Part shown: piece by piece, positions 1 to 64,000 of the stretch
How the letters are laid out: every line of letters starts with the position of its first letter
Numbering within the stretch: position 1 is the stretch's first letter
Virus record (IMG/VR): IMGVR_UViG_3300027782_000027
Location: 62,001 to 126,000 of that record
Length of the DNA stretch: 64,000 nt
Direction: 5' to 3' (one strand)
Notes under the pieces: model-generated
Database searches by the model: none
What the model was told of the DNA's origin: nothing
What the model saw: only the letters and a program-made list of their open reading frames with translations
Program-made: the position numbers and the translations under genes

Positions 1-480
1 TCGTCAACATCTATACCAACATCTACACCAACTCCAACACCTTCTATAACTCCAACACCTTCTATAACCCCTACTAATACTGTTACGCCAACAAATACAA
101 TTACTCCTACTAACACTCAAACACCAACTAATACTGTTACACCAACAAATACTCAAACACCAACTAATACTGTTACACCAACAAATACAATTACACCAAC
201 AAATACAATTACTCCAACTCAAACACCGACTAATACTGTTACACCAACAAATACTCAAACACCAACACCTACTCAAACTCCTACTAATACACCGACACCT
301 TCAATTACCCCAACTAAAACTGTAACTCCAACGGTAACTCAAACACCTACTAATACTATAACTCCAACACCTTCAATTACTCCAACTAAAACTGTAACTC
401 CAACGGTTACTCAAACACCAACTAATACCACAACTAAAACACCTACACCAACTACTACACCTACACCAACAAGATTACCA
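1..480 (+). repeat. Coding Thr-Pro (TPTxT) low-complexity repeat, including a ~72-nt duplication (about 289-357 and 361-429)
   Basis: Recurrent acaccaac/actccaac units; [20 protein letters not shown] occurs twice. Confidence 0.9.
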
Positions 481-1122
481 GCATTAGTTTATGATTTAGA
501 CGCCGCTTATTATTCCGCAATGCCAACTAATGGTTCTGTAGTTTCTGGAACAGGAGCCTATAGTGTTACAGTAACTAATGCAGGAAGTAGTATATCTTGG
601 AACAGTGCAAATGGTGGGGTATTTATTAAATCAAATAATGTTGGTACAGATGCGATATATGGTGGTCCAAACTATGTAACCAGTCAAAGTTACACAGTAT
701 TTATGGCCTATAAACTATCAGCAACATCTCTTGGAAGATTGTTAAACACTCAAAATGAAAGTATTAAGGATTGGTTGATGGGGGCATACAATGGTAATCC
801 AAATACTTTTTATCCAAACTTTAGTGTAAACTTACCATCATCAGGAGCTGATACAGTTTGGCATTTAGATTGGGCAACTTGGGATACGGGGACTAATACA
901 GGTACACTGTATACCTCAACAAATACCGCCCCAACTAATTTCTCATATTCTGCAACTAATGGTGGTGGAGGTGGATTTAACCAAATAAGATTGTTTAGTC
1001 GTTCATCAGGTAGTGAAGTACAAACAGCAAACATAGGATTTGTTAAAGTTTGGGATGGGGTATTATCATTATCCCAAATACAGGCTCAACACGCTTTATA
1101 CAAAACTAGATTTGGATATTAA
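1..1122 (+). CDS. 5'-truncated virion protein: long Thr/Pro repeat stalk plus C-terminal LamG/ConA-like domain
   Basis: Frame 1 is open from base 1 ([18 protein letters not shown]...) into the tracked 520..1122 ORF. The C-terminus has LamG-like features (YDLDAAYY, IGFVKVWDGVLSLSQI). Confidence 0.8.
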   Translation, partial: SSTSIPTSTPTPTPSITPTPSITPTNTVTPTNTITPTNTQTPTNTVTPTNTQTPTNTVTPTNTITPTNTITPTQTPTNTVTPTNTQTPTPTQTPTNTPTPSITPTKTVTPTVTQTPTNTITPTPSITPTKTVTPTVTQTPTNTTTKTPTPTTTPTPTRLPALVYDLDAAYYSAMPTNGSVVSGTGAYSVTVTNAGSSISWNSANGGVFIKSNNVGTDAIYGGPNYVTSQSYTVFMAYKLSATSLGRLLNTQNESIKDWLMGAYNGNPNTFYPNFSVNLPSSGADTVWHLDWATWDTGTNTGTLYTSTNTAPTNFSYSATNGGGGGFNQIRLFSRSSGSEVQTANIGFVKVWDGVLSLSQIQAQHALYKTRFGY

Positions 1123-1176
1123 AAACCATTCTATGTGTCCATCATGTTTTGATTAAACTTTAATTTAATTTAAAAG

Positions 1177-1183
1177 TATTTAT
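1177..1183 (+). promoter_or_regulatory. TATTTAT putative late promoter (portal)
   Basis: Motif ends 8 nt before ATG 1192. Confidence 0.65.
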
Positions 1184-1191
1184 ATTTTAGT

Positions 1192-3027
1192 ATGAGTGAA
1201 AATAAACTAACGGTATGGCAACGGTTATCCCAAACATTTGGACCCAATTCTCTTTTGGGGCAGGATTATCCTACGTACAAATATGATAAAAGTGAATTAT
1301 TAAAAACAACCTCTAAGTCTGAATATGATAGAGAAAAACTTCAGGCACAACAAACATATTATTTAGCTAACCAATGGGGTAGAATTGAAAATAATCTATA
1401 TACACAGGCGGTTTATTATGAACCAACTCGTTTATCATCTTTCTACGACTATGAGTCAATGGAATTTACCCCTGAAATTGGTGCCGCTCTTGACATATAC
1501 GCTGAAGAATCTACAACCATTGACCAAAATGGTTTTATGTTACAAATTTATTCTGAATCATCGAGAATTAAATCAATTCTTGGAGATTTGTTTAATAATG
1601 CTTTAGATATTAACACTAACTTACCTATGTGGATAAGAAACACATGTAAGTATGGTGATAATTTTGTATATCTTAAATTAGACCCTGAAAAAGGTATTAT
1701 AGGATGTATGCAATTACCAATCATTGAGATTGAACGATTGGAAGCGGGTATGGGAGCACACTCAACAGACTCAACAACTAATCCTGAAAAGAAACATTTG
1801 AAGTTCAAATGGAAACAAAAGGATTTAGAGTTTAATACTTGGGAAATTGCTCACTTTAGATTACTTGGTGATGATAGAAGACTTCCTTATGGAACTTCTA
1901 TGTTAGAAAAGGCTCGTCGTATTTGGAAACAATTATTGTTATCTGAAGATGCTATGTTAATCTACAGAACATCAAGAGCACCTGAAAGACGTGTATTTAA
2001 AGTATTTGTTGGAAACATGGATGATGCGGATGTTGAACCATATATCCAAAGATTTGCTAATAAGTTTAAGAGAAGTCAAACGGTAGACCATAAGACAGGT
2101 AATGTGGATATGAGATTTAATCAGATGGCTGTTGACCAAGATTATTTCGTTCCAGTTAGAGATACCGCACAAGCAAGTCCTATTGAGACATTGGCGGGAG
2201 CTCAAAACTTATCTGAAATTGCCGACATCGAGTATATCCAAAAGAAATTGTTAACGGCTCTTCGTGTTCCTAAAGCGTTTTTAGGATTTGAAGAAACTGT
2301 TGGTGATGGTAAGAACTTATCATTACAAGATATTCGTTTTGCAAGAACTATTAATAGAATTCAGAAAAATATGATTTCTGAATTAAATAAAATTGCAATC
2401 ATACACCTATTCATTTTAGGTTTTGAAGATGAGATATCAAACTTTAATTTAAGTTTAACAAATCCATCAACTCAAGCTGATTTGATGAAGATTGATGTAT
2501 GGAAAGAAAAAATTCTTCTATATAAAGATATGGTTGCTGACCCTGGTAGTGGTATTGCCGCAGTATCTATGTCATGGGCTAAGAAACATATTCTTGGATT
2601 TTCTGATGAAGAAATTAAACTTGATTTACAACAACAACGTATTGAAAGAGCTGTTGGTGAAGAACTTAAGAAAACTGCTGAGGTAATTACTCATACAGGA
2701 TTATTCGATAATCTTGATAAGTTGTATGGTAAAAAGGAAGGTGAACCTGCTGCTGCACCATCAGAAGGAGGGGCACCACCAGATGGTGGAATGAGTGATT
2801 TTGGAGGTGGTGAAAGTGCTCCACCTGAAGCTCCGGCCTCACCAGCTCCAGCACCACCTGAAGCCGCTCCAACAGTACCTGAAGGGTCGTATACCCGTAA
2901 TTCTGAACTTAATATAATATTAGAAAATACAGGAATGTTAAATGAAGATGAATTAATTGATTTAAATCGTGTTCAAGAATCTTTAGGGGAAATGGGTAAT
3001 CAATTAGATAAACTACTTAAAGGTTGA
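1192..3027 (+). CDS. Portal protein (T4 gp20-like)
   Basis: YESMEFTPEIGAALDIYAEES, EDAMLIYRTSRAPERRVFK and DIEYIQKKLLTALRVPK motifs; sits at the start of the head module. Confidence 0.93.
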   Translation: MSENKLTVWQRLSQTFGPNSLLGQDYPTYKYDKSELLKTTSKSEYDREKLQAQQTYYLANQWGRIENNLYTQAVYYEPTRLSSFYDYESMEFTPEIGAALDIYAEESTTIDQNGFMLQIYSESSRIKSILGDLFNNALDINTNLPMWIRNTCKYGDNFVYLKLDPEKGIIGCMQLPIIEIERLEAGMGAHSTDSTTNPEKKHLKFKWKQKDLEFNTWEIAHFRLLGDDRRLPYGTSMLEKARRIWKQLLLSEDAMLIYRTSRAPERRVFKVFVGNMDDADVEPYIQRFANKFKRSQTVDHKTGNVDMRFNQMAVDQDYFVPVRDTAQASPIETLAGAQNLSEIADIEYIQKKLLTALRVPKAFLGFEETVGDGKNLSLQDIRFARTINRIQKNMISELNKIAIIHLFILGFEDEISNFNLSLTNPSTQADLMKIDVWKEKILLYKDMVADPGSGIAAVSMSWAKKHILGFSDEEIKLDLQQQRIERAVGEELKKTAEVITHTGLFDNLDKLYGKKEGEPAAAPSEGGAPPDGGMSDFGGGESAPPEAPASPAPAPPEAAPTVPEGSYTRNSELNIILENTGMLNEDELIDLNRVQESLGEMGNQLDKLLKG

Positions 3028-3034
3028 TATTTAT
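3028..3034 (+). promoter_or_regulatory. TATTTAT putative late promoter
   Basis: In the intergenic gap before ATG 3051. Confidence 0.65.
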
Positions 3035-3050
3035 ATAAAAAAATATAAAC

Positions 3051-3761
3051 ATGAGATTCGGATTAATAAAAACATTAGTAGAAAATAAATTAATTGATTC
3101 CTTTGTTAAAGGAACTCTTAAAACTGATATGAGACTTTTTGAAAGAAAATTACTTAAAAATAGTGATTTTTGTAAATTAATGTCGATATATGATAATTTA
3201 AAAGAAAATAAAGAATTAGATAAAGAAACCGCAACTTATTTGGTTGATGATTTATCTAGTGAATTTAGACAAATTAAATTATCTGAGAATACAGTAAGTT
3301 TTATTAAAAGTTGGACTAAAGATATTGTTCTTGAAAACAAATACAAAACAATTGATGAGTTATTTTATGGTGACTTATTAAAACCTGAAAAGAAATCAAT
3401 TGCTAAAAAATCAATTGTTGAGTCTTTAGGTAAAAAACCAATAATTAAAGAAAGTAAAACTCAAAACGTCCCAATTAGTTCAATGTTAAAAGTTGCTAAT
3501 AAGACTGCTGAAAAATATTTAGAAAATTTAACTGAATCTGAAAGAAATTCTGTTAAAGAAATTTTAACTGCTGGTGATGAAAATTTAAAGACAAAATTTA
3601 CTGAATTAAAAGAAACAGCAATTAAAAAAATTGATACTCTTATTTCAGAATCAGATGAAGAATTAACTAAAGTTTTACTAGAAACAAAAGAAAGACTTAC
3701 AAATACAAAACATTCTAAAAAAGAATATATTAAATTAATGAATTTAACTCAAAATTTATAA
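3051..3761 (+). CDS. Hypothetical head-module protein (K/E-rich, helical)
   Basis: 236-aa ORF between portal and protease, with a late motif upstream. Confidence 0.75.
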   Translation: MRFGLIKTLVENKLIDSFVKGTLKTDMRLFERKLLKNSDFCKLMSIYDNLKENKELDKETATYLVDDLSSEFRQIKLSENTVSFIKSWTKDIVLENKYKTIDELFYGDLLKPEKKSIAKKSIVESLGKKPIIKESKTQNVPISSMLKVANKTAEKYLENLTESERNSVKEILTAGDENLKTKFTELKETAIKKIDTLISESDEELTKVLLETKERLTNTKHSKKEYIKLMNLTQNL

Positions 3762-3941
3762 TTCAGTATTTTTTGAATTTTTATAAATAGCATTATTTAA
3801 AATCTGACGTTTCATGTCAGATTTTTTTTTATACTCTTTCCTGTCTTGTAATTCTTTTATCATTTTAGTTTTTAAAACTTTTGATTTGAATTTTTTAAGG
3901 GATTTTTCTATATCCCCTTTATCAACTGTGATAATTAACAT
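3756..3941 (-). CDS. rpsU: Phage-encoded ribosomal protein bS21 (61 aa)
   Basis: MLIITVDKGDIEKSLKKFKSKVLKTKMIKELQDRKEYKKKSDMKRQILNNAIY matches the Bacteroidota bS21 pattern (MLII.V..G..I..ALK.FK.K...R..F.KPS..R...KA.Y). True start is ATG 3941, not 4040. Confidence 0.9.
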   Translation of the reverse strand: MLIITVDKGDIEKSLKKFKSKVLKTKMIKELQDRKEYKKKSDMKRQILNNAIYKNSKNTEL

Positions 3942-3945
3942 TTTT

Positions 3946-3974
3946 TTGACAACTATGCTTTTGTGTGTTATTAT
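3946..3974 (+). promoter_or_regulatory. Sigma70-type promoter TTGACA-N17-TATTAT
   Basis: -35 at 3946-3951 and -10 at 3969-3974, upstream of ATG 4012. Confidence 0.7.
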
Positions 3975-3980
3975 TAATGT

Positions 3981-3987
3981 ATAAATA
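3981..3987 (-). promoter_or_regulatory. TATTTAT putative late promoter for bS21
   Basis: ATAAATA on the plus strand, ~40 nt upstream of the rpsU start. Confidence 0.6.
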
Positions 3988-4011
3988 AACGAAGATATGA
4001 AAAGGTTGTAA

Positions 4012-4476
4012 ATGAAAAAAGGAAAAAGTTGCTCTATCAAAGGGTATAAAAAAATAAAATGTTCTTATGGGACTGTGGATTCTAAAAATTTTAAATCAAT
4101 ATACTTAAACATTCAATCTTGGGTTGAACCCAAATCTATTGAGGACTCTTGGATAAGACTTGTGTCTTACTTTAATAAACAAATAAAAAATACTATTGGG
4201 GATTATATTGATGTGGAATTTTTTTATGACAATTTTATAGTTGATTTAGACTTACGAACTTCAGGAATTGCATTAAAGAAAAGGTCTTTTATGAATCTTG
4301 AAATTACTTTTTTTATTAAAAAACCTATGGATTTTAAATCTCTTGAAATAAAAAATTCACTTAAAAAAATTGTTAGTTGTTTAGAATCTGATATTTTTAA
4401 CAAATCTAATCATTTTAGTTTTCATTTAAGTAAAAACGATAAAATCAAAAAAGAAAGTAAAATAGAATTTGTATAG
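4012..4476 (+). CDS. Hypothetical protein
   Basis: 154-aa ORF with its own sigma70-type promoter. Confidence 0.7.
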   Translation: MKKGKSCSIKGYKKIKCSYGTVDSKNFKSIYLNIQSWVEPKSIEDSWIRLVSYFNKQIKNTIGDYIDVEFFYDNFIVDLDLRTSGIALKKRSFMNLEITFFIKKPMDFKSLEIKNSLKKIVSCLESDIFNKSNHFSFHLSKNDKIKKESKIEFV

Positions 4477-4483
4477 TATTTAT
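4477..4483 (+). promoter_or_regulatory. TATTTAT putative late promoter (protease)
   Basis: In the gap before ATG 4499. Confidence 0.65.
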
Positions 4484-4498
4484 CTATAAAAAGGTAAA

Positions 4499-5218
4499 AT
4501 GCAAAATTACAAAATATTAGGTCCAAAAGAGACAGGAAAAGGTATTTTAATTGAGATGGACGCAGGTTATGTTTCTCCAACAGAAAAACATAATCAAACA
4601 TTCTTACAAGAAAGTAAGGATTTTAAAGATTATTCTAAACCATTTGAATTTTATGCCGTTCTACAAAAATATAATACACCGAATAGAAACGGTAGAATAT
4701 ATCCTGAAAGAATTTTAAAAAGAGAGTCCGAAAATTATATAAAGAATTATATCGGTAAAAAAACCTCTTTATCTGAACTTAACCACCCTGAATCTTCATT
4801 AATAGATTTAGATAGAGTATCACATATGATTACAGAGATGTGGTGGGATGGTAATGTTCTATTAGGTAAATTGTTACTTCTAACTTCACCAGGGTTCCAT
4901 GAAAGAGGTATCGTATCAACAAAGGGTGACCAAGCGGCAAACCTATTAAGACTAGGTGTGACGTTAGGTATATCATCAAGAGGGGTAGGTTCCTTAAAAA
5001 AAGTAGGTGAACAAAATGAAGTTCAGGATGATTTTGAATTAATTTGTTTTGACTTGGTGTCATCACCATCAACACCAGGAGCTTATTTATTTACTGAACC
5101 TGATGGAAGATTTGCGTTTGAGGAAAACCTAAAAGAAGAAAATGATATGAAAGCTGCAAGAACAGTTAACAAATCGCTTGATTTAATGGGAAGACTTACC
5201 GATTATTTAGGAAAATAA
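4499..5218 (+). CDS. Prohead maturation protease (T4 gp21-like)
   Basis: NRNGRIYP, ELNHPES, LGISSRGVGS and FDLVSSPSTPGA motifs. Confidence 0.93.
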   Translation: MQNYKILGPKETGKGILIEMDAGYVSPTEKHNQTFLQESKDFKDYSKPFEFYAVLQKYNTPNRNGRIYPERILKRESENYIKNYIGKKTSLSELNHPESSLIDLDRVSHMITEMWWDGNVLLGKLLLLTSPGFHERGIVSTKGDQAANLLRLGVTLGISSRGVGSLKKVGEQNEVQDDFELICFDLVSSPSTPGAYLFTEPDGRFAFEENLKEENDMKAARTVNKSLDLMGRLTDYLGK

Positions 5219-5224
5219 ATAATT

Positions 5225-5440
5225 ATGGAAATGGACGAAAAATACTTTGTGGCTAAAATACAATACGATTTGCCAGATGAGAACACAGGAAAAATTAAAA
5301 AAGTAAGAGAAGAAAAACTTGTAAGAGGTTATTCTGTTACCGATGTTGAAGCTAAAGTTACTGAAGCTTACAAATCATTTAGTTATGATTGGAGAATCAC
5401 TTCAGTAAGTGAAAGTAAAATTGACGAAGTGTTTGAATAA
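5225..5440 (+). CDS. Small conserved protein, DUF4494-like
   Basis: YFVAKIQY...GKIKKVREEKLVRGYSVTDVEAKVTE resembles the recalled Bacteroidota DUF4494 pattern. Confidence 0.5.
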   Translation: MEMDEKYFVAKIQYDLPDENTGKIKKVREEKLVRGYSVTDVEAKVTEAYKSFSYDWRITSVSESKIDEVFE

Positions 5441-5462
5441 TCACAAAGTTTAAAAAAAATTT

Positions 5463-5489
5463 AAAAGGGGACATTTTGTCCCTTTTTTT
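5463..5489 (+). terminator. Rho-independent terminator
   Basis: Stem GGGACA/TGTCCC followed by a T-tract. Confidence 0.8.
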
Positions 5490-5531
5490 ATGCCAATTAT
5501 ATTAAAAAACTATTTTTTTAGAATATCGATA

Positions 5532-5538
5532 TATTTAT
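5532..5538 (+). promoter_or_regulatory. TATTTAT putative late promoter (scaffold and capsid)
   Basis: Lies after the terminator and before ATG 5557. Confidence 0.7.
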
Positions 5539-5556
5539 CAATAAAATAACGCACAA

Positions 5557-6951
5557 ATGGCAGAAAAAAACTTAGTTGAAGAGGCATTAATCCAAATACA
5601 AAATTTGGAAGAAGCTATCAATGAAAACGCAAAAGAAATACTTCATTCTACAATGAAAGAAGAAATTAGCGAATTAGTAAAAGAGTCTATGAAAAATGAG
5701 GCTGAAGAAGAAGATGAATTTGAAATCGAAGACGAGATTGAATCAGATGATGAATCAGAAGAAGAAGATGAGTCTGAAGAAGACGAATCGGAAGAAGAAG
5801 ACGAAGATTCTGAGGAAGGATTCGATATGATGGATTTATCTGACGAAGGTGACGAAGATGAAAATGAATTTGATGTTCAAGATTTATCTGACGAACCGAT
5901 GTCGACAGTTCTTAAAGCATTCAAACAAATGAAACCAACTGATTCTTTTGAAATCAAGAAAGAAGGTGATTTTATTCATTTAAAAGATGAAGAAGATGAA
6001 TACCTTATTCAAAACGGTTCAGAAGACGATGAGTTTGGTGAATTTGGTGAATCTCAAGAAGAAGAAACTGAAGAAATGGTTTATGAAATCGAAATGGATT
6101 CACTTGAAGAAGAAGAAACTGAAGAAATGGTTTACGAAATCGAAATGGATTCTAACGACTTTTCATTTGATGATGATGAAGAAGAAGAAGAATCTAAAGA
6201 AGAAGATTTCTATATGGAAGAAGAAATGAATCCTGTTATGGAAACATTTAAAGCAAAATTAGGTAACGGAGCCGCTAAAGTAGGTAATGCTAAAACAGCA
6301 TCTACTTTTAAGAAAACAAAAGGTGGTTTTAACGAAAAGAAAAAAGCCGTTAATCCAACTGCTCACACAGGAAAACCTAAATTTGAATTTAAAGAAGGTG
6401 ATGTGTTTGAAATGCCAAGTCAACGTGCTGAGAAATTCACTAAGGAAGAAGCTAAAGAAGCTGCACGTACTTATGGATTCGGTTCTAAAAAAGGACGTGG
6501 TTTGAGAAAAGCAATTACACCTAACAGAAATCTTACTTTTGAAAACCATGAAATCATGGAAGAAGTTGAAATGTTGAGAGCTAAAAATGAAGAGTATAGA
6601 AAAGCTTTAAATATGTTTAGAGATAAACTTAATGAAGTTGCGATATTCAATTCTAATCTTGCTTACGCTACAAGATTGTTCACAGAACATTCTACATCAA
6701 AACAAGAAAAAATTAACATTTTAAGAAGATTTGATTCAGCGGAATCCCTTAAAGAGTCTAAAGCCCTTTATAAAAATATCAAAGACGAATTATATATTGA
6801 CAACAATAAGAAATTCGTTAATGAGTCAATCGAAAGAGTTATTGAAAAAACTCCACAGTCAGGTTCAGCAGTTAATCTGATTGAATCTAAGACTTACGAG
6901 AATCCACAATTCTTGAGAATGAAAGACATTATGTCAAAAATAATAAAATAA
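5557..6951 (+). CDS. Prohead scaffold/core protein (gp22-like)
   Basis: Very acidic centre and coiled-coil C-terminus (LNEVAIFNSNLAYATRLF), directly before the capsid gene. Confidence 0.8.
   Translation: MAEKNLVEEALIQIQNLEEAINENAKEILHSTMKEEISELVKESMKNEAEEEDEFEIEDEIESDDESEEEDESEEDESEEEDEDSEEGFDMMDLSDEGDEDENEFDVQDLSDEPMSTVLKAFKQMKPTDSFEIKKEGDFIHLKDEEDEYLIQNGSEDDEFGEFGESQEEETEEMVYEIEMDSLEEEETEEMVYEIEMDSNDFSFDDDEEEEESKEEDFYMEEEMNPVMETFKAKLGNGAAKVGNAKTASTFKKTKGGFNEKKKAVNPTAHTGKPKFEFKEGDVFEMPSQRAEKFTKEEAKEAARTYGFGSKKGRGLRKAITPNRNLTFENHEIMEEVEMLRAKNEEYRKALNMFRDKLNEVAIFNSNLAYATRLFTEHSTSKQEKINILRRFDSAESLKESKALYKNIKDELYIDNNKKFVNESIERVIEKTPQSGSAVNLIESKTYENPQFLRMKDIMSKIIK
6058..6152 (+). repeat. 44-bp direct repeat with 51-bp period (EEETEEMVYEIEMDS x2)
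   Basis: Copies at 6058-6101 and 6109-6152 differ by one synonymous base. Confidence 0.9.
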
Positions 6952-6977
6952 ACTTAAAAATAAAAAACCTATAAAAA

Positions 6978-8867
6978 ATGGGAGCATTATTAGAAAGTGG
7001 ATTAGTTGGTAACATTGGTCTTAAGCACTTGAAAGTTATCAAAGAAGACACAGTAAACAAATGGGACAAATTAGGGTTCCTTGAAGGTCTTAAAGGCCAC
7101 CTAAAAGAAAATGTAGCACAATTGTATGAAAACCAAGCGTCACATTTGATTAACGAAGCATCTTCTACGGCAGATTCAGGTTCATTCGAGACTGTGGTAT
7201 TCCCTATCATCAGACGTGTGTTCTCTAAATTATTGTCTAACGAAATCGTTTCTGTACAAGCTATGAACTTACCAATCGGTAAATTGTTCTACTTCGTACC
7301 ACAAATCCAAGGTTATTCTGGTGGTTCAGCTATTAACGGATTAAACGTTACTTCTGGTGACCACTACCCGCCTGTAGGTTCTCCTGGAAACTATCCTGGA
7401 AGTCCTGACGCAGGTTATGGTTCAGGAACAGGAAGTGCTAACAACCCAACTTACGCGAAAAACCTTTATGATTTATTCTACGAAGGAACTGAGCCAGGTC
7501 TTAACCCAGCAGGTTTATTTGATTATTCTAAAGGACGTTTTGTAACACTAACAGGTTCATGTCCAACAGTTGCTTGGTCTGACGGAGCGTTAATTCCTTC
7601 AGGTTATACTGTACAAGGTGGTTCTAACACTGAATTTAGAAAAATTATTGTAGCACTTTCAGGTTTAACTTCTGCAGGTAATGGTAAGTTAATTGGACCT
7701 GACGGACAAGAGCAGGATACTGAATCTTTCTTATCTGGATTGGTTCTTTATACTAATAACGCAACTGTTGCGTCTAACTTAGGTACTAATACATATACAC
7801 CACTTTTATACCGTGTTGTAACTCAAAAGTATGGTCAATCAATATACGGTCCGAACTATACTAGTACTCAGGCAACTTTTGGTAGTACTTTCGCAAGTAC
7901 AACTCAAGGTAACGGTGGTTACTATGATAACGTATGTAATACACAAGGTTATATCTATTTAGAGATTGACACTCAAGTTCCGGCATGTATTGCTTGTGGA
8001 CAGTCAACTCCTGATGGATATTCTGGAGCAACATTAACTGCTACACAATGGAGTGGTTCTTCTGCTAATACTAACATCCAAGCAGCTTGGAGACGTTACG
8101 AAGAGTTAGAATTTGAAGATAAAATTGGTGAAGTTTCTTTTGACCTTGAGTCAGTAACTGTATCTGTTACAGAAAGAAAATTAAGAGCACAATGGTCTCC
8201 AGAAATGGCACAAGACGTTGCAGCGTTCCACAACATCGATGCTGAAGCTGAATTAACAGCTTTATTATCTGAACAAGTGGCGGCTGAAATTGACCGTGAA
8301 ATCTTACGTGACTTACGTAAAGGTGCAGCGTGGACATTACGTTGGGATTACAACGGATGGAAGCGTCTGAACAACCAATCAACTCCTTACACTCAAAAGG
8401 ACTGGAACCAAACGTTGATTACTGCAATCAACCAAATTTCAGCTCAAATCCACAAGTCTACTTTAAGAGGTGGAGCTAACTGGATTGTTGTATCTTCTGA
8501 AATCAGTGCAATCTTTGATGACTTGGAATACTTCCACGTATCAAATGCGGCCCCTGAGCAGGACCAATTCAACATGGGTATCGAGAGAGTTGGTACATTA
8601 AGTGGTCGTTACCAAGTATACCGTGACCCATACTTCCCAGCTAACACTGTGTTGATTGGTCATAAAGGTACTTCTTTATTGGATACTGGTTACATCTACG
8701 CTCCATACGTACCGTTACAATTAACTCCAACAATGTATAACCCATTCAACTTTACTCCTATCAAGGGTATCATGACAAGATACGCGAAGAAGATGGTGAA
8801 CAATCGCTTCTATGGTCGTATCATCGTTGATGGTGTTCGTACATTCGATTTGAATGAATTAAGATAA
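6978..8867 (+). CDS. Major capsid protein (T4 gp23-like) with enlarged insertion domain
   Basis: VSVQAMNLPIGKLFY, TERKLRAQWSPEMAQD, IDAEAELTALLSEQVAAEIDREIL and GYIYAPYVPL motifs. Confidence 0.95.
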   Translation: MGALLESGLVGNIGLKHLKVIKEDTVNKWDKLGFLEGLKGHLKENVAQLYENQASHLINEASSTADSGSFETVVFPIIRRVFSKLLSNEIVSVQAMNLPIGKLFYFVPQIQGYSGGSAINGLNVTSGDHYPPVGSPGNYPGSPDAGYGSGTGSANNPTYAKNLYDLFYEGTEPGLNPAGLFDYSKGRFVTLTGSCPTVAWSDGALIPSGYTVQGGSNTEFRKIIVALSGLTSAGNGKLIGPDGQEQDTESFLSGLVLYTNNATVASNLGTNTYTPLLYRVVTQKYGQSIYGPNYTSTQATFGSTFASTTQGNGGYYDNVCNTQGYIYLEIDTQVPACIACGQSTPDGYSGATLTATQWSGSSANTNIQAAWRRYEELEFEDKIGEVSFDLESVTVSVTERKLRAQWSPEMAQDVAAFHNIDAEAELTALLSEQVAAEIDREILRDLRKGAAWTLRWDYNGWKRLNNQSTPYTQKDWNQTLITAINQISAQIHKSTLRGGANWIVVSSEISAIFDDLEYFHVSNAAPEQDQFNMGIERVGTLSGRYQVYRDPYFPANTVLIGHKGTSLLDTGYIYAPYVPLQLTPTMYNPFNFTPIKGIMTRYAKKMVNNRFYGRIIVDGVRTFDLNELR

Positions 8868-8886
8868 TCTTATCTTAATAGATAAT

Positions 8887-8917
8887 AAAAAAGGGACAAG
8901 AAATTGTCCCTTTTTTT
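8887..8917. terminator. Bidirectional Rho-independent terminator
   Basis: A-tract, GGGACAA-GAAA-TTGTCCC, T7, between convergent genes. Confidence 0.85.
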
Positions 8918-9170
8918 ATTTAGATAAAAGTCTAAGTGATTTAGATAATACTTCAGATTCTTCTAATGAATATACTCCCTTTAAGAATGAGTATTTAACG
9001 GATTCAATTAAACATAATTTTGCCTGTTCGTCAGTTAGATTAGAGATAAAATCATTTAAACCATCTGATGATTTATATTCAATAGAATTAAATAAGATAC
9101 CACCATCATTTAAATTGTTTAATTCATTTAAAATTTCTGATTTTAATTTGTCTTCTTCTGAATGTTCCAT
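8916..9170 (-). CDS. Hypothetical protein
   Basis: 84-aa ORF filling the gap; no recognisable motif. Confidence 0.6.
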   Translation of the reverse strand: MEHSEEDKLKSEILNELNNLNDGGILFNSIEYKSSDGLNDFISNLTDEQAKLCLIESVKYSFLKGVYSLEESEVLSKSLRLLSK

Positions 9171-9179
9171 AGTATTAGA

Positions 9180-9186
9180 TATTTAT
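9180..9186 (+). promoter_or_regulatory. TATTTAT putative late promoter
   Basis: Upstream of ATG 9212. Confidence 0.6.
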
Positions 9187-9211
9187 GTAAATATAAACAA
9201 TTTTTTTGGTT

Positions 9212-9949
9212 ATGAAAAGTAATATGATTTTAGAAATTCTTAAAAAACTAACTGAATATGAGAAATATTTAAATGAAGCATCAACTACATCTACTGTTGG
9301 TGGTACATATAAGCCTCCGATTAGACCAGGAATTAGAAAATGGTTTGATGAAAATTTAAAGCCATTTATTGAACCTGTATCTGACTATGTTGATGCTGAA
9401 ATAAATTACGATTCTTTAGATGGTCATGTTAAAAAATCTAAAAAAGAAATTTCTAAAAAAGAAAAAAATGCTAAACATATTAGAGATAAGGATTATAGAC
9501 AAGATGCTCCTGATGAAGGTGATGATGAATATGCTTACGCACCATTTAAAATGTATAAACCAGATTATCAAGTGGATAGTGTAAATGAATCAAAAAAAGA
9601 TACTAATGAAGATTTAGGTGTTTGGTTTGGTACAAAGAAAAAACCAAAGGGTAGTAAACAACCTAAAGGTCCATGGGTAAATATTTGTAGTAAAAAAGAT
9701 GGTAAACATCCACCATGTGGAAGACCTGAGGGTGATACAAAGGGTTATCCTAAATGTAGAGCGGTAGGGGTCGCAGCTAAAATGACCGATTCTCAAAAAC
9801 AATCTGCTTGTCAACAAAAAAGAAAGGCCGAAAAAAAAGATACTCAAACAGGTAAAGGTCAAAAACCTGTTATGACATCATACAAACCTAAAAAGAAAAA
9901 GACCAACGAATCGGTCTTAATATCTTTAATTAGAAAATCTTTAGGTTAA
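9212..9949 (+). CDS. Basic late protein with Cys-rich C-terminal domain (W-V-x-I-C...PCGR...YPKC)
   Basis: ORF track; ATG 9212 preferred over TTG 9206. The motif is recalled from uncharacterised phage and large-virus proteins. Confidence 0.7.
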   Translation: MKSNMILEILKKLTEYEKYLNEASTTSTVGGTYKPPIRPGIRKWFDENLKPFIEPVSDYVDAEINYDSLDGHVKKSKKEISKKEKNAKHIRDKDYRQDAPDEGDDEYAYAPFKMYKPDYQVDSVNESKKDTNEDLGVWFGTKKKPKGSKQPKGPWVNICSKKDGKHPPCGRPEGDTKGYPKCRAVGVAAKMTDSQKQSACQQKRKAEKKDTQTGKGQKPVMTSYKPKKKKTNESVLISLIRKSLG

Positions 9950-10191
9950 TAAATACTTTTACTAACTCTAATACCTGGTCTAAGAGGTTCGTAAGCTCTT
10001 TCAGGTCTTGAGTATTGTCCTGTATTATATTCAGAATTTAATTCTCTCAATGCGTTTTTATATTCACCTGTTTCATCAGATAATATTCTATCAATAACAT
10101 CTTGAACTAAGCCTCTATCAAGTCTTCCGTATTCTGGTTCTTCTGACATTTCTTTTAATACTTTTTTAATTTGCGTATCTAATTTTGACAT
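9946..10191 (-). CDS. Hypothetical late protein (N-terminal IKKVLKE)
   Basis: 81-aa ORF with a late motif upstream at 10220-10226. Confidence 0.7.
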   Translation of the reverse strand: MSKLDTQIKKVLKEMSEEPEYGRLDRGLVQDVIDRILSDETGEYKNALRELNSEYNTGQYSRPERAYEPLRPGIRVSKSIY

Positions 10192-10201
10192 GATTCTAAT
10201 A

Positions 10202-10606
10202 TTAACAATTTATTTTATTATAAATATTGTCAAGAGAATGATTAATTTGACTTTCTAATTCTTTTTCAATTTCCATTGCTCTATATTCCATTTCTCTACG
10301 GAACGCACTAACCAATTTATCCCATTGAGTTTTATTTAATTTAATAAAATAACTGTATGTATGATTAGTTACAGTAACTTGTCCACCATCCATTGTAACA
10401 AAAATACCTAATTTATCATTACGGATATATTTCTTATCTGATATGGGTGCGATTATGAGTTCAGAATCTTCCGAATGAATGAGTTTACGACATATGGTGG
10501 AACATTTCCTCACGTTAGACATATAGATGTCAAATTCGGTATCCTTTCGGTCTAATCTACGTAAGTATAGACGATATTTAATCCACAGTTTTTTTATTAT
10601 AGTCAT
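10202..10606 (-). CDS. Hypothetical early protein
   Basis: 134-aa ORF preceded by a Bacteroidota-type promoter. Confidence 0.7.
   Translation of the reverse strand: MTIIKKLWIKYRLYLRRLDRKDTEFDIYMSNVRKCSTICRKLIHSEDSELIIAPISDKKYIRNDKLGIFVTMDGGQVTVTNHTYSYFIKLNKTQWDKLVSAFRREMEYRAMEIEKELESQINHSLDNIYNKINC
10220..10226 (-). promoter_or_regulatory. TATTTAT putative late promoter
   Basis: Lies in the 3' end of the 10202 ORF, upstream of the 10191 start. Confidence 0.5.
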
Positions 10607-10625
10607 GTCATTTATGATTTGACTA

Positions 10626-10656
10626 CAAATATACTACGATTTTTTAATAATCCAAA
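10626..10656 (-). promoter_or_regulatory. Bacteroidota housekeeping-type promoter TTTG-N19-TATATTTG
   Basis: -33 TTTG at 10656-10653, 19-nt spacer, -7 TAnnTTTG at 10633-10626, upstream of ATG 10606. Confidence 0.7.
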
Positions 10657-10664
10657 ATAATTGA

Positions 10665-11192
10665 TTAACAATATGCTCCTGAACAATGTTTTTTTCCATC
10701 AAGACCTTTGATTTTACCTTTACATACTTGAACAGCGTGACCATTTGAATAAGCGGAAGGGTAAACGTCATATTTTGATTTTGCAGATGCGACACCACGA
10801 GCACATAATTTAGTACCAGCCTTTTTACGACCTTCAGTCATTTGATATAATGCCAATGCTGTGCCAGGGTCTCCATTTACATCATCTACCATAGCTAAAT
10901 CGTCGATAATATTGTCATCTTCCATTACCTCTTCAGAACTAAAATCATCACCTTCAATTTCGTTCATTATAAAATCAAAAACTTGGTCCATATTATTTTT
11001 AGATTCTGCAATGTGGTCTTGAGCCCAATCATGACCATTGTCTAAAATAGATTCTATCATTTTTTTATCCTTACCAAGGAGTATTTCACATTGGCGTTTC
11101 ATTTGTTCTAAATTACTGAAGAACATATATCTTTGAGTTTCCTCTTTAAGTACTTTTTTAATTATGTTATTTAAATTTTTCATATTACGCAA
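10665..11192 (-). CDS. Late protein with C-terminal LCARG...YPSAY..G..VQVCKG domain (DUF5872-like)
   Basis: YDVYPSAYSNGHAVQVCKG motif; N-terminal IIKKVLKEE. Confidence 0.6.
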   Translation of the reverse strand: MRNMKNLNNIIKKVLKEETQRYMFFSNLEQMKRQCEILLGKDKKMIESILDNGHDWAQDHIAESKNNMDQVFDFIMNEIEGDDFSSEEVMEDDNIIDDLAMVDDVNGDPGTALALYQMTEGRKKAGTKLCARGVASAKSKYDVYPSAYSNGHAVQVCKGKIKGLDGKKHCSGAYC

Positions 11193-11703
11193 TCATATCA
11201 TCTTCTTTTAGGTCATTACAGACTACATCTAAAAACACTTCAATATCGTGTTCAATACCTTCATAATCCTCAAATACATTATTTCCTTCAGTTGTATTTT
11301 CAAACATACAAGTTTGAAAATTACCTTCAGTATCACAGTAAATTTCACCATAGTAATCACTATCATCAACTGTTAGATATCCTGTATGTATTTTTTCATC
11401 TTCAGTATCTTCAGTTGACTCGTATCTAAATTTAAATGACGGCATACCTGGAAATTCAAAAGACCAAAAACCACCAGCTTTAGTCATAAAATCATCTTTA
11501 GATGATGGTTCATCTTCTATTGAAATACCTTTAGTGAATTTCCCAAGAATTTCTCTTTCTTTAGGAGTAATTGATTCCATACCTGACTGACTAATCTTAT
11601 CTAAGATTGCGTCAATTTTATCTTCACCTGGTGTTAACGCTTCAGATAATACAAATTTTAATAACTTAATATATTCGTTTTCTTTTAATACTACTTTTTT
11701 CAT
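11185..11703 (-). CDS. Hypothetical acidic late protein
   Basis: 172-aa ORF overlapping its neighbours. Contains IDAILDKISQSGMESIT (DUF6576-like helix pair, tentative). Confidence 0.7.
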   Translation of the reverse strand: MKKVVLKENEYIKLLKFVLSEALTPGEDKIDAILDKISQSGMESITPKEREILGKFTKGISIEDEPSSKDDFMTKAGGFWSFEFPGMPSFKFRYESTEDTEDEKIHTGYLTVDDSDYYGEIYCDTEGNFQTCMFENTTEGNNVFEDYEGIEHDIEVFLDVVCNDLKEDDMIA

Positions 11704-13196
11704 TTCTTATTAACTATTTGGAATGTTAGTGTTTTTTTATAAGTATCTACTTCTCCTGATGTTAGTACTTTAATATCAACATTATATTCATTTGGTATTT
11801 TATCTTTTGTATCAAATATAAAATAGTATTCATTAGACGCTCTATTAATTTGAGTCCAGTCTTGAACTTGTACTTCAGTCGTTCCCTCGTTAACATATAT
11901 TCTATAATATGCGGTAACAGGTGTTAGTACTTCATTTGAAGTGTATGCTTTTTTAATAACCACACCAACTTTTCTAACATCAGTATTGAGTATTTTTTCA
12001 TCTTGTTTGATACCGTAAAAATCAAATCCAAATAACTCAGGGTCCCTACTTTGAATACCTAATGTAAAATAACCTTGATAAGGTAATACAGTTAAATCAT
12101 TAACTACATCAGGTAATGAAATGCCGTTATAAACTAAATTAGACCAAGTATCCGTAAACATACATGGGGTTGTTACAGTTATCCCACTTGTTGTTATTTG
12201 ATAAACACCTTGTGTTATTTGACAACCTGTGTATGTTCCAACAACATTACCCTGATTATTCTCAAGAGTAACAACAGGTAGATTATCTAAACTTGTTGGG
12301 ACCCCTCCGATATAAGAATATAAATAAAGACGATTATTGTTATGAGAATAAAATGAATTTCTATTATCTAATATTAAATCATTATATGAAGTTTCTAAAA
12401 AAGGTTCGTAAAATGTTTGAGTGTGTCTTGTAAAGAATCCAACTGAATAATTTTCAGTTAACCCTGTTAAATTTTCTAACTGAGGTAAATAAGCAATTCC
12501 CCATCCTGTAAATCCTGATGTCGAACCTGTAAGATACTGATTAATTTCATTTGTCATGTCAAATTCAATATCCTCATTACCAAATTCAAAGTGTTGTGTA
12601 TCAACGATGATTAAATCAGAATAATCAACATTACCTCCTGTTGTGTTATTGTATATTCCATTAGTACTCCAACCACTTAATGTTGTTCTTTGATACCAAT
12701 TTGAAGGTCTTTGTGAATATGATTTATCTTGGGGTAATGTAATTGGTGTTAATAATCCATTAGATGTATTAAGTGTATTTTGAACATCGTAATAGTCGTA
12801 TCCAACTCCCTCATCCCAACTTTGAGCCACCCCTGTACTACCTGAAGTTAATGGTATTCTAAATAAAATTAAATCAAATGAAGTGGCTCTTAATCTACCC
12901 TGAGATGTATATTCATTTGATAAACCTTCTTTATCAAATGAAGATGTATTTGTCATTCTCAAGGTATGTGTTATTCCTGAAAATCCAGTACATCCTGTAG
13001 ATATTGTTTTGGTTTGAATTTTCCCTACAAGTTGTGAAAGGTCTAAATCAAATATGAATCTGCTAAATCCTGGTGAAGCAATTACATCTGATGATGAACC
13101 AAAATAAAGTTGTGTCCACGGAGACTTACCAGTGTTAGTAAAACTGTTGGATAATAACGTATTATTACGACTAAAATATGAACGATGAATTGACAT
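11700..13196 (-). CDS. Putative virion structural protein (beta-rich)
   Basis: 498-aa T/S/G/N/Y-rich ORF with a late motif upstream. Confidence 0.7.
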   Translation of the reverse strand: MSIHRSYFSRNNTLLSNSFTNTGKSPWTQLYFGSSSDVIASPGFSRFIFDLDLSQLVGKIQTKTISTGCTGFSGITHTLRMTNTSSFDKEGLSNEYTSQGRLRATSFDLILFRIPLTSGSTGVAQSWDEGVGYDYYDVQNTLNTSNGLLTPITLPQDKSYSQRPSNWYQRTTLSGWSTNGIYNNTTGGNVDYSDLIIVDTQHFEFGNEDIEFDMTNEINQYLTGSTSGFTGWGIAYLPQLENLTGLTENYSVGFFTRHTQTFYEPFLETSYNDLILDNRNSFYSHNNNRLYLYSYIGGVPTSLDNLPVVTLENNQGNVVGTYTGCQITQGVYQITTSGITVTTPCMFTDTWSNLVYNGISLPDVVNDLTVLPYQGYFTLGIQSRDPELFGFDFYGIKQDEKILNTDVRKVGVVIKKAYTSNEVLTPVTAYYRIYVNEGTTEVQVQDWTQINRASNEYYFIFDTKDKIPNEYNVDIKVLTSGEVDTYKKTLTFQIVNKK

Positions 13197-13208
13197 TATC
13201 TTTTTTAG

Positions 13209-13215
13209 ATAAATA
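13209..13215 (-). promoter_or_regulatory. TATTTAT putative late promoter
   Basis: In the gap upstream of the 13196 start. Confidence 0.65.
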
Positions 13216-14841
13216 TCAATTTATTCGAATATTTTGATTAATAACTTTTTGGTCAAATAAATTGAATTCTTCTAAAACTTGTTGACTGGTTATTGGTGCG
13301 GTTTCAGTAGTTGTTTCATAAGGTGGGTAACGGTTATACAAGTGCTGGTGATTTAATAAAAATCTAACCATTAGTGATAATAATTTCTTTAAAGACTCAC
13401 CCCTAACCATACCCTCAGTTGCCTCCATGTAGTTTGTTGAAAGTTTTGACTCACCAATGCCATAAACATCTTCATCATCAACAATTATACTTGGTTTGTC
13501 AGGTATCTGTGAAGTTCTTGAGATAAAAAATACTTTATCCGACCCTAATACAGCGTAAGACTGTTCAGTAATTTCTTTATTAAGACTGGTTATTTTTTGT
13601 AAAGAGGTTTTTAATAACTGTCCAAAATAATTCTTTTTGGATATTAAACCCGCACCAGGATTTTCTTTTCTAGATTGTGGAAATACTACTCTTGAGGATA
13701 ATGCATTTATAGTTTTTCTTTGATTTGCATCCCCTTTATTTAATAAATTTTGGTTAGTAACACTTGGTCGGTAAAAAAATGGAAATCTATTATCTAAAAT
13801 TTTTTGATAAACTCTTACTTTTTGTTCCTGCCCATCAACTATTGATGTATATTCAAAATCAATTTCACCCTTGTTTAACCCTTTAAGGATTGAATTCACA
13901 ATAAACGACACTGTTTCTATTGTATATACATTAACAAATTCATGTATAAAGTAAGGGAAAAAAGAAGTATAGTCATCTAAAACGGTATCACTTCTAAAAT
14001 TTGTAGTTGTTGTTTTGGAGTTTCTACCCGGTAAATTATATATGTTAATATTACCTGAATAAGGTCCATCTGTTCCCTCATTAAATCCGTAATCAATTTC
14101 ATACTCAACTAATTTGACAATTTGTTGGTCAACAACTTCCTCTTTAATAATATTTTTTGGAGGATTTTTGGTTGTTTTAAATTCAAAATCAGAAAGTTGT
14201 AAAAAAGAACGATTTTTATTAACTACAGGACTTTCATTATTTTTAAATTCTTTAGTCTTTCTAGCTCTTAAAATAACTTCAGTATCCTTAAGAATAATAT
14301 CTGACCTACCTTTTGAATAAAGTCCAACATCTTCAACTTCTGCCATAACACCTTTTGTTGAAGTGTTAAAATATCCATTACTATTTTTTAAAGGTTTACC
14401 CGCTTTAACATTAGGTAAATTACCTAATATACCTTTTGTTTGGTTACTATCTTCAGCTTTTAATGCGGTTATTGTTGAAATTGACGCTTTAATAAAAAAT
14501 TGTTTTTTTCGGCCAGAATTATCAATCGAATTAAAATAAATTAATAATACACCATCATTAATTGCTGGTACGATATTAATATTCATTGGTAATAACGGAA
14601 AGAAAACAAAAGGGTCATCCTTTGTGAAATACAAATCTTCTCGGATATCGTCTTGATTAGGATTTAATAAAGAACCTTTTAAATCAGTTCTATCTTTGTA
14701 TGACCCAATTATTTCTAAAAATTTCTCATGTTCCGGAACTACTCTAACCCTTTCTAATAAATTAGGGTCATCATTATCTTTTACCGTTCCAAAAAATAAT
14801 GTTCTATTAAGATTTGGATTAAACGTTACTTCTTGACTCAT
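13216..14841 (-). CDS. Baseplate central spike/hub protein (gp5/gpV-like)
   Basis: N-terminal OB-fold pattern FGTVKDNDDPNLLERVRV; C-terminal VRGESL...NHQH (HxH apex motif). Confidence 0.65.
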   Translation of the reverse strand: MSQEVTFNPNLNRTLFFGTVKDNDDPNLLERVRVVPEHEKFLEIIGSYKDRTDLKGSLLNPNQDDIREDLYFTKDDPFVFFPLLPMNINIVPAINDGVLLIYFNSIDNSGRKKQFFIKASISTITALKAEDSNQTKGILGNLPNVKAGKPLKNSNGYFNTSTKGVMAEVEDVGLYSKGRSDIILKDTEVILRARKTKEFKNNESPVVNKNRSFLQLSDFEFKTTKNPPKNIIKEEVVDQQIVKLVEYEIDYGFNEGTDGPYSGNINIYNLPGRNSKTTTTNFRSDTVLDDYTSFFPYFIHEFVNVYTIETVSFIVNSILKGLNKGEIDFEYTSIVDGQEQKVRVYQKILDNRFPFFYRPSVTNQNLLNKGDANQRKTINALSSRVVFPQSRKENPGAGLISKKNYFGQLLKTSLQKITSLNKEITEQSYAVLGSDKVFFISRTSQIPDKPSIIVDDEDVYGIGESKLSTNYMEATEGMVRGESLKKLLSLMVRFLLNHQHLYNRYPPYETTTETAPITSQQVLEEFNLFDQKVINQNIRIN

Positions 14842-15034
14842 ATTCTTTTAATATTTGATTGTATAAAGATTCTGCTTTATCTAATTTTTTCGTTAATTTA
14901 ATTACAATATCTTTTGTTTCATCAAAATCTTTTGATAAAAAATCCAAAACAATTATTAATTCTTTATTAGATTTATTCTTAAAATCAGATATAATTTCTT
15001 TTATTTTATTTTCCATTTTATATAGATTTTCCAA
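14819..15034 (-). CDS. Small coiled-coil hypothetical protein
   Basis: 71-aa ORF overlapping its neighbours; the start may be 15016. Confidence 0.6.
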   Translation of the reverse strand: MENLYKMENKIKEIISDFKNKSNKELIIVLDFLSKDFDETKDIVIKLTKKLDKAESLYNQILKEYESRSNV

Positions 15035-16967
15035 CTATTCTAACAATTCCTGTTGGTTGACCTGTAGGTGAAATAGTTTCAGTATATGCAACTCCCTCAA
15101 CTTTTCCATTTTTGGCCCTTTCATTAAATATCGCTTGGAAAGTAGCATAAGTTGCAACGGTTGCAATATCAGGTTCTCCATTTATACCTCTACCAACAGG
15201 TAATCCTAAACTCTGCATTTGTTCAATATACTCAATTAACTCTCTATCAGGGTTAGAGCCTGATAACGTTTGAGATAAAAAAAGAATTGGGGTTGGTATA
15301 AGTTCTTTTTTCTTTAATCGTTGTAACGACGCGATTCCACCAATAGAAAGTAAATTAAAAATGTAATCCAAGAGTGATTTACATTGTCTATAATCATTTA
15401 TGGCGTTTAATCCCCCTTGAACTATTAATTTTGTTTGTTTGATAATATTTTCAACTAAGACGTATAGATATTTATTTTTATTTTTTATAATATCTAAAAC
15501 AATATTTTCAGCCAATTTAATTAAATCCTTTCTTAACCTATTCATTAATTCTTCAATAAAAACCGCACCTACACGAGAAATTACGTTAATCATAAAAGAC
15601 TTATTATTTCGAGCAAATGCCATGGCACCTGGAAATTCGTCAGTAACAGAATTTTCAACTGTAGAACCAAACTGAGATGCCGATAATAATAATGATTGAG
15701 CGACAACAAATTGAGGAAACAATACTTTTGGTGATAAAATTGAAGCGACTACACCTGAAATAAAATTTTTAATAATGTCTTCATTGAAAGATGCGTTAAA
15801 AATTTGAGGTAATTGTAAATTCCATCTTCTATCATTTGATAAATTAAAGAAAACTTCCTGTATAATCGTGTCAACGTTTGAACCATCGTCATTTGTTTCA
15901 GTAATAATATCTGATATATATTCAGTATTAGTTACTGGTAATATTATATTGTTACAATCAATAAACTCAACAACCCCTCTTCGTATTAAATCAATTTCAT
16001 TATCTATTTGTGATAATTCTGAAGGTGTAAATTCAAATAAACTATTTGTAGTGTCATCATATTCAGGATACTTAGATGTTCCTCCGACATCAATTTCTTT
16101 ATCATAGTCAAAACACATACCTAATATTCTTTGTAAAATAACATAGAATTTTTTTTGGTCATTTAAAGAAACAGGACCAGTACCGGCATTAACTGTAAAA
16201 CTATTTAAAACTAAATCAACAATTTTAGTAATTGCGTTCTGAAAATCAAAGATTTTTAAACTTTTATAGTAATCAACTAAAAATGATGAAATTAAGTTAG
16301 GGGAATTTAATCTATCTAATAAAATAACTTTAAAGTAGTTACCTTGTTCAACACCATTAAATGTTTCATAACTTATGTTGAATAACGGTTGACCTGACGC
16401 TCCATTATACTGAAAAACTAAACCATTCCCTTGTATTACTTGATAGAAAAATCTATTTGTGCTTTTAGGCGGTGAATCGGTTTGACTTGTATACGGTTTC
16501 TTTTCATATATTGTTGCTCCAAGTTGACCATCAGGGTCAAGTTGTAGTTGTTTCCATATATCAATTTTAGATATTGGAATGTATATTTCTTGATTTGTTG
16601 GGTATGTTTCGTCTTGGGGACATCCCGAAGATTTTAAAATTTCTTCCTGAATAATTTGTTCAACTATTGAGGGTAATTTCTGTAAGGATTCTTTAAGAAT
16701 TTTTATTAATTCATCTTGTGTTGAACCATCATTAGATGTTTTAATCATCTCTATTAGTTCATCAAATGATGTTGTAAATTTTTCTTTAAGTTCTCGGGCC
16801 TTTTCAGCACTATCCAAATTAATTTGAATATTATCCGCTTTTTTTTGAAAATTATTAGTGAACTTATCAATTCGATTATCATACTCAGTTTTTACCTCAT
16901 TGAGTTTTTTAAAAGAATTAATTTTTCTTTTGGCATCATCATATGATTTACTAATGTCTATAGCCAT
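15018..16967 (-). CDS. Hypothetical, probably virion, protein
   Basis: 649-aa ORF in a late operon. Confidence 0.75.
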   Translation of the reverse strand: MAIDISKSYDDAKRKINSFKKLNEVKTEYDNRIDKFTNNFQKKADNIQINLDSAEKARELKEKFTTSFDELIEMIKTSNDGSTQDELIKILKESLQKLPSIVEQIIQEEILKSSGCPQDETYPTNQEIYIPISKIDIWKQLQLDPDGQLGATIYEKKPYTSQTDSPPKSTNRFFYQVIQGNGLVFQYNGASGQPLFNISYETFNGVEQGNYFKVILLDRLNSPNLISSFLVDYYKSLKIFDFQNAITKIVDLVLNSFTVNAGTGPVSLNDQKKFYVILQRILGMCFDYDKEIDVGGTSKYPEYDDTTNSLFEFTPSELSQIDNEIDLIRRGVVEFIDCNNIILPVTNTEYISDIITETNDDGSNVDTIIQEVFFNLSNDRRWNLQLPQIFNASFNEDIIKNFISGVVASILSPKVLFPQFVVAQSLLLSASQFGSTVENSVTDEFPGAMAFARNNKSFMINVISRVGAVFIEELMNRLRKDLIKLAENIVLDIIKNKNKYLYVLVENIIKQTKLIVQGGLNAINDYRQCKSLLDYIFNLLSIGGIASLQRLKKKELIPTPILFLSQTLSGSNPDRELIEYIEQMQSLGLPVGRGINGEPDIATVATYATFQAIFNERAKNGKVEGVAYTETISPTGQPTGIVRIVGKSI

Positions 16968-16970
16968 TTT

Positions 16971-17333
16971 TTATATTGAGAAATTCTCGTTACTTGAATT
17001 TATATCTTTATCTAAAAGACCTTGTAAAATATCGTCATCCATAGATGAAATATCAAAACTTGATTCGTGACTTTGTTGTTTTTCCCATATACCTGACTGT
17101 AACTTTGAAAGAGTTAATTTCTTTTCAACACAGTCGTTTACAATTTTTTGTTGTTTTTCGATTACAGGGCCTATTAAAGTCATATCTTCAGGTTCTTTCA
17201 TCATTCCAATCATTTTATTTTGAATTCTGATGGCGGTAGTCCTTTGCTCCACTAATTCATTATATATTTCTTGCATCAAAGCAAGAATAGAATCTTTAGT
17301 AAAATTAATTTGTTTCTTTTTAGGTTTTGTCAT
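16971..17333 (-). CDS. Hypothetical late protein
   Basis: 120-aa coiled-coil ORF with a late motif 4 nt upstream. Confidence 0.75.
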   Translation of the reverse strand: MTKPKKKQINFTKDSILALMQEIYNELVEQRTTAIRIQNKMIGMMKEPEDMTLIGPVIEKQQKIVNDCVEKKLTLSKLQSGIWEKQQSHESSFDISSMDDDILQGLLDKDINSSNENFSI

Positions 17334-17337
17334 ACTA

Positions 17338-17344
17338 ATAAATA
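17338..17344 (-). promoter_or_regulatory. TATTTAT putative late promoter
   Basis: 4 nt upstream of the 17333 start. Confidence 0.6.
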
Positions 17345-17360
17345 GATATTTAGTGGAAAT

Positions 17361-18098
17361 TTACTCTTCCTTAACATCTATTAACGAAGAGTAAATTTTC
17401 TTGAATTTTTTAATTGAAGCTCTAATCTCTTTAGTTGACATATTTGTCATTTCACGAATAGATAATAAAATTACATTTTTATTAAATTTATTATTATCTG
17501 TTGCCGGAAATATCGTTTCGTAATTGTCTAAAATATCGATAAGTGCAAAACCTAATTTTAATTCATTATCATTTAATTCATCTTCTTCTATTGTTGTTTT
17601 AATATAATCTTTTAATATCGGAATTACATTATATTCTTGAATAGGTTCAATTTCTAAATAATAAATCATTTCAGGTCTATTTTCTAAATCACTTGAAATA
17701 TCCTCATATGAAATTTTTCTATTTGTTTCTTTTTGGTCTTTTAATATTTGGCCCATAAGATAATTCTTACAAATAGTTCCAAAATATGAGTAAGCTTTCT
17801 TTTCTTTTGAAGGACTAAATTTTTCAATTTTTGTCATCAAAAAAGAATGTGTGTCGGTATGAATTTCAGTAAAATTCATATCTTTTCTATACAATTTATA
17901 TCTTCTTATTATCGAAGATATCATCTTATCTAAAGGGAATCTTAAAAATTCATTATAAATTTTATTTTTTTCCTCAGAAGTAGATGCGGTTAGAAATAAT
18001 CTAACAGCATTTTCCTCTCTTATATCAAAATAATTTTCTGTGGCCGGTTTTTTCTTCTTAGTTAAAGAATCTTGAACAGACGTTGCACTTAAAATCAT
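17361..18098 (-). CDS. Phage sigma factor (T4 gp55-like late sigma, tentative)
   Basis: Sigma region-2-like segment IEKFSPSKEKKAYSYFGTICKNYL (compare gp55 F...AYFT.I..NAF). Confidence 0.6.
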   Translation of the reverse strand: MILSATSVQDSLTKKKKPATENYFDIREENAVRLFLTASTSEEKNKIYNEFLRFPLDKMISSIIRRYKLYRKDMNFTEIHTDTHSFLMTKIEKFSPSKEKKAYSYFGTICKNYLMGQILKDQKETNRKISYEDISSDLENRPEMIYYLEIEPIQEYNVIPILKDYIKTTIEEDELNDNELKLGFALIDILDNYETIFPATDNNKFNKNVILLSIREMTNMSTKEIRASIKKFKKIYSSLIDVKEE

Positions 18099-18916
18099 TA
18101 AACATTTTCAGGTGTATATTTTATGTTTCTGTCTTGGCTAAAGAAATATTCTTTTTTTGCAGTATTAACCCAAAACTTAACTTCATTTTCTGTTAACACA
18201 TTTTCGCCATTTTTATAATCCCAAAAAATAGAACCTTCTCTTAAATTCATATGTTTATAACCAATTCTTGGTATTGTCATGAATTTAACTGAGTTATAAG
18301 TCATTCTTAATAAAAACTCGTAAGCAAATGTTAGTTTAAACCCTGGTTTAAATCCTCCAAAATCTTCAACAATTTGTTTTTTAAATACCATACCTGAAGT
18401 TTGGAAATTTTGATAACTTAATAATGTTTCATTTGTTAATATTCCCATTTCTTGTGAGAAATTAGCAGCAAATGTCGCTTCGTTTGTAAATCCAGCAAAT
18501 ACTGATTTATTATCAACATCAACAACGATTGGCATAAATACATCTACATCAGTATAAATTTCTGAATATTTTCTAACATTTTTAAACCAAATTTTAGAAA
18601 ACTCATCGTCAAATTCTAAAATACTATTCCATTCAGTTTTTGAGTTTTTAATACCTGTATTAACTTGTTCGCAAAAACTAAGCTCACCGTCAAATTTAAT
18701 CTTATTAACTTTTAAATCACCAAAATCAAAATTGTTTAAATAATTAATTAAACTTTCTTCTTCAGAGTGAACAATTATAAGTTCGGTGGGTAATATATCT
18801 TGTATAGTTAATGACTCGATACTTTTTTTAAAAAACTCGTCAAAATCTCTAACTACTGAGGTTTTTAATGGTAATATAACACTTAATTCAAATTCTTTTT
18901 TCATATTATTGTTCAA
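18098..18916 (-). CDS. GT2-family glycosyltransferase
   Basis: LSVILPL...NTGIKNSKTEWNSILEFDDEF (GT-A fold, DD motif). Confidence 0.8.
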   Translation of the reverse strand: MNNNMKKEFELSVILPLKTSVVRDFDEFFKKSIESLTIQDILPTELIIVHSEEESLINYLNNFDFGDLKVNKIKFDGELSFCEQVNTGIKNSKTEWNSILEFDDEFSKIWFKNVRKYSEIYTDVDVFMPIVVDVDNKSVFAGFTNEATFAANFSQEMGILTNETLLSYQNFQTSGMVFKKQIVEDFGGFKPGFKLTFAYEFLLRMTYNSVKFMTIPRIGYKHMNLREGSIFWDYKNGENVLTENEVKFWVNTAKKEYFFSQDRNIKYTPENV

Positions 18917-19964
18917 TTAATTGTAATTTATTTATTTCTTCTTGAAATCCTTGAGTTCGTTTACTGAAGTAATCTGAAAATAATTCAATAACGTTCTTTT
19001 CAAATTTTTGAAAATCTGAAAACTCAGATGAAGTATCTAATCCATTTTGATATAATTTTTCAGATATATTATCTTCTAACCAATTTTGGATAAATTCGGC
19101 AACGAAATCAACTAATTTAATTTCTTCTTGAATCCAAATACCATTTTCTTCATTTAACCATGAGGGAACCATCTTAGGTAATACACCTAAAACAGGAACA
19201 TTAGATTTCATAGATTCCAATGGGAAAGTCCCAAAAGAACTTGTTTTATCAATCCAAACTGATAACATACAGTCCTTTAAAGTATTAGCAAATTCTTCTT
19301 CTGAAATTCCTCTCATGTCTCTAAATGTTACCCATCTAAATTGTGGATATTTTTGATAGAAAGTTTTAATCAGATTAATTGCCTCACGTTGTTCTCTTGA
19401 AGAGACTGCGATGATTGGTTTTGCCGGAAATTTAGATGTTGTAAATACAGGTGAAACAACAGGTTCTAATATATCAATTGAGAAGTTTCTCATAATATCC
19501 GAGATATATTTTTTCTGATTTTCAGAAGTTGTTATACATTTTGTAAATCCAAATTGACTCCATACTTGTCCTGGTTGTAAAGTTTCGAAAATATGGTCGT
19601 AAGCTTGTGATAAAACAACTTTAGTACAAGGTAAATTAGTTAATTGTGACATAATATACCCAAAAATTTCAGGAATAATAATGAAATCTTCAGGTGAAAT
19701 CCCTAAATTTTGACCTTCAACAGACTGATGAGGTAAATTAGAATATTTATCACCTAACCATCCTGAAACACCAAAATAATCTGGTTTTTCATGTAACATA
19801 ATCGGATTGTATCCGTTTTCTTTTAACGTTAATCCCATCTGGTAGATATATCTTACCGACGCATTAGCATTTCCCTTTGTGTCCTGAACAAAAAAATAAA
19901 TCTTTGATTTTTTATTTTTAAGGTTTTCAATAGAACCTTCAATTTTTAAAACTCTTTCTTCCAT
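18906..19964 (-). CDS. GT-B fold (GT4-like) glycosyltransferase
   Basis: IIIPE; SSFGTFPLESMKSNVPV (compare EgFGlp.lEAma.G.PV). Confidence 0.75.
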   Translation of the reverse strand: MEERVLKIEGSIENLKNKKSKIYFFVQDTKGNANASVRYIYQMGLTLKENGYNPIMLHEKPDYFGVSGWLGDKYSNLPHQSVEGQNLGISPEDFIIIPEIFGYIMSQLTNLPCTKVVLSQAYDHIFETLQPGQVWSQFGFTKCITTSENQKKYISDIMRNFSIDILEPVVSPVFTTSKFPAKPIIAVSSREQREAINLIKTFYQKYPQFRWVTFRDMRGISEEEFANTLKDCMLSVWIDKTSSFGTFPLESMKSNVPVLGVLPKMVPSWLNEENGIWIQEEIKLVDFVAEFIQNWLEDNISEKLYQNGLDTSSEFSDFQKFEKNVIELFSDYFSKRTQGFQEEINKLQLIEQ

Positions 19965-19967
19965 ATT

Positions 19968-20228
19968 TTAATATTTGTTTATTATTTTATTATTTAATAA
20001 AGTGTTGAATGCCAATTTAAATGGTATTGATAAATTTGATTTATGACCAAGTTTTTCATCAGTTTCTTCACTTTCTGATAGAACAACATCTACCATAATT
20101 TTTATTAGTTCATATTTTACAACACTAATATGTTGTTCACTATCTCCGCTAATACTCGCGTCATATGTAACACTGTCACTAATTAAATCTAAATCAATGT
20201 AATAGTGTTCATTAAGAATTGTCAGCAT
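19968..20228 (-). CDS. Hypothetical protein
   Basis: 86-aa ORF in the operon. Confidence 0.65.
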   Translation of the reverse strand: MLTILNEHYYIDLDLISDSVTYDASISGDSEQHISVVKYELIKIMVDVVLSESEETDEKLGHKSNLSIPFKLAFNTLLNNKIINKY

Positions 20229-20817
20229 CTAATTTATTTTTTAAAATTAACTTTAGTTCTTCGATAGAATTAATTGATTCATTACAATTAATTTTTTCGT
20301 TATAAATTGTATTGAATTTAATACAATTATTATAATTAATAAGAATATTAGGGTTAGAAGTAACTATTAAATCAAAATCTCCTAAAACTTTGGACTTATT
20401 TGAATCATTATAGAATAAAATTGATTCTATTAAACATCCGAACTTTGATAGGAAAAATAAAGTTGCGGGTTTTGTTTTACCTATTTCATCTGAAATTATT
20501 ACGATATCATTTTTATCTCTAAAATCTAAATAAAAGTCATTTAAATAGTTAAAACTTAACAATTCAGTTGAGGGTGAATGACCAAAAATCTCCATGGGAA
20601 ATTCTTCGTATAAAAAACTAAAAAACTCTTCTTTTGATTGAAATGAAAAATGATTCATTAAATCTAAAGAATTAATTGGTTCATTAATTACATATTCAAA
20701 CGGGTTTTCAGATTCAGAATTTTCTAAATTATTATCTATTAAAAATTTTTCGTAAGTGGTTTTAAACTTACCTATAGTATCTCTTAAAACTCCATTAATA
20801 TCAATTCCTATCTTCAT
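20212..20817 (-). CDS. HAD-family 5'(3')-nucleotidase-like protein
   Basis: MKIGIDINGVLRD, a DxDGVL-like motif with Asn at the second Asp. Confidence 0.6.
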   Translation of the reverse strand: MKIGIDINGVLRDTIGKFKTTYEKFLIDNNLENSESENPFEYVINEPINSLDLMNHFSFQSKEEFFSFLYEEFPMEIFGHSPSTELLSFNYLNDFYLDFRDKNDIVIISDEIGKTKPATLFFLSKFGCLIESILFYNDSNKSKVLGDFDLIVTSNPNILINYNNCIKFNTIYNEKINCNESINSIEELKLILKNKLDADNS

Positions 20818-21541
20818 ATCTTTTTAACATTTCAGTAATTAATGGATTTCTAACAACATCACCATCACCAAACTCATGAACACCAATTTCGGAAATATTT
20901 TTAAATTTTTCAATAGCATCCCATAACCCTGAATGTTTTTTATCTTTATATCTATCAGTTTGTTCTAAGTCACCTGATATGAAAAATTTACTATCAGTAC
21001 CAATACGAGTTAATAATAATTTCATTTGTTTAGGAGTTGCGTTTTGAGCTTCTTCAAATATTAAAATAGAATTATCAATATTCATTCCTCTCATATACGC
21101 TAAAGCAAATACTTCAATAACCTCCATTTGTTTTAATTTCTCTCTTGCTTCTTTACCTATGATTTTATTCAATAAGTAATATGATGGGAAAATATACGGG
21201 TCTAATTTTTCTTCAACATTACCGGGTAATGAACCAAGTTTTTCTTCAGCCTCAACTGCTGGTCTAACTATAATAATCTTTTCGTAAGGTGATGTGTGGT
21301 CAGCTAATAAATCAACAGCCGCTTTCATTGCAATAAAACTTTTACCAACACCTGCCGGACCTGAACAAATTGTAATTTGATTTTTAACTAATTTATCGTA
21401 ATACTCTCTTTGACTTTGAGTTAAGAATTTATCTTTACTCTTTTTAATCATAACACTAATTTGGTCTTTTTTAGACATTCTTGGTTTAGCTTCAGTGGAA
21501 ATATACTGAGTGTCTTTGATAATTGTTTTTTTTCTTGTCAT
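20801..21541 (-). CDS. phoH: PhoH-family ATPase
   Basis: GPAGVGKS, RPAVEAEEKLGSLPG, AYMRG, EEAQN and GDLEQTD motifs. Confidence 0.93.
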   Translation of the reverse strand: MTRKKTIIKDTQYISTEAKPRMSKKDQISVMIKKSKDKFLTQSQREYYDKLVKNQITICSGPAGVGKSFIAMKAAVDLLADHTSPYEKIIIVRPAVEAEEKLGSLPGNVEEKLDPYIFPSYYLLNKIIGKEAREKLKQMEVIEVFALAYMRGMNIDNSILIFEEAQNATPKQMKLLLTRIGTDSKFFISGDLEQTDRYKDKKHSGLWDAIEKFKNISEIGVHEFGDGDVVRNPLITEMLKRYEDRN

Positions 21542-21544
21542 TAT

Positions 21545-22369
21545 TTAATTTGTGTGTAACTTTTTTGAGAATAATTGCATTTCAATTATCTGAAATTCCA
21601 ATTCAGGTATATCATATTTTATATCAAAAATTGTTGATAATGTTCTATCAACAATATATTCTGAATCAACTGGATTAATTTCAATATTTAAATTGTATGA
21701 ATTTGACAACATTTTAACTAAATCATATTTTGAGACTTGAGTTGGTGAGATGAAATGTTTAGTTCCCTTCCAAAAATCTTTGTTATTTATAATTTTTTCT
21801 ACTAATTTAGCCCATTCTAAACAAGTTATACCGTTCCAAAAATGATTCAGAAACCCATTAACTTTATTATTTTTTTGACTTTTAACCCATTCAACTAAAG
21901 ACCTATGTTGATTAATTTCTTCCCCAATTATTGAAGTTCGAATTATTGTGCAATTTTTTGGTTCCCCAATAGCCTTAGACATACCATATACATCATCAAC
22001 ATCATATTTATCTTTTTCATTATATTTCCCTTTTTTACCTGAATATACACAATCTGTTGTTGGGTGAATCATGTCCCATTTATTTTTTTCGCAAATATTT
22101 GATAACATTCTTGGAAATACTGAGTTAACTAAAATAGCATTTAAATCCCCTAATTGGTCAACTCTTGGTTTAATAGTACCAATACAATTTATGATAACGT
22201 CTCCCTGATTTACACCACAATTAATTAAAATTTCTTCTAATGTTTTTTCTGTTTGTTGAGAGGCGTCAAGAACATCTCTATTAATTTCGTTAACATTAAA
22301 TTTTTCGGATAAATAAGTGTAAACATATTTACCTAACATACCTTTTGAACCTAAAATATAAATTTTCAT
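21545..22369 (-). CDS. rmlD: dTDP-4-dehydrorhamnose reductase-like SDR
   Basis: ILGSKGMLG, INCIG, TTDCVYSG, YGMSK and IIRTSIIG motifs. Confidence 0.85.
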   Translation of the reverse strand: MKIYILGSKGMLGKYVYTYLSEKFNVNEINRDVLDASQQTEKTLEEILINCGVNQGDVIINCIGTIKPRVDQLGDLNAILVNSVFPRMLSNICEKNKWDMIHPTTDCVYSGKKGKYNEKDKYDVDDVYGMSKAIGEPKNCTIIRTSIIGEEINQHRSLVEWVKSQKNNKVNGFLNHFWNGITCLEWAKLVEKIINNKDFWKGTKHFISPTQVSKYDLVKMLSNSYNLNIEINPVDSEYIVDRTLSTIFDIKYDIPELEFQIIEMQLFSKKLHTN

Positions 22370-22371
22370 AA

Positions 22372-22406
22372 TTTTTTTTATTTTTTTTATTTTTTTTATT
22401 TTTTTA
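22372..22406. repeat. (T8A)3-T7A microsatellite (A-rich leader on the minus strand)
   Basis: Read directly between the rmlC and rmlD genes. Confidence 0.8.
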
Positions 22407-22823
22407 TCTAAAATCTTCTTCCCATATATTCCAATTATCGTGCGGTAATCTTATATCGTCACCTAAACTTTCTTCTAATGAAGTAGTTGAAAAGAAAATA
22501 ACTGAAGTGTTATCTTCTAAATTTTTAAAACCATTATAATGGTTTGGTGGAATAAATAATACTTTTGGTTGTTTTGAACTTAAAATATATTTTGTAATTT
22601 CTTCAGTTTCCATGTCAACAATCCCAATAAGGGCGGTTCCACTCGAAACATAAACATATTTCCCTTCTTTTTTGTGACCATGCCACGCTCTTATAAAACC
22701 TTGCCTATGATTTTCAACTTGATAAAATCTTTTTATATTTTCAAAATTGAAGTCATTAACAAATCTAACCGAACCCCTGTCATCAACAGAGATACCACCA
22801 TTCATTAATTTTTTTGTGTCCAT
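22404..22823 (-). CDS. rmlC: dTDP-4-dehydrorhamnose 3,5-epimerase-like cupin
   Basis: DDRGSV, IRAWHGH and LFIPPNHYNGF motifs. Confidence 0.8.
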   Translation of the reverse strand: MDTKKLMNGGISVDDRGSVRFVNDFNFENIKRFYQVENHRQGFIRAWHGHKKEGKYVYVSSGTALIGIVDMETEEITKYILSSKQPKVLFIPPNHYNGFKNLEDNTSVIFFSTTSLEESLGDDIRLPHDNWNIWEEDFR

Positions 22824-23779
22824 AATAATTCTTTTTGATTTTTTTTATTTGTTAAAAACGCTCCATTGTGGTAAACTTTATCTTCAGGATTTTCAATTCT
22901 ATTTTCTTCAAATAAAGTTACCATTCTTAATACCTCATCTTCAACGGTTGTAATTGGTTTATATTTAAAAACTTTTAAAGATTTTGAATTATCAACACGA
23001 TAATTTCTAGCATCTTGAAAAGATATTTCAGTGTATGTTACTTTAGTATTAGGTACTATTTTAGCAACACGTTCACCTAGTTCTTTAATTATAACATTTT
23101 CTTTTGATAAAACAAAAATTCCGGGATACTTTTCTTTACATGCCTCTGTAATGTATCCTGCAATATCTTTAACCGCAATTATTGGTCTCCATTGTTCACC
23201 TCCATTAATAGTTATAGTACCTTCTTTTACCGCTTTCATAGTTAAAACATTAACAACTAAATCCATTCTAATTCTAGAATATGTGTCACCAAGACCAAAG
23301 ACAGTTCCTAATCTGAAAATTGTCCCATTTTTATCTAAAATGTGTTTTTCGGCTTTAAGTTTTGTTGAAGCGTATGATGATAATGGATTTGTTTCACTTA
23401 ATTCATCTAATATACCATCTTGAGCTCCGTAAACTGAACACGTAGACATAAAAATTAAATGTTTATCAGATGGAACAATATTACAAAAATTTTTGATAGA
23501 ATTATAATTAATTTCTTCAGTTAAAAATGGGTCAACACTACAAGCCGGGTCACCAACTAGAGCCGCCATTAAAACTATAATATCAAAATCTTTAGATACT
23601 TCATAAAGTTTATTAGTATCTCTAATGTCTCCATAAATAAAAGAAACATCTTTTAAATATCTATTTTCATATAATAAATTATCGTAAATAGTTATATCAA
23701 ACCCTTCTCTAATAAGATAATCTGATGTTAATCCTCCGATGTAACCGGCACCACCGACTAATAAAACTTTTTCTTTCAT
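22805..23779 (-). CDS. NAD-dependent nucleotide-sugar epimerase/dehydratase
   Basis: VGGAGYIG, STCSVYG, YASTK and RLGTVFG motifs. Confidence 0.9.
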   Translation of the reverse strand: MKEKVLLVGGAGYIGGLTSDYLIREGFDITIYDNLLYENRYLKDVSFIYGDIRDTNKLYEVSKDFDIIVLMAALVGDPACSVDPFLTEEINYNSIKNFCNIVPSDKHLIFMSTCSVYGAQDGILDELSETNPLSSYASTKLKAEKHILDKNGTIFRLGTVFGLGDTYSRIRMDLVVNVLTMKAVKEGTITINGGEQWRPIIAVKDIAGYITEACKEKYPGIFVLSKENVIIKELGERVAKIVPNTKVTYTEISFQDARNYRVDNSKSLKVFKYKPITTVEDEVLRMVTLFEENRIENPEDKVYHNGAFLTNKKNQKELLWTQKN

Positions 23780-23807
23780 TATTTTATAAATTTATATTTT
23801 TTTACTT

Positions 23808-24632
23808 TTAAAAAACAGGTATTGTTTCAGCTTTACATCCTCCAAACCACCATATACATTCTGAAAATGTACTGAGACGATTGCAAACCAACATATCACA
23901 TTTTGAGGCTATTAACATACTGGCTGCGGAATATTGCATTTGAGTAACATTATTTGGTTTAGTATAAGTTATTACATTATAGTCTTTTAAGTATTCTAAA
24001 TATTCAGGTAAAACACTGTCGTTATCTGAAGTAAGAAAAATAGTTTTTACTTTTGGTAAAAATTCATTAATTGCATTTTTATAAGTTTCAAAATTATAAT
24101 CTCTAATAACACCGTCTCGAATACTTGTACAGTTTGGAGGGTCAAATTGATGAGTCCAAGTTCTTATTTGTATGGTAAGTAATGGGTATTCAAAATCTTT
24201 TGATACTCTCTCAACTTCAGATAATACTTCAGGTCTCCATTTAATTTTACCAATTCCTTTTTGTATTCTATTAAATACTGTATTACATATTAAATTTCTA
24301 TTAAAAAACCAATCAATTGAATGTGTCGAAAATAAATATGATAAATTTTTGTTGACGATATTTGGATGGTCTCCTAATGATTTCGCATCATTTATTAAAT
24401 CCGGTTGTTCATTTTCTTCTGATTTTAAAATAAGAAATCTTGCAGAAATAAACGATTGACCAAATTCATGAGAACCATGACAAATTAAACTATCGTCTAA
24501 AATTTCTTGATAATCAGCATCAAAATGAGCATCAAATCTAGGTAAAAGATTAGTTTCACCTATACTTAAAGCTGTAACAAAAGATTTTAAAACATTACAT
24601 AAACCAGATTTTATTTCTACTGTAAATTTCAT
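23808..24632 (-). CDS. Fucosyltransferase-like GT-B protein (NodZ/GT11/GT23-like)
   Basis: SGLCNVL, IQIRTW, IFLTSDN and STFSECIWW match the GLGN/HIR/FLASD/STFS pattern; start taken at MKFTV. Confidence 0.6.
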   Translation of the reverse strand: MKFTVEIKSGLCNVLKSFVTALSIGETNLLPRFDAHFDADYQEILDDSLICHGSHEFGQSFISARFLILKSEENEQPDLINDAKSLGDHPNIVNKNLSYLFSTHSIDWFFNRNLICNTVFNRIQKGIGKIKWRPEVLSEVERVSKDFEYPLLTIQIRTWTHQFDPPNCTSIRDGVIRDYNFETYKNAINEFLPKVKTIFLTSDNDSVLPEYLEYLKDYNVITYTKPNNVTQMQYSAASMLIASKCDMLVCNRLSTFSECIWWFGGCKAETIPVF

Positions 24633-24639
24633 ATATATT

Positions 24640-25563
24640 TTATTTAACAAATTCATTAATTAAATTAATCCATTTTTCACGACAACGCTCTAATGTGTAT
24701 TCTTTTGAATAATATTCACGTGGTGTAAATAATTGACGATTATTTGTAACATATCTTATTGTTTCAGGAAAATCTTCGTCATTAGCAACTAATCCCCATG
24801 TTTCATCATCTTTTCTATCTAAATAACACCCCATAGGTCTTGCGACCATTGGTATATTACACGCACCTATTTCTATCCCAGCAAAATGACCTTCTTCATT
24901 TCCCGATGTACAAATACCACATACTGATGAATTAATTAAAAGTCTAACTGTAGTTGTGTCAACTCTATTAAATATTTTTACCCTATCTTTACTATGAGAA
25001 GGAATAATATCAATTGTTGTATTATCTTTCATTACTAAACAAAAATTAAAATCAGGCATTTGCTCAATTAGATTTAAAACTCTATGAAATCCTTTTTTTT
25101 CATTAGAAGAATCACCTATAAAAATAATTGAATTAGGTAAAACATCAGGATGTTTTTCAGGGATGGGTTTAAAAAAATCAAAATCAGAAGATTGTTCAAT
25201 TATCCTTACGTTTTTTGGATTAATTCTTTCTTTGTATATATTATACGTTTCTTTTGATGCAAATACCACACATGTACATGAATTTATGACTTCAGTCTGC
25301 ATTGGATTGTTCATAGTATCTTGTATTAAACAAAATGTTGGAACATCAATATTAAGTTTACGAAAATAACTACCGTTTCTAATTATATAATCTGGGCGAT
25401 TCTCAATTGATTCTATTCTATCTGCTAATATAGAATAATCTGTATATCCATCGCATTTATCTTGAAGATTGGGAAACCAATCTAATAAGTCATGCCAAAA
25501 TGTTCTTGTATTAGGAATACAAGTCAATCTATCATTAACTAACCACCCAATTTTGTTTTTCAT
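24640..25563 (-). CDS. GT4-like glycosyltransferase
   Basis: KKGFHRVL; CTSGNEEGHFAGIEIGACNIPMV (EX7E motif). Confidence 0.75.
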   Translation of the reverse strand: MKNKIGWLVNDRLTCIPNTRTFWHDLLDWFPNLQDKCDGYTDYSILADRIESIENRPDYIIRNGSYFRKLNIDVPTFCLIQDTMNNPMQTEVINSCTCVVFASKETYNIYKERINPKNVRIIEQSSDFDFFKPIPEKHPDVLPNSIIFIGDSSNEKKGFHRVLNLIEQMPDFNFCLVMKDNTTIDIIPSHSKDRVKIFNRVDTTTVRLLINSSVCGICTSGNEEGHFAGIEIGACNIPMVARPMGCYLDRKDDETWGLVANDEDFPETIRYVTNNRQLFTPREYYSKEYTLERCREKWINLINEFVK

Positions 25564-25585
25564 AATATATTTTATTTTTTATTTT

Positions 25586-26557
25586 TTATTTTTTATAAAT
25601 GTCTAACCAATAATTTATCATTTCGTCCATCATCGTTTCAAAAGTATATTCAGGTTTCCATCCTAAAGACCTAATTTTACTTGAGTCTCCTTTAAGATAT
25701 GGTAATTCTTCAGGTCTTAAAAACTTATCATTTTGAACAACGTAGTTTTTATAATTTAAATTTAATTTACTAAAAACATATTCACACATATCTCTAACTG
25801 ACCTAGATTCTCCAGTGGCAACAACTAAATCGACTGGATTATCTTGTTGTAATATTAAATGCATTGCTTTTACATAGTCTTTTGAATGTCCCCAGTCTCT
25901 GTAAGAATCCATGTTACCAAGTTCTAATTTATCAGATAAACCTAAACTTATCATCACCGCGGCTTTAACTACTTTATTGGTAACAAAATTAGAACCTCTA
26001 CGAGGAGATTCATGATTGAATAAAATACCATTGTTGGCATGTAAATTATACGCATTTCTATAATTTCGAACAATGTTATACCCAAATACTTTACTACACC
26101 CATATGGTGAAACTGGATTCATATGAGTTGTTTCTCTTTGATATCCATCAGGGTCTACCGAACTTCCAAACATTTCCGAACTACTCGCTTGATAAAATTT
26201 TGATTTAGGACAAATTCTACGATAAGCGTCTAAAATATTTAAAACACCTAAAGAATTAACTTGTGATGTAAATTGTGGGATATCATAACTAATACGTACA
26301 TGACTTTGAGCTGCTAAATTGTATATCTCATCAGGTTGTATTTCATTTAATAATCTTTCAATATTAGATTGGTCTAATAAGTCACCATAATATATATTTA
26401 TTTTGTCTCGAATTTCGTCAAGTCTACTTTGTTGATGTTCAGGTGTGGAATTTCTTCGTATAATACCATGAACTTCATATCCTAATGATAAAAGATATTC
26501 TGCTAGATATGACCCATCTTGGCCACTCACACCGGTTATAAATGCACGTTTAATCAT
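25586..26557 (-). CDS. gmd: GDP-mannose 4,6-dehydratase
   Basis: ITGVSGQDGSYLAE, YNLAAQSHV, QASSSEMFG, SPYGCSK and LFNHESPRRG motifs. Confidence 0.95.
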   Translation of the reverse strand: MIKRAFITGVSGQDGSYLAEYLLSLGYEVHGIIRRNSTPEHQQSRLDEIRDKINIYYGDLLDQSNIERLLNEIQPDEIYNLAAQSHVRISYDIPQFTSQVNSLGVLNILDAYRRICPKSKFYQASSSEMFGSSVDPDGYQRETTHMNPVSPYGCSKVFGYNIVRNYRNAYNLHANNGILFNHESPRRGSNFVTNKVVKAAVMISLGLSDKLELGNMDSYRDWGHSKDYVKAMHLILQQDNPVDLVVATGESRSVRDMCEYVFSKLNLNYKNYVVQNDKFLRPEELPYLKGDSSKIRSLGWKPEYTFETMMDEMINYWLDIYKK

Positions 26558-26566
26558 ATTTTATTT

Positions 26567-27190
26567 TTAACTTTTAAAAAAATTCATTTTAGTCAAATCT
26601 GGCCAATCCTCATATTTCCATTTTTTAGGATTTGTATTAATAGCGTTAGATAATTTATCTAATCCTAATTTGGCAGTCTCAGGAGTCATATAGTAATGGT
26701 AACCCATAGTATCAATATTTTGTTCTCTCCATGGAATATTGGGTAGTCTGCCGTCATAACTCATTTTTTTTAACTGAATAGCATCTTGTTCGTTGTCCAA
26801 AAGAATCATACCACCTCTACCTAAACTTAAATGTTTTTGAAATTGAAAACTTAAACACATATATGTGTTTGGAATATAACTGTCTTTTTTCCACAATACT
26901 GCAGCGTCAATTATTCTTTTTTCTTCGTAATTTAAAGTGTAATAATCTTCCCATTTTTCATCTCTCCAATTTAATCCAATTCCCAATTTTTTAGACAACA
27001 TGGGTATGGATAAATAAGTTCGTAATGGGACATTAATTTTAGTAGTATTTGTTAGTCTTAAACATAACTCGATACCATGGGTACAACTATCTACAGCAAC
27101 TGCATAAGGGGCATTGTAAAATTGTGATATTTTTTTTTCAAATTCCGTCACAGTATCCATATTCACTTGTTCCATAAGATTAGTAATCAT
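26567..27190 (-). CDS. DegT/DnrJ-family PLP sugar aminotransferase (short, 207 aa)
   Basis: AVDSCTHGIELCL, IIDAA and SFQFQKHLSLGRGGM (PLP lysine). Confidence 0.8.
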   Translation of the reverse strand: MITNLMEQVNMDTVTEFEKKISQFYNAPYAVAVDSCTHGIELCLRLTNTTKINVPLRTYLSIPMLSKKLGIGLNWRDEKWEDYYTLNYEEKRIIDAAVLWKKDSYIPNTYMCLSFQFQKHLSLGRGGMILLDNEQDAIQLKKMSYDGRLPNIPWREQNIDTMGYHYYMTPETAKLGLDKLSNAINTNPKKWKYEDWPDLTKMNFFKS

Positions 27191-27707
27191 ATCCTAATTT
27201 TTTTGCATTGTAAAGTATTCTTGTACTATCTATTTTTTTAACTAAAATTGCTGGATTTCCTTTATATACCCCCCATTCTTCAGTATCACCCATTAATAAA
27301 CTACCTGCAGATAATAGAACACCCCGTCTTAATCTTGAGCCGGGTAATACAATAGAATTTGTTCCGATATTAGAAAATTCTTCCATAAAAACAGGTTTAA
27401 TTATTTGAGTACCTTTTAATTCTTCAGGTATCATTGCTCCAAATAATCCACTATCATCAAATCTATCTGAACCACATACAATTCTAGCTCCGGCCATTAT
27501 GTTATTAAACCCTTTAGCCGTAAAATCTGAGTTTTTACCACCTATAATTGTCACATAAGGACTAATATGTGTATAATCACTAATATATAATTTTGTGGTA
27601 CAATAAAATCCTTTATCTATTGCAACATGATTACCTATAACACAATTATTTTTTTCTTTTATTATTATATCTAAATCTAAAACAACATCATTACCTATTT
27701 TCATCAA
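27180..27707 (-). CDS. Hexapeptide-repeat (LbH) sugar acetyltransferase
   Basis: IGTNSIVLPG...GVLLSAGSLL and GNPA motifs. Confidence 0.85.
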   Translation of the reverse strand: MMKIGNDVVLDLDIIIKEKNNCVIGNHVAIDKGFYCTTKLYISDYTHISPYVTIIGGKNSDFTAKGFNNIMAGARIVCGSDRFDDSGLFGAMIPEELKGTQIIKPVFMEEFSNIGTNSIVLPGSRLRRGVLLSAGSLLMGDTEEWGVYKGNPAILVKKIDSTRILYNAKKLGYDY

Positions 27708-28114
27708 ATAAAAGTTTTATCAATTGTTTGACCAAAATACGGCCCTGTTTTATATTCATATACAATAGTATCGTCTTCTAAAATCAAATAATTATGACCA
27801 CCATTAAATGTAAAACTAATATCACCTGCGGATAATATAGGTTCTGCAATCACATTATCATCAATGTCATAGAAAATACATTTTACCTTTCCTTTTATAA
27901 CACACCAACTTTCTTGAGGTATATAATTTTCGTCATGTCTTGGGATTATGTTATGTTTGTGAGGTTTAAATGTGTGTCCTTTAGATAATTTTAAACTGGC
28001 ACACTGAAGATAGTTTTTATCAGTACTTAAATCGGTTCTTTTGGAAATAACATCAGATAATCTCACAACTTGATGAAGGAGTTCTCCATTAATTTTAGAA
28101 TATATTTTTTCCAT
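27704..28114 (-). CDS. Cupin sugar isomerase (WbuC-like)
   Basis: PHKH...QE...GGH...YEYKTGPY motifs. Confidence 0.75.
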   Translation of the reverse strand: MEKIYSKINGELLHQVVRLSDVISKRTDLSTDKNYLQCASLKLSKGHTFKPHKHNIIPRHDENYIPQESWCVIKGKVKCIFYDIDDNVIAEPILSAGDISFTFNGGHNYLILEDDTIVYEYKTGPYFGQTIDKTFI

Positions 28115-28137
28115 ATTATTTTTTTAATTTTAACATT

Positions 28138-28866
28138 TTAATCATCTTTTTCACCTTCTTGTATGTGGTATACTAATGAATCAAAAACAGTTACGTGTTT
28201 CATACCATAGTTTGATTCAAGTTTTCTAAAGTACCAGTCATCTCCACTTTGTACGACCCAACCGTTTAATGTTCCAATTCCGTCAGGGTAAATATTACCT
28301 TCAGGGTACTTACCACTCTCTAAAAATCTTGTTTTTTCAAGTATACATGGCATATATAATCCACCTGAATAAATTTTATCTTCTCTTATTGTTGTATTTA
28401 CCTTTTCCCAAAGTTCGAAATCAATATTATTTGGGTGTTTTCCACAATTAATACTTAATCCATATGTTCCACTTCCCATTTTTCCGCTTTCAACTAATCT
28501 AGATGTCGGAATATTAATTCCATCATGATGTTTTAATAAATTTTCTAACCAACCATCACTAAAAACCATATCAGAATTGACGAAACATATATTGTCATAT
28601 TCACTGGTTTCACCCGCAAAATTCCAACATCGATATACTCGATTTAAATAATAATCATTAGGTTTTGTGTCATTATAAATTGTATATGGAATATCTAAAG
28701 TTTTTAATTTATCTAAAATTTCTTGTGTTGCGTCATTCGCTACAATTCTCAAACTAACATCCCACCCATTAACCTTACATTTGTTACTTTTTAATTCATT
28801 ATAAATTAATTCTAAATAGTCAATTGATTTAAAAATTAATGAAATTATTTCAACGTTTTTTTTCAT
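28138..28866 (-). CDS. GT-A fold glycosyltransferase
   Basis: WNFAG...CFVNSDMVFSDGWLENL; LVYH. Confidence 0.75.
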   Translation of the reverse strand: MKKNVEIISLIFKSIDYLELIYNELKSNKCKVNGWDVSLRIVANDATQEILDKLKTLDIPYTIYNDTKPNDYYLNRVYRCWNFAGETSEYDNICFVNSDMVFSDGWLENLLKHHDGINIPTSRLVESGKMGSGTYGLSINCGKHPNNIDFELWEKVNTTIREDKIYSGGLYMPCILEKTRFLESGKYPEGNIYPDGIGTLNGWVVQSGDDWYFRKLESNYGMKHVTVFDSLVYHIQEGEKDD

Positions 28867-28870
28867 GTAT

Positions 28871-29659
28871 TTATTTTTTGTATAAAAAATCAGGATATAA
28901 TTCTAAAAATTTATCCATAGATTTTGGTTTATCTTTTGTTATATCAACAATTTCTTTTTTAGCATAATCATCGGTACGATTCCATAAGTCAGTTTGATTT
29001 TTCATTTTACTTTCTATTTCAGAAGGATTACCAACATTATCAATTATCAAAGATGATTCTGCAATATTTTCAACTTTATATCTAATTCTCTCAGGCCCTC
29101 CCATAAAACTATAATGCCATCCTCCGTGAAATTTACTATTATAACCATGTCTTGCGGTATTTCTTAATTGTTGTGGTGACTGAAAAGTTCCGTAATTTGC
29201 CATTATTGGTCCATCCCATAAACAATTTTGTTTACAATTTACATAATAATAATACAAATTTTGTTTAAAAGTTACCCACTCATTATTATCAATATTATTA
29301 ACAATTAAATCAGTATTTGGAATTTCATCTAAATCTGAAACAATTATTTTATCACCTATTGACGCATGGTCAACTAAACCTCTCATTATACAATTTCTTT
29401 GGTAATTTTCAGGCACCCATATATTATCTGAAGAATATACCGGTAAATCCTCAACTTTAACATGTATTATTTTATCAAGATATTCTTTAAAAAGTTCTTT
29501 ATTTTTTTCAAAAATAAATTCTTTAGGATTTCCGGTATGTGTTTTATTAGATTCAACTATTACAAAATAATCTACAACAGGATTTAACTCCATTAATCGT
29601 AGGTGTAATAATTCTATTTCATTAAAAAATTTAAAACAATCAAATATTTTTTTAGACAT
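28871..29659 (-). CDS. GT17 (MGAT3-like) GlcNAc transferase
   Basis: FFNEIELLHLRL...VDYFVIVES..THTG.PK, ENYQRN, SDLDEIP and GWHYS motifs. Confidence 0.8.
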   Translation of the reverse strand: MSKKIFDCFKFFNEIELLHLRLMELNPVVDYFVIVESNKTHTGNPKEFIFEKNKELFKEYLDKIIHVKVEDLPVYSSDNIWVPENYQRNCIMRGLVDHASIGDKIIVSDLDEIPNTDLIVNNIDNNEWVTFKQNLYYYYVNCKQNCLWDGPIMANYGTFQSPQQLRNTARHGYNSKFHGGWHYSFMGGPERIRYKVENIAESSLIIDNVGNPSEIESKMKNQTDLWNRTDDYAKKEIVDITKDKPKSMDKFLELYPDFLYKK

Positions 29660-30455
29660 TATTTATAGAGTATTTATTTTCAATTTTAGTAACATAATTA
29701 AATAAGTAATTATTTTTATTCCACATTTCCCAAAATTTATTATCCATATTTACTCGATTTGTTACTGTCGCATTTTTATCATTTCCGTAATGCCATAAAT
29801 GAAGTGCTACAAAATCATCAATGAACCTAACATTTAATTTAATACGAATTCTATGTATAAATTCATCATCATCAAACGCCACTCCAGATGCAAATCTTTC
29901 GTCAAATCCTCCTAATTCTTTTAAATCTTTTTTAGTTATTGCGGTACAAAAATGATAAGATTTTGGTCGATATAATGAATGATTATACCATCCTTCATCA
30001 CCATCATTAACTACTGATATTTTTCTATACGTTGAGGGGTTAATAAATGATTTAAAATCATTCAGTTGTAACACTGCTGATGTTTGAATTTCACTTAAAG
30101 AATAACAAGCAAATGATAAATAATCATTATCAATCAAATTCTTGTTTACAAAATTTAAAATATCATCTGAATGTAAACATTCAGGATTTTGTATAATAAT
30201 TTTATCACCTAACGCTTGATTAAATCCGATGTTAAAGGGAACACATGGATTTACATACCATTTATCTTTTTTTTCTAATCTAATAATTTTTAAAAAAGGA
30301 AATTCGTTTACCAAATCTTCTAATCTTTCATCTTCGTGACTACAGTCATCAACTGCAATAACTTCAAAATCAGTAAAACTACTTTTTTTAAAACTTTCTA
30401 ATGTTTTAATAAATATTTTTTTTCGATTGTGATATGCGGTAACGATAGAAATCAT
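29652..30455 (-). CDS. GT2-family glycosyltransferase (GT7-like C-terminus)
   Basis: ISIVTAYHNR, VDDCS, LGGFDERF..G.AFDDDEF and HLWH motifs. Confidence 0.85.
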   Translation of the reverse strand: MISIVTAYHNRKKIFIKTLESFKKSSFTDFEVIAVDDCSHEDERLEDLVNEFPFLKIIRLEKKDKWYVNPCVPFNIGFNQALGDKIIIQNPECLHSDDILNFVNKNLIDNDYLSFACYSLSEIQTSAVLQLNDFKSFINPSTYRKISVVNDGDEGWYNHSLYRPKSYHFCTAITKKDLKELGGFDERFASGVAFDDDEFIHRIRIKLNVRFIDDFVALHLWHYGNDKNATVTNRVNMDNKFWEMWNKNNYLFNYVTKIENKYSINNV

Positions 30456-31510
30456 AATTTTTCTTTTAATATTTCAATAATTTTGTCTGATGTTTTACCA
30501 TCTCCTAACCAATCTGTGTTTGAGTTATAATTTGATAGATAATTAAATGAATCAATCCACGAAACATCTAATTCATTTACATTAATCATATATGAACATC
30601 CATACTCAACCGATTCAGGCCTTTCAGTAAAATCTCTCGGTACAATAACTGGAGTGTTAAATAAACAAGGTTCTTCTTGAGCTGTGCCTGAATCTGAAAT
30701 TATAAATTTAGAATGATACATTTCATTTATATAATTTTTAAAAGATAATAAATTAATTACTTTAATATTTTCTAAATCTAAATTAAATTCGGAAATTTTA
30801 TCAATAGTTCTTTTAAATGATAACATTTCAATAGGTATCCCAAATCTTTGGGAACAAATATTAGCGTAGTTTAATATGTTTTTTAAACGTTCCTTACTAT
30901 TAAAATTTTCAGGTCTATGAATATCTAAAATTATTTTATTATTTTTTTTAGATTTATTTAATTCTATTTTATTTGCAACCTCTTTAATTGTATTTCCTAC
31001 AACATAAATTGATTTTGGATTAATTGATTCTCTAATCAATTTTTCTTTGTAATTATCATGATAAACAAATAAAAGGTCACTACAATGGTCACAAACAATT
31101 CTATTAATTTCTTCAAGCATTCTTTTATCGCCCGACCTCATACCCGCCTCAATGTGAGCAATTTTATACCCCTCTTTTTTAAGAGGTACGGATGCTAATG
31201 CTGAATTTGAATCACCTAAAAAAATTATTAAATCAGGATTTATATTTTCGTTACGAATTAAGTCAATTATTTTGACAGATAAGTCTGCCTGTTGATGAAA
31301 ATGTTCTTTTCCATTTGAACCAATCTCTAAATTAAAATCAGGTTTACGTATTGATAACTCATCAAAAAATACATCTGACAACATTTTATCATAATGTTGT
31401 CCAGTATGTACTAATATATGATTAAAATTATTATCTAATTTTTTAAAAATTTCAGACATTCTGATGAAGTCAGGTCTAATACCAGTAATAGTTATAATTG
31501 TTTTTTTCAT
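30452..31510 (-). CDS. wecB: UDP-GlcNAc 2-epimerase (non-hydrolysing)
   Basis: GIRPDFI, HTGQHYD, HIEAGMRS, PEEINR-like and SDSGTAQEE motifs. Confidence 0.93.
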   Translation of the reverse strand: MKKTIITITGIRPDFIRMSEIFKKLDNNFNHILVHTGQHYDKMLSDVFFDELSIRKPDFNLEIGSNGKEHFHQQADLSVKIIDLIRNENINPDLIIFLGDSNSALASVPLKKEGYKIAHIEAGMRSGDKRMLEEINRIVCDHCSDLLFVYHDNYKEKLIRESINPKSIYVVGNTIKEVANKIELNKSKKNNKIILDIHRPENFNSKERLKNILNYANICSQRFGIPIEMLSFKRTIDKISEFNLDLENIKVINLLSFKNYINEMYHSKFIISDSGTAQEEPCLFNTPVIVPRDFTERPESVEYGCSYMINVNELDVSWIDSFNYLSNYNSNTDWLGDGKTSDKIIEILKEKL

Positions 31511-33144
31511 TTGTTTAAAATATCAAGATATGTTTGTCTTATTGTTTTGGAGACATTTGACGATTTAAATTTATTAATATCGTCAGGAATATTAAATAAT
31601 TCTTTATTAATAATGTTTCCTGTATTATCTACATTATATATCCATCCTGGTTTACCACACATCCACCCCTCAATAGTTGTCCTACCTAAAAGTATTCCGG
31701 CAGTTTCAAAACATTTATGAATATATTTGTCCACATCTAATGTGGGCCCGTGAAATTTAACATGAGAATTTTTAGTTATTTCTGAAAGAAAATTTGATTT
31801 GTTTTCACCAACTAACCATAATTCTTTATTGTTTTCTTTAGTGTGGTCAACTAAATCTCTTATAGTTTTTTCTCGTAAATAATCGATTGAACCAACAAAT
31901 AAAACGTAATTTTCAGAATTTAAATTTTTATTAAAAAATTTAGTTTCATCTATCGGATTATAGATAACATCAACCATGTTATCAGGTATATTAAAATTAG
32001 AAATAATGTGTTCTTTAATCTCAGGTCTAATTGCAATGTATTTTTTAATTGATTGATGAACAACTGGATTTTCTAATTCAATAACCTCAGAATGTATTGT
32101 GGATATTTTATTAACATTTGGATATAACATATTCATTATATCAACAATAGGTTTATGTTGACAATGAATGATATCGAAATGTGTCTCTGAAATTTTATAA
32201 TAATTGTTTGGCATTGATGGTTTAGGACCTTCTGGTGTCATTACAATCCATTTACCATCACCTAATTTATATCCCGGTGTTTCTTTTATATTTTTAACTT
32301 TAATCCCTAATTTAGTTGCCATTAACACTAATGGACCATTAGTTTCGGACGCAACAATTGTAACGTCACAGTTTTGTTTTACCAAATTTTTTGCAAGTTC
32401 AAAAACATACATTTCAGAACCTGTAAATTTCTGAAAAAATAAACATGATATTAACACGTTTAACCTACTATCTTCGGTAAACTTTATTTTTTTAGGTAAA
32501 AATTCTGAATATTTCTCAACAAATAAATTTCTATTTTCCTCCCACTTTTCATTCGTCATTCCAATAGATTTATGTGTTAATCTGATATTAGTTAGAACAC
32601 CAATTTTAACATTCTCTAAGAAATTTTTAAAACAAAAATTAACATCATACATGTGAAACCCACTAACCGTCTCATCAAAATTAAATTTAATCTTTTGTTT
32701 GTTAATTGCTATAAAAACACCGTCAACAACAACTACTTCTTTAATATTATTTCCTAATGAATCAGAATATTTTGATTCCCATTTTTTACCCTCAGATTCA
32801 TGATTTACTATACCATACATCTTTGACCTATCTTCCCACCACATTCCACTTATTGGCATTTCTGTTGTACCTGCCATACCAAATATTCCGTAATCAGGAT
32901 TTTTATCAAATTGTTTAACTAATTTTGATGCCCAATTATTTGTGTCAAAATAGATGTCGTCATGACATAATACAATTATATCAAATTTGGATTCAGATAT
33001 AATTTCGTTATAAACCTCAGAAAGATTTTTTTCACCATTATTGACTTTTTCAATAATTTGAACTTTGGGGTGACCCGAAGATTTTTTTAAATACTCTTGA
33101 AATTCTGAGTTAGAATTTCGTGTGCTATATCCTATTGTTATCAT
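31507..33144 (-). CDS. Two-domain glycosyltransferase (GT-A plus GT-B fusion)
   Basis: N-terminal VLCHDD...VDGVF...FHMYD; C-terminal GSEMYV...GRTTIEGWMCG. Confidence 0.8.
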   Translation of the reverse strand: MITIGYSTRNSNSEFQEYLKKSSGHPKVQIIEKVNNGEKNLSEVYNEIISESKFDIIVLCHDDIYFDTNNWASKLVKQFDKNPDYGIFGMAGTTEMPISGMWWEDRSKMYGIVNHESEGKKWESKYSDSLGNNIKEVVVVDGVFIAINKQKIKFNFDETVSGFHMYDVNFCFKNFLENVKIGVLTNIRLTHKSIGMTNEKWEENRNLFVEKYSEFLPKKIKFTEDSRLNVLISCLFFQKFTGSEMYVFELAKNLVKQNCDVTIVASETNGPLVLMATKLGIKVKNIKETPGYKLGDGKWIVMTPEGPKPSMPNNYYKISETHFDIIHCQHKPIVDIMNMLYPNVNKISTIHSEVIELENPVVHQSIKKYIAIRPEIKEHIISNFNIPDNMVDVIYNPIDETKFFNKNLNSENYVLFVGSIDYLREKTIRDLVDHTKENNKELWLVGENKSNFLSEITKNSHVKFHGPTLDVDKYIHKCFETAGILLGRTTIEGWMCGKPGWIYNVDNTGNIINKELFNIPDDINKFKSSNVSKTIRQTYLDILNK

Positions 33145-33710
33145 ATTCCAGTACTACCAAATCCGTTTTCACCACGGTCTTTATCATTTATTTGATTAAC
33201 CTCAACTAAATTAACCCATCGTCCTGTAACACATCTTGCGACAACTGCTTGGGCTACTTTCATTCCCTTTTCAATTTTAAACTCTGACTGATTTGTATTA
33301 AAAATAATAACTTTAATCTCTCCTGTATATCCTTCATCTACGGTACCAGGTGAATTTAAAACCATTAAACCTTGATTAATGGCTAAACCACTTTTTGACC
33401 TAACTTGAACTTCAAAATCTTGAGGTAAATCAAAATATATACCTGTTGGAATTAAGGCTCTACCAAACGGAGGTATAATAATTTCTTCATTTGAATATAA
33501 ATCAAATCCACTATCAGATGGGTAATTGTATTTTAATTTTTTATTATTATTTGATTTATATTTTATAGTGATTTTACCATCAAATATTTTTTCAAAATCA
33601 CCTTCAATTTCACCTATATCTAAATTTAAATTTTTTTCACCTTCATTATCTATTTCTTTTAACATTTTTGAAAGTTCATCTAATTTTATATTAAATTGTT
33701 CTTGATTCAT
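33141..33710 (-). CDS. dut: Trimeric dUTPase
   Basis: SGFDL, RSKSG, GTVDEGYTGE, AQAV and RGENGFGSTG motifs. Confidence 0.95.
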   Translation of the reverse strand: MNQEQFNIKLDELSKMLKEIDNEGEKNLNLDIGEIEGDFEKIFDGKITIKYKSNNNKKLKYNYPSDSGFDLYSNEEIIIPPFGRALIPTGIYFDLPQDFEVQVRSKSGLAINQGLMVLNSPGTVDEGYTGEIKVIIFNTNQSEFKIEKGMKVAQAVVARCVTGRWVNLVEVNQINDKDRGENGFGSTGI

Positions 33711-34405
33711 AAATTTGTTAATTTAATTAAAACTTTTATTAATACCTCAACATCTTTTTCACAATAATCTTGTATCTCTTGGTATTTGTTTTCATTCCAA
33801 AATGCGTTATGGACTTTATTACCTGTTACCTCCATATTTTTAGGACTTTCAATACCAAGAGATACACACATTAATTCTAATGAACTGATAGCTCCAAATT
33901 GTCCGTATTGCCAAATTTCTTTTGTGTCAATCGCTTTAATTTCCCACGGTTTAGTATCGTAAGACGGTAAGATAGATGATGGTAAAATACCATTTATTAA
34001 CATTCTTTTTGCCAATACAGGAATATCAAAATTCTTAAGGTTATGTCCGCAAAGAATAAAACCTAATTTGTCAACACGATTTAATAGTGTGTTAGCGTCT
34101 TTAAGTAATACTTTTTCGTCTGAGTTAAAGAAACTTTGTTTTTTAATATCACCCTTTGGGTCAACAAATCCTACTGAAACACAAACAATTTTAGAAAATT
34201 CAGGAACTAATGCCGCACGGTTAACAAAAATTTCGTCCAAACTTAATTCACTATCTTCAGGAAACCTTTTTTTAAACCAATCTAAATAATTAATAAATTG
34301 AAAATGAAGTTCAGGATAATCCTTTTTGAAATTTTCATAATTACTTGAAACTCCTACAGTTTCAATGTCAATAAATAAGATTTTGTGTAATGGATGCTTT
34401 ATCAT
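33707..34405 (-). CDS. Stand-alone PolB-type 3'-5' exonuclease (DEDDy)
   Basis: FIDIET, GHNLKNFDIP and YCEKDV motifs. Confidence 0.85.
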   Translation of the reverse strand: MIKHPLHKILFIDIETVGVSSNYENFKKDYPELHFQFINYLDWFKKRFPEDSELSLDEIFVNRAALVPEFSKIVCVSVGFVDPKGDIKKQSFFNSDEKVLLKDANTLLNRVDKLGFILCGHNLKNFDIPVLAKRMLINGILPSSILPSYDTKPWEIKAIDTKEIWQYGQFGAISSLELMCVSLGIESPKNMEVTGNKVHNAFWNENKYQEIQDYCEKDVEVLIKVLIKLTNL

Positions 34406-35616
34406 ACGATTGATTTATAAAATTCTGCTCTTGTTTTTGTTACGACATCTAAACTATAGTGTTTAGAAACATGTTCATATAGTCTTTCACCCATATCAAT
34501 TCTCATATTTGGATTTTGGACTAATTTCTTAACATATTTTGCCCAATCACTGTGATTTCTTGCGTCATCGACTAGTAATGCGTTCCCATCAGTAAACTCA
34601 CCATTCTTCATTGCGTGTTTTAAGTCAATTGTATAAGGTCCGTAATTAGTTGCAATTAACGCTTTCTTATAAAAACCTGCTTCAATAACTTTAAGTTGTG
34701 ATTTTACTTTGTTAAACATATGTTGTTTAATTGGTGCCAAAGATATATCAAATTTAGAGTAACTACGGGCGTAAGATGTTACGGGTTTTGTCCAAACTCT
34801 TCTATAAGGTTGGTTTTCCTCATTTTCATATGGTGTTTGAACAAATAATTCTAAATGGTTTTTATATTCAGGTGTAACGATTGAATAATTATTTGTAAAT
34901 ATTTTTTCGTAATCATACCATACGGTTTCGTGTGGTTTAATTGGTCTTCTTGTTTGTTCACCTGTCTGTTGGTTAATTTCTGTCATCATACCGCGAGTAT
35001 CAAAACCACAAACAACAAACTGTAAATTTTTCTGAATATCAGAAAGTTTAGATACCATACCATCAAGTAACATCAAATCATGTAGGTGTGAAGAACCTCC
35101 TAACCACCCAACTCTTACCAAGTCAGATTCTTCAGTCGGTTCATTAAATTGAGCCTCTTTATGGTCAATTGCGTTAGGAAAAATTACAACATTTTTATTA
35201 TGTTTTTTTATTTCATCAGCAAATAACTCAGTTGTTGTAGTTACATATTTTGCTACTTTTAAATTCGCAACAATTTTTTCGTGTATTTTTTCTTGAACGA
35301 TTAGTTGATGAAGTGGGTGTTCTTTACCAGGTAACCAATAGTCATCTAAATCACATACTGTAATAATACCTAAAGCGTTAAGAATTGGAACTATTTGTAC
35401 TGACTTATCCATATCTTGACCAAGAGAACGATGGTAATGTATAATTTGGTAGTTTTTAAAATAATTTAAATTAGTTAAATCAGGATTGAATTCAATATCA
35501 ATGTGAAAATCGTCTCCATATAGAGTTTGTAAATGTGTATGTGGAGTTATTGACCTAAATCTACCGACACCAGTAGTATCAGACGGGACTACTAAAACTT
35601 TTATCTTTTCTTTCAT
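34402..35616 (-). CDS. GT-B fold glycosyltransferase
   Basis: DLDDYW, VGWLGGSSHLHDL, DISLAP and KSQLKVIEAG motifs. Confidence 0.85.
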   Translation of the reverse strand: MKEKIKVLVVPSDTTGVGRFRSITPHTHLQTLYGDDFHIDIEFNPDLTNLNYFKNYQIIHYHRSLGQDMDKSVQIVPILNALGIITVCDLDDYWLPGKEHPLHQLIVQEKIHEKIVANLKVAKYVTTTTELFADEIKKHNKNVVIFPNAIDHKEAQFNEPTEESDLVRVGWLGGSSHLHDLMLLDGMVSKLSDIQKNLQFVVCGFDTRGMMTEINQQTGEQTRRPIKPHETVWYDYEKIFTNNYSIVTPEYKNHLELFVQTPYENEENQPYRRVWTKPVTSYARSYSKFDISLAPIKQHMFNKVKSQLKVIEAGFYKKALIATNYGPYTIDLKHAMKNGEFTDGNALLVDDARNHSDWAKYVKKLVQNPNMRIDMGERLYEHVSKHYSLDVVTKTRAEFYKSIV

Positions 35617-35623
35617 AAGTTAA

Positions 35624-35652
35624 ATGATAATCAAAAATAAAAGATATTTCAA
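35624..35652 (-). promoter_or_regulatory. Sigma70-type promoter TTGAAA-N17-TATCAT heading the glycosylation operon
   Basis: -35 at 35652-35647 and -10 at 35629-35624, just upstream of ATG 35616. Confidence 0.6.
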
Positions 35653-35660
35653 CAATAATA

Positions 35661-35684
35661 AAAAAAAAGTCCCATAAGGGACTT
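35661..35684 (-). terminator. Rho-independent terminator
   Basis: AAGTCCC-loop-GGGACTT followed by a T-tract on the minus strand, after the 35705 stop. Confidence 0.75.
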
Positions 35685-35704
35685 CTATAATTTTTTAGGT
35701 TTTT

Positions 35705-36286
35705 TTATTGGAGTTTTTTAACTTTAGATATTTTACCTTCAAATATATGTTTACCAACTTTGATTGTCATAATTTCATTAGATTTTTGAGTTGATTCAAC
35801 CATTAATCCATTTTCAGTTAATACCTCCTCAACAGTTTCTCTAACAATTTTTCTTATGTCATTAGCACTTAATCCAATACCACTATTTGAAGGTTGATGT
35901 TGAGGTTGTGGTTTGTTTTCTACAACAGTTTCTTTACGGGTGCCCATTAATCTTGACGCCTTTTCAATAATATCATCTGATATTGTTGCTTGATATTGTT
36001 GAGCTTGTTGAATTGGGTGTTCCATCATTAACCTTTTAATTGCGTCAGGTAATTTAGAATTTTTTATTCTATCTTCAGTTATTACTGCCGTAGATGCTTT
36101 TGGTGTTTGAGGAGATGAAGACAAATACTCTTCAGGTATGTTATAAGTTGACGGGATTGGAGTCTCATCATATTCTCTAACTAATTGTTGTTGATTTGAT
36201 TTTTTAGGTGTTACACCTCTATCCATATCATTATGTCTATCCATTATCTGTTTAGACACCATTAATTTCTGCATTAAATCATTCAT
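35705..36286 (-). CDS. Hypothetical late protein
   Basis: 193-aa ORF; contains IRKIVRETVEEVLTE. Confidence 0.75.
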   Translation of the reverse strand: MNDLMQKLMVSKQIMDRHNDMDRGVTPKKSNQQQLVREYDETPIPSTYNIPEEYLSSSPQTPKASTAVITEDRIKNSKLPDAIKRLMMEHPIQQAQQYQATISDDIIEKASRLMGTRKETVVENKPQPQHQPSNSGIGLSANDIRKIVRETVEEVLTENGLMVESTQKSNEIMTIKVGKHIFEGKISKVKKLQ

Positions 36287-36671
36287 TTTCTAATTCAAAT
36301 TTTGTACAAACTTTTAATCCTACCATTCCTTTATCATCAGGATTATAATTTGGTCTGATTACGTCAAATTTATCTCTAGGGTCTACTGAAAAGTTACCTA
36401 TTCTATCAATCCTAAATAATCTCCACCCCGGTAATGGTTGGTCACCAATTTGTGCGGTGTGAGACGCTCCTTCTCTTTCCCATGCTCTTATTACTTTATT
36501 TCCTCTTTTTGAGGTTCCGTAACAAAAAGGTTCAATTACACGAAGTCCTTTACCCCCATTATCTTTACCATTGTAGTAAATTGTAACCAAATTTCTATTT
36601 TTAATAGCATTGGTTATTTCATCGCTACTAGCTTCAAAAATAAGTTGTTTTATTACGTTGTAAAGCTTCAT
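36279..36671 (-). CDS. Stand-alone WYL-domain protein
   Basis: VTIYY...R.IEP...Y...IRAW...WRLFRIDRI motif. Confidence 0.8.
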   Translation of the reverse strand: MKLYNVIKQLIFEASSDEITNAIKNRNLVTIYYNGKDNGGKGLRVIEPFCYGTSKRGNKVIRAWEREGASHTAQIGDQPLPGWRLFRIDRIGNFSVDPRDKFDVIRPNYNPDDKGMVGLKVCTKFELENE

Positions 36672-36961
36672 TCTGCAGATGGAAACTGATATGGTTTACT
36701 TGAGTTAAATTTATTAATTTTAATATCGTCTTTTCTTTCGATTTGGTCTTGTCTTGAACCTCCATTTGCGACATCTAAGAAAATACCTGTTCCTTTTCCT
36801 TTATCATCCCCATCAGCAATTGCGTCAGGATTTGTAACCCCATATTCATTTTTTTCGGGTTTGTAGTCATTTCTAACTATTAAATCTTTTCTAATTTTAT
36901 CAGCAATTGTTGATAAATTATTTGATGGTTGTTCTAAATTTATTGGGTCTTTTGATGCCAT
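36668..36961 (-). CDS. Hypothetical late protein
   Basis: 97-aa ORF overlapping its neighbour. Confidence 0.7.
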   Translation of the reverse strand: MASKDPINLEQPSNNLSTIADKIRKDLIVRNDYKPEKNEYGVTNPDAIADGDDKGKGTGIFLDVANGGSRQDQIERKDDIKINKFNSSKPYQFPSAE

Positions 36962-36965
36962 AATT

Positions 36966-37376
36966 TTATAATTTTTTCATTATTTCGTTTATTCTTTTTA
37001 AACTATCAACCACTTCTTGGTCATAGTTTTCGTATAATTTTGAATGTGGTTTATTCGTTATATTTCTTGGGTCACTCTTTTGGTGAGCAGATAAAAATTG
37101 GTTTTGCATACCTGAATCGCTAGCATCTCTTTTTTGTCTATGAACACTTCCTCTATCTGAACCTAAATTTTGTGTGATAAAAGATTTTAAAGTACTCAAA
37201 TTTTTATCACCAAATTTACCATTATCAATATCGTGAAGTATTTTTTTCATATTTTGATATGTTAAATAACCATTTGTAAAAATATTATGAATAGTTCTTT
37301 CATCTTTAAAATTTTCTAAAGACGTTAATACGTTGTGTGGGACTTGGTATTGGTTCCCGTACATTTCACTATTCAT
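36966..37376 (-). CDS. Hypothetical late protein
   Basis: 136-aa ORF in the operon. Confidence 0.7.
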   Translation of the reverse strand: MNSEMYGNQYQVPHNVLTSLENFKDERTIHNIFTNGYLTYQNMKKILHDIDNGKFGDKNLSTLKSFITQNLGSDRGSVHRQKRDASDSGMQNQFLSAHQKSDPRNITNKPHSKLYENYDQEVVDSLKRINEIMKKL

Positions 37377-38242
37377 TTCTTCAGTATTTTTACCAAGTCA
37401 TTTATTTCAATACCTTCTTTATCTGCTAATTTTTTAATATTTTCTAAATTTTTTGTCAAAATTTTACTTAAACCTGTTTTTTTTGAGATATCTTTATCTG
37501 AAGATTTTTTTTTCATAACAATATCTTCCACCATCTTTCTCATCATTTCTTTTTTTTCTTCTTCTAAATTTTCTTTTTCGGAAATTGTCATTCTATCAAT
37601 AAAACCTTTTTGTTTTCTAATTTTTTTAGGAACCATCTCTAATTTTCTTCTATGTTTTTTAACATCAGGTTCTTTACCTTGTTGTCTTGTTCTATCTGCT
37701 GCTTCATCTTTATCTAATCCTAATTCTTTAACAAATGTTTTAAAAGTTTCAGGACCGTTTTTGTCTTTTGTTTCTTCATATCCGAATGCATCTGAAAAAT
37801 CTGTTTCATTAATTACCTCGTCAGTCTCTTCTTCACCCTCACCCCAATACACACGATATCCACGAGTAATAGGGTTGTTTGTTTGTCTTGTAGCAACGAC
37901 CTCTTGGTCCATTGTACCCTTTGGTGAAAGGTATGGGTTATGTATTTGAATTTTTGAACTTAAAAAAGAACCGTCATAGTCAACTAATTCTCCAAGCTCG
38001 TCTTTCTTTTTTGTTAGAGTTTTTTTAACGTCAGAATTATTTTTTAATTTTTTTTCTTTTTGAATCTTTGAAATTGTTTTTTCAACCTCTCTTCTATTTT
38101 TTTTATCAAATTTTACAATCTCATCTTTCTTTCTAGCTTCACTTAAAGTGTTGCTGACACTAAAATAAACGGAAATAGTATCTTTACCCTCTTTGATATA
38201 GAAGTAATAAGGTGACAAAAAATATTCTTTATTAAATTCCAT
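37373..38242 (-). CDS. Hypothetical K/E-rich late protein
   Basis: 289-aa ORF with a late motif upstream. Confidence 0.75.
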   Translation of the reverse strand: MEFNKEYFLSPYYFYIKEGKDTISVYFSVSNTLSEARKKDEIVKFDKKNRREVEKTISKIQKEKKLKNNSDVKKTLTKKKDELGELVDYDGSFLSSKIQIHNPYLSPKGTMDQEVVATRQTNNPITRGYRVYWGEGEEETDEVINETDFSDAFGYEETKDKNGPETFKTFVKELGLDKDEAADRTRQQGKEPDVKKHRRKLEMVPKKIRKQKGFIDRMTISEKENLEEEKKEMMRKMVEDIVMKKKSSDKDISKKTGLSKILTKNLENIKKLADKEGIEINDLVKILKK

Positions 38243-38256
38243 TTGGTATTTTACAT

Positions 38257-38263
38257 ATAAATA
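38257..38263 (-). promoter_or_regulatory. TATTTAT putative late promoter (divergent pair)
   Basis: Upstream of the 38242 start. Confidence 0.65.
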
Positions 38264-38275
38264 CTTTGATTTAAC

Positions 38276-38282
38276 TATTTAT
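38276..38282 (+). promoter_or_regulatory. TATTTAT putative late promoter (divergent pair)
   Basis: 7 nt before ATG 38290. Confidence 0.65.
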
Positions 38283-38289
38283 CAATAGA

Positions 38290-41214
38290 ATGGCTCAACA
38301 GAATATAAATCAGTTCAATTTTAAAAAGTGGTATGTTAAACCTGTCCCAAAAATTTTTGACATTTGTTTAGCATCAGATGAAAAAGATTATAACGAAGAA
38401 GTTGTATTTTCAACTAATCTTATTGGTTATAATGATGGTAATAGATTACCTATTTATTTTGATTTAAACAATCCTTTATCATCACAAGAACTAACAATTA
38501 ATTATGGTGATTTTTTATCAGGTAATACTTTAGTTTCATTAAATTACTACAATCCACTAAATGAAGATTTAAATTGTTTAACGGCTTCTACATTATGTGA
38601 TATTGGGTTAACAGGTATAGATAACGGTTTAGTTCCGCAGATGACTGGTGAAACAATCAATTATACGATGGGGCTATTTACCGGGTCGAGTAAGTGGGAT
38701 AGATATCATTTTGATAGAAGAACAAAACTATTTCAAGTAACGGGTTATACAAATCCTCCAAACGAAAGATTTTCAGGGAATACAAAACAAACTTTGTATA
38801 ATATGGTTTCAGAATCAGGTTATACTATAACATATTACAATCAATTATATGGTGGTTTTTACCAAGGGTTCTTTAGTTTGTTTGGGTATGATTACGAAAC
38901 ATTCCCAAATAGAACAAACGAAGGGTGGACTGTTGAGATGTTGATTAGACCAAGATATGTTGATGAATTTTATCCAACCAACACTCAAACAACTTTAAAT
39001 TTAACATATCCTGAAAATGAAAATACTTTTTTTTATTTTGGGGCAAGAGCTGAAAATAAATTTTATCATCATGCCTCAGGTTCACCATCTTCAGATAGTG
39101 GATATACAAGAGTTACAAGTGTTTTAAGCGGATGTTTAGAAACTTGTGCATGTTCAAACACAGGTGTTACTAATTCAAGGTGTGTTGAAGTATATGAACC
39201 TTTAGTTTATAAAGCTCAGCATAATACCGATTGTAACTGTGGGTGTAACGCAACCACACAAGTTCCAAATAGTGATAAAGACCCGTTATATGACTCAATG
39301 TCAAACTCGTTTTCTTTAAGATTGTCTGGTGACCCAAAAAACCCAAAAGTTTGTGTTAAAGTATTAACATTTACAGGAGGTTGTGTTACAACGGGGACAT
39401 GTCCAACAACGGGAATTACATATCAAACAGGTTATACTATTACAGAATATTGTTCATCAAATCAAATTTTTGATTATTGTGAAGATTTAAATTCTGATTA
39501 TACAACAAAAGAACATTGGATTTTAGTTGATTGTGTGTGGGAAAGAAGTACTTACTTTGATACTTGTGATTTATATTACAGGGGTGGATTAGGATTGATT
39601 AGTGATACAGAGTATGTTGATAGTTTATCAAATAATAGTATATTACTTATTCAACCACCTATTACTCATGAGGGTTCGGCACCTGCTGAAGAGGTTGAAA
39701 TTGTTAACCTAAATGAAAGATGGTTAATTGAGAGAGAAGATAGATTAGGTGTTTTAAAAATTTATATTAACGGAAGATTATTTTATGTCATTAATGGATT
39801 TGAAGAAGTAATTCCAAGAGCTCTAAACACAGAAAAAGAAAAACAATTAGGTGTTCCGTTTAATATATCTTGGGGTGGCGGCACACAAGGGTTAAGGGAA
39901 AGTTTAACCTTTACAGGATGTCCAACAACCTTAACAGGATTGACTTACATGCAAGACCCTGAGGTTATGCCAAATCAAACATTATCAGGAACATCATATT
40001 CGGCATTAACAACTAACATATTATTAGAACCAACATTTGGTGGTACATTTGACGGGGCAATTTCTCAGTTTAGAATGTATACTGAACCATTAAGTTATCC
40101 TGAAATTATACATAATTTTGATATTTTAAAAAGTCCTTTTTTACTTTTTGATTATGGATGCCCCGACTGTACAGACAGTTTAATCAATGATATTTGTTTA
40201 TTAGTATCAGGCAATAATCTTACAGTTACTTCAACCACTTTTGCAAATAGAACATTTAATTTGTATTACGAAGTTTCTCCTGAAATACCAAGATACTTAA
40301 TAACATCTGCTCAAACTTTTCCATTTACTGTGGATAATACAACAATACCAAATTGTTGTTATAATAATTTTTATCTATATCTTATAGAAGATGACCAAAC
40401 ATTTATTTTAACTTGCTTTGACCCAAGTAGACCAACACCAACCCCTACACCAACAGTCACACCAACCCCATCAATGACTCCGACAATTACACCAACACCA
40501 TCAATTACACCAACAATTTACGCATCCCCAACACCAACAACAACACCTACACCAACTAATACTGAAACTCCAACACCTACACCAACAAACACACCTACCG
40601 TAACTCAAACACCAACTAATACTGCTACGGTTACACAGACTCCGACTAATACTGTAACACCTAGTCAAACAGCGACAAACACACCAACTGTAACGCAAAC
40701 ACCAACGGTAACATCAACAGTGACTAATACACCAACGGTTACCAAAACACCAACGGTAACTCCGACAACTAGTTTAACTCCATCACCATCACCGGCGGAA
40801 CCTTTAAATATGTATGTGATTGGTAATGAAAAAAATGGTGACTGTTCAGTATCAAGTATGGTAGTTCAATATAGAAATATTAATGGTAATTATGTAAGTC
40901 AAACTTTAGGTTCACTCACAGATATTGGTTATATGACGGTTATATCTTATGCTAGTTATCCACCAAGATGGATATCAGGGCCAGCGTCACCTGATGGATT
41001 TGATTTAATTGACTTAGGAACTTATACATCAACAAGTTGTTATAATTTCCAATTAACAACTTATTGTCAAACATTACCACCTGACTTAACTTTAAATTAT
41101 GTGGATTGTAATGGTGTGAGTCAAACTATAGATTACGCAGGTGAAAGTGAGTATTCTTTCTCGGCAAGAACATTTACGGCTGAAAACAAAATACAAATTC
41201 AGAAACTACCTTAA
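38290..41214 (+). CDS. Virion protein with LamG-like region, Cys-rich segments and Thr/Pro stalk
   Basis: [20 protein letters not shown] (LamG-like), multiple CxC motifs, and a TPT repeat of about 120 aa. Confidence 0.8.
40430..40797 (+). repeat. Coding Thr-Pro low-complexity repeat
   Basis: [19 protein letters not shown]...[11 protein letters not shown]. Confidence 0.9.
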
Positions 41215-41221
41215 ATTTAAT

Positions 41222-41250
41222 TTGACTTATAATATTTAATTGGTTAATCT
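41222..41250 (+). promoter_or_regulatory. Sigma70-type promoter TTGACT-N17-TAATCT (DNA polymerase)
   Basis: -35 at 41222-41227 and -10 at 41245-41250. Confidence 0.65.
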
Positions 41251-41257
41251 TACCACA

Positions 41258-41285
41258 TAAGGTAAATTCCGACCTTAATTCGGAA
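41258..41285 (+). promoter_or_regulatory. Putative H-type RNA pseudoknot in the polymerase 5' leader
   Basis: UAAGGU (41258-63) pairs with ACCUUA (41272-77); UUCCG (41267-71) pairs with CGGAA (41281-85). Confidence 0.5.
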
Positions 41286-41308
41286 GCAAATACACCATTT
41301 TAAATTTT

Positions 41309-44089
41309 ATGATATCAAACGAAGAAATTGAAAATTTCCTTCAGGGAAATGATGACGAAAAATATATCGTCAGTGTTGAATACGATTACGTCAAAGATTG
41401 TGTTTGGAAAATTCTTGAACACCCAATTCACGGAAAACAAATTAAAAAAGATACCTTCATCCCATTTGCTTGGGTAGGTGACTTACGTGGATTAAACTTT
41501 TATAAATCCTCAAAAGCATTACAGAAAGAAGCAATGACAAAACATAAAATTGTCATTGAGAAATTAAGAACAGATGGTAATGAACGATTAGAAAAAGGTT
41601 TAACTTTTATGGTTAAGTCTTTAAACGGATATCGTTCACTCATTCAGTTTTTTAGAGATGGTGGTGTTGACCCATGGGGTGAAACAACTAAAGGATTGGT
41701 ATTAATATTACCACCTGTTGAACAATTTTTGGTAACCAAAGAGAAACGATTATTCAAAGGATTTGATGACTACAATAGTATCACAAGATTTGTATTTGAC
41801 TTAGAGACGACTGCATTAGAACCAAAGGATGGTCGTATATTCATGATAGGGATGAAAACCAATAAAGGTTTTAGTCAGGTAATTGAGTGTTCAGATGAAG
41901 ACCAAGAAAGAGAAGGTATCATTAAATTTTTTAATACCATAGATGAACTTAAACCAAGTATTATCGCGTCATACAACGGATTTAACTTTGACTGGTTATG
42001 GATTTTTGAAAGAGCCAAAGCCTTAAAATTAGATATTAAAAAAATTGCCAAGACATTAAATCCAATCAACCCAATCAAACAATCTGAAAGTATGTTGAAA
42101 TTGGCAAACGAGGTTGAAAGATTTAATCAGACATCCATGTGGGGTTATAACGTTATTGACACGTTACATGCCGTTAGAAGAGCTCAGGCAATCAATTCAT
42201 CCATCAAATCAGCCGGTTTGAAGTATATTACCCAATACATTAAGGCAGAATCACCTGACCGTGTTTATATTGACCACACAGACATTGGTTCATTTTACTC
42301 AAAGAAAGAAGATTTTTGGTTAAATATACAAAACGGAAAATATAAGAAAGTGGGTGTTGACCCAAAGATTGATGACGCTTGTTCCAAACACTCAAGTATC
42401 TACATTAAGACAACAGGTGATGACTTGGTTGAACGATACCTTGACGATGACTTAGAAGAAACTTTAACGGTTGACGAAGAATTTAACCAAGGTTCATTCC
42501 TACTCGCATCTTTAGTTCCCACAACATATGAAAGAGTTTCAACAATGGGAACGGCAACATTATGGGAAATCCAAATGAGAGCTTGGTCATATAAGAACAT
42601 GTTGGCAATTCCTAAAAAGAATGAAAAAACAGAATTTGTAGGAGGCTTATCACGATTACTTAAAGTAGGATTTTCAACTGATGTATTGAAACTTGACTTC
42701 TCGTCACTTTATCCTTCAATTCAACTTGAACACGATGTATTCCCAACTTGTGATATTACAGGGGCGATGAAGGGTATGTTAAATTACTTCCGTAATACTC
42801 GTATCAAATATAAAAACTTGGCAAAAGAATATCAGGATATTGATAAAAAGCAAGCAACATCATTTGACAGAAAACAATTACCAATTAAGATTTTTATTAA
42901 CTCCATGTTTGGAGCTCTATCGGCTCCACAAGTATTTCACTGGGGTGACATGTATATGGGTGAACAGATTACCTGTACAGGACGACAATACCTTCGTCAG
43001 ATGTTACGTTTCTTTATGAAGAGAGGATATGTTGCGTTAGTGTGTGATACGGATGGTATGAACTTCTCATTACCTGAAGGTGGTGTAGACGATAGAAGAT
43101 ATATCGGTAAGGGAAAGAATTGGTTAGTTAAAGAGGGTAAAGAATATAAAGGATATGATGCCGATGTTGCCGAGTTTAACGATATGTTTATGAAAGGAGC
43201 CATGGGGTTAGATTGTGATGGGACTTGGAAATCCTGTATGAATATCGCTCGTAAGAACTACGCAACAATGGAACATAATGGTAAGATTAAACTTACAGGT
43301 AACTCAATCAAGAGTAAAAAACTTCCACTTTATATTGAGGACTTCTTGGATAAAGGAATTAAAATGTTATTGGAAGGTAACGGACAAGATTTTGTTGAGT
43401 GGTACTATGAATATTTGGAAATAATCTTTAACCAACAAATCCCTTTAATGAAGATTGCACAAAGAGCAAAAGTAAAACTATCTATTGACGATTACAACAA
43501 ACGTTCAAACGAAAAAACAAAGGCAGGTCATATGATGTCAAGACAAGCCCATATGGAACTTGCAATTCGTGACGGTATTGCGGTAAGTTTGGGTGATGTA
43601 ATATTTTATGTTAATAACGGTCTTAAAGCATCACATGGAGATGTTCAAAAGGTAAATGAAAAAATGTCTAAGCAAGAAAAAGACCAGTATAGTTTATTTC
43701 ATGGTAAAGAACCTGTGTTAGGTTCACACGTCCAACTTAATTGTTATCGTATTGACCCCTCAGATTTAGAGAATAACCCTACTATGACAGGTGAATATAA
43801 CATTGCAAGAGCAGTTGCTACTTTCAACAAACGTATTGAACCATTATTGATTGTGTTTAACGAAGAAATTAGAAATAATTTAATTGTTACTGACCCTAAA
43901 GACAGAGGTTTATTTACCAAAGAACAATGTAGACTAACCAATGGTATTCCTTTTGAATCTGGTGACCAAGATAGTATTGAAGATTTGTTAACTATTACAG
44001 ACCAAGAAATGGTGTATTGGGGTAAACGAGGAATTGACCCTGAATACATTTACGAACTTGCAGAAGAAGGGTGGGAAGAGATGGTATAA
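41309..44089 (+). CDS. Family B DNA polymerase
   Basis: FDLET, YNGFNFD, LDFSSLYPS, KIFINSMFG, CDTDG and RKNY motifs. Confidence 0.95.
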   Translation: MISNEEIENFLQGNDDEKYIVSVEYDYVKDCVWKILEHPIHGKQIKKDTFIPFAWVGDLRGLNFYKSSKALQKEAMTKHKIVIEKLRTDGNERLEKGLTFMVKSLNGYRSLIQFFRDGGVDPWGETTKGLVLILPPVEQFLVTKEKRLFKGFDDYNSITRFVFDLETTALEPKDGRIFMIGMKTNKGFSQVIECSDEDQEREGIIKFFNTIDELKPSIIASYNGFNFDWLWIFERAKALKLDIKKIAKTLNPINPIKQSESMLKLANEVERFNQTSMWGYNVIDTLHAVRRAQAINSSIKSAGLKYITQYIKAESPDRVYIDHTDIGSFYSKKEDFWLNIQNGKYKKVGVDPKIDDACSKHSSIYIKTTGDDLVERYLDDDLEETLTVDEEFNQGSFLLASLVPTTYERVSTMGTATLWEIQMRAWSYKNMLAIPKKNEKTEFVGGLSRLLKVGFSTDVLKLDFSSLYPSIQLEHDVFPTCDITGAMKGMLNYFRNTRIKYKNLAKEYQDIDKKQATSFDRKQLPIKIFINSMFGALSAPQVFHWGDMYMGEQITCTGRQYLRQMLRFFMKRGYVALVCDTDGMNFSLPEGGVDDRRYIGKGKNWLVKEGKEYKGYDADVAEFNDMFMKGAMGLDCDGTWKSCMNIARKNYATMEHNGKIKLTGNSIKSKKLPLYIEDFLDKGIKMLLEGNGQDFVEWYYEYLEIIFNQQIPLMKIAQRAKVKLSIDDYNKRSNEKTKAGHMMSRQAHMELAIRDGIAVSLGDVIFYVNNGLKASHGDVQKVNEKMSKQEKDQYSLFHGKEPVLGSHVQLNCYRIDPSDLENNPTMTGEYNIARAVATFNKRIEPLLIVFNEEIRNNLIVTDPKDRGLFTKEQCRLTNGIPFESGDQDSIEDLLTITDQEMVYWGKRGIDPEYIYELAEEGWEEMV

Positions 44090-44091
44090 TG

Positions 44092-44130
44092 AAAAAAGGA
44101 ATATGTTAAAAATACATATTCCTTTTTTTT
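44092..44130. terminator. Bidirectional terminator
   Basis: AAAAAAGGAATATGT-loop-ACATATTCCTTTTTT between convergent genes. Confidence 0.85.
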
Positions 44131-44464
44131 ATGATTGTTTTAATCCGTCTGAGGAAACTACAAACCATGAACCAAATGCATAATATAGTTCAACACAAGC
44201 GCCTTTTTCAATATTAATTTCACTATACTCTTCATCAATCAAACCTTCAATGGGTTTGATTTTTGTATTTGTAAGTGCTTTAACAATTACGTGGTCAGTA
44301 TTGTTATGATTTAAAATGATTTTAATTTCATCTAATTCTTTTGTAATAACTACTGATTCTCCTTCTGTTGTATAACTTTCATCTGAAACCATACATACTT
44401 CAGATGTTGTTAAAACTTGGTTCCCGATAACACGTCTCATCGGAATTGATTTTTGTATACTCAT
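44129..44464 (-). CDS. Hypothetical small beta-rich virion protein
   Basis: 111-aa ORF downstream of the neck gene. Confidence 0.7.
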   Translation of the reverse strand: MSIQKSIPMRRVIGNQVLTTSEVCMVSDESYTTEGESVVITKELDEIKIILNHNNTDHVIVKALTNTKIKPIEGLIDEEYSEINIEKGACVELYYAFGSWFVVSSDGLKQS

Positions 44465-44468
44465 AAAA

Positions 44469-45599
44469 TTATATTACATACATATTTCTTGGGAACGCTC
44501 TGAACTTCATTTGTTTGTTAAGATTTTCAGCAATTAATGCCTCACGTTCCATTATTTTTTCAGGTCTTAATCTTGTCAATCTACCATCTGCTCCAATTAA
44601 CTCCTCAATCAATTTTGTTTTTTCATCTTTACCCTCAGTGGCTAAAGTAGCGTAATCCATAGTTAATTCAGAGTCAGGTGTCTTTAAGTTTCCTGAATAT
44701 TTTCCTCTAACTTTTGATAATGTTTCTTTACAACTTGCTACAAAATATCTTCTAACCCACTGTTGTGCGGGGTCATTTAAGTCAACCCAACCAATTGAAT
44801 TCATCGGAACATCTGAAGGAAGTTTAATAATATCAGGATTTGCAGCTAAACAAGCATCTCTATCCTGAGGTCCAACATCGTAATACCAATACCATACTTG
44901 GTGATGGTTTAATGATGAACTACCAAAGTCAAATTTACCACCAGGTGTCTGCATTAAATGAATTGCCTTTTTACCATTAGGTAATCCTGTTATTCTATAA
45001 GTTAAATCACCACCAATAATTCTTCTTTGGATATTAATTTCTTGCATTCTTAATAACATATCAAATGCGGATGTCATAAAGTATGAACCCGAACCACCCA
45101 TTTGAGCAAAACCACCAGGTCCACCAATGCCTGTACCACCTAAAGCCCCAAAACTCCATGGGTCAAATAATACATTATTTAACGTTGCCGGTGTAAACCA
45201 TAATAATTCATTGATTTCACGACCTGCGGGTATTTCATAAATCTGTTGGTTTGGAACTAATGTGATATAATCTTTTTTAAGTTCCCAATCACCAAGAGGT
45301 GATGATTGTAAACCAACTATTTTAGAGTATGCCTGAGCATATCTGTTTTCGTAATCTAAACTCTTAGTTACAAATGCTCTTGATAATGATTGTGTATCTA
45401 AATTTAAATTATATAATGAAGTCCATTGTGATTCAATTAACCAATCTTGAACATATTGGGAGTAATCCCCGATAGAAAATTCCAAGATTGAATCCATTTG
45501 TTCATCTTCTAATTCAATTGAACGAATTGGTGCTCCGAGTACGTGTCTAACTTTTGTATATAGTTGACTTCTGTATGGTTCTGCGATTATTGTATTCAT
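44469..45599 (-). CDS. Neck/head-tail adaptor (T4 gp13-like)
   Basis: KVRHVLGAPIRSIELEDEQMD (compare gp13 LR.LGAP...VE...Q..D). Confidence 0.8.
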   Translation of the reverse strand: MNTIIAEPYRSQLYTKVRHVLGAPIRSIELEDEQMDSILEFSIGDYSQYVQDWLIESQWTSLYNLNLDTQSLSRAFVTKSLDYENRYAQAYSKIVGLQSSPLGDWELKKDYITLVPNQQIYEIPAGREINELLWFTPATLNNVLFDPWSFGALGGTGIGGPGGFAQMGGSGSYFMTSAFDMLLRMQEINIQRRIIGGDLTYRITGLPNGKKAIHLMQTPGGKFDFGSSSLNHHQVWYWYYDVGPQDRDACLAANPDIIKLPSDVPMNSIGWVDLNDPAQQWVRRYFVASCKETLSKVRGKYSGNLKTPDSELTMDYATLATEGKDEKTKLIEELIGADGRLTRLRPEKIMEREALIAENLNKQMKFRAFPRNMYVI

Positions 45600-45615
45600 G
45601 AAGTGATATTTTTAT

Positions 45616-45622
45616 ATAAATA
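45616..45622 (-). promoter_or_regulatory. TATTTAT putative late promoter (neck)
   Basis: Upstream of the 45599 start. Confidence 0.65.
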
Positions 45623-47128
45623 TCAATTCACAGTATAAATTAAATCTTGTGTTGGGATTTTAAACATACTTGAACTAAAAGCGACAGTTTTGTTTTTAAA
45701 AATATAAACTTCTTTATTAATATTTGAGAAAATTAATAAGTCGGTATTAAACTTTTTGACAAAACCTTTAATTTTAATATTATAGAAACCGTCAATTACT
45801 TCCATACTTAAAATTGGTTTAACTTGAGCGTTTTGTATTTTGTTATCAAAATTCACTGTTAAATCAGTTCCCGCAAAATCTTCTTTTGAACCTAAACTAC
45901 CAACTACAACTGCAGTTCCTTCACCAAATTCTTGATTGATTTTTTTTGCGACATACTCCTCAAGTTGACCACCTTTGTCATGTGTTCTTTTTAAAAGTTT
46001 CATAATCTTATCAAGAGTTTTAGACCCTTTAAAAATTCTTTCACCAAAAAACTCCATATAAGAACAAAATTTATTTATTTCTTCTACTTGTTGTAAAGGT
46101 GTTACCCCAATAAAATTTAATGTGGGTTTATTTAGTTTCGTAAGGACTGCGTTTAAATCATCAACTAAAATCTTAAACCCAATATAATTTGTATTTAATT
46201 TATTAATTACTGAACGACCTGGTTGTTCTAAGTCGTAAATACCTGAAGATGAACCTTCGGAGTGTTGATTGTTTTCATGCCACTTATCAGACAAAACCGT
46301 TTTCAACGTATTATCAATACATCGTCTGTAAGTCCAAAGAACATTTTTGTTGTTACTAAAAATATCTGAGTAATCCGACACGTTTTCGTATAACAGTTTT
46401 TTTGGTGAAGTTGATTCGTTCAATTTTTTTTCAGTTTTTGATTTGTATAACTCATTAACAAATTCCCAGTTGATTACTTCCCAAAAATTTTCAATATATT
46501 CGTCTCTTTTGTTTTGGTATTTTAAATAATATGCGTGTTCCCATAAATCCAAACCTAACAACGGAAAACCACCTTGATTAATTATATTCATAAGTGGGTT
46601 GTCTTGATTTGAGGTGGACATTACTTTTAATCTACCTGTATCGGTTAGAACTAACCAACACCATCCTGAACCAAATCGTTTTTTTGATATTTCTTCAAAT
46701 TTAGTTTTGAAATTACGATACGTCCCAAATTGTTTAACAATTTTTTCAAACACTTCACCACTTGGTTTTTGCGGTGTGGGTGATAACATCTTCCAAAACA
46801 ATGCGTGGTTAAATGCTCCACCTGCGTTATTTCTTATTGTTGTATTATACTTTGATATCTGTTTAACAATATTCTCCAATTCAACATCACCATAATCTTT
46901 TTTACGAAGAGCTGAATTTAATTTTTTAACATACCCCTTGTAATGTTTTTGATAATGAAATTTCATTGTCTCAGGGTCAATAAATCTTCTTAACGATGCG
47001 TATCCATACGGTAGTTTATCAATACCAATGGTTTTCATTTCATTAATAAAAAATTTGGTTTCAGGTTGAGTTTCCTCACCTAACAAACGACTAACTAATG
47101 ACTCTGATACTATATTTAACGATTTCAT
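45623..47128 (-). CDS. Mn/Fe superoxide dismutase fused to a ~260-aa C-terminal domain
   Basis: LPYGY...FHYQKHY, NAGGAFNHALFW and GLDLWEHAYYLKYQN, with all four metal ligands present; long extra C-terminus. Confidence 0.9.
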   Translation of the reverse strand: MKSLNIVSESLVSRLLGEETQPETKFFINEMKTIGIDKLPYGYASLRRFIDPETMKFHYQKHYKGYVKKLNSALRKKDYGDVELENIVKQISKYNTTIRNNAGGAFNHALFWKMLSPTPQKPSGEVFEKIVKQFGTYRNFKTKFEEISKKRFGSGWCWLVLTDTGRLKVMSTSNQDNPLMNIINQGGFPLLGLDLWEHAYYLKYQNKRDEYIENFWEVINWEFVNELYKSKTEKKLNESTSPKKLLYENVSDYSDIFSNNKNVLWTYRRCIDNTLKTVLSDKWHENNQHSEGSSSGIYDLEQPGRSVINKLNTNYIGFKILVDDLNAVLTKLNKPTLNFIGVTPLQQVEEINKFCSYMEFFGERIFKGSKTLDKIMKLLKRTHDKGGQLEEYVAKKINQEFGEGTAVVVGSLGSKEDFAGTDLTVNFDNKIQNAQVKPILSMEVIDGFYNIKIKGFVKKFNTDLLIFSNINKEVYIFKNKTVAFSSSMFKIPTQDLIYTVN

Positions 47129-47133
47129 TAATT

Positions 47134-47140
47134 ATAAATA
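47134..47140 (-). promoter_or_regulatory. TATTTAT putative late promoter (SOD fusion)
   Basis: 5 nt upstream of the 47128 start. Confidence 0.6.
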
Positions 47141-47141
47141 C

Positions 47142-48902
47142 TTACTTACTATTGATTTCGTTAAGTATTTGTTCAACAATATCTACAGAACTTTCGTCAA
47201 TATCACCCATAACCGTACCAATTATCTGTTTCTTCCTTGTAAGAATATCATAAATAACTCCTTCAATAGAGTTATCAAATAATGGATAGTATATTGAAAC
47301 TGAATTTTTTTGTCCATATCTATACGCTCGGTCTTCGGCTTGAGCATGTTCAGCGGGTACAAACGATAAGTCATTCATAATAACGGCCTCACCAGCGGTA
47401 AGTGTCAATCCAACCCCCGCAGCTTTCATGTTACCACAAAAAACTTGTATTTTATCACTCTCTTGGAACTTGTCAACCGCATCCTGTCTTGCGGGTTTTG
47501 ATGTTGACCCATCTAAATAAACAGACTTCTTACCAAAATGTTCGTGTATCTTTTTTAAAGGTTCAGTGAAGTTACTGAAGATAATAACTTTTTTACCCTG
47601 TTCAATAATGTTCTCAGCAAGTTCAATTGTTATAGATATTTTTTCTTCAGCAATTACCTGTCTTACTTTCATAAGTTTTGAAAACTGAACTGAGAGAGAC
47701 CTTGACTCATCTTGTCTATTATTATACCAATCATAATACTCACCCATCAACCCTTCATACAATCTTGATTTTAAACGAAGATAAACAGGTGTGATAATTT
47801 TTTCAGGTAAATCTAAAACTTCAGTCTTTAATCTTCTTAATATTTGACGTGAAGTTCTTTCTCTTAATTCTTCTAAATTAGATGCTCCTGTCACATTCCA
47901 AATCTTTTTACCACCAACTCTAAACTGATACCCACCACAATATCTAATTGCATATGCTTGCCAGTTTTGACTCACAGGACTATCAATAAGTTTTAAGATA
48001 TTATAATAATTCATGGGACGAGAAGTCATTGGTGTCCCCGTTAATAACCAAAGTTTTTTAATGTTTTTGGTTACATCCATTATAATCTTTGTTCTTTGAG
48101 CCTGAGCATTTGAAACATAATGGGCTTCATCAATAATAACCAAATCAAATTTTGAATTAAGAATTGTTGAACCATTTTTATCTTTTGGGTCGTGAAAGTT
48201 TTTCAGGATATCGTAATTTACAATTACGTAATCCGACAATTCAAACTTTTTACCTTCACAGATATAAACTGATTTGTCGGTATAGTTTTTAATTTCTCTT
48301 TCCCAATTTATTTTAAGAGATGCCGGACATATGATTAAAATTCTATTTGTACCGCTTTCTAATGAAGCAATCACCGCAGAAGTGGTCTTACCAAGTCCCA
48401 TGTCATCCGCCAAAATGAACTTATCGTTCTTTAATAATTTTTCTATCGCTTCTTTTTGATGAGCAAGTGGTGGTCGGTTTTCATATTTTGTATAATCAAC
48501 ATCAACCAAGTTTTCGGTGTATTGTTTAATAACCGCAGCTCTCGGTATCCAAAAATCATGGATAGTCTCTCCACTAAAAATTTTACCCCAAATGTGATAT
48601 GACTTATCTTTTTCAACTAAAATTTTTTCAACGTATATTTTATCAGGTTCCTTAATAAAAGGATTGTCAGCAACAAGTTTTTGTGAAAAGTATGAATCAA
48701 TCTCAACCCATTTTTTAGCAACTTTTGGAACTACTGAATTGTAGTCAATAACATAATCACATTGAGCTCTTGTTGGAAGATACTTTTTATTTGAATCAAT
48801 CTGTTTTTTTAATTTGAGGATATAGTTATTTGACCCCTGATAATTTTCAAGAATAGATATTGCTTGTTGTTCAATACTTAAATGTCCTGTAGAAGTTGTC
48901 AA
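47142..48902 (-). CDS. SNF2-family (SMARCAL1/HARP-like) helicase
   Basis: LADDMGLGKT, IIDEAH, LTGTP, GVGLTL and QAEDRAYRYGQ motifs; TTG start. Confidence 0.93.
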   Translation of the reverse strand: MTTSTGHLSIEQQAISILENYQGSNNYILKLKKQIDSNKKYLPTRAQCDYVIDYNSVVPKVAKKWVEIDSYFSQKLVADNPFIKEPDKIYVEKILVEKDKSYHIWGKIFSGETIHDFWIPRAAVIKQYTENLVDVDYTKYENRPPLAHQKEAIEKLLKNDKFILADDMGLGKTTSAVIASLESGTNRILIICPASLKINWEREIKNYTDKSVYICEGKKFELSDYVIVNYDILKNFHDPKDKNGSTILNSKFDLVIIDEAHYVSNAQAQRTKIIMDVTKNIKKLWLLTGTPMTSRPMNYYNILKLIDSPVSQNWQAYAIRYCGGYQFRVGGKKIWNVTGASNLEELRERTSRQILRRLKTEVLDLPEKIITPVYLRLKSRLYEGLMGEYYDWYNNRQDESRSLSVQFSKLMKVRQVIAEEKISITIELAENIIEQGKKVIIFSNFTEPLKKIHEHFGKKSVYLDGSTSKPARQDAVDKFQESDKIQVFCGNMKAAGVGLTLTAGEAVIMNDLSFVPAEHAQAEDRAYRYGQKNSVSIYYPLFDNSIEGVIYDILTRKKQIIGTVMGDIDESSVDIVEQILNEINSK

Positions 48903-48929
48903 ATTATTTTAATTAACTATACAACTATA

Positions 48930-48958
48930 ATAATAATCAAAAAAGAAATATTTATCAA
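48930..48958 (-). promoter_or_regulatory. Sigma70-type promoter TTGATA-N17-TATTAT (helicase)
   Basis: -35 at 48958-48953 and -10 at 48935-48930. Confidence 0.6.
48949..48955 (+). promoter_or_regulatory. TATTTAT putative late promoter
   Basis: 4 nt before ATG 48960. Confidence 0.6.
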
Positions 48959-48959
48959 T

Positions 48960-49475
48960 ATGTCAAATAGAATAGTTCCAATAACAAGGTTAGGTAAATT
49001 TTTCGGTGCGGAAGATTATAATTTAGATATTAGTATGGGAAGAGAATGGTTAGAAGGCGATATGAACTTCACTCTTGTACTATATCGTATTGACAAACAG
49101 AAGACAAATGTTGATGATGTGTATGGTGAAGCCTCCGTTGATGGTGTTAAATTTTTACCACCTATTGAGTTTAAAGCTTATCTACAAATTGTTGCCCCTG
49201 AAAATAAATTTCTTGGGACAAGTAAGATTAATCAAATGGAGCCGGGTAATGCTAGAATTTCGGTTTATCAAAAACATTTAGATGAATTGGAAATTGACAT
49301 TGAATATGGTGATTATATTGGGTATTACGAAACTGAAACTCAAGTAAGATATTATGTAGTTAATAATGATGGTCGTGTTGTTTCAGATAACAAACACACG
49401 TACGCAGGATATAAACCATTTTATAGAACAATAAACGCATCTCCTGTAATGGAAAACGAATTTAGAGGATTATAA
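48960..49475 (+). CDS. Head closure/neck protein (T4 gp14-like)
   Basis: VLYRID...DDVYGE...F.PPIE; start re-assigned to ATG 48960. Confidence 0.7.
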   Translation: MSNRIVPITRLGKFFGAEDYNLDISMGREWLEGDMNFTLVLYRIDKQKTNVDDVYGEASVDGVKFLPPIEFKAYLQIVAPENKFLGTSKINQMEPGNARISVYQKHLDELEIDIEYGDYIGYYETETQVRYYVVNNDGRVVSDNKHTYAGYKPFYRTINASPVMENEFRGL

Positions 49476-49476
49476 A

Positions 49477-49635
49477 ATGAAAATTATTATTTCTAAAAAA
49501 CAATTGAAAATGATTGTTAAATCAATAGAAGATGGTCGGGTAATTTGTGATTGTGGTTGGTCTTGGGACTTATCTGACGGAGGAAATGACCCATATATTT
49601 GTCATAAATGTGGTAATGATAATGAAGAAAAATAA
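49477..49635 (+). CDS. 52-aa zinc-finger protein (CDC...CHKC), not in the ORF track
   Basis: Translated by hand: MKIIISKKQLKMIVKSIEDGRVICDCGWSWDLSDGGNDPYICHKCGNDNEEK; TAATG-coupled to the next gene. Confidence 0.75.
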   Translation: MKIIISKKQLKMIVKSIEDGRVICDCGWSWDLSDGGNDPYICHKCGNDNEEK

Positions 49636-50687
49636 TGGCTTTACCAAAAATTAAAAAAACTTTACCTCTTACATACCCTCCTATTGGTTATGAAAGAAGA
49701 GAACAACTTCTTGAAGATATTAACAAGGATGGAACTTACTTGCCTAAGTCTATTTTACATGAAGATTTGGATAGGGGGTTTTTGGACTTTGTTAAAGATG
49801 ATTTAAAAACTGTTGTTGGGGGAAAGATTGTTAAGGTTGTAGATATATTAATGACAACTCAGAATTGGTCTCAATTTACACAGACTTGGGATTTTAATAA
49901 CATTGATAAAAATGTTCAACCACCAATTATTACAACAGTAAGAACTCCTGAAGTAAAATACGGGACATTACCATCATTAAGATATAACATACCAAATAGA
50001 AAACAATATTATTATGCTGCGGTTCCTACATGGGACGGACAAAGAAAAGGTATGGACATTTACACCATTCCACAACCTGTTCCTGTTGATATAAAATATT
50101 CAGTTAAAATTATCTGTAATAGAATGAGAGAATTAAATAAATTCAATCAGATTGTTATTGAAAAATTTGCATCTCGTCAGGCTTATACACAAATTAAAGG
50201 ACATTACATTCCAATAACACTTGACGAAATATCAGATGAGTCGGTTATGGATGTTGAAAAAAGAAGATATTATATACAATCGTATGCTTTCACTTTACAA
50301 GGGTTTTTAAGTGATGAAGAAGAATATGAAGTTAAACCTGCAATCAGTAGAAGTTTAATGTTAGTTGAAATAGACCGTAGAAAGAAAAAAGTTAAAAGAA
50401 AACAATACCCACCAAATCCTGACCAATATGTTTTTAATGCGAACTTTCCTATAGGTATGACTTCTTATACTCAAACATTTAATTATTCGGCCAATATTAA
50501 TATTAATGGTGATGTTAATATTAACACATATGAATTTTTAATTAATGGTTTGTATTATGGAAATGATATTACAACATTACCTGCCGGTATGATACAAATT
50601 AATACAAATGATATTTTAACTATTAATATTGTTAAAACAAATAACGCTCAATCATCGTCATTTAATTTAGTATCAACAATAGTTTAA
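49635..50687 (+). CDS. Tail terminator/completion protein (gp15-like)
   Basis: PQPVPVDIKYSV pattern; located between neck and sheath. Confidence 0.7.
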   Translation: MALPKIKKTLPLTYPPIGYERREQLLEDINKDGTYLPKSILHEDLDRGFLDFVKDDLKTVVGGKIVKVVDILMTTQNWSQFTQTWDFNNIDKNVQPPIITTVRTPEVKYGTLPSLRYNIPNRKQYYYAAVPTWDGQRKGMDIYTIPQPVPVDIKYSVKIICNRMRELNKFNQIVIEKFASRQAYTQIKGHYIPITLDEISDESVMDVEKRRYYIQSYAFTLQGFLSDEEEYEVKPAISRSLMLVEIDRRKKKVKRKQYPPNPDQYVFNANFPIGMTSYTQTFNYSANININGDVNINTYEFLINGLYYGNDITTLPAGMIQINTNDILTINIVKTNNAQSSSFNLVSTIV

Positions 50688-50833
50688 CGTTCCCCGTAGA
50701 TATCTTTTTTTTCCTCACAATTATCCCTAATTAGTTTTTCTAAAAACTTGTGAATCTTCAAACCATGTTTCATACAATAGTCCTTTAGGGTTTTATGACT
50801 GTCAGGGGATATTTTTATATTCTTAATTTCCAA
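50684..50833 (-). CDS. 49-aa ribbon-helix-helix DNA-binding protein, not in the ORF track
   Basis: TTG start; (M)EIKNIKISPDSHKTLKDYCMKHGLKIHKFLEKLIRDNC has the RHH beta-helix-G-helix pattern. Confidence 0.7.
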   Translation of the reverse strand: MEIKNIKISPDSHKTLKDYCMKHGLKIHKFLEKLIRDNCEEKKDIYGER

Positions 50834-50851
50834 GGTAGAAAAAAGGTAGAA
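50832..50851. repeat. AAGGTAGAA direct repeat (11-bp period), candidate RHH operator
   Basis: Copies at 50832-50840 and 50843-50851. Confidence 0.5.
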
Positions 50852-50868
50852 TTTATTCCTACTGATTT

Positions 50869-50875
50869 ATAAATA
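50869..50875 (-). promoter_or_regulatory. TATTTAT putative late promoter (RHH gene)
   Basis: Upstream of TTG 50833. Confidence 0.55.
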
Positions 50876-50911
50876 GTTAGTGACCCCATTAGTTTTTGAT
50901 TAAAATGACAA

Positions 50912-50918
50912 TATTTAT
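50912..50918 (+). promoter_or_regulatory. TATTTAT putative late promoter (sheath)
   Basis: Upstream of ATG 50954. Confidence 0.65.
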
Positions 50919-50953
50919 CAATAAATAAATTTTTAAAAACATTTAAAATAAAC

Positions 50954-53900
50954 ATGGCAACATCAAACAAAGTTTTCGTCTCGCCGGGTGTATATACATC
51001 AGAAAGAGACCTATCATTTGTTTCACAAAGTGTCGGAGTTACTACTTTAGGTATAGTTGGGGAAACCTTAAAAGGTCCTGCGTTTGAACCTATATTTATC
51101 TCAAGCTACGGAGAATTTGAAACTTACTTCGGTGGTACACTTCCGGAAAAATTTGTGAACACACAAATCCCAAAATATGAAGCGGCATACATTGCTAAAT
51201 CATATTTACAACAATCAAATCAACTTTTTGTAACAAGAGTTTTAGGTTTATCAGGTTATGACGCAGGTTCTTCTTGGTCTATTACTACTGTCGCGAATGT
51301 TGATTGTAATACAGTAGGACTAACTGGAGGAACTTCGTATAGTTTTAATTTTACAGGTTCAACTGCTTCAACAACTTCAATACAGTTTACTTCAGCAGTA
51401 CCTTCAGTAATTTCAGGTAATACTTACTACTCAAATAATTACACAGCATTAGATGGAACTAATTCATCAATATTGTCAGATTTAAGAAATCAGATATCAA
51501 GTATTTTATCAAGTAATTCATTATCAGCATCATCGGCGTATTATTTCGGACCTGTTTCAGGGACTCAAGTTAATGCGAATGTTGTTGCTGGTTTAACTGC
51601 TGCGACAAACGTATTTGATGTAGATAGTATCAGCGCATCAACAATAGATTATTGTTCAAGTGTAAACGACACTTGGTTCTACGCTAACTTTGTACCACCT
51701 GCAACAGGTGAGGCATATTACGGAAATTCTTTTTATAGTAGAATCGGTTCTTTATCAGGAACTGCATTTGGAACCTCTGGAAGTTTTACAGGAACTGTTT
51801 CAGGGTTTTATTATGGATTTTCAGGTTTAACTTATTCAGGATATAATGATTTAGTAATTGCGACACTTCGTTCAAGAGGTGTTACTAATTATTCATCAAC
51901 TCAACATGGTCCTGATTATCAAGTAACTGGAACATCTAACGTTCAAATGGTTTGTACTGGAAGTTACTCAGCGGTAACACAAAATCCATTTGCAACATTT
52001 GTAATTTCAGGTTTAAGTTACGACTCTACGTCGTTTAGTTTTGAAACTTCGTTTACACCGTCAAATGCTAACTTTATAACTAAAGTATTTGGAGTTGAAA
52101 ACTTCGCTAAAGACCAAACTGAAGTTCCTTTATTTACTGAAGAAAGATATTCTACGTTATTATCTTATGGATATAATAAAGGATTTATTAGAGGTTTAAA
52201 TTGTTCTTTAACTGCTTTACCTGAAGCTAGAAATAATAGTGTGGATTCAATTGCATATTATTTAGAGAGATATCAAACACCTCAATCACCATGGGTTGTT
52301 TCAGAATTACGTGGTAATTTAGTTTATAGATTATTCAGAGCAATTACAATTTCTGACGGAAATGACGCTAACGCTGAAATTAAAATTTCAATCGCAAACA
52401 TTTCATTTAACAACGGAACATTTGATTTGATTGTTAGAGATTTCTTTGACACGGATTCTAACCCTGTTGTTTTGGAGAAATTTACTAATTGTAGTATTAA
52501 TCCTGGTGAAAATAACTACATCGCTAAAAAAGTTGGTAGTTCAGATGGTGAGTTTGCAATTAAGTCGAAATTTATAATGGTTGAAGTTAACACGGAAGCT
52601 CCGGTTGACGCACTTCCTTGTGGATTTGAAGGTTTTGAAACTCGTAAATACACAGGTGCTAAATCACCATTCCAAATTTATAAGACAAAGTATGATTACC
52701 CAGGTGAAGTTATTTATAACCCACCATTCGGAACTACTTCAGGTGCTGATAACTCTGTACAAAGTTCAGGTGATAATATAAGAAGAACTTACTTAGGTAT
52801 TTCTTCAGCAGTGGCGTTCTCGTCGGATTCACCGGGTTATGACCCAGATTTCTTCCAATACAAAGGAATGCCAAATCCAACAACAACTACTTGTACTGAA
52901 GCAAATCATGTAACTTGGGGATTACAAACTAAAGGTTTCCACATGGATAGTGGAGCAACTTCAGTAACTATTGCAAATGTTTACTCAAATAGTGGACAAA
53001 CAGCGTTTTATGTTGGGGCGGGAGCGTTTAGTTCTGAACCTACTTCACAAACTAGTCCATATTACTTCTTATACTCTCGTAAGTTTACTTTCTTGGTACA
53101 AGGTGGTTTTGACGGATGGGATATCTATCGTGAATACAGAACAAATGCTGACCGTTACAGATTAGGTAATACTGGTTACAAGCAAGGAGCGTTAGCGGGT
53201 TGTGTACCTTACACAGATGCAACAGGATGGGGAGCGTTTAAACAAATCACAGTTGGTGATAACACTGTTGATTACGCAAACACTGACTATTACGCATACC
53301 TATTAGGTGTTCAACAATTTGCAAATCCTGAGGTAACAAATATCAACGTGTTAGTAACACCTGGTATTGATTATGTTAACAATGGTGATTTAGTTGAACA
53401 AGTAATTGATGTTGTTGAGAACGACAGAGCGGATTCAATCTATATCTGTACGAGTCCTGACTTCAACTTGTTACAACCATCAACTTCAATGGATAATTTA
53501 ATTTACCCACAAGAGGCGGTTGATAACTTGGAAAATACTAATATCGATTCTAACTACACCGCAACTTACTACCCATGGGTTCTTACTCGTGATACAGTAA
53601 ATAACACTCAAATTTATATTCCAGCAACTGCTGAAGCGACAAGAAATTTCGCCTTAACAGACAACATCGCGTTCCCTTGGTTCGCAACCGCTGGTTATAC
53701 AAGAGGTGTGGTAAACGCAGTTAGAGCTCGTAAGAGATTAACTCAAGAAGATAGAGACACTCTTTACAAAGGAAGAATTAACCCAATTGCTACATTCAAC
53801 GACGTTGGAACAGTTATTTGGGGTAATAAAACTCTTCAAATCAGAGAGTCAGCTCTTGACAGAATTAACGTAAGAAGATTGTTATTACAAGCTCGTAAGT

Positions 53901-54169
53901 TGATTTCAGCAGTAGCCGTAAGATTATTGTTCGAACAAAACGACAACTTGGTAAGACAACAGTTCTTAGATTCTGTTAATCCAATCTTAGATGCAATTCG
54001 TAGAGACAGAGGTTTATATGACTTCAGAGTTACTGTTCAAAATACACCTGAAGACTTAGATGCTAACCAAATGGTAGGTAAGATTTACATCAAACCAACT
54101 AAAGCTCTTGAATTCATTGACATTGAGTTCTTAATCACTCCAACAGGAGCGTCGTTTGAAAACATCTAA
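50954..54169 (+). CDS. Tail sheath protein (gp18-like, 1071 aa)
   Basis: FVSPGVYTSERDLS, WFATAGYTRG, INPI, WGNKTL, RINVRRLL and IKPTKALEFI motifs. Confidence 0.95.
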   Translation: MATSNKVFVSPGVYTSERDLSFVSQSVGVTTLGIVGETLKGPAFEPIFISSYGEFETYFGGTLPEKFVNTQIPKYEAAYIAKSYLQQSNQLFVTRVLGLSGYDAGSSWSITTVANVDCNTVGLTGGTSYSFNFTGSTASTTSIQFTSAVPSVISGNTYYSNNYTALDGTNSSILSDLRNQISSILSSNSLSASSAYYFGPVSGTQVNANVVAGLTAATNVFDVDSISASTIDYCSSVNDTWFYANFVPPATGEAYYGNSFYSRIGSLSGTAFGTSGSFTGTVSGFYYGFSGLTYSGYNDLVIATLRSRGVTNYSSTQHGPDYQVTGTSNVQMVCTGSYSAVTQNPFATFVISGLSYDSTSFSFETSFTPSNANFITKVFGVENFAKDQTEVPLFTEERYSTLLSYGYNKGFIRGLNCSLTALPEARNNSVDSIAYYLERYQTPQSPWVVSELRGNLVYRLFRAITISDGNDANAEIKISIANISFNNGTFDLIVRDFFDTDSNPVVLEKFTNCSINPGENNYIAKKVGSSDGEFAIKSKFIMVEVNTEAPVDALPCGFEGFETRKYTGAKSPFQIYKTKYDYPGEVIYNPPFGTTSGADNSVQSSGDNIRRTYLGISSAVAFSSDSPGYDPDFFQYKGMPNPTTTTCTEANHVTWGLQTKGFHMDSGATSVTIANVYSNSGQTAFYVGAGAFSSEPTSQTSPYYFLYSRKFTFLVQGGFDGWDIYREYRTNADRYRLGNTGYKQGALAGCVPYTDATGWGAFKQITVGDNTVDYANTDYYAYLLGVQQFANPEVTNINVLVTPGIDYVNNGDLVEQVIDVVENDRADSIYICTSPDFNLLQPSTSMDNLIYPQEAVDNLENTNIDSNYTATYYPWVLTRDTVNNTQIYIPATAEATRNFALTDNIAFPWFATAGYTRGVVNAVRARKRLTQEDRDTLYKGRINPIATFNDVGTVIWGNKTLQIRESALDRINVRRLLLQARKLISAVAVRLLFEQNDNLVRQQFLDSVNPILDAIRRDRGLYDFRVTVQNTPEDLDANQMVGKIYIKPTKALEFIDIEFLITPTGASFENI

Positions 54170-54187
54170 TCAACGATAAAATAATTG

Positions 54188-54214
54188 AAAACCCTCACGA
54201 AAGTGGGGGTTTTT
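54188..54214 (+). terminator. Rho-independent terminator
   Basis: ACCCTCAC-GAAA-GTGGGGGT followed by a T-tract. Confidence 0.8.
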
Positions 54215-54225
54215 ATTTTACATAA

Positions 54226-54232
54226 TATTTAT
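54226..54232 (+). promoter_or_regulatory. TATTTAT putative late promoter
   Basis: 4 nt before ATG 54237. Confidence 0.6.
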
Positions 54233-54236
54233 AGAT

Positions 54237-55052
54237 ATGAAAATATTTTTAGTAGAAGAATTTGATGAAGAAATCACACCCGATTTAAAATATTACGCTT
54301 TTGACTGGGACGATAATATTCTTACAATGCCGACACAAATAATACTTCGTACAGAGGATAATGAAGAAGTTGGTATGTCAACTGAAGACTTTGCGGAATA
54401 TCGTGTTAAGGTTGGAGTTGAACCTTTTGAATATAAGAAAAAAACTGTTGTAGGGTTTGCTGACGACCCGTTTAGGAACTTTGGGACTAAAGGCGATAAA
54501 AGATTCATCATTGACTCTATGATGGCAAAACCAGGTCCTGCATGGGATGATTTTGAAGAAGCAATTAATGGGGGTTCTATTTTTTCAATAGTTACTGCAA
54601 GGGGACACTCACCATTGGCTTTACGTAGGGCAATTGAAAATATGATTGAAACTAATTTTAAGGGAATATCTAAAAAAGAATTGGTTAAAAATTTAAGAAA
54701 ATTTAGAAAGTTTGCGGGTGAAGAGGATATGAAGGATAAAGAACTTATAAATGCTTATATGGATATGAATAAGTATTATCCTGTAACATTCGGAGCCGGG
54801 TCAGCACAAAGTCCTGAGGTTGGTAAAGTCGCAGCTTTAAAAGAATTTCAACAATATGTAAAATATTTAGCTGGTAGATTAAATAAACCAATAATGTTTA
54901 AAGATGATATTAGTAATAGATTCATACCTAAAATAGGATTTTCAGATGATGATTTAAGAAATCTGGAAAAAGTTAAAGATGAATTATCTAAAGACCCAGA
55001 AAATATTATTCAAACAATATCAACACATGGAGGAGAAAAGAAATTATACTAA
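54237..55052 (+). CDS. HAD-like phosphatase-fold protein
   Basis: YYAFDWDDNIL (DxD), IVTARGH and IGFSDDD (HAD motifs I, II and IV). Confidence 0.65.
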   Translation: MKIFLVEEFDEEITPDLKYYAFDWDDNILTMPTQIILRTEDNEEVGMSTEDFAEYRVKVGVEPFEYKKKTVVGFADDPFRNFGTKGDKRFIIDSMMAKPGPAWDDFEEAINGGSIFSIVTARGHSPLALRRAIENMIETNFKGISKKELVKNLRKFRKFAGEEDMKDKELINAYMDMNKYYPVTFGAGSAQSPEVGKVAALKEFQQYVKYLAGRLNKPIMFKDDISNRFIPKIGFSDDDLRNLEKVKDELSKDPENIIQTISTHGGEKKLY

Positions 55053-55059
55053 TATTTAT
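55053..55059 (+). promoter_or_regulatory. TATTTAT putative late promoter (tube, distal)
   Basis: Intergenic copy. Confidence 0.5.
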
Positions 55060-55127
55060 AAACTGGACTTATAGCAAGTTTGACTAAAAAAAAGTTTAAA
55101 GTAAATAGAAAAATATTTAGTTGACAC

Positions 55128-55134
55128 TATTTAT
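55128..55134 (+). promoter_or_regulatory. TATTTAT putative late promoter (tube, proximal)
   Basis: Upstream of ATG 55169. Confidence 0.65.
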
Positions 55135-55168
55135 AATAAAATAAAAGAAAATTTAAAAACAAAATGAT

Positions 55169-55657
55169 ATGGCTGATTTACTGATGAAAATGCCTTTTCC
55201 GTATGAACCCAAAAAGAAAAATAGATTTATTCTAAGATTTCCTTCTGAATTGGGTATAAACGAATGGTTTGTAGAAACAACAAATAGACCTAAAATAACA
55301 ATTGGAAGTATTGATATTCCTTTTCTAAACACTAAAAGATATGTTGCAGGAAAATACGAATGGGGAACTATCGGTGTTACACTACGTGACCCAATTGGAC
55401 CTTCAGCGGCTCAAGCAATGATGGAATGGGTTCGTTTACACGCTGAATCAGTAACGGGTCGTATGGGTTACGCGGCAGGATATAAGAAAGACGTTGAACT
55501 TGAAATGTTAGACCCGACAGGCGTTGTTATTGAAAAGTGGTCTTTAATCCAATGTTTCTTGACTGACGTTGATTTTGGTTCTCTTGGTTATGCAGACGAC
55601 GCATTAGCTAATATTACATTAACACTTCGTCCTGACTATTGTGTATTACTTTACTAA
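55169..55657 (+). CDS. Tail tube protein (gp19-like)
   Basis: EPKKKNRF...RP......GKYEWGTI.VTLRDPI...YKKD..LEMLDPTG..IEKW; follows the sheath gene. Confidence 0.88.
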   Translation: MADLLMKMPFPYEPKKKNRFILRFPSELGINEWFVETTNRPKITIGSIDIPFLNTKRYVAGKYEWGTIGVTLRDPIGPSAAQAMMEWVRLHAESVTGRMGYAAGYKKDVELEMLDPTGVVIEKWSLIQCFLTDVDFGSLGYADDALANITLTLRPDYCVLLY

Positions 55658-55681
55658 TACTATTACAAATATTATAATAAG

Positions 55682-55704
55682 ACCCACAGAAATGTGGGTT
55701 TTTT
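55682..55704 (+). terminator. Rho-independent terminator
   Basis: ACCCACA-GAAA-TGTGGGT followed by a T-tract. Confidence 0.85.
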
Positions 55705-55751
55705 ATTTACAATAAATTAAACTATTATATGTTATAAACAAAAACGAATTT

Positions 55752-56504
55752 ATGGAAGAACAGAATATTAACCAAACTAATTTTAATTTACCACATGATG
55801 TATTAACTTTACCAAGTGGAGGTAAATTTTATAAAAACAAAAAAAAATCGGTTAAAGTTGGTTTTTTAACTGCTGCTGACGAAAATATTTTGGCAAGCGC
55901 TTCTAATATGTCTGGAGACCAAGTTATCCAACAATTAATTCGGGCTAAAGTTTATGAACCTGATTTGAAGGTTGACGATATGTTAGAAGGTGATATTGAA
56001 GCGATTTTAGTTTTTTTAAGAAATACTGCGTTTGGTCCTGAATATAACGTTAATTTAACTGACCCTGAAACAGGTAATAAATTTGAATCAACTTTTTCTT
56101 TGGATGAGTTAAATTTTTCTAAACCCGAAGTTGACCCTGATGAAAATGGACACTACACTGCAACACTTCCAAAAAGTGGAAAAACCGTAAAATTAAAATT
56201 ATTAACTTTTGGTGATAAAAAAGAATTATCGGATAGAGAAAATTCATATCCCAAAAACATGGTAACACCTAAAGTTACTTGGAGATTATTAAAACAAATT
56301 ATTAGTATTGATAATAATGAAGACAAAACAGAAATTGCTAAATTTGTTGAAAAAATGCCAATAATGGATTCTAAATTCATTACCAATTTTATAAACAAAA
56401 ATCAACCGTCATTAGACTTAATCAAAGAAATTATAGCCCCATCTGGAAAAAGTGTACTCACGCGAGTTACCTTTGGGGCGGAGTTTTTTCGTCCTTTCTT
56501 CTGA
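55752..56504 (+). CDS. Tail assembly chaperone / baseplate hub assembly protein (gp26-like)
   Basis: LTLPSGGKFY, LTAADENIL and DIEAILVFLRNTAFGPEY motifs; between tube and tape measure. Confidence 0.75.
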   Translation: MEEQNINQTNFNLPHDVLTLPSGGKFYKNKKKSVKVGFLTAADENILASASNMSGDQVIQQLIRAKVYEPDLKVDDMLEGDIEAILVFLRNTAFGPEYNVNLTDPETGNKFESTFSLDELNFSKPEVDPDENGHYTATLPKSGKTVKLKLLTFGDKKELSDRENSYPKNMVTPKVTWRLLKQIISIDNNEDKTEIAKFVEKMPIMDSKFITNFINKNQPSLDLIKEIIAPSGKSVLTRVTFGAEFFRPFF

Positions 56505-56646
56505 TTATACCAAACATCTTTTAGACCAATATCTTTTATTGAGTAGGTTTTTACATATTCCGTATTCGGATTTTATGTTAATCCCTACGTCTCATCGTAC
56601 TTATTTGGTTAATACTGTCATAGAAATGAATACTCCTAAAAGTTAA
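56485..56646 (+). CDS. Downstream chaperone ORF ('T'/gp51-like), probably reached by +1 frameshift
   Basis: +1 frame is open across the upstream stop with no ATG before the conserved part (only GTG at 56452). LLDQYLLL.....YSDFM.IPTSHRTYLV resembles gp51-like small ORFs. Confidence 0.65.
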   Translation, partial: FFVLSSDYTKHLLDQYLLLSRFLHIPYSDFMLIPTSHRTYLVNTVIEMNTPKS

Positions 56647-56654
56647 ACCTAAAG

Positions 56655-56661
56655 TATTTAT
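56655..56661 (+). promoter_or_regulatory. TATTTAT putative late promoter (tape measure)
   Basis: Upstream of ATG 56675. Confidence 0.65.
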
Positions 56662-56674
56662 TTAAAAAATACGT

Positions 56675-58672
56675 ATGTTACTAGAAGATGCTTCAAAAAA
56701 AATTGCCTTAGACGCTGAGGAAACTAAACTTATAGGTTCTAATTTACTTGATTTAGCAGCAAATATTAGTAACGTACTAAAACCAGCTCAAGATTTAATC
56801 GTTAGTTTTGCTGAGGTAGGTAAAAGAATTGGGGAAGCTGACAAAGGTGCATTTCAGTTGGTCGGAAAAATGGGGTTAAATGAAAAGGCCGCTGAAAGAA
56901 TTAAAAGAACTTTTGGTGAAGCGTATAATGAATTAGGTTTAATTGGTGCTGATTTTGGAACTTTCGTTAAAACACAAGAAGAATTTAACACCGCGACAGG
57001 ACGTAATGTAATTCTAACAAAAGAAAATTTAAAAGACTTAATTTCTACTAATAAAGTTACAGGAGTTGCCTCGGCAACTTTATTAACAAGTTTTCAAAAC
57101 GCTGGTTTTTCAATGTCACAAATTAGTACAAATATGGAGAAAGTGGTTACACTTGCTTCAAGTATGGGGGTTAATAGTCAGGTTGTGTCTAAATCTGTAA
57201 CTGAAAATTTAGAAAAATTAAATAAATTTGGTTTTGGTAATGGGGTGGAAGGTTTGGCAAAAATGGCGGCAAAGGCAGCATCTATGAGAATAGACATGAA
57301 ATCAGCCTTTGCAGTTGCGGATGACATCTTCTCGAGAGGACCGGAGGCTGCTATAGAAATTTCTGCGACTCTACAACGGATGGGTGCAACATCAGGGGCG
57401 TTACTTGACCCATTAAAACTTATGGATTTGGCTCAAAACAATATTCCTGAGTTACAGAACCAACTTGTTGATTTATCTAAACAATATACAGTATTTAACG
57501 AAGATACTAAACAATTTGAAATCATGCCAGGTGCCAGAAAGCAATTGAATGAAGTTGCAAAATCTTTAGGTATGAGTTATGATGAATTTGCTAGAATGTC
57601 TTTGGAAAGTTCAAAAATGGAAAAAAAACTTTCTGAAATTGATTTTAGCCGATTTAACATGAATATGACTGAAGAACAAAAATCTTTGATTACAAACATG
57701 GCAGAAATGAATACTCAGGGTGAGTATGTTGTTAAAGTAAAAGATGAAAAAGGTGTTGAAATTGAAAAAGCTATAAGTGAATTAAACCAAGGTGATTTAG
57801 AAGAACTACAAAAACAAACTTTAACTGAAGGTGAAAAAATGTATGATATCGCTTCACAAAGTTTGAGTCAACTTGAAAGAATTGGGAATTTACAAGAAAC
57901 TTTTGCTAATTCTTATAGTACTATGTTGGCAACAAGTGAATATGGAAATACCTACTTACAAACATTAGTTGCGGGTAATGAAAAATTATATGGTGTAAAT
58001 GACGCTTCAAAAAATGAAACTTTAAAACTTTTTAATTTAAATAATGAGGCCATGAAGCAAAGTAATGCTGATATTGCAAATTTAACTAAATTAGCTCTTG
58101 AAAAAGCTCAAGAGGGAAAATTTGCTGAATCTGCGGTTCTTTTTAAAGAACTTGGTGAACAAAGTTTTGGTCAAATGAAAAAAGGTTTGGACGCGAGCTA
58201 CCAAGACAAAACTGTTGTAAGTATCCTAACTGACGCTGGAATTAATGTAATAGCTAAAACAGGCGCGGAATTAGTTAACACTTTTGTAAATTTTTTAAAA
58301 ACTGGAGATTTAACTAGCTTTATACCTAAAAAAGACATTGCAATCACCGCTGACGGAATGCACTACTCTTTAGATAAAGGTGATATGTTGATGGCACTTA
58401 ACCAAGAAAAATTAGCTTCCGCAATCGGAGCATCATCACCTTCACCAATCTTACCAACTGCGGTTGAAAATAATTACGCTTCTAATGAAGTAAAAAAAGA
58501 ATCAACTCCAAAAGAACTTAATGTGAATATAAACTTTACACATGAGTCTAAAGGTGCTGATATAAATGTTGCTCAAGAATTTTCAAAATCTTTAAGAGAT
58601 AATACATCATTACAACAACAACTTGTTCAACAGATAAGTGAAAATATTAAAAACTACGGTTTGACTGCCTGA
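56675..58672 (+). CDS. Tape measure protein
   Basis: Helical, A/K/E/L-rich 665-aa protein directly after the chaperone pair. Confidence 0.75.
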   Translation: MLLEDASKKIALDAEETKLIGSNLLDLAANISNVLKPAQDLIVSFAEVGKRIGEADKGAFQLVGKMGLNEKAAERIKRTFGEAYNELGLIGADFGTFVKTQEEFNTATGRNVILTKENLKDLISTNKVTGVASATLLTSFQNAGFSMSQISTNMEKVVTLASSMGVNSQVVSKSVTENLEKLNKFGFGNGVEGLAKMAAKAASMRIDMKSAFAVADDIFSRGPEAAIEISATLQRMGATSGALLDPLKLMDLAQNNIPELQNQLVDLSKQYTVFNEDTKQFEIMPGARKQLNEVAKSLGMSYDEFARMSLESSKMEKKLSEIDFSRFNMNMTEEQKSLITNMAEMNTQGEYVVKVKDEKGVEIEKAISELNQGDLEELQKQTLTEGEKMYDIASQSLSQLERIGNLQETFANSYSTMLATSEYGNTYLQTLVAGNEKLYGVNDASKNETLKLFNLNNEAMKQSNADIANLTKLALEKAQEGKFAESAVLFKELGEQSFGQMKKGLDASYQDKTVVSILTDAGINVIAKTGAELVNTFVNFLKTGDLTSFIPKKDIAITADGMHYSLDKGDMLMALNQEKLASAIGASSPSPILPTAVENNYASNEVKKESTPKELNVNINFTHESKGADINVAQEFSKSLRDNTSLQQQLVQQISENIKNYGLTA

Positions 58673-58689
58673 TAAAATCTGTTTCATTC

Positions 58690-58696
58690 TATTTAT
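58690..58696 (+). promoter_or_regulatory. TATTTAT putative late promoter
   Basis: Upstream of TTG 58708 / ATG 58711. Confidence 0.65.
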
Positions 58697-58710
58697 TATA
58701 AAAAGATTTG

Positions 58711-61700
58711 ATGCAAGAAAATATTCTTTCTTTTAACGGTTCGGAAAATTTTAGAAAAACACTTGTTTCTCGAAACTTAAAGCCTTATAAAATTGAGGGT
58801 TCATTTTCCAGTGCCGAATATCAACAAAATTATACTGCAAATTTAACGGATAGTTCACCTGTTGACACCCCTGATATAAGTTATGATATATATGAAGAGC
58901 CGAAATTAAATACAATTATAAATGTTTACGGACCGGCTGGAAATTTCATTGACGGTGCTGAAGTAGTAAATTCTCTTGATATACCACAACCACCAAGACC
59001 TGTTTCTACAGGTGAGGAAATTGGTCAAAACGAATATAACCCAAACTTTACTAAACTCGATATAATAAATGAAACATTTATTGATAATGTTGCGGTTGTA
59101 AATCGATATACTCCTGAAGGTAATTATGATGATTTATTTGTTGTTGATGAAAAAATATTGGCAAAAACATTACAACAAAGTGGAGTTTATGGTGACGGTA
59201 TTTCATCTCCAATAAATTTTGTTCAGGGTGATTATACTGTAACTGAAATATTAAATAACGACCCTGAATTAATAAGTGATTCTTATATTCAAAAAATTGG
59301 CGCGGAAAGATTAACATATGCGTTCCAACAAAGAATTGCTCGTGAAATCGAAAGAAATACTGTTGGGTCAATTAATTTAGGGATTTTAACAAGTCCGTTT
59401 GAGGCAACATTAGTTGCTACAGGTCAAGAACCTTTTATACAGAGAAACTATACAATTACAGTTCCTAATGGTGTCATAGATTACGCAGCATACTTTTTAC
59501 AAAGAGTTGCTGGTTTTTTATTACCCTATTCACCAATCGAAGGAAGTTATTTTTCAGATGTTGAAAGACAAAGAATTAAACCACAACAAACATTAGGTAA
59601 TTTAGGTGGTAATATTTTAAATAGACAAAATCCTTCTATAATTTTTTTACAAAATACAGGTTCAGGACAAAAAAGTGTTTTATTTAATACTATTGCTTAT
59701 AACAGATATAAACCTGATTATACATTTTATCTAACTCAACTTGGTAGTTCTCTTTCTGACTTTTTTGAAAATCCTAATTCTATCGGTAATTTATACATTG
59801 GTAGACAAGAGTCGGACATAATTAATGTTACATCACCTCCAGGTGCTAGTCCGGTTAATGCTTATGGAATACCAACAAGGACACCTGTTTACGGACCTGA
59901 TAAAGTCTCAATGCTTTATGAAGGTGACCAAAACTTCCAATTTGGTTTGGCTGGAAAAGATTATAGTCAAAGACCTGTTTTTGACGGAGGGTTTGTTTGG
60001 ATATCTGAATTAACAAAAGTTGAAGCAGGAAGAACTGTTGGACAAGATGGTAGAATTTATGACAATAATTTAACATTTTCACCACTAAGTTCATCTTATC
60101 AACAAGTCTTGTCAACAGGATATGAGTTTAGACCTGGTTCAATATTAGATGTTACACAAAGAATAATTGACTCTACACCTGCTCAGGGTAAGGATAGATT
60201 AGCTCATGTGGGTAATGCGATGAACCAAGTGTCGAAAGTTTTTTGGGACGGATATAAGGAATTAACAAAGGGTTCCAAAGTTAAAAAATATGTTGATGAG
60301 AATGGTTCTATTGTTGGAACTGAGTATGGTAGAATTTTCTCAAAGGATAGACCTTACTACACTTACGGAGATTTACAAGGAACTTACGCTAACAAAAGTG
60401 GGGCGGATACAAACGGTAATATAAGAAGGTATTCATATTCGGTATTAGATAGTGCGTATAACCTTAATATTGTTCCTTATAAAAATGGAGGAACATCAAC
60501 TCAAGGAGGAAGTGTTAAAAAATACATGTTTTCGTTAGAGAACTTAGCTTGGAAATCAACACCTGAATTTAATAATTTACCTGATATTGAAAAGGGCCCA
60601 AACGGTGGTAGAATCATGTGGTTTCCACCATATGAATTAACTTTTGGAGATAGTTCTACAGCAAATTTTAATGCAACTAATTTTATCGGAAGACCTGAAC
60701 CAATCTATACTTACAATAATACAACAAGAACTGGTGATATAAGTTTTAAAATAGTTGTTGACCATCCATCAGTATTAAATTTAATTGTTAATAGAGAATT
60801 AGAAAATCAAAATAGTGATTTAATAAATGGTGTGGTTAATTCATTTTTTGCTGGATGTAGAAAATATGACATATATGAATTAGCGAAAAACTTTGGAAGT
60901 TTAAGTTTAAACACTATCGAAGACATCTATCAACAAGTATTAGAAAGTGACCAAACATCTCAAGAAGATAAACTTGAGGCTTTAGAATCATTACCACAAG
61001 ATGAAGGTAATCCTACTGATTCACAAAGAGTTAGCTTAAGTCAAAATTACAATGATTTTGGATTTTATTTTGAAGCATATCAAACTATTGATTCATCAAC
61101 TGATTACGAAATTTTGTATGCTGATTATCTAAGTAAAGAAGGGTTTTATGCCGAACAACAACCCCAAGAACCTATAAGTAGTTTTTTTGACAAAGTTATA
61201 AAAGAAAATTATAATACAATACTATCATTAAGAGATGAGATTGTTGAAATTTTAATTGCTGGTGGTGAAGTAAGTTTAGAACTTGTTGGCACTTTGGATG
61301 TTGAAACAAATTCTAGTGAGTCTTCAACATATAATAATGATAGATTATCATCAATTAATATATTTTTTGAAGAATATGTTTTTCAAAGTACGTTAGCTAG
61401 CAAATACATTAACAACGGAAAGTTGAAAATTACATTAAGTAGTGAAATACAATCTTCCGCAATTATAAAATCAAGTGAACCTTTTGACTCGTTTGATTGT
61501 AACACAATTATTAATAACACTAACACTCCGTTCTCAATTCAAGCGATGGCTTGTAGAGGTATAAGAGTAAAAAATGTAATAGTTACACCACAACCACCTG
61601 ATAGTGAAAATAGTGGTGCGGTTAACACAAACAGTAATGATGGTGACAGTAATTTAAGAAGAAGTACTGGACAATTTTTGTCAGATGTTTTTGGTAATAA

Positions 61701-63543
61701 GAAAAAGAAAAAAGAAAGTGTTGAGGCTAAAGCTAAAAATTTAAGTAAAACAATTCTATCAGAATTATTAAATGAGAAGAATTATTTTGAAATAATTAAA
61801 CAAGAAGACCCATTTTTATATGATAGTTTTAAAACAAAAATTAAATTCTTTAACCCAGCATTCCACTCTATTACACCTGAAGGATTTAATTCAAGATTAA
61901 CTTTTTTAAATCAATGTGTTAGACCTGGTAATACAATACCAACAAAAAATACTTCAGGTGATTTTGAAACTAAAGATTCTTTAAATACAAATTTTGGTTC
62001 ACCACCTATTTTAGTGTTAAGAATTGGTGATTTTTATAATTGTAAAATCGTACCTGAAACTTTAGGTTTTACATACGAAGCATTAGATTTTAATCCTGAA
62101 GGTATTGGTGTTCAACCAATGATTGTTACTGCAAAATTAGGTTTTAAAATGATTGGTGGACATGGTTTAAAAGAACCGATTGAAAGATTACAAAACGCTC
62201 TTTCATTTAATTATTATGCTAATACTGAAATGTATGATGAAAGGTCAATTCCTACTGATACAACTAAATTAACAGCAGTTTTAAATGGTGATACCGGTTT
62301 AAGTTCAAATCTAAGAACTTTACAAAACTTAGCTAATCAAACTAATAACCAAAACTTGGCTAGTAATCAGGCGACAAATCAAAACCCAACCGATGGGGGT
62401 AATTTTATTGGAAATGTGTCTGAGTCAACAAACACAAATGGTGTGTTAACAGGAACTATACAATATAAGAATTTAGTTGACTCAACTGTTGATAACAGTC
62501 AAAATTACATGAATTTAGTTGAAAGTTTTATTACAAGTGTAACTAAAGAATATAATTATGGTGTTTTAACTCAGATATATAATGAAAGACTATTTAACAA
62601 TGGAACTTTCAATTCCTTACAAGGACCTGTCTCAGACGTAAAAATTTTGGGTAAATTTAATAATTACTCAAATTATATTACAAGTGTAATGTCAGCATTA
62701 ATTACTGAGATTGATAATGGTACAGATATATTAACTGTTTATTTGTTATCTAAGAATGTTCCGCAAAATGAAATTAGAATAGTTCAATCAAATTTTAAAG
62801 CAGCTTGTCAAAATAGAAAGAATACAATATTACAAGGTATTGGTAGTAAAATACAATCAATAACTAATCAACAGTCTGAGATATATCAAATTTTTAGAAG
62901 AATGGATTTAGTTTGTGATTCTACAGATGGTAAGTTAAATTCAAATGGTTCTATATTTGCATTAACTAATACTGGTGAACCTTACGGAACATCGGATACC
63001 TTAACGGATATTAGAACTGATTATACACAAATAGCTAATGATTTCAAAAGTTATTACTCTTTATTGTTATCTAATAATATAATTATTGAACCAGCGGTTT
63101 CAACATTGTATTTCACACCTTTCACTAGTTATAGTTCAACAGGTGGATTAAATTTATTCTTCACATTATTCTCAAACGATTTTACAGATAATCAATCTAT
63201 TGAAAATTTAAAGAATTTTTTAACACAAAACTATACACCTGTAAATGAAAACACAAAAACAAAAGTTTTAACATATTTGAGTTCTATTTCACAATCAATT
63301 ATTGATGAGAAAAACGCTCAAACAACATATGTAAATAATTTCTTTACAGGTCAAAGTTATTTGATTTATAAAAATTATAATCCACAAGTTGATGGTGTTA
63401 GTGTGAAAGGAAGGGATAGAGATTTTACATTTACTTCAGCAGGTTCAACATCAAATCAACAAACTAATGTTTCCAACATTTATAAAAATGTTAATATTGA
63501 TAATAATCAATCAACATACAACGGAAAAAAATATTTTAACTAA
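58711..63543 (+). CDS. Large multidomain baseplate/tube-initiator protein
   Basis: Two tube-initiator-like segments (MWFPPYELTFGDS...IGRPEPIYTY..T.R and PILVLRIGDFY...I.P); follows the tape measure gene. Confidence 0.7.
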   Translation: MQENILSFNGSENFRKTLVSRNLKPYKIEGSFSSAEYQQNYTANLTDSSPVDTPDISYDIYEEPKLNTIINVYGPAGNFIDGAEVVNSLDIPQPPRPVSTGEEIGQNEYNPNFTKLDIINETFIDNVAVVNRYTPEGNYDDLFVVDEKILAKTLQQSGVYGDGISSPINFVQGDYTVTEILNNDPELISDSYIQKIGAERLTYAFQQRIAREIERNTVGSINLGILTSPFEATLVATGQEPFIQRNYTITVPNGVIDYAAYFLQRVAGFLLPYSPIEGSYFSDVERQRIKPQQTLGNLGGNILNRQNPSIIFLQNTGSGQKSVLFNTIAYNRYKPDYTFYLTQLGSSLSDFFENPNSIGNLYIGRQESDIINVTSPPGASPVNAYGIPTRTPVYGPDKVSMLYEGDQNFQFGLAGKDYSQRPVFDGGFVWISELTKVEAGRTVGQDGRIYDNNLTFSPLSSSYQQVLSTGYEFRPGSILDVTQRIIDSTPAQGKDRLAHVGNAMNQVSKVFWDGYKELTKGSKVKKYVDENGSIVGTEYGRIFSKDRPYYTYGDLQGTYANKSGADTNGNIRRYSYSVLDSAYNLNIVPYKNGGTSTQGGSVKKYMFSLENLAWKSTPEFNNLPDIEKGPNGGRIMWFPPYELTFGDSSTANFNATNFIGRPEPIYTYNNTTRTGDISFKIVVDHPSVLNLIVNRELENQNSDLINGVVNSFFAGCRKYDIYELAKNFGSLSLNTIEDIYQQVLESDQTSQEDKLEALESLPQDEGNPTDSQRVSLSQNYNDFGFYFEAYQTIDSSTDYEILYADYLSKEGFYAEQQPQEPISSFFDKVIKENYNTILSLRDEIVEILIAGGEVSLELVGTLDVETNSSESSTYNNDRLSSINIFFEEYVFQSTLASKYINNGKLKITLSSEIQSSAIIKSSEPFDSFDCNTIINNTNTPFSIQAMACRGIRVKNVIVTPQPPDSENSGAVNTNSNDGDSNLRRSTGQFLSDVFGNKKKKKESVEAKAKNLSKTILSELLNEKNYFEIIKQEDPFLYDSFKTKIKFFNPAFHSITPEGFNSRLTFLNQCVRPGNTIPTKNTSGDFETKDSLNTNFGSPPILVLRIGDFYNCKIVPETLGFTYEALDFNPEGIGVQPMIVTAKLGFKMIGGHGLKEPIERLQNALSFNYYANTEMYDERSIPTDTTKLTAVLNGDTGLSSNLRTLQNLANQTNNQNLASNQATNQNPTDGGNFIGNVSESTNTNGVLTGTIQYKNLVDSTVDNSQNYMNLVESFITSVTKEYNYGVLTQIYNERLFNNGTFNSLQGPVSDVKILGKFNNYSNYITSVMSALITEIDNGTDILTVYLLSKNVPQNEIRIVQSNFKAACQNRKNTILQGIGSKIQSITNQQSEIYQIFRRMDLVCDSTDGKLNSNGSIFALTNTGEPYGTSDTLTDIRTDYTQIANDFKSYYSLLLSNNIIIEPAVSTLYFTPFTSYSSTGGLNLFFTLFSNDFTDNQSIENLKNFLTQNYTPVNENTKTKVLTYLSSISQSIIDEKNAQTTYVNNFFTGQSYLIYKNYNPQVDGVSVKGRDRDFTFTSAGSTSNQQTNVSNIYKNVNIDNNQSTYNGKKYFN

Positions 63544-63869
63544 TGGCTAACGAATATTTAAATAGATACCAATTCTTTACGGCAAACGACCAACAAAATA
63601 CTATTCCGTATATTAATATTCCTTTGAAAAATTCCGATAAAAAATACATTTATAAACTTGGAGTTTCTCGTTTAGATAAAATATCCCAACTGTATTATGA
63701 CACGCCTTATTTTGGTTGGCTTATTTTACAATCAAACTCACAGTATGGTGGTTCAGAATTAAACATTCCTGACAATGCCGTTCTTAACATACCCTTCCCT
63801 TTAACATCTTCTTTATTAGATTATAAATCAGCTTTAGAGCGTTATTTCTATTATTATGGCGAACAATAA
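63543..63869 (+). CDS. Baseplate wedge protein (gp53/LysM-like)
   Basis: RLDKISQLYYDTPYFGWLILQSN motif. Confidence 0.75.
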   Translation: MANEYLNRYQFFTANDQQNTIPYINIPLKNSDKKYIYKLGVSRLDKISQLYYDTPYFGWLILQSNSQYGGSELNIPDNAVLNIPFPLTSSLLDYKSALERYFYYYGEQ

Positions 63870-64000
63870 TATTTTTATTGAAAAAGATGTAAATAATATC
63901 TTCATAGTTAATCCTAATAAAGTTACCAACCAATTTGGTAACGCTGAAGATAGGAATGTTCCTATGGAAGATTTGGTTTATTATGTCAATTTAGACTGTG
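63856..64000 (+). CDS. 3'-truncated baseplate-region protein
   Basis: ATG 63856 reads MANNNIFIEKDVNNIFIVNPNKV... and stays open to the window end. Confidence 0.65.
   Translation, partial: MANNNIFIEKDVNNIFIVNPNKVTNQFGNAEDRNVPMEDLVYYVNLDC

What the first reader, a model, noticed from the sequence alone, without database searches (positions are those of the whole stretch)
1..1122. Mucin-like Thr/Pro stalk capped by a LamG-like domain, directly upstream of the portal
Seen: at least 160 codons of TPTxT repeats followed by a lectin-like domain. Established: long Thr/Pro linkers are typical O-glycosylation substrates (mucins, cellulase linkers) and are protease-sensitive when unglycosylated. Inference: this is a glycosylated virion whisker that presents a lectin tip, with the phage glycosyltransferase island as the likely modifier.
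Basis: partly seen in the sequence, partly recalled or inferred. Interest (0 to 1): 0.6.

Follow-up and report, generated by a model that had tools for sequence, protein, structure and literature searches.

The report
Mucin-like stalked lectin fibre of a jumbo phage
A large freshwater T4-like phage carries, in a swappable gene slot between its DNA-packaging and portal genes, a protein made of a short docking piece, a 162-residue Thr/Pro "mucin-like" stalk and a lectin-fold tip, and the same genome encodes an enzyme family that starts mucin-type sugar chains on threonine, so the stalk may be sugar-coated, though no one has measured this.

Summary
The window cuts the gene at its 5' end. The full ORF has 426 aa: a 48-aa N-terminal module, 162 aa of TPTxTx repeats (47% Thr, 23% Pro) and a 216-aa C-terminal domain. 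It lies 3 nt after TerL and 69 nt before the T4-type portal.

The tip matches no Pfam, PHROG or PDB sequence. It folds confidently (pLDDT 85.5) as a ConA/LamG jelly roll (Z 17.5 to a cyanophage tailspike).

The TerL|portal junction is a variable slot in 63 related loci:
- 25 are empty.
- 14 hold only the roughly 50-aa N-module.
- 24 hold the N-module followed by stalks of 0-175 aa and swapped tips (LamG-like, Laminin_G_3, LRR, DUF285, beta-propeller, Cys-rich).

The glycosylation idea cannot be proven here, but it now has a specific candidate: a PF11397 (GT60-like polypeptide GlcNAc-transferase) gene outside the window. It is present in all 8 TP-linker genomes first checked and absent from the 6 checked genomes without such linkers. 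Among 24 further TP-linker contigs, 11 carry it; 13 do not, including three complete genomes. Only 4 of 50,697 GenBank phages have a homologue. One of them, XacN1, has PAS-positive virion proteins.

Virion location and the "whisker" reading are inferred, not shown.

The parts
1..471 (+). Thr/Pro stalk, the in-window part. It covers codons 54-210 of the 426-aa protein. The first 5 stalk codons and the 48-aa N-terminal module lie upstream of the window, at G000 61842-62000.
   Evidence: Translation; TRF periods of 18-72 bp; composition 47% Thr and 23% Pro with about 26 TPTxTx units.
472..1122 (+). C-terminal 216-aa ConA/LamG-fold tip domain plus the stop codon.
   Evidence: No Pfam, PHROG or PDB sequence hit. 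AF2 on alignment A1 gives pLDDT 85.5. Foldseek PDB and BFVD and VIA-align all return ConA-like lectin folds; the best is the Pan3 tailspike 9vyh_q at Z 17.5, rmsd 3.0, 203 residues aligned. hhalign links the last 48 aa to a PF13385 domain at probability 86%.
1192..3027 (+). T4-type portal (gp20-like). It forms the downstream border of the variable slot.
   Evidence: PF07230, E 1.6e-75. It is conserved at 71-100% identity in 80 related loci.
18098..33144 (-). Sugar-nucleotide and glycosyltransferase island. It is a possible source of extension sugars and elongating transferases; a link to the stalk is inferred only.
   Evidence: Pfam hits: GT2-like, RmlD-like, NAD-epimerase, GDP-mannose 4,6-dehydratase (E 1e-111), a DegT fragment, GT17-like, GT2, UDP-GlcNAc 2-epimerase (E 5e-66) and a GT2_5+GT4 fusion.
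38290..41214 (+). A second protein (974 aa) with a Thr/Pro linker of about 140 aa between globular parts. It shows that the linker is a genome-wide building block.
   Evidence: Composition scan; the DNA is 67% identical to the stalk DNA; TP-pattern hits at G000 102441-102598.

Best explanation
The gene encodes a non-essential, modular surface fibre of a roughly 290-kb freshwater T4-like jumbo phage. It has three parts.

1. N-terminal module. A core of about 27 residues within a 48-aa module (MGxxxRKKSGxxxxGS[KR]hhVxGQG) is the constant part and most likely docks the protein onto the particle. Its position in the head gene block suggests the head or neck, but the site is unknown.

2. Stalk. The 162-aa TPTxTx stalk is an extended, uncharged spacer, roughly 30-50 nm long if it adopts a polyproline-II-like conformation (inference). 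It is also a recombination joint at which tips are exchanged.

3. Tip. The ConA/LamG-fold tip binds a ligand, probably a polysaccharide on the host envelope or its surroundings, and so promotes adsorption.

The stalk threonines are probably O-glycosylated in the host cytoplasm. The proposed initiating enzyme is the phage's own soluble PF11397/GT60-like polypeptide GlcNAc-transferase, possibly followed by extension by other phage transferases. That would stiffen the stalk and protect it from proteases.

Shown: the anatomy, the fold, the slot variability, the mosaicism, and the partial co-occurrence of enzyme and linker. Inferred: virion location, docking site, ligand, and glycosylation.
For: Anatomy and position:
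- The anatomy is established.
- The gene sits in the late head block TerL-X-portal-protease-scaffold-MCP.
- It is an insertion: in Flavobacterium phage immuto, one of the closest cultured relatives by MCP, TerL abuts the portal.

Slot behaviour:
- Of 63 related loci, 25 are empty, 14 hold a 42-56-aa N-module alone, and 24 are extended.
- Tips seen in the slot include Laminin_G_3, LRR, DUF285, a DUF5122 propeller and Cys-rich modules.
- The N-module is single-copy and found only in this slot.

Mosaicism:
- Against L108: N-module 92% identical, tip 19%.
- Against L031: N-module 40%, tip 90%.
- The distal stalk is shared among variants.

Origin and movement of the tip:
- The tip family is absent from lineage relatives, including a 100%-complete genome.
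- It is common as a stand-alone 230-240-aa protein in another T4-like jumbo lineage, so the tip was imported.
- The same tip (89% identical) sits on a different N-terminal domain via TP linkers in P0006, 3.2 kb upstream of a PF11397 gene.

Fold.

Glycosylation:
- The PF11397 ORF scores 232.7 bits against a cut-off of 21. It has a DSH (DxH) motif and no TM segment.
- It is present in 5 of 5 TP-linker genomes of this lineage, each time within 0.1-5 kb of a TP-linker gene. It is absent from 5 of 5 linker-free jumbo phages and from 14 control genomes.
- Only 4 of 50,697 GenBank phages have a homologue. The three tested carry 17, 10 and 6 TP-pattern hits; immuto carries none.
- 11 of 24 TP-linker contigs chosen by length alone carry it.
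- XacN1 virions hold at least 2 PAS-positive proteins, and its ORF334 is the homologue (PMC5852040).
- GT60 enzymes start mucin-type O-glycans on Thr of Thr-rich peptides (PMC8724618, PMC3769586).
- Neither protein has a signal peptide or TM segment, so both would be in the cytoplasm together.
Against: - There are no proteomic, imaging or expression data for this uncultured phage.
- The docking partner is unknown. The N-module matches no known family.
- The tip family is unusually conserved for a receptor-binding tip: at least 66% identity over more than 1000 metagenomic clusters.
- TP linkers exist without PF11397 in three complete phage genomes of 57-166 kb, in two 80-81%-complete proviruses, and in giant-virus contigs. 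The enzyme is therefore not needed for such linkers in general.
- The co-occurrence rests on few independent lineages.
- PT linkers work unglycosylated in some bacterial enzymes (own knowledge).
- That PF11397 equals CAZy GT60 is from my own knowledge, not from a tool.
- The XacN1 glycoproteins were not identified.
Confidence: 0.5

Rival explanations
1. The protein is the same exposed modular fibre, but the stalk is a bare Pro/Thr spacer. It serves only as an extended linker and a recombination joint. The PF11397 enzyme and the glycosyltransferase islands act on something else, such as host envelope glycans, phage DNA or other proteins.
For: TP linkers occur in complete phage genomes that lack PF11397. 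Phage glycosyltransferases are also known to modify DNA or host serotype (PMC12619734). The mosaic breakpoints inside the stalk, and the 67-82% DNA identity between linkers of different genes, already give the linker a role without sugar.
Against: PF11397 is very rare in phages (4 of 50,697). It is concentrated in TP-linker genomes and lies beside TP-linker genes. XacN1 virions are PAS-positive.
Confidence: 0.3
2. The protein is not on the particle. It is a soluble cytoplasmic or lysis-released protein, for example a decoy or a glycan-binding factor acting on the infected cell or its debris. Its place in the head gene block is incidental cargo of a permissive insertion site.
For: The slot is empty in 25 of 63 relatives and sometimes holds unrelated extra genes, for example a collagen-repeat protein and DUF285 proteins. 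No virion data exist.
Against: A conserved N-module that also exists alone, and always precedes the variable parts, argues for a docking function. There is no signal peptide or TM segment for export. The closest structural match is a phage tailspike component, and the BFVD matches include an S-PM2 virion structural protein.
Confidence: 0.12
3. The N-module is a capsid-targeting peptide, and the protein is packaged inside the head and ejected into the host, like T4 internal proteins.
For: The gene lies between TerL and the portal, next to the prohead protease and scaffold genes. The N-module is short and basic. An I-F-E triplet, resembling a T4 prohead-protease site, ends the module in this phage (sequence).
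Against: The I-x-E site is not conserved in P0004 or P0137. Long uncharged stalks with lectin, LRR or propeller tips are typical of surface adhesins, not of ejected proteins. The stand-alone N-module forms would then have no cargo.
Confidence: 0.06

Closest known systems
Xanthomonas jumbo phage XacN1 (and Xoo-sp13, Stenotrophomonas CM1 and RAS14)
   Same: These are jumbo myoviruses (309-385 kb) that match this phage's gp23-type MCP or are close kin of ones that do. They are the only GenBank phages with a homologue (44-47% identical) of the PF11397 enzyme. XacN1, Xoo-sp13 and RAS14 each have many TPTP[ST]xTPT linkers in large structural-region proteins; CM1 was not scanned. XacN1 virions contain at least 2 PAS-positive glycoproteins (PMC5852040).
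   Different: They infect other hosts (Xanthomonadaceae) and have a different genome composition. No TerL|portal slot protein has been described for them. The glycoproteins and the responsible enzyme were not identified.
Protist mucin-type O-glycosylation by GT60 polypeptide alpha-GlcNAc-transferases (T. cruzi OGNT-2, Dictyostelium Gnt2; cytoplasmic Gnt1 on Skp1)
   Same: The Pfam family is the same (PF11397), with a DxH motif. The acceptors are Thr-rich, Pro-flanked repeats such as KPPTTTTTTTTKPP (PMC3769586, PMC8724618). The phage enzyme is soluble, like cytoplasmic Gnt1 (own knowledge).
   Different: Those enzymes are eukaryotic and mostly Golgi membrane proteins. Activity of the phage enzyme is untested. 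No prolyl hydroxylase (PF13640) was found in this lineage, so a Skp1-type hydroxyproline route is unlikely.
Glycosylated capsid and tail-tube subunits of mycobacteriophages (Freeman et al. 2023, cited in PMC12619734)
   Same: Phage-encoded transferases decorate virion proteins inside the host cytoplasm.
   Different: In those phages short C-terminal extensions of the major subunits are modified. Here the proposed substrate is a 162-aa repeat stalk in an accessory fibre, and the candidate enzyme belongs to another family. I could not read the paper itself.
T4 accessory display proteins: fibritin (wac) whiskers and Hoc; T5 pb10
   Same: They are non-essential virion proteins with a small anchoring part that hold a distal domain away from the particle. 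Hoc-type Ig domains bind glycans (own knowledge).
   Different: Fibritin is a trimeric coiled coil with a foldon, and Hoc and pb10 use Ig-like domains. Here the stalk is a Pro-rich low-complexity repeat and the tip is a ConA/LamG jelly roll. There is no sequence or Pfam relation.
Pro/Thr linkers of bacterial and fungal glycoside hydrolases (e.g. Cellulomonas fimi Cex/CenA)
   Same: They are (PT)n-type extended linkers between a catalytic or anchor domain and a binding domain, O-glycosylated in the native host and protease-sensitive when bare (own knowledge).
   Different: Those are secreted proteins modified outside the cytoplasm. The phage protein has no export signal and is several-fold longer than typical linkers.
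Laminin_G_3 / ConA-like proteins of cyanophages and other phages (S-PM2, S-SKS1, Pan3 tailspike 9vyh)
   Same: They share the jelly-roll fold (TM 0.66-0.77, Z 17.5). Several are virion or tail-spike components.
   Different: Sequence identity is 7-20%. The tip family here is below Pfam detection and forms its own very abundant metagenomic family.

Membership tests
Laminin_G_3 (PF13385) / ConA-like lectin-glucanase superfamily | Sequence match to the Pfam model above its gathering score | tested here: not met
   No Pfam family at E<=10 for the 216-aa domain. None at E<=0.01 for the in-window ORF.
Laminin_G_3 (PF13385) / ConA-like lectin-glucanase superfamily | Two-sheet jelly-roll beta-sandwich fold | tested here: met
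   AF2 model with pLDDT 85.5 and 14 strands. Foldseek PDB gives E 1e-7 to 1e-5. BFVD gives TM up to 0.77 to 'Concanavalin A-like lectin/glucanases superfamily' phage proteins. VIA-align gives Z 12-17.5 to lectin, CBM40, pentraxin and tailspike domains.
Laminin_G_3 (PF13385) / ConA-like lectin-glucanase superfamily | Profile-level homology to a bona fide PF13385 domain | tested here: inconclusive
   hhalign of A1 against the PF13385-bearing second domain of P0012 gives probability 86% over the last 48 residues only. Atlas feature neighbours include clusters in which 21-100% of members carry PF13385.
Laminin_G_3 (PF13385) / ConA-like lectin-glucanase superfamily | Carbohydrate (or other ligand) binding | not testable with these tools
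   Fold alone does not show function. 48 invariant columns in A1 suggest a constrained site.
Mucin-type / PT-linker O-glycosylated domain | Tandem Thr/Ser/Pro-rich repeats with few charged or bulky residues | tested here: met
   162 aa with 75% Thr+Pro+Ser, 3 Lys as the only charged residues, and about 26 TPTxTx units; TRF.
Mucin-type / PT-linker O-glycosylated domain | An initiating polypeptide glycosyltransferase available in the same compartment | tested here: met
   PF11397 ORF at G000 162128-163372, 232.7 bits. No TM segment in the enzyme or the substrate.
Mucin-type / PT-linker O-glycosylated domain | Glycans actually attached to the repeat | not testable with these tools
   The only indirect evidence is PAS-positive virion proteins in XacN1, which carries the homologous enzyme and TP linkers.
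GT60 / PF11397 polypeptide GlcNAc-transferase (the candidate modifier) | Match to the family model over nearly its whole length, and the GT-A DxH metal motif | tested here: met
   Profile positions 2-349 of 352 are matched. The D-S-H motif is invariant in 7 phage homologues at about 45% identity. That DxH is the metal motif of GT27/GT60 is from my own knowledge.
GT60 / PF11397 polypeptide GlcNAc-transferase (the candidate modifier) | Transfers GlcNAc to Thr (or Hyp) of a polypeptide | not testable with these tools
PF13640 prolyl hydroxylase is absent from the lineage, which favours Thr over Hyp as acceptor.
T4 fibritin-type neck whisker | Trimeric alpha-helical coiled-coil shaft with a C-terminal foldon | tested here: not met
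   The shaft is 23% Pro and 47% Thr, which is incompatible with a coiled coil. The C-terminus is a 216-aa jelly roll. No Pfam or PHROG relation.
T4 fibritin-type neck whisker | Attachment to the neck | not tested
   The docking partner is unknown. No complex prediction was run, because neighbourhood alone is weak grounds and monomer models would miss oligomeric interfaces.
Hoc-like capsid decoration protein | Tandem Ig-like domains plus a capsid-binding domain | tested here: not met
   No Ig-like family was found by Pfam. The tip is ConA-like.

The most novel reading that the evidence does not exclude
A lineage of jumbo phages makes true 'phage mucins'. A docking peptide of about 27 residues, encoded in a dedicated TerL|portal slot, carries a long Thr/Pro stalk. 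A phage-encoded GT60-type polypeptide GlcNAc-transferase, an enzyme family otherwise known from protist mucin synthesis, densely O-glycosylates that stalk in the bacterial cytoplasm. The stalk displays plug-in lectin, LRR or propeller tips that are exchanged by recombination within the stalk DNA. This would be a bacterial-virus counterpart of the glycosylated fibrils of giant viruses, and a natural display platform.
Probability: 0.3. Interest if true: 0.8.

Novelty: new variant of a known kind. Interest (0 to 1): 0.62.

Why it matters
Glycosylated virion proteins are known from very few phages, and the enzymes and acceptor rules are largely unknown. This finding pairs a defined acceptor type (TPTxTx stalks) with a defined, rare enzyme family, and there is a cultured system (XacN1) in which virion glycoproteins have already been seen. 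That makes the question directly testable.

The slot also shows how a phage can re-aim an accessory fibre by swapping tips at a low-complexity joint. This bears on host range and adsorption in abundant freshwater jumbo phages. The tip family has more than 1000 metagenomic clusters and no annotation. The short docking module could also be of use as a display tag.

Tried and rejected
- Single-sequence AlphaFold of the tip failed (pLDDT 34.8). It was replaced by an alignment-based model.
- Pfam, PHROGs and PDB sequence searches of the tip and the N-module gave nothing usable. The one PHROG hit (phrog_15511) lies in the low-complexity stalk.
- tblastn of the tip against 50,697 GenBank phages found no match.
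- A giant-virus origin of the 330-356-kb contigs that carry stand-alone tips was rejected: they have no NCLDV capsid, and all have gp23. However, the NCLDV model rang nowhere, so that half of the test is weak.
- A Skp1-like hydroxyproline route was considered. No PF13640 prolyl hydroxylase is present in the lineage.
- The generic co-occurrence of GT2 genes with TP linkers (4-7 against 0-4 hits) is too unspecific to count as evidence.
- A prohead-protease site at the end of the N-module is not conserved.
- Literature searches for Pro/Thr linkers or mucin-like proteins in phage virions found nothing relevant.
- The Freeman 2023 paper is not held.
- Complex prediction was not used. There is no single well-founded partner, and the blind-neighbour pass rate is close to the expected true-positive rate.
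- The large representative-protein search was not used, as the operators advised.

Full report
**1. What is in the sequence**

The window is bases 62001-126000 of a 240,759-bp IMG/VR virus record (CheckV 82% complete). The reading frame of the finding runs off the 5' edge of the window. In the parent record it starts with ATG at G000 61842, 3 nt after the stop of a 581-aa large terminase. It ends at window 1122, 69 nt before a T4-type portal gene (PF07230, E 1.6e-75). After the portal come a prohead protease (PF03420), an acidic scaffold-like protein and a gp23-type major capsid protein.

The 426-aa product has three parts:
- a 48-aa basic N-terminal module, outside the window;
- a 162-aa stalk (residues 49-210);
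- a 216-aa C-terminal domain (window 472-1119).

The stalk has 76 Thr, 37 Pro and 9 Ser. Its only charged residues are three Lys. It is organised as about 26 TPTxTx hexapeptides. Three independent contigs from other metagenomes carry the identical 1281-nt gene, so the repeat is not an assembly artefact. Neither this protein nor the enzyme discussed in section 5 has a hydrophobic segment.

**2. The tip**

Pfam, PHROGs and PDB sequence searches find nothing. A single-sequence fold failed.

The word-indexed protein search returned 1045 relatives. Most are 230-241-aa stand-alone proteins. Some are fused to a PF13385 Laminin_G_3 domain or to other modules.

With an alignment of 104 of these relatives, the AlphaFold model is confident (pLDDT 85.5, pTM 0.88). 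It is a ConA/LamG jelly roll, and three structure searches agree:
- Foldseek against the PDB matches the lectin-like sub-domain of clostridial neurotoxin-associated and receptor-binding proteins, the lectin domain of trans-sialidase, a carbohydrate-binding domain of arabinanase AbnA, and the tailspike of cyanopodophage Pan3. These are fold resemblances only.
- BFVD gives TM 0.66-0.77 to phage 'Concanavalin A-like' proteins, including S-PM2 proteins.
- VIA-align gives Z 17.5 (rmsd 3.0, 203 residues) to the Pan3 tailspike and Z 12-17 to CBM40, pentraxin and calreticulin-type lectin domains.

A profile comparison links only the last 48 residues to a true PF13385 domain. The domain is therefore LamG-like by fold. 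It is a sequence family of its own.

**3. The slot**

In Flavobacterium phage immuto, one of the closest cultured relatives by MCP, TerL is followed directly by the portal.

Among the 80 closest portal relatives in IMG/VR, 63 loci contain both genes:
- In 25 the gap is 32-78 bp.
- In 14 there is a 160-240-bp gap that holds a 42-56-aa ORF or a match to the N-module.
- In 24 there are larger genes.

All the slot proteins begin with the same short module, whose core is MGxxxRKKSGxxxxGS[KR]hhVxGQG. The small ORFs are this module alone. In the larger genes it is followed by Thr/Pro stalks of 0-175 residues and by different C-terminal modules:
- this LamG-like domain;
- a true Laminin_G_3;
- leucine-rich repeats;
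- DUF285;
- a DUF5122 beta-propeller;
- Cys-rich domains.

The module is single-copy and found only in the slot.

The relationships are mosaic:

| Compared locus | N-module identity | Tip identity |
|---|---|---|
| L108 | 92% | 19% (unrelated tip) |
| L031 | 40% | 90% |
| L026 | 67% | 57.5% |

L026 differs within the tip, yet it shares the distal stalk and the last 28 residues.

The tip family is absent from the other genomes of this lineage, including a 100%-complete 293,850-bp genome. It is common in a different gp23-bearing jumbo lineage, so it was imported.

In another relative the same tip (89% identical) is joined through Thr/Pro linkers to a different N-terminal domain (P0006). The genome has at least four further Thr/Pro-linker proteins whose linker DNA is 67-82% identical to the stalk. 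This gives recombination a substrate.

**4. Reading**

The architecture is a constant small module, a long uncharged spacer and interchangeable binding modules, in a dispensable gene inside the head gene block. That fits an accessory surface fibre best. Where it docks (capsid, neck or elsewhere) is not known. 'Whisker' in the T4 sense (a coiled-coil fibritin) is not met.

**5. Glycosylation**

The window holds a sugar-nucleotide and glycosyltransferase island at 18.1-33.1 kb on the minus strand. It encodes GDP-mannose dehydratase, reductase and epimerase genes, UDP-GlcNAc 2-epimerase, and GT2, GT4 and GT17-like enzymes. A second island lies at G000 211-222 kb. These are unspecific.

The specific lead came from the P0006 locus. 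There, a PF11397 'GlcNAc' transferase follows the Thr/Pro-linker genes. G000 has such a gene at 162128-163372. It encodes 414 aa, scores 232.7 bits and has an invariant D-S-H motif. It lies next to a Laminin_G_3 protein and 2.8 kb from a Thr/Pro-linker gene.

The family shows the following distribution:
- It is present in 5 of 5 genomes of this lineage, each time within 0.1-5 kb of a TP-pattern hit.
- It is absent from 5 of 5 jumbo phages without such linkers and from 14 control prokaryote genomes.
- Only four of 50,697 GenBank phage records have a homologue: XacN1, Xoo-sp13, CM1 and RAS14.
- The three of those that I tested carry 17, 10 and 6 TP-pattern hits, against 0 for immuto and 0 for the reversed-pattern controls.
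- Of 24 viral contigs picked only for carrying the pattern and for their length, 11 carry PF11397, although many are fragments. Three complete genomes and two near-complete proviruses lack it.

The XacN1 paper reports at least two periodic-acid-Schiff-positive virion proteins. It names ORF334, which is this homologue, as one of the phage's two glycosyltransferases (PMC5852040).

GT60 enzymes initiate mucin-type O-glycans by adding GlcNAc to Thr of Thr-rich peptides in T. cruzi and Dictyostelium (PMC8724618, PMC3769586). That PF11397 corresponds to GT60 and includes cytoplasmic Gnt1 is from my own knowledge. No PF13640 prolyl hydroxylase is present.

I rate stalk glycosylation at about even odds. 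The association is striking, but it rests on few independent lineages and no chemistry.

**6. Context**

The MCP is closest to an uncultured 484-kb phage, to Flavobacterium phage immuto, to a Microcystis phage and to Rhodothermus phage RM378. The related contigs come from freshwater samples. A recently described freshwater jumbo lineage predicted to infect Bacteroidota ('moraphages', 200-307 kb, with several core glycosyltransferases) may be the same or a neighbouring group (PMC12619734). I did not test this.

**7. Limits**

No complex prediction was run. The counts of loci are not de-replicated. Fold matches do not show function.

Noticed in passing
window 6978-8867: The gp23-type major capsid protein is 629 aa. 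The Pfam match covers only residues 344-616. tblastn to the closest phage MCPs covers 53-58% in two pieces, which implies an insertion of roughly 250 aa, rich in Gly, Ser, Thr and Pro, near residues 100-340. It could be a surface domain or a docking site.
   Followed up: partly
window 18098-33144 (minus strand): A dense sugar-nucleotide and glycosyltransferase island: GDP-mannose 4,6-dehydratase, RmlD-like and epimerase genes, a short DegT-like fragment (206 aa), GT17-like, GT2, UDP-GlcNAc 2-epimerase, and a GT2_5+GT4 fusion. PhoH lies in the middle of it.
   Followed up: partly
G000 162128-163372 (outside the window; L199:1351-2595): A PF11397 (GT60-like) polypeptide GlcNAc-transferase gene. 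The family is extremely rare in phages (4 of 50,697 GenBank records), and here it lies beside LamG and Thr/Pro-linker genes.
   Followed up: yes
G000 158971-159972, 186418-186681; P0006; L184:2319-3359 and 3366-4928: A second recurrent N-terminal domain of about 75 aa (MSxxTIxNxSG..PY..) that also precedes Thr/Pro linkers and variable tips. It may be a second docking module.
   Followed up: no
L035-L104 (loci of another T4-like jumbo lineage): In 21 of 80 loci the stand-alone 230-240-aa LamG-like gene lies 0.5-1.9 kb upstream of a distant TerL (22-29% identical). The tip family is therefore often near packaging genes in other phages too.
   Followed up: no
window 5557-6951: The acidic scaffold-like protein contains an exact direct duplication of a 17-residue segment (EEETEEMVYEIEMDS...).
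   Followed up: no
window 1192-3027: The portal protein has a C-terminal Pro/Ala/Glu/Gly-rich low-complexity tail (about residues 520-570) that is outside the Portal_T4 Pfam match, which ends at residue 481.
   Followed up: no
L209, L265, L270 (GVMAG contigs) and G016, G022-G024, G026: The same TPTP[ST]xTPT... coding pattern occurs in giant-virus MAG contigs. It also occurs in a 166-kb genome (G016), three 60-kb proviruses (G022-G024) and a 57-kb DTR genome (G026), three of them rated 100% complete, all of which lack PF11397. Such linkers are therefore widespread in viruses.
   Followed up: partly
L138, L157, L159, L184 (slot proteins of relatives): Some slot proteins carry two or three tandem copies of the N-module motif (RKKSGxxFxGS[KR]xxVxGQ) before the stalk.
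   Followed up: no

What the first reader, a model, noticed from the sequence alone, without database searches (positions are those of the whole stretch)
1177..58696. 21 copies of TATTTAT on the sense strand upstream of late genes, the reverse complement of the T4 late promoter
Seen: TATTTAT occurs upstream of portal, protease, scaffold, sheath, tube, tape measure, baseplate, neck, bS21, SOD and others (13 plus-strand and 8 minus-strand copies listed). It is always in the gene's orientation and has no -35 element. It is absent from the upstream regions of the polymerase and tail chaperone and from the glycosylation-operon gaps I read. Established: T4 gp55 reads TATAAATA. Inference: a late promoter class read by the gp55-like sigma at 17361..18098. 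The heptamer is common by chance in AT-rich DNA, so the argument rests on position and strand.
Basis: partly seen in the sequence, partly recalled or inferred. Interest (0 to 1): 0.65.

Follow-up and report, generated by a model that had tools for sequence, protein, structure and literature searches.

The report
Conserved TATTTAT late promoter of bS21 jumbo phages
A strict seven-base signal, TATTTAT, sits just upstream of the virion, lysis and bS21 genes of this 241-kb Bacteroidota phage and its distant relatives; it is most likely the start signal for late transcription, read by a phage-made sigma factor, and a variant of the classic phage T4 late promoter.

Summary
The window has 52 TATTTAT copies against about 56 expected by chance. 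Eighteen of them lie 4-39 nt upstream of a start codon in the gene's own orientation, against about 3 in shuffled upstream regions. In the whole 240,759-bp phage genome there are 80 such copies against 15.9±3.6 (z=18), and TATTTAT is the top upstream 7-mer. In spacers between genes on the same strand the count is 51 sense to 8 antisense.

The extended signal is A-TATTTAT-N4-AAA with no -35 element. It often follows a terminator directly. Single-base variants are not enriched. The sites are conserved gene by gene in 80 relatives. The motif recurs in Flavobacterium phage immuto and Microcystis phage Mel-JY01, whose portals are only 37% identical to this one. Both encode a homologue of ORF 17361-18098 but no ordinary sigma-70 protein.

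That ORF folds as a sigma factor. Its N-terminal domain matches T4 gp55, and it has an extra C-terminal domain. Genes with the motif are mostly virion, packaging and lysis genes; replication genes mostly lack it.

Best reading: a phage-specific late promoter, TAT-TT-AT against T4's TAT-AA-AT, with about 40% of sites placed to give leaderless mRNAs. No transcript 5' ends were available, so timing and the reading factor are inferred.

The parts
1177..1183 (+). TATTTAT 8 nt upstream of the portal gene 1192-3027
   Evidence: Kept in 42/55 distinct orthologous upstream regions; its position shifts between 8-9 nt and 28-31 nt from the start codon.
3028..3034 (+). TATTTAT 16 nt upstream of ORF 3051-3761
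   Evidence: Kept in 42/49 relatives.
3981..3987 (-). TATTTAT 39 nt upstream of the bS21 gene (true gene 3756-3941, minus strand)
   Evidence: PF01165 match E=1.1e-10; sequence and start codon. Kept in 10/18 relatives, so this is a weaker site.
4477..4483 (+). TATTTAT 15 nt upstream of the prohead protease gene 4499-5218
   Evidence: Kept in 45/47 relatives.
5532..5538 (+). TATTTAT 18 nt upstream of ORF 5557-6951, which precedes the major capsid gene 6978-8867; the capsid gene has no motif of its own
   Evidence: Kept in 16/19 relatives, while the capsid gene has it in 0/15. Matches the published co-transcription of MCP with its upstream gene.
9180..9186 (+). TATTTAT 19 nt upstream of ORF 9206-9949
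10220..10226 (-). TATTTAT 28 nt upstream of ORF 9946-10191(-), lying inside the 3' end of the preceding gene
13209..13215 (-). TATTTAT 12 nt upstream of ORF 11700-13196(-)
17338..17344 (-). TATTTAT 4 nt upstream of the 120-aa ORF 16971-17333(-), directly after the sigma gene
   Evidence: The same arrangement (sigma gene, then the motif, then a small gene) is found in immuto, Mel-JY01 and two distant contigs.
17361..18098 (-). Candidate late sigma factor (245 aa): a sigma-2/gp55-like N-domain plus a C-terminal helical domain
   Evidence: phrog_234 E 8.7e-4 and 7.4e-5. Profile against PDB: SigA E=0.0025, gp55 E=0.086. AF2 pLDDT 90.9. VIA: gp55 Z=10.9, other sigmas Z 9-11. Homologues in immuto and Mel-JY01.
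38257..38263 (-). TATTTAT 14 nt upstream of ORF 37373-38242(-), in a 47-nt divergent spacer
38276..38282 (+). TATTTAT 7 nt upstream of ORF 38290-41214(+), in the same divergent spacer
45616..45622 (-). TATTTAT 16 nt upstream of the neck/Ad2-like gene 44469-45599(-)
47134..47140 (-). TATTTAT 5 nt upstream of the Fe/Mn-SOD fusion gene 45623-47128(-); leaderless geometry
50912..50918 (+). TATTTAT 35 nt upstream of the tail sheath gene 50954-54169
54226..54232 (+). TATTTAT 4 nt upstream of ORF 54237-55052, 10 nt after the terminator hairpin 54186-54215
55128..55134 (+). TATTTAT 34 nt upstream of the tail tube gene 55169-55657
56655..56661 (+). TATTTAT 13 nt upstream of ORF 56675-58672
58690..58696 (+). 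TATTTAT 11 nt upstream of ORF 58708-63543 (1611 aa)
10626..10656 (-). Contrast class: a Bacteroidota host-type promoter, TTTG-N19-TATATTTG, 19 nt upstream of ORF 10202-10606(-)

Best explanation
TATTTAT is the -10-like core of a phage-specific promoter class; the full signal is A-TATTTAT-N4-AAA with no -35 element.

Inferred mechanism: host core RNA polymerase is redirected by the phage sigma encoded at 17361-18098, a distant, two-domain relative of T4 gp55. The holoenzyme melts the A/T heptamer and starts at the A-run 5-7 nt downstream. This transcribes the virion, packaging, lysis and bS21 genes late in infection as many short units, each bounded by its own promoter and often by an intrinsic terminator.

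Aligned on T4's TATAAATA (-13 to -6), the motif keeps T-13, A-12, T-11, A-8 and T-7. These include the two adenines that gp55 flips into deep pockets. It differs only at -10 and -9.

About 40% of sites put the A of the ATG on the predicted start position, which would give leaderless mRNAs. The rest would give A-rich leaders of about 6-12 nt without a Shine-Dalgarno sequence, as expected for a Bacteroidota host.

The sigma gene lies at the end of a long operon that lacks the motif, so the order would be earlier promoters, then sigma, then TATTTAT promoters.

Shown: enrichment, strand bias, strictness, conservation, co-occurrence with the sigma family, and sigma fold. Inferred: promoter activity, start site, timing, and which factor reads the motif.
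For: Enrichment and orientation:
- 80 sense copies upstream against 15.9±3.6, and the top upstream 7-mer.
- Window: 17 against 2.9±1.6.
- Co-directional spacers: 51 sense to 8 antisense.

Strictness:
- None of the 21 single-mismatch variants shows comparable enrichment. The few mildly over-represented ones fit terminator T-runs and the host-type box.

Architecture:
- A at -1 in 49/74 sites.
- A at motif positions 12/13/14 in 38/36/36 of 42 leadered sites.
- The ATG falls on those same positions in 25 of 32 short-spacer sites, and no site has a spacing of 9-10 nt.
- No -35 element; the only enriched upstream words are terminator stems and T-runs.
- Terminators lie directly before some sites.
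- Divergent spacers of 32-47 nt contain one motif for each direction and nothing else conserved.

Conservation:
- Pooled relatives: 275 sense to 68 antisense.
- Per gene: protease 45/47, ORF 3051 42/49, portal 42/55, ORF 5557 16/19, against 0/50 and 0/15 for genes that lack it here.
- The portal footprint keeps the motif while the flanks diverge.

Distant phages:
- Immuto and Mel-JY01 have the motif upstream of the terminase, portal and tail genes.
- In Mel-JY01 a GGAG ribosome site lies between the motif and the ATG.
- Both phages have a homologue of the sigma ORF (E 2e-36 and 3.9e-29) and no Sigma70_r2 protein.
- The motif follows the sigma gene directly in five lineages.

Sigma identity.

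Function:
- 10 late-function unit heads carry the motif and 1 lacks it; 1-2 non-late heads carry it and 8 lack it (Fisher p about 0.001-0.002).

External RNA data for this clade (PMC9723584):
- bS21 and the structural genes are expressed together.
- The region is not one operon.
- MCP is co-transcribed with its upstream gene, and the protease with its downstream gene. This is exactly the motif map.

Geometry against gp55 contacts: PMC7892883.

Control: the same pipeline recovers ATAAATA/TATAAAT in T4.
Against: - No transcript 5' ends or time course were available; no RNA run was listed.
- The motif also precedes a DnaB-like helicase/RNR unit and many small paralogous genes of unknown function, so 'late only' is not shown.
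- Sequence similarity to gp55 is weak (E 0.086 against PDB gp55; phrog_234 E about 1e-4).
- The protein has a C-terminal domain that gp55 lacks. The fold of that domain is not resolved above noise (Z about 5-6).
- No gp45-type clamp was detected in this 82%-complete record.
- A second sigma exists in the genome.
- bS21 keeps a perfect motif in only 10/18 relatives, and the terminase in 15/40.
- The function table is small and hand-curated.
Confidence: 0.7

Rival explanations
1. TATTTAT is a promoter read by the host primary sigma (Bacteroidota sigma-A) as a variant of its -7 box, and is used throughout infection rather than late.
For: The host-type box TAnnTTTG shares T1, A2, T5 and T7 with the motif. 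The phage clearly uses host-type promoters elsewhere. The motif precedes some non-structural genes.
Against: A at position 6 is invariant, and TATTTTT, the variant closer to the host box, is not enriched (13 observed against 20 expected). There is no TTTG element 19-21 nt upstream. The same heptamer is used by Mel-JY01, deposited as a Microcystis phage and using GGAG ribosome sites, so it tracks the phage and not the host phylum. Host-type and TATTTAT promoters sit side by side driving different genes.
Confidence: 0.1
2. The motif is read by the phage's other sigma, the 266-aa sigma-70-family protein (regions 1.2, 2 and 4) at genome 201399-202199, and not by ORF 17361-18098.
For: It is an unambiguous sigma (Sigma70_r2 E=1.2e-17, r4 E=2.8e-16). 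It is conserved across the clade.
Against: Immuto and Mel-JY01 carry the motif upstream of their late genes but have no Sigma70_r2 match at E<=1 in their complete genomes. A factor with region 4 would be expected to use a -35 element, and none is present. A separate conserved TTTGACw-N16-18-TAnnnT promoter type exists that would suit such a factor or the host sigma.
Confidence: 0.08
3. TATTTAT acts in RNA (UAUUUAU) as a processing site or a ribosome-loading signal in front of genes, and is not a promoter.
For: An RNA signal would also be sense-strand specific and lie close to start codons. Bacteroidota lack Shine-Dalgarno pairing and use A/U-rich leaders.
Against: The distance to the start codon ranges from 4 to about 39 nt here and is 25-35 nt in Mel-JY01, with a normal GGAG site in between. 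Many sites follow intrinsic terminators directly. Others are the only conserved element in 32-47 nt divergent spacers, where a promoter must exist for each direction. The downstream N4-AAA block fits an initiation site. The motif resembles -10 elements and co-occurs with a sigma family.
Confidence: 0.05
4. It is a by-product of AT-rich intergenic composition with no specific function.
For: The total count in the window equals chance. The genome is 32% GC.
Against: z=18 against dinucleotide shuffles of the same upstream regions. Strand ratio of 51 to 8. No enrichment of one-mismatch neighbours. Gene-by-gene conservation across relatives, including consistent absence at some genes.
Confidence: 0.01

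Closest known systems
Bacteriophage T4 late promoter TATAAATA, read by gp55 with gp33 and the gp45 sliding clamp
   Same: An A/T-only element of the same length at the -10 position. It is strictly conserved, sense-strand specific and has no -35 element. It drives virion genes on either strand as many units. Aligned base for base, T-13, A-12, T-11, A-8 and T-7 are identical, including the two adenines that gp55 inserts into deep pockets (PMC2988020; PMC7892883). The candidate factor's N-domain superposes on gp55 (Z 10.9).
   Different: The two central bases are TT instead of AA. Sense-strand TATAAATA is a minor word here (15 against 80). The factor is 245 aa with an added C-terminal domain. No gp45-type clamp or gp33 homologue was found. 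Many sites lie so close to the ATG that leaderless mRNAs are predicted.
Variant late-promoter consensus sequences predicted in other T4-related phages (KVP40, 44RR, S-PM2; Aeh1 with a/gC at -13/-12)
   Same: In silico consensus motifs upstream of late genes that vary a little from TATAAATA while a gp55 homologue is kept (review PMC2988020).
   Different: Those variants change the upstream edge. Here the centre of the element changes, and the sigma is far more divergent.
Bacteroidota primary-sigma promoters (-33 TTTG, -7 TAnnTTTG)
   Same: Both are found in this genome. Both are A/T-rich elements close to the start of Shine-Dalgarno-less genes.
   Different: TATTTAT lacks the TTTG end and the -33 element. 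It heads virion, packaging and lysis genes. Host-type sites head genes of mostly unknown function, one of them the FtsH-like protease.
bS21-encoding freshwater Bacteroidota phage clades (Chen et al. 2022, ISME Commun, PMC9723584)
   Same: The same clade by gene content and context: bS21 on the reverse strand among the terminase, portal, protease and MCP genes; genomes up to 331 kb; Flavobacteriia hosts predicted. Their RNA mapping agrees with the transcription units predicted from the motif.
   Different: That paper contains no occurrence of 'promoter', 'sigma' or 'motif', so the regulatory signal and factor are not described there.

Membership tests
T4-type (gp55-dependent) late promoter | A/T-only -10-like element, about 8 bp, sense-strand specific, tightly conserved | tested here: met
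   Strict heptamer. 51 sense to 8 antisense. z=18.
T4-type (gp55-dependent) late promoter | Sequence TATAAATA | tested here: not met
   The motif is TATTTAT(A). Sense-strand TATAAATA occurs 15 times against 80.
T4-type (gp55-dependent) late promoter | No -35 element | tested here: met
   The logo and the word search upstream found only terminator remnants.
T4-type (gp55-dependent) late promoter | Drives late (virion, packaging, lysis) genes, active late in infection | tested here: inconclusive
   Association with gene function, Fisher p about 0.001. Published co-expression of bS21 with structural genes. No time course; no RNA run was listed.
T4-type (gp55-dependent) late promoter | Activation through the gp45 sliding clamp and gp33 | tested here: inconclusive
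   PF02916 and PF09116 gave no match in the 82%-complete record. gp33 was not searchable. A conserved 120-aa gene after the sigma gene has no assignable function.
gp55 family (PHROG 234) for ORF 17361-18098 | Significant sequence match to gp55 profiles | tested here: inconclusive
   phrog_234 E 8.7e-4 and 7.4e-5 over 60 residues. Family profile against PDB gp55 E=0.086, ranking below SigA at E=0.0025.
gp55 family (PHROG 234) for ORF 17361-18098 | Sigma region-2-like fold with conserved base-pocket residues | tested here: met
   VIA Z=10.9, 118 residues aligned to 7d7c_F. The family's Tyr105 aligns with gp55 Y97, Phe with F86 and Asp82 with D74. gp55 H95 is replaced by Tyr.
gp55 family (PHROG 234) for ORF 17361-18098 | Single-domain protein of about 185 aa without region 4 | tested here: not met
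   245 aa with a confident second helical domain at 158-244. Whole-chain alignments reach regions 2 to 4 of other sigmas. The domain alone gives sigma-4 hits only at Z about 5.
Pfam sigma-70 family for ORF 17361-18098 | Sigma70_r2 above the gathering score | tested here: not met
   No Pfam hit. E=0.028, 12.5 bits against a 24-bit cut-off.
Bacteroidota sigma-A promoter | -7 box TAnnTTTG with -33 TTTG 19-21 nt upstream | tested here: not met
   Position 6 is an invariant A and there is no terminal G. No upstream TTTG.

The most novel reading that the evidence does not exclude
The late promoter fixes the 5' end of late mRNAs. About 40% would start at the AUG itself (leaderless), and the rest would carry A-rich leaders of about 6-12 nt. 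The phage's own bS21 is transcribed from the same promoter class. In this reading, bS21 retunes the Shine-Dalgarno-blind Bacteroidota ribosome to favour exactly these transcripts. The promoter, the sigma and the ribosomal protein would then form one coupled late-expression module, conserved in an abundant clade of lake phages.
Probability: 0.15. Interest if true: 0.8.

Novelty: new variant of a known kind. Interest (0 to 1): 0.6.

Why it matters
It gives a concrete, testable regulatory code for a very abundant and mostly uncultured clade of jumbo phages of freshwater Flavobacteriia. That code is one strict heptamer plus one candidate sigma, whose family has more than 1000 clusters at 50% identity.

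It explains the transcription units seen in published metatranscriptomes, and why the reverse-strand bS21 gene is expressed with the virion genes.

It shows how far the T4 late-promoter logic extends. The outer bases and the two flipped adenines are kept while the centre of the element changes, and the same signal serves phages whose listed hosts are in different phyla.

The motif can be used to annotate late genes and transcription units in metagenomic phage genomes. A cultured member, phage immuto on Flavobacterium sp. LMO8, makes direct experiments possible.

Tried and rejected
- RNA evidence: no RNA sequencing run was listed for window 50001-59000.
- Literature: searches for TATTTAT with phage promoter, Flavobacterium phage late promoter, TAnnTTTG with phage, and immuto found no description of the motif.
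- Sigma by single sequence: phmmer against PDB gave only a chance hit. Foldseek gave no match at E<=0.001, although nearly all top rows were sigmas.
- C-terminal domain folded alone: the best match is Z 6.1 to an unrelated domain and sigma region 4 reaches only Z about 5, so it is not resolved.
- Upstream element: a position-specific logo and 4-6-mer enrichment found nothing but terminator remnants.
- Degenerate copies: single-mismatch variants are not enriched.
- E. coli-type TTGACA/TATAAT scan: not enriched in the window and only about 3-fold in non-coding DNA genome-wide.
- Phage RNA polymerase: no beta-subunit domain was found. The single-subunit search was uninformative because its control did not ring.
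- gp45-type clamp: not found.
- 120-aa gene downstream of the sigma gene: no PHROG, Pfam, PDB or Atlas lead.
- The idea that ORF 5225-5440 is bS21 was rejected. It matches DUF4494 and shows no similarity to Mel-JY01 S21. The real bS21 is 3756-3941(-).

Full report
**What the window is.**
The window is bases 62,001-126,000 of a single 240,759-bp virus record with 32% GC, 82% complete by CheckV. It is a distant T4-like myophage. The window holds the portal, prohead protease, major capsid, sheath, tube, baseplate hub and neck genes. It also holds a DNA polymerase, a helicase and a long glycosyltransferase-rich operon. The nearest deposited phages by portal protein are Microcystis phage Mel-JY01 (37.6% identity) and Flavobacterium phage vB_FspM_immuto (37%). 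The gene context matches the bS21-encoding freshwater Bacteroidota phage clades of Chen et al. 2022 (PMC9723584): bS21 on the reverse strand among the terminase, portal, protease and MCP genes. Start codons are preceded by A-rich sequence without Shine-Dalgarno motifs. Canonical Bacteroidota promoters, TTTG-N19-20-TAnnTTTG, are present. Both features fit a Flavobacteriia-type host.

**Checking the observation.**
- Total count: TATTTAT occurs 52 times in the window against 55.6±7.8 in shuffles, so the total is chance.
- Position: 17 sense copies lie within 60 nt upstream of the 62 modelled genes, against 2.9±1.6 in 1000 dinucleotide shuffles of those same regions, maximum 9.
- An 18th site appeared when I corrected the bS21 gene. 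The S21 domain (PF01165, E=1.1e-10) lies at 3777-3932(-), the likely start is the ATG at 3941, and TATTTAT sits at 3987-3981(-), 39 nt upstream.
- Genome-wide: 80 sense copies lie upstream of 261 ORFs against 15.9±3.6 (z=18). TATTTAT is the most enriched of all 7-mers upstream (78 observed against 4.6 expected from genome frequency).
- Orientation: the reverse complement could belong to a divergent neighbour, so I tested orientation only in spacers between co-directional genes. The count there is 51 sense to 8 antisense (p=9e-9). In divergent spacers it is 24 to 19, as expected if each direction has its own site.
- Control: the same pipeline applied to T4's late region returns ATAAATA and TATAAAT as the top words.

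**Anatomy of the signal.**
- The heptamer is strict. None of its 21 one-mismatch variants shows comparable enrichment. The few mildly over-represented ones are explained by terminator T-runs (TTTTTAT) and by the host-type box (TATTTGT).
- A precedes the motif in 49 of 74 sites.
- In the 42 sites with at least 11 nt between the motif and the start codon, motif positions 12, 13 and 14 are A in 38, 36 and 36 cases. Neighbouring positions are A in about 53% of cases. The signal is therefore A-TATTTAT-N4-AAA.
- No -35-type element exists. The only enriched words upstream are G+C-rich stems and T-runs of intrinsic terminators. Several window sites sit a few bases after a predicted terminator, for example 54186-54215 followed by the motif at 54226.
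- The distance from the motif to the start codon is bimodal: 4-8 nt (peak at 5-6; 32 sites) and 11-19 nt (peak at 14), with none at 9-10.
- In 25 of the 32 short-spacer sites the A of the ATG falls on motif positions 12-14, the same three positions that are A in the leadered class.
- The simplest reading is that transcription starts at positions 12-14. The short class would then give leaderless mRNAs and the long class leaders of roughly 6-12 nt. This is inference; no 5' ends were available.

**Conservation.**
- In 80 IMG/VR loci with portals 71-100% identical, the pooled upstream regions hold 275 sense and 68 antisense copies.
- Gene by gene, the motif is kept where the window has it: protease 45/47 distinct upstream sequences, ORF 3051 42/49, portal 42/55 (plus 6 TATTTAA), ORF 5557 16/19.
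- It is absent where the window lacks it: ORF 4012 0/50, major capsid gene 0/15.
- The portal alignment shows the heptamer preserved while the flanks diverge, and its position jumping between about 8 and about 29 nt from the ATG.
- The cultured Flavobacterium phage immuto and Mel-JY01 use the same heptamer upstream of their terminase, portal, tail and other late genes.
- In Mel-JY01 the motif lies 25-35 nt upstream, with a GGAG ribosome site in between. This argues against a translational role and for a signal that travels with the phage rather than with the host.

**Which genes carry it.**
Heads of transcription units with the motif:
- terminase large subunit, portal, prohead protease, neck Ad2-like protein, sheath and tube;
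- a baseplate wedge subunit and a virion structural protein;
- two endolysin/amidase-like proteins, a Fe/Mn-SOD fusion and bS21.

Heads without it:
- DNA polymerase, SNF2-like helicase, SSB, UvsX-like recombinase and primase;
- FtsH-like protease, a glycosyltransferase and a methyltransferase.

Exceptions are a DnaB-like helicase/RNR unit (motif present) and the baseplate hub gene (motif absent). A small hand-made table gives Fisher p of about 0.001-0.002.

Outside the window, many small paralogous genes also carry the motif. Their function is unknown, so 'late only' is not demonstrated.

Independent support comes from the metatranscriptomes of Chen et al. bS21 and the structural genes are expressed together. 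The conserved region is not one operon. MCP with its upstream gene, and the protease with its downstream gene, appear co-transcribed. That is the pattern the motif map predicts: motif before ORF 5557 but not before MCP, and before the protease but not before ORF 5225.

**Who reads it.**
- ORF 17361-18098(-) has only weak family matches: phrog_234 'late sigma transcription factor' at E 8.7e-4 and 7.4e-5, and Sigma70_r2 at E 0.028.
- It belongs to a large family: 1075 representative clusters at E<=0.001 and more than 8000 close relatives.
- A profile of 71 members hits sigma factors only at the top of the PDB list: SigA region 2 at E 0.0025-0.009, an ECF sigma at 0.02, and T4 gp55 at 0.086.
- The AlphaFold model is confident (pLDDT 90.9) and has two helical domains, 26-139 and 158-244.
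- VIA-align ranks T4 gp55 (7d7c_F) second at Z 10.9 over 118 residues. Other sigmas score Z 9-11, with alignments that also cover the C-terminal domain. Foldseek alone gave no hit at E<=0.001.
- The C-terminal domain folded alone matches sigma region 4 only at Z about 5, within noise.
- In the profile alignment, the family's nearly invariant Tyr105 falls on gp55 Tyr97, which stacks on the flipped A-12. Phe falls on F86 and Asp82 on D74. His95 of gp55's -9 pocket is Tyr here.
- The genome also encodes a full sigma-70-type factor (regions 1.2, 2 and 4; 266 aa) at 201399-202199.
- The decisive comparison is co-occurrence. The complete genomes of immuto and Mel-JY01 each have a homologue of the 245-aa protein (E 2e-36 and 3.9e-29) and no Sigma70_r2 match at all, yet both use TATTTAT.
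- In the window, in immuto, in Mel-JY01 and in two contigs carrying 31-32%-identical family members, the sigma gene is followed at once by TATTTAT and a small gene. A third distant contig has TATTTAC/TATTTAA there.
- No phage RNA polymerase domain was found.

**Relation to T4.**
T4 late promoters are TATAAATA at -13 to -6 with no -35 element (PMC2988020). gp55 flips A-12, A-9 and A-8 of the non-template strand into pockets, the first and last of them deep (PMC7892883). Aligned on the same strand, TATTTAT(A) keeps T-13, A-12, T-11, A-8, T-7 (and often A-6), and differs at -10 and -9. I therefore class this as working like a T4 late promoter with an altered centre. Membership of the factor in the gp55 family is unproven: it has an extra domain, the sequence match is weak, and no gp45-type clamp was found in this incomplete record.

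**Rivals.**
- Host sigma-A reading: disfavoured by the invariant A6, the missing TTTG and -33 element, and the motif's presence in Mel-JY01.
- The second sigma: disfavoured by its absence from immuto and Mel-JY01.
- An RNA-level signal: disfavoured by variable spacing, by sites placed directly after terminators, and by 32-47-nt divergent spacers that contain nothing else conserved.
- Composition: excluded by the statistics.

**Verdict.**
This is a new variant of a known kind of system, undescribed in the literature I could search, and directly testable in a cultured phage-host pair.

Noticed in passing
window 3756-3941 (-): The bS21 gene is a 61-aa ORF on the reverse strand between ORF 3051-3761 and ORF 4012-4476. 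Naive ORF calling extends it to a TTG at 4040, and I had first discarded it. A terminator-like hairpin for the plus strand (3799-3825) lies inside it.
   Followed up: yes
window 3946-3974 (+), upstream of ORF 4012-4476: A second conserved promoter type, TTTTTGAC(A/T/C)-N16-18-TAnnnT followed by AATAAAC, is present in 49 of 50 distinct upstream regions of orthologues of this gene (the 'bS21_CN' gene of Chen et al.). Similar TTTGACT boxes precede the SSB gene (genome 132962) and the DNA polymerase gene (window about 41222). It may be a host-type or middle promoter, or the target of the 266-aa phage sigma.
   Followed up: partly
G000:C1:201399-202199 (+) = L002:1330-2130, outside the window: A full sigma-70-family factor (regions 1.2, 2 and 4; 266 aa) is encoded by the phage and conserved at 69-98% identity across the clade. 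A host-type promoter (TTTG-N19-TATCTTTG) lies at 200810-200840, just upstream of the preceding ORF.
   Followed up: partly
window 10626-10656 (-); genome 10390, 15070, 26567, 35365, 36738, 225738: Canonical Bacteroidota promoters, TTTG-N18-21-TAnnTTTG (usually TATATTTG followed by TAG). 10 of 26 matches are intergenic although only 4.7% of the genome is. At genome 35.4 kb and 36.7 kb they sit back to back with TATTTAT sites that drive the opposite gene.
   Followed up: partly
window 16971-17333 (-): A 120-aa protein with an acidic C-terminus is encoded directly after the sigma gene, behind its own TATTTAT. The same arrangement occurs in immuto, Mel-JY01 and two distant contigs. It is a possible sigma partner or co-activator, but no family, PDB or Atlas lead was found.
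   Followed up: partly
genome 2.5-38 kb (L085, L086), outside the window: About 21 small genes in paralogous families share N-termini such as MKKVVRLTESDL or MKYLITESxL. Many follow a terminator plus TATTTAT at leaderless spacing. The (L/I)-T-E motif recalls, from my own memory of T4 biology, the L/I-x-E cleavage sites of capsid-targeted internal proteins. This was not tested.
   Followed up: partly
window 41250-41285 (+): Two small hairpins (one is UUCCGA...UCGGAA) lie in the 94-nt leader of the DNA polymerase gene. MFE is -11.6 kcal/mol with z=-2.0 against shuffles. They could be a translational operator like that of T4 gene 43, or nothing.
   Followed up: partly
window 45623-47128 (-): The superoxide dismutase is a 501-aa fusion. 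The Fe/Mn-SOD domains occupy residues 36-226, followed by about 270 residues with no match. It is under a TATTTAT site at leaderless spacing.
   Followed up: no
window 50688-50953: The 266-nt gap before the sheath gene holds three TATTTAT copies (50869-, 50912+, 50921-) and only doubtful minus-strand ORFs of about 50 aa. The two minus-strand copies have no clear gene.
   Followed up: no
window 6978-8867 (+) and genome 168785-183085 (+): The major capsid protein is 629 aa, and the capsid-fold match begins only at residue 295, so it has a long N-terminal extension. Elsewhere the genome has a single 4766-aa ORF.
   Followed up: no
window 5225-5440 (+): A 71-aa ORF after the protease gene matches the C-terminal half of DUF4494 (E=3e-10). 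It occupies the position where Mel-JY01 has its S21 gene, but shows no similarity to it.
   Followed up: partly

What the first reader, a model, noticed from the sequence alone, without database searches (positions are those of the whole stretch)
3756..3987. Antisense ribosomal protein bS21 inside the head module, under a late motif and without an SD
Seen: a 61-aa bS21 between the portal and protease genes, with TATTTAT ~40 nt upstream, no SD, and Tyr53 retained. Established: bS21 occurs in large freshwater phages near structural genes. In Bacteroidota, bS21 (Tyr54 in Flavobacterium) helps sequester the anti-SD, and flavobacterial rpsU is autoregulated through its own SD. Inference: the SD-less phage copy escapes that feedback and tunes initiation toward SD-less late mRNAs.
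Basis: partly seen in the sequence, partly recalled or inferred. Interest (0 to 1): 0.65.

Follow-up and report, generated by a model that had tools for sequence, protein, structure and literature searches.

The report
Phage ribosomal protein bS21, already published
A large freshwater phage of Bacteroidota carries its own copy of the small ribosomal protein bS21, on the opposite strand inside its head-gene block. This exact gene in this exact contig was described in 2022, so only some regulatory details are new.

Summary
Window 3756-3941 (-) encodes a 61-aa bS21 that passes the curated cut-offs of Pfam PF01165 and NCBIfam TIGR00030. It lies between a T4-type portal and prohead protease. TATTTAT sits 39 nt upstream, there is no Shine-Dalgarno (SD) sequence, and Tyr53 aligns with F. 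johnsoniae Tyr54.

It is not new. The window matches, with 0 mismatches over 11,941 nt, the 240,759-bp contig Ga0209500_10000006 (Lake Simoncouche, clade b) of Chen et al. 2022 (PMC9723584). That paper already reports the reverse-strand bS21 in the head module, Bacteroidetes hosts, the conserved Tyr54 and late expression.

Added here:
- TATTTAT is a real sense-strand motif before 18 of 64 genes, mainly structural ones. It also precedes TerL and portal in the cultured Flavobacterium phage immuto.
- SD sequences are missing genome-wide (2 of 64 genes), so "no SD" is not special to bS21.
- A + strand terminator-like hairpin lies inside the gene's 3' third, where synonymous change is suppressed.
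- Six relatives lack the gene, and one carries a 150-nt deletion.

The "escapes rpsU feedback" idea is plausible only for hosts with an SD-bearing rpsU. "Tuning toward SD-less mRNAs" cannot separate phage from host messages.

The parts
3756..3941 (-). bS21 (rpsU-like) coding sequence, 61 aa, ATG start at 3941, TAA stop at 3758-3756
   Evidence: PF01165 40.7 bits; TIGR00030 37.8 bits; PHROG 21469; dN/dS 0.04-0.49 among relatives
3783..3785 (-). Codon of Tyr53, the counterpart of F. johnsoniae bS21 Tyr54 that stacks on 16S A1534
   Evidence: phmmer alignment to 7jil_z; role of Tyr54 from PMC7797042; Tyr invariant in the 10 clade-b-like variants; Tyr, His or Phe in 50 wider variants
3981..3987 (-). 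TATTTAT promoter-like motif in sense orientation, 39 nt before the bS21 ATG
   Evidence: Same 7-mer in sense orientation within 60 nt upstream of 18 of 64 genes (shuffles: mean 2.9, max 10 of 2000); conserved in all 10 variant sequences; present upstream of 30 of 50 distinct bS21 genes in wider relatives
3942..3980 (-). A-rich leader of bS21 without an SD sequence
   Evidence: No SD core; duplex energy with the anti-SD is -0.1 kcal/mol; energies of +1.5 to -6.8 kcal/mol in 50 variants, none at -8 or below
3799..3834 (+). Terminator-like hairpin (12-bp stem, 3799-3825) plus T9 run. It lies 38 nt after the stop of orf236 and inside bS21 codons 36-48
   Evidence: Terminator scan; RNA fold -11.9 kcal/mol, z -5.5; stem invariant while the loop varies; synonymous divergence 0.04-0.19 in codons 38-61 against 0.44-0.66 in codons 1-37; bS21-less relatives have an ordinary terminator at the same place
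3946..3974 (+). TTGACA-17-TATTAT promoter-like site facing orf154. Its TTGACA is the conserved 'GTTGTC' just upstream of the bS21 ATG on the other strand
   Evidence: 11 of 12 match with TG; TTGACA conserved in all variants and also in three of the four bS21-less intergenic regions inspected
3051..3761 (+). orf236, convergent neighbour whose last 6 nt overlap bS21. It equals 'bS21_CN' (fam498, gene _102) of Chen et al.
   Evidence: Gene order in supplement TS2/TS6; no Pfam, PHROG or NCBIfam family; kept at 31-63% identity in bS21-less relatives
4012..4476 (+). orf154, divergent neighbour sharing the 70-nt intergenic region with bS21
   Evidence: no family match
1192..3027 (+). T4 gp20-type portal protein (context)
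   Evidence: PF07230, E 1.6e-75
4499..5218 (+). T4 gp21-type prohead protease (context)
   Evidence: PF03420, E 1.9e-26

Best explanation
This is a functional, phage-borne copy of ribosomal protein bS21 of the Bacteroidota type. It sits on the opposite strand between two small head-module genes of a T4-like, roughly 240-kb or larger freshwater myophage, whose host is most likely a member of the Flavobacteriales. Shown: the homology, the position, the purifying selection, the retained signature tyrosine and the weakly basic C-terminus. Inferred: the gene is transcribed from its own TATTTAT element, the same motif that precedes the portal, protease, scaffold, sheath and tube genes, so it comes on with the structural genes. 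It is translated without an SD, like almost every gene of this phage. The protein takes the exchangeable bS21 site on host 30S subunits. There Tyr53 keeps the 16S 3' tail (anti-SD) tucked away and sustains SD-independent initiation when capsid proteins must be made in bulk. Its mRNA has no SD, so its synthesis does not depend on the bS21-free ribosomes that drive host rpsU translation in many Flavobacteriales. The phage therefore sets the bS21 supply outside the host's homeostatic loop and would, as a side effect, damp host rpsU translation. In this clade the gene's 3' third also carries the probable terminator of the converging orf236 transcript.
For: Family assignment. Bacteroidota type: the two best PDB matches are the two solved Bacteroidota ribosomes, P. 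gingivalis 9i5v and F. johnsoniae 7jil, ahead of the spirochaete, plastid and Firmicutes proteins that follow; the tables give no organism names, those beyond 9i5v and 7jil being recalled from the PDB codes. Tyr53 aligns with Tyr54. The C-terminal segment 46-61 has net charge +1, which fits 'less basic' in PMC7797042. Selection and conservation. Motif; the motif-bearing genes include portal, protease, sheath (PF04984) and tube (PF06841), while DNA polymerase B, the SNF2 helicase and the sugar-synthesis genes checked lack it. The same motif stands before TerL and portal of Flavobacterium phage immuto. SD-less genome. Host: the closest cultured phages by MCP and portal include Flavobacterium phage immuto, and the best RefSeq bS21 hit is Empedobacter (PMC9723584 TS5). 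Metatranscriptomes show bS21 among the highly transcribed genes together with MCP (PMC9723584). bS21 is needed for initiation on SD-less mRNAs and rpsU is autoregulated through its SD (PMC9976891). Terminator.
Against: Nothing here tests ribosome incorporation. Six relatives with full coverage lack bS21 and one has a 150-nt deletion of the promoter and N-terminus, so the gene is dispensable in some settings. bS21-less relatives carry a one-mismatch version of the motif (TATTTTT or TATTTGT) at the same spot, so this sequence block may partly serve orf154. The published RNA mapping is not described as strand-specific, so 'late expression' of bS21 could include read-through from the converging gene, at least in clades without the terminator. 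Only 3 of 80 sampled Bacteroidota rpsU genes have a very strong SD, so the feedback argument depends on the host. The N-terminal helix evolves fast (pN 0.15-0.29), which fits adaptation or relaxed constraint as well as simple supply.
Confidence: 0.55

Rival explanations
1. Specialised-ribosome model (Chen et al. 2022). The phage bS21 replaces host bS21, and its diverged N-terminal helix, which lies where mRNA binds, makes ribosomes prefer phage transcripts over host ones.
For: The N-terminal helix differs from bacterial bS21 at the positions Chen et al. flag: bacterial KRKFEKTG against phage KSKVLKTK (PMC9723584). Codons 1-37 evolve fast (pN 0.15-0.29).
Against: No sequence feature that could be recognised separates phage from host leaders; both are SD-less and A-rich. 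Fast N-terminal evolution also fits relaxed constraint. The gene has been lost in several relatives.
Confidence: 0.22
2. Non-ribosomal or virion role. A small, very basic protein (pI 10) encoded among prohead-core genes acts as an internal head or DNA-binding protein. Alternatively it is packaged and injected to act at the start of the next infection.
For: It sits between portal and protease, where T4 keeps its small prohead-core genes (established T4 gene order, from my own knowledge). pI is 10.0, with 16 Lys in 61 aa. Chen et al. raise encapsidation as a possibility.
Against: The opposite-strand orientation sets it apart from the head operon. The full-length bS21 profile match and the retained Tyr53 argue for the ribosomal site. 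bS21-less relatives build the same head module.
Confidence: 0.08
3. A weakly useful passenger gene. It was captured from a Bacteroidota host, is kept in many lineages by modest benefit or by linkage to the embedded terminator, and is on its way to loss in others.
For: Six bS21-less relatives. A 150-nt deletion in L025 spares the hairpin. bS21 diverges faster (69% identity) than portal and protease (92-96%).
Against: dN/dS is well below 1. The reading frame and Tyr are intact in 50 distinct variants. Position and strand are invariant across clades. High transcript levels are reported.
Confidence: 0.12
4. Sub-claim rival: the TATTTAT at 3981-3987 is not the bS21 promoter. It is the reverse complement of an element serving orf154 (+ strand TATAAATA, the T4 late-promoter consensus, 24 nt before the orf154 ATG), and bS21 is driven from elsewhere.
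For: An exact TATAAATA lies on the + strand at 3980-3987. The core AAATAAAC is conserved before orf154 even in bS21-less relatives.
Against: Across the window the sense-strand motif is TATTTAT (18 genes). Sense TATAAATA occurs before only 4 genes, and one of these is the mirror of a divergent TATTTAT. The exact 7-mer is present in the bS21-bearing genomes and one base off in the bS21-less genomes.
Confidence: 0.3

Closest known systems
bS21 of the freshwater Bacteroidetes myophages, clades a-e, of Chen et al. 2022 (ISME Commun 2:31, PMC9723584)
   Same: It is the same object. Window 1-11941 matches the 240,759-bp contig with 0 mismatches, and that contig is Ga0209500_10000006, clade b, with this bS21 as gene _103. 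The reverse strand, the TerL-portal-protease-MCP context, the Tyr54 equivalent and the predicted Bacteroidetes host are all as published.
   Different: The paper gives no promoter, terminator or SD analysis. Added here are the TATTTAT motif, the embedded hairpin with suppressed synonymous change, the genome-wide lack of SD and the bS21-less relatives that still carry the 'bS21_CN' homologue.
Flavobacterium johnsoniae bS21 / rpsU (PDB 7JIL; Jha 2021, McNutt 2023)
   Same: Same family and length class (61 against 64 aa). The proteins align end to end, with Tyr53 opposite Tyr54 and a weakly basic C-terminus.
   Different: Identity is only about 36%. The N-terminal helix is diverged. There is no SD, whereas flavobacterial rpsU has an extended SD below -13 kcal/mol used for autoregulation.
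Pelagibacter phage HTVC008M bS21 (Mizuno et al. 2019)
   Same: A T4-like aquatic myophage carrying bS21. Its incorporation into E. coli ribosomes was shown experimentally for that protein (as cited in PMC9976891).
   Different: The host phylum is different and uses SD. tblastn of this protein against 50,697 GenBank phage records gave no match at E 1e-3, so the two are not close relatives.
T4 late promoter TATAAATA (gp55-dependent)
   Same: A short AT-rich element with no -35 partner, placed directly before structural genes of a T4-like phage.
   Different: The sense-strand sequence here is TATTTAT, not TATAAATA. No TSS data exist, and no gp55 homologue was looked for.

Membership tests
Ribosomal protein bS21 (Pfam PF01165 / NCBIfam TIGR00030) | Profile match above the curated cut-off over the whole domain | tested here: met
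   PF01165 40.7 bits against 27, profile positions 2-54 of 55; TIGR00030 37.8 bits against 28.95
Ribosomal protein bS21 (Pfam PF01165 / NCBIfam TIGR00030) | Physical component of the 30S subunit | not testable with these tools
   Needs ribosome purification and mass spectrometry from infected cells
Bacteroidota-type bS21 (Jha et al. 2021) | Signature aromatic residue at F. johnsoniae position 54 | tested here: met
   Tyr53 aligns with Tyr54; invariant in clade-b variants
Bacteroidota-type bS21 (Jha et al. 2021) | C-terminal part much less basic than in other phyla | tested here: met
   Residues 46-61 have net charge +1; criterion from PMC7797042. No side-by-side comparison with other phyla was run.
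Bacteroidota-type bS21 (Jha et al. 2021) | Closer to Bacteroidota bS21 than to that of other phyla | tested here: met
   The top PDB hits are P. gingivalis and F. johnsoniae. The best RefSeq hit is Empedobacter at 49% (PMC9723584 TS5). No phylogeny of my own was built, because the genome scan returned only Bacteroidota.
bS21-encoding Bacteroidetes myophages (Chen et al. 2022) | bS21 on the reverse strand inside the TerL / portal / prohead protease / MCP block | tested here: met
   the gene order equals supplement TS2 for Ga0209500_10000006
bS21-encoding Bacteroidetes myophages (Chen et al. 2022) | Sequence identity with a listed genome | tested here: met
   0 mismatches over 11,941 nt to the 240,759-bp IMG/VR contig; the same length is listed for Ga0209500_10000006, clade b
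SD-autoregulated rpsU of Flavobacteriales (McNutt et al. 2023) | Exceptionally strong SD (pairing below -13 kcal/mol) upstream of the start codon | tested here: not met
   -0.1 kcal/mol for the window gene; none of 50 phage variants at -8 or below
T4-type late promoter | TATAAATA on the sense strand upstream of late genes | tested here: not met
   Sense TATAAATA precedes 4 genes only; the sense motif is TATTTAT, before 18 genes
Intrinsic (Rho-independent) terminator | G+C-containing stem-loop directly followed by a T run, placed downstream of a stop codon | tested here: met
   3799-3825 plus T9, 38 nt after the orf236 stop. Actual termination was not tested.

The most novel reading that the evidence does not exclude
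Two linked ideas are not in the literature I could search. (1) In clade b and its nearest neighbours, the last third of the bS21 gene doubles as the intrinsic terminator of the converging head gene orf236 ('bS21_CN'). The two genes are therefore physically coupled at their 3' ends. That would explain the published co-variation of their transcript levels and phylogenies, and the strong suppression of synonymous change in bS21 codons 38-61. (2) Because the phage copy lacks the SD that makes host rpsU translation depend on bS21-free ribosomes, its product fills those ribosomes and switches off host bS21 synthesis through the host's own feedback loop.
Probability: 0.3. Interest if true: 0.45.

Novelty: already known. 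Interest (0 to 1): 0.3.

Why it matters
Phage-encoded bS21 is the commonest ribosomal protein in viruses. In Bacteroidota, bS21 decides whether the anti-SD is hidden, so these phages are a natural experiment in ribosome take-over. This window adds nothing to the central discovery, which was published from this very contig. It does supply testable regulatory anatomy: a candidate late promoter shared with a cultured Flavobacterium phage (immuto), which offers a laboratory system for the motif; a gene-embedded terminator; and natural bS21-minus relatives for comparison.

Tried and rejected
- GenBank phages: megablast of window 1-12000 and tblastn of the 61-aa protein found nothing. No close cultured relative carries this gene.
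- Phage immuto: its head module has no bS21.
The third query used Bacteroidota-type patterns and returned only Bacteroidota, mostly Bacteroidales. It therefore cannot serve as an unbiased phylogeny and contains almost no Flavobacteriales. I used it only for SD statistics.
- Other phage clades: searches of viral contigs with two 55-67%-identical representatives found nothing.
- Distant representatives: for P0025 the contig was too short and no DNA was held. P0030 sits in a different phage-like context, co-directional with glycosyltransferase and thymidylate-synthase genes, so the head-module placement is not universal.
The window-wide orientation count reversed that view, though it remains a minority rival.
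- Host-type promoter: a Bacteroidetes-type -33 TTG / -7 TAnnTTTG promoter upstream of bS21 was looked for by eye and not found.
- Minus-strand terminator: none was found downstream of bS21.
- Embedded hairpin: it is absent from more distant bS21 clades, so it is not a general feature.
- Structure and complex prediction: not run. The partner is rRNA, and the sequence homology is unambiguous.

Full report
**1. What is there**

The ORF listing and the sequence show a minus-strand ORF at 3756-3941. It has an ATG start and encodes 61 aa. The longer TTG-initiated version (to 4040) adds 33 residues that match nothing.
- The 61-aa protein matches Pfam Ribosomal_S21 over essentially the whole profile (40.7 bits, cut-off 27).
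- It also matches NCBIfam TIGR00030 (37.8 bits, cut-off 28.95) and the PHROG annotated as ribosomal protein S21.
- Its neighbours on the + strand are a T4 gp20-type portal (1192-3027), orf236 (3051-3761), orf154 (4012-4476) and a gp21-type prohead protease (4499-5218). A DUF4494 protein, an acidic scaffold-like protein and a gp23-type major capsid protein follow.
- bS21 converges on orf236, and their stop codons abut so that 6 nt overlap. It diverges from orf154 across a 70-nt spacer.

**2.

- TATTTAT lies at 3987-3981 on the minus strand, 39 nt before the ATG.
- There is no SD core. Predicted pairing with the anti-SD is -0.1 kcal/mol.
- Against all PDB chains, the two best matches are the bS21 proteins of the two solved Bacteroidota ribosomes: P. 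gingivalis 9i5v (identified through PMC12123416) and F. johnsoniae 7jil. Spirochaete, plastid and Firmicutes proteins rank below them. The search tables give no organism names, so those below the top two are assigned from my recall of the PDB codes.
- In the alignment, Tyr53 sits opposite F. johnsoniae Tyr54. That residue stacks on A1534 where the 16S 3' tail turns away from the mRNA channel (PMC7797042).
- The C-terminal 16 residues carry a net charge of only +1, as described for Bacteroidetes bS21.

**3. It is a real, selected gene**

- Twenty-four IMG/VR contigs found with the protein all show the same order and the same opposite orientation.
- bS21 identity falls to 69% while portal and protease stay at 92-96%. 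Even so, pairwise dN/dS is 0.04-0.49.
- A second set of 80 loci, fetched through the protease (74-100% identity), contains 66 with a bS21 ORF (50 distinct proteins). All 66 lie on the strand opposite the protease, 506-599 nt upstream of it.

**4. It is already published**

- Window 1-11941 is identical, with 0 mismatches, to IMGVR_UViG_3300027782_000027, a contig of 240,759 bp.
- Supplementary Table 1 of Chen et al. 2022 (PMC9723584) lists Ga0209500_10000006 from Lake Simoncouche, Canada: clade b, 240,759 bp.
- Its Table 2 gives the gene order TerL(_99), _100, portal(_101), fam498(_102), bS21(_103, strand -1), _104, prohead protease(_105), DUF4494(_106), _107, MCP(_108). This is exactly the order in the window.
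- Its Table 5 gives the best RefSeq match of gene _103 as an Empedobacter (Flavobacteriales) bS21 at 49%.
- The paper already states four things: the gene is consistently on the reverse strand in this conserved block; the hosts are predicted to be Bacteroidetes; an aromatic residue at position 54 is conserved; and bS21 is highly transcribed along with structural genes.
- McNutt et al. 2023 discuss these phages in connection with rpsU autoregulation.
- The central finding is therefore known.

**5. The motif**

The window-wide count says otherwise.
- With a crude set of 64 genes, TATTTAT occurs in sense orientation within 60 nt upstream of 18 genes. It is the most frequent upstream 7-mer. Shuffled upstream regions give a mean of 2.9 and never more than 10 in 2000 trials.
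- Sense TATAAATA precedes only four genes.
- Motif-bearing genes include portal, orf236, bS21, protease, scaffold, tail sheath and a gp19-like tail tube.
- DNA polymerase B, an SNF2 helicase and the sugar-synthesis genes checked lack it.
- The same 7-mer stands 12-21 nt before the start codons of TerL, portal and other genes of the cultured Flavobacterium phage vB_FspM_immuto. This phage is among the closest cultured relatives by MCP (41.6%) and portal (37%).
- 'Late motif' is thus a fair label by association. No transcription start has been mapped, and I found no paper that names the motif.

Two cautions apply.
- bS21-less relatives carry a one-mismatch version at the same position, so part of this block may serve orf154.
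- The conserved GTTGTC directly before the bS21 ATG is the TTGACA of a + strand promoter-like site (TTGACA-17-TATTAT, 11 of 12 matches). TTGACA is kept in three of the four bS21-less intergenic regions inspected.

**6. No SD is the rule here**

- Only 2 of 64 genes have GGAG, GAGG or AGGA at -20 to -5.
- Upstream regions pair with the anti-SD less well than random positions do (mean -0.24 against -1.32 kcal/mol).
- None of the 50 bS21 variants reaches -8 kcal/mol.
- It also undercuts 'tuning toward SD-less late mRNAs', because host and phage messages are alike in this respect.
- What the literature does support is that F. johnsoniae ribosomes lacking bS21 initiate poorly on SD-less mRNAs and well on rpsU mRNA (PMC9976891).
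- The straightforward reading is therefore supply. The phage keeps 30S subunits saturated with a bS21 that hides the anti-SD, from a message whose translation does not depend on bS21-free ribosomes.
Strong rpsU SDs are reported for about 80% of Flavobacteriales. Only 3 of the 80 mainly Bacteroidales rpsU loci I fetched reach -13 kcal/mol.

**7. A terminator inside the gene**

- On the + strand, 38 nt after the orf236 stop, a 12-bp hairpin (3799-3825) is followed by nine T. Its folding energy is -11.9 kcal/mol, with z = -5.5 against shuffles.
- It lies within bS21 codons 36-48.
- In ten distinct relatives the stem never varies while the loop does.
- Synonymous divergence is 0.44-0.66 in codons 1-37 but only 0.04-0.19 in codons 38-61. 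This points to a nucleotide-level constraint on top of the protein.
- bS21-less relatives have an ordinary terminator at the corresponding place, directly followed by TTGACA. Termination after orf236 therefore looks like an old feature of the module. In this clade it has come to reside inside bS21.
- More distant bS21 clades lack it.

This bears on the published expression evidence.
- The RNA mapping is not described as strand-specific.
- bS21 and its converging neighbour fam498 (= orf236) were reported to have similar transcript levels.
- Where no terminator intervenes, read-through on the other strand cannot be excluded.

**8. Dispensability**

- L025 is identical to L019 except for a clean 150-nt deletion. 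The deletion removes the motif, the leader and the first 36 or so codons, and it spares the hairpin.
- Six protease-defined relatives with more than 4 kb of upstream sequence have no trace of bS21. They keep orf236 and orf154 only 75-145 nt apart.
- One of them (L119; protease 91% and portal 85% identical to the window) is closer to the window than some bS21-bearing relatives (about 80%). This suggests loss rather than primary absence.
- Chen et al. did not detect fam498 in their two bS21-less outgroups. Here homologues at 31-63% identity are present.

**9. Verdict**

- The finding is already known from this same contig.
- The modest new points are the promoter-like motif shared with a cultured phage, the embedded terminator and the natural loss variants.

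Noticed in passing
L025 3040-3060 compared with L019 7954-8103: A natural 150-nt deletion removes the TATTTAT motif, the leader and about 36 codons of bS21, while the flanks are identical. The embedded hairpin is retained.
   Followed up: yes
L119, L121, L122, L153, L154, L185 (between the orf236 and orf154 homologues): These relatives have no bS21 at all but do have orf236 ('bS21_CN') homologues, which Chen et al. did not detect in their bS21-less outgroups. In L119 and L121 the intergenic region holds a canonical terminator followed directly by TTGACA.
   Followed up: partly
window 1-1122 (+): The ORF between TerL and portal runs off the left edge. It starts with about 450 nt of Thr/Pro-rich repeats (TPTNT-like units). 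The odd Cys/Trp-rich minus-strand ORF at 4-276 is just its antisense frame.
   Followed up: no
window 45623-47128 (-): A 501-aa protein has a complete Fe/Mn superoxide dismutase (residues 36-226) plus about 270 unmatched C-terminal residues. It is preceded by TATTTAT 5 nt before the ATG, like the structural genes.
   Followed up: no
window about 17000-35600 (-): A long co-directional block has very short gaps between genes and no TATTTAT between 17361 and 36961. The five members with Pfam matches encode sugar-nucleotide and polysaccharide enzymes: GDP-mannose 4,6-dehydratase, an NAD-dependent epimerase, UDP-GlcNAc 2-epimerase and a double glycosyltransferase. This matches the lipopolysaccharide-like genes noted by Chen et al.
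   Followed up: partly
window 5557-6951 (+): The scaffold-position protein is extremely acidic in its first half and contains an exact internal duplication (EEETEEMVYEIEMDS, twice). It matches no Pfam or PHROG family.
   Followed up: no
window 6978-8867 (+): The gp23-type major capsid protein is 629 aa. The Pfam Gp23 profile matches in two stretches, the best at residues 344-616, and the phage tblastn hits cover only 38-58% of the query in one or two pieces. This suggests a large insertion in the N-terminal half.
   Followed up: no
window 1184-1192, 16971-side, 45623-side and 54237-side start regions: Several TATTTAT motifs end only 4-8 nt before the ATG. If the motif is a -10-like element, these mRNAs would be leaderless or nearly so.
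   Followed up: no
L106 5001-5195: A 45%-identical bS21 (P0030) sits in a different phage-like context. It is co-directional with glycosyltransferase, methylase-like and thymidylate-synthase genes, not in a head module.
   Followed up: no
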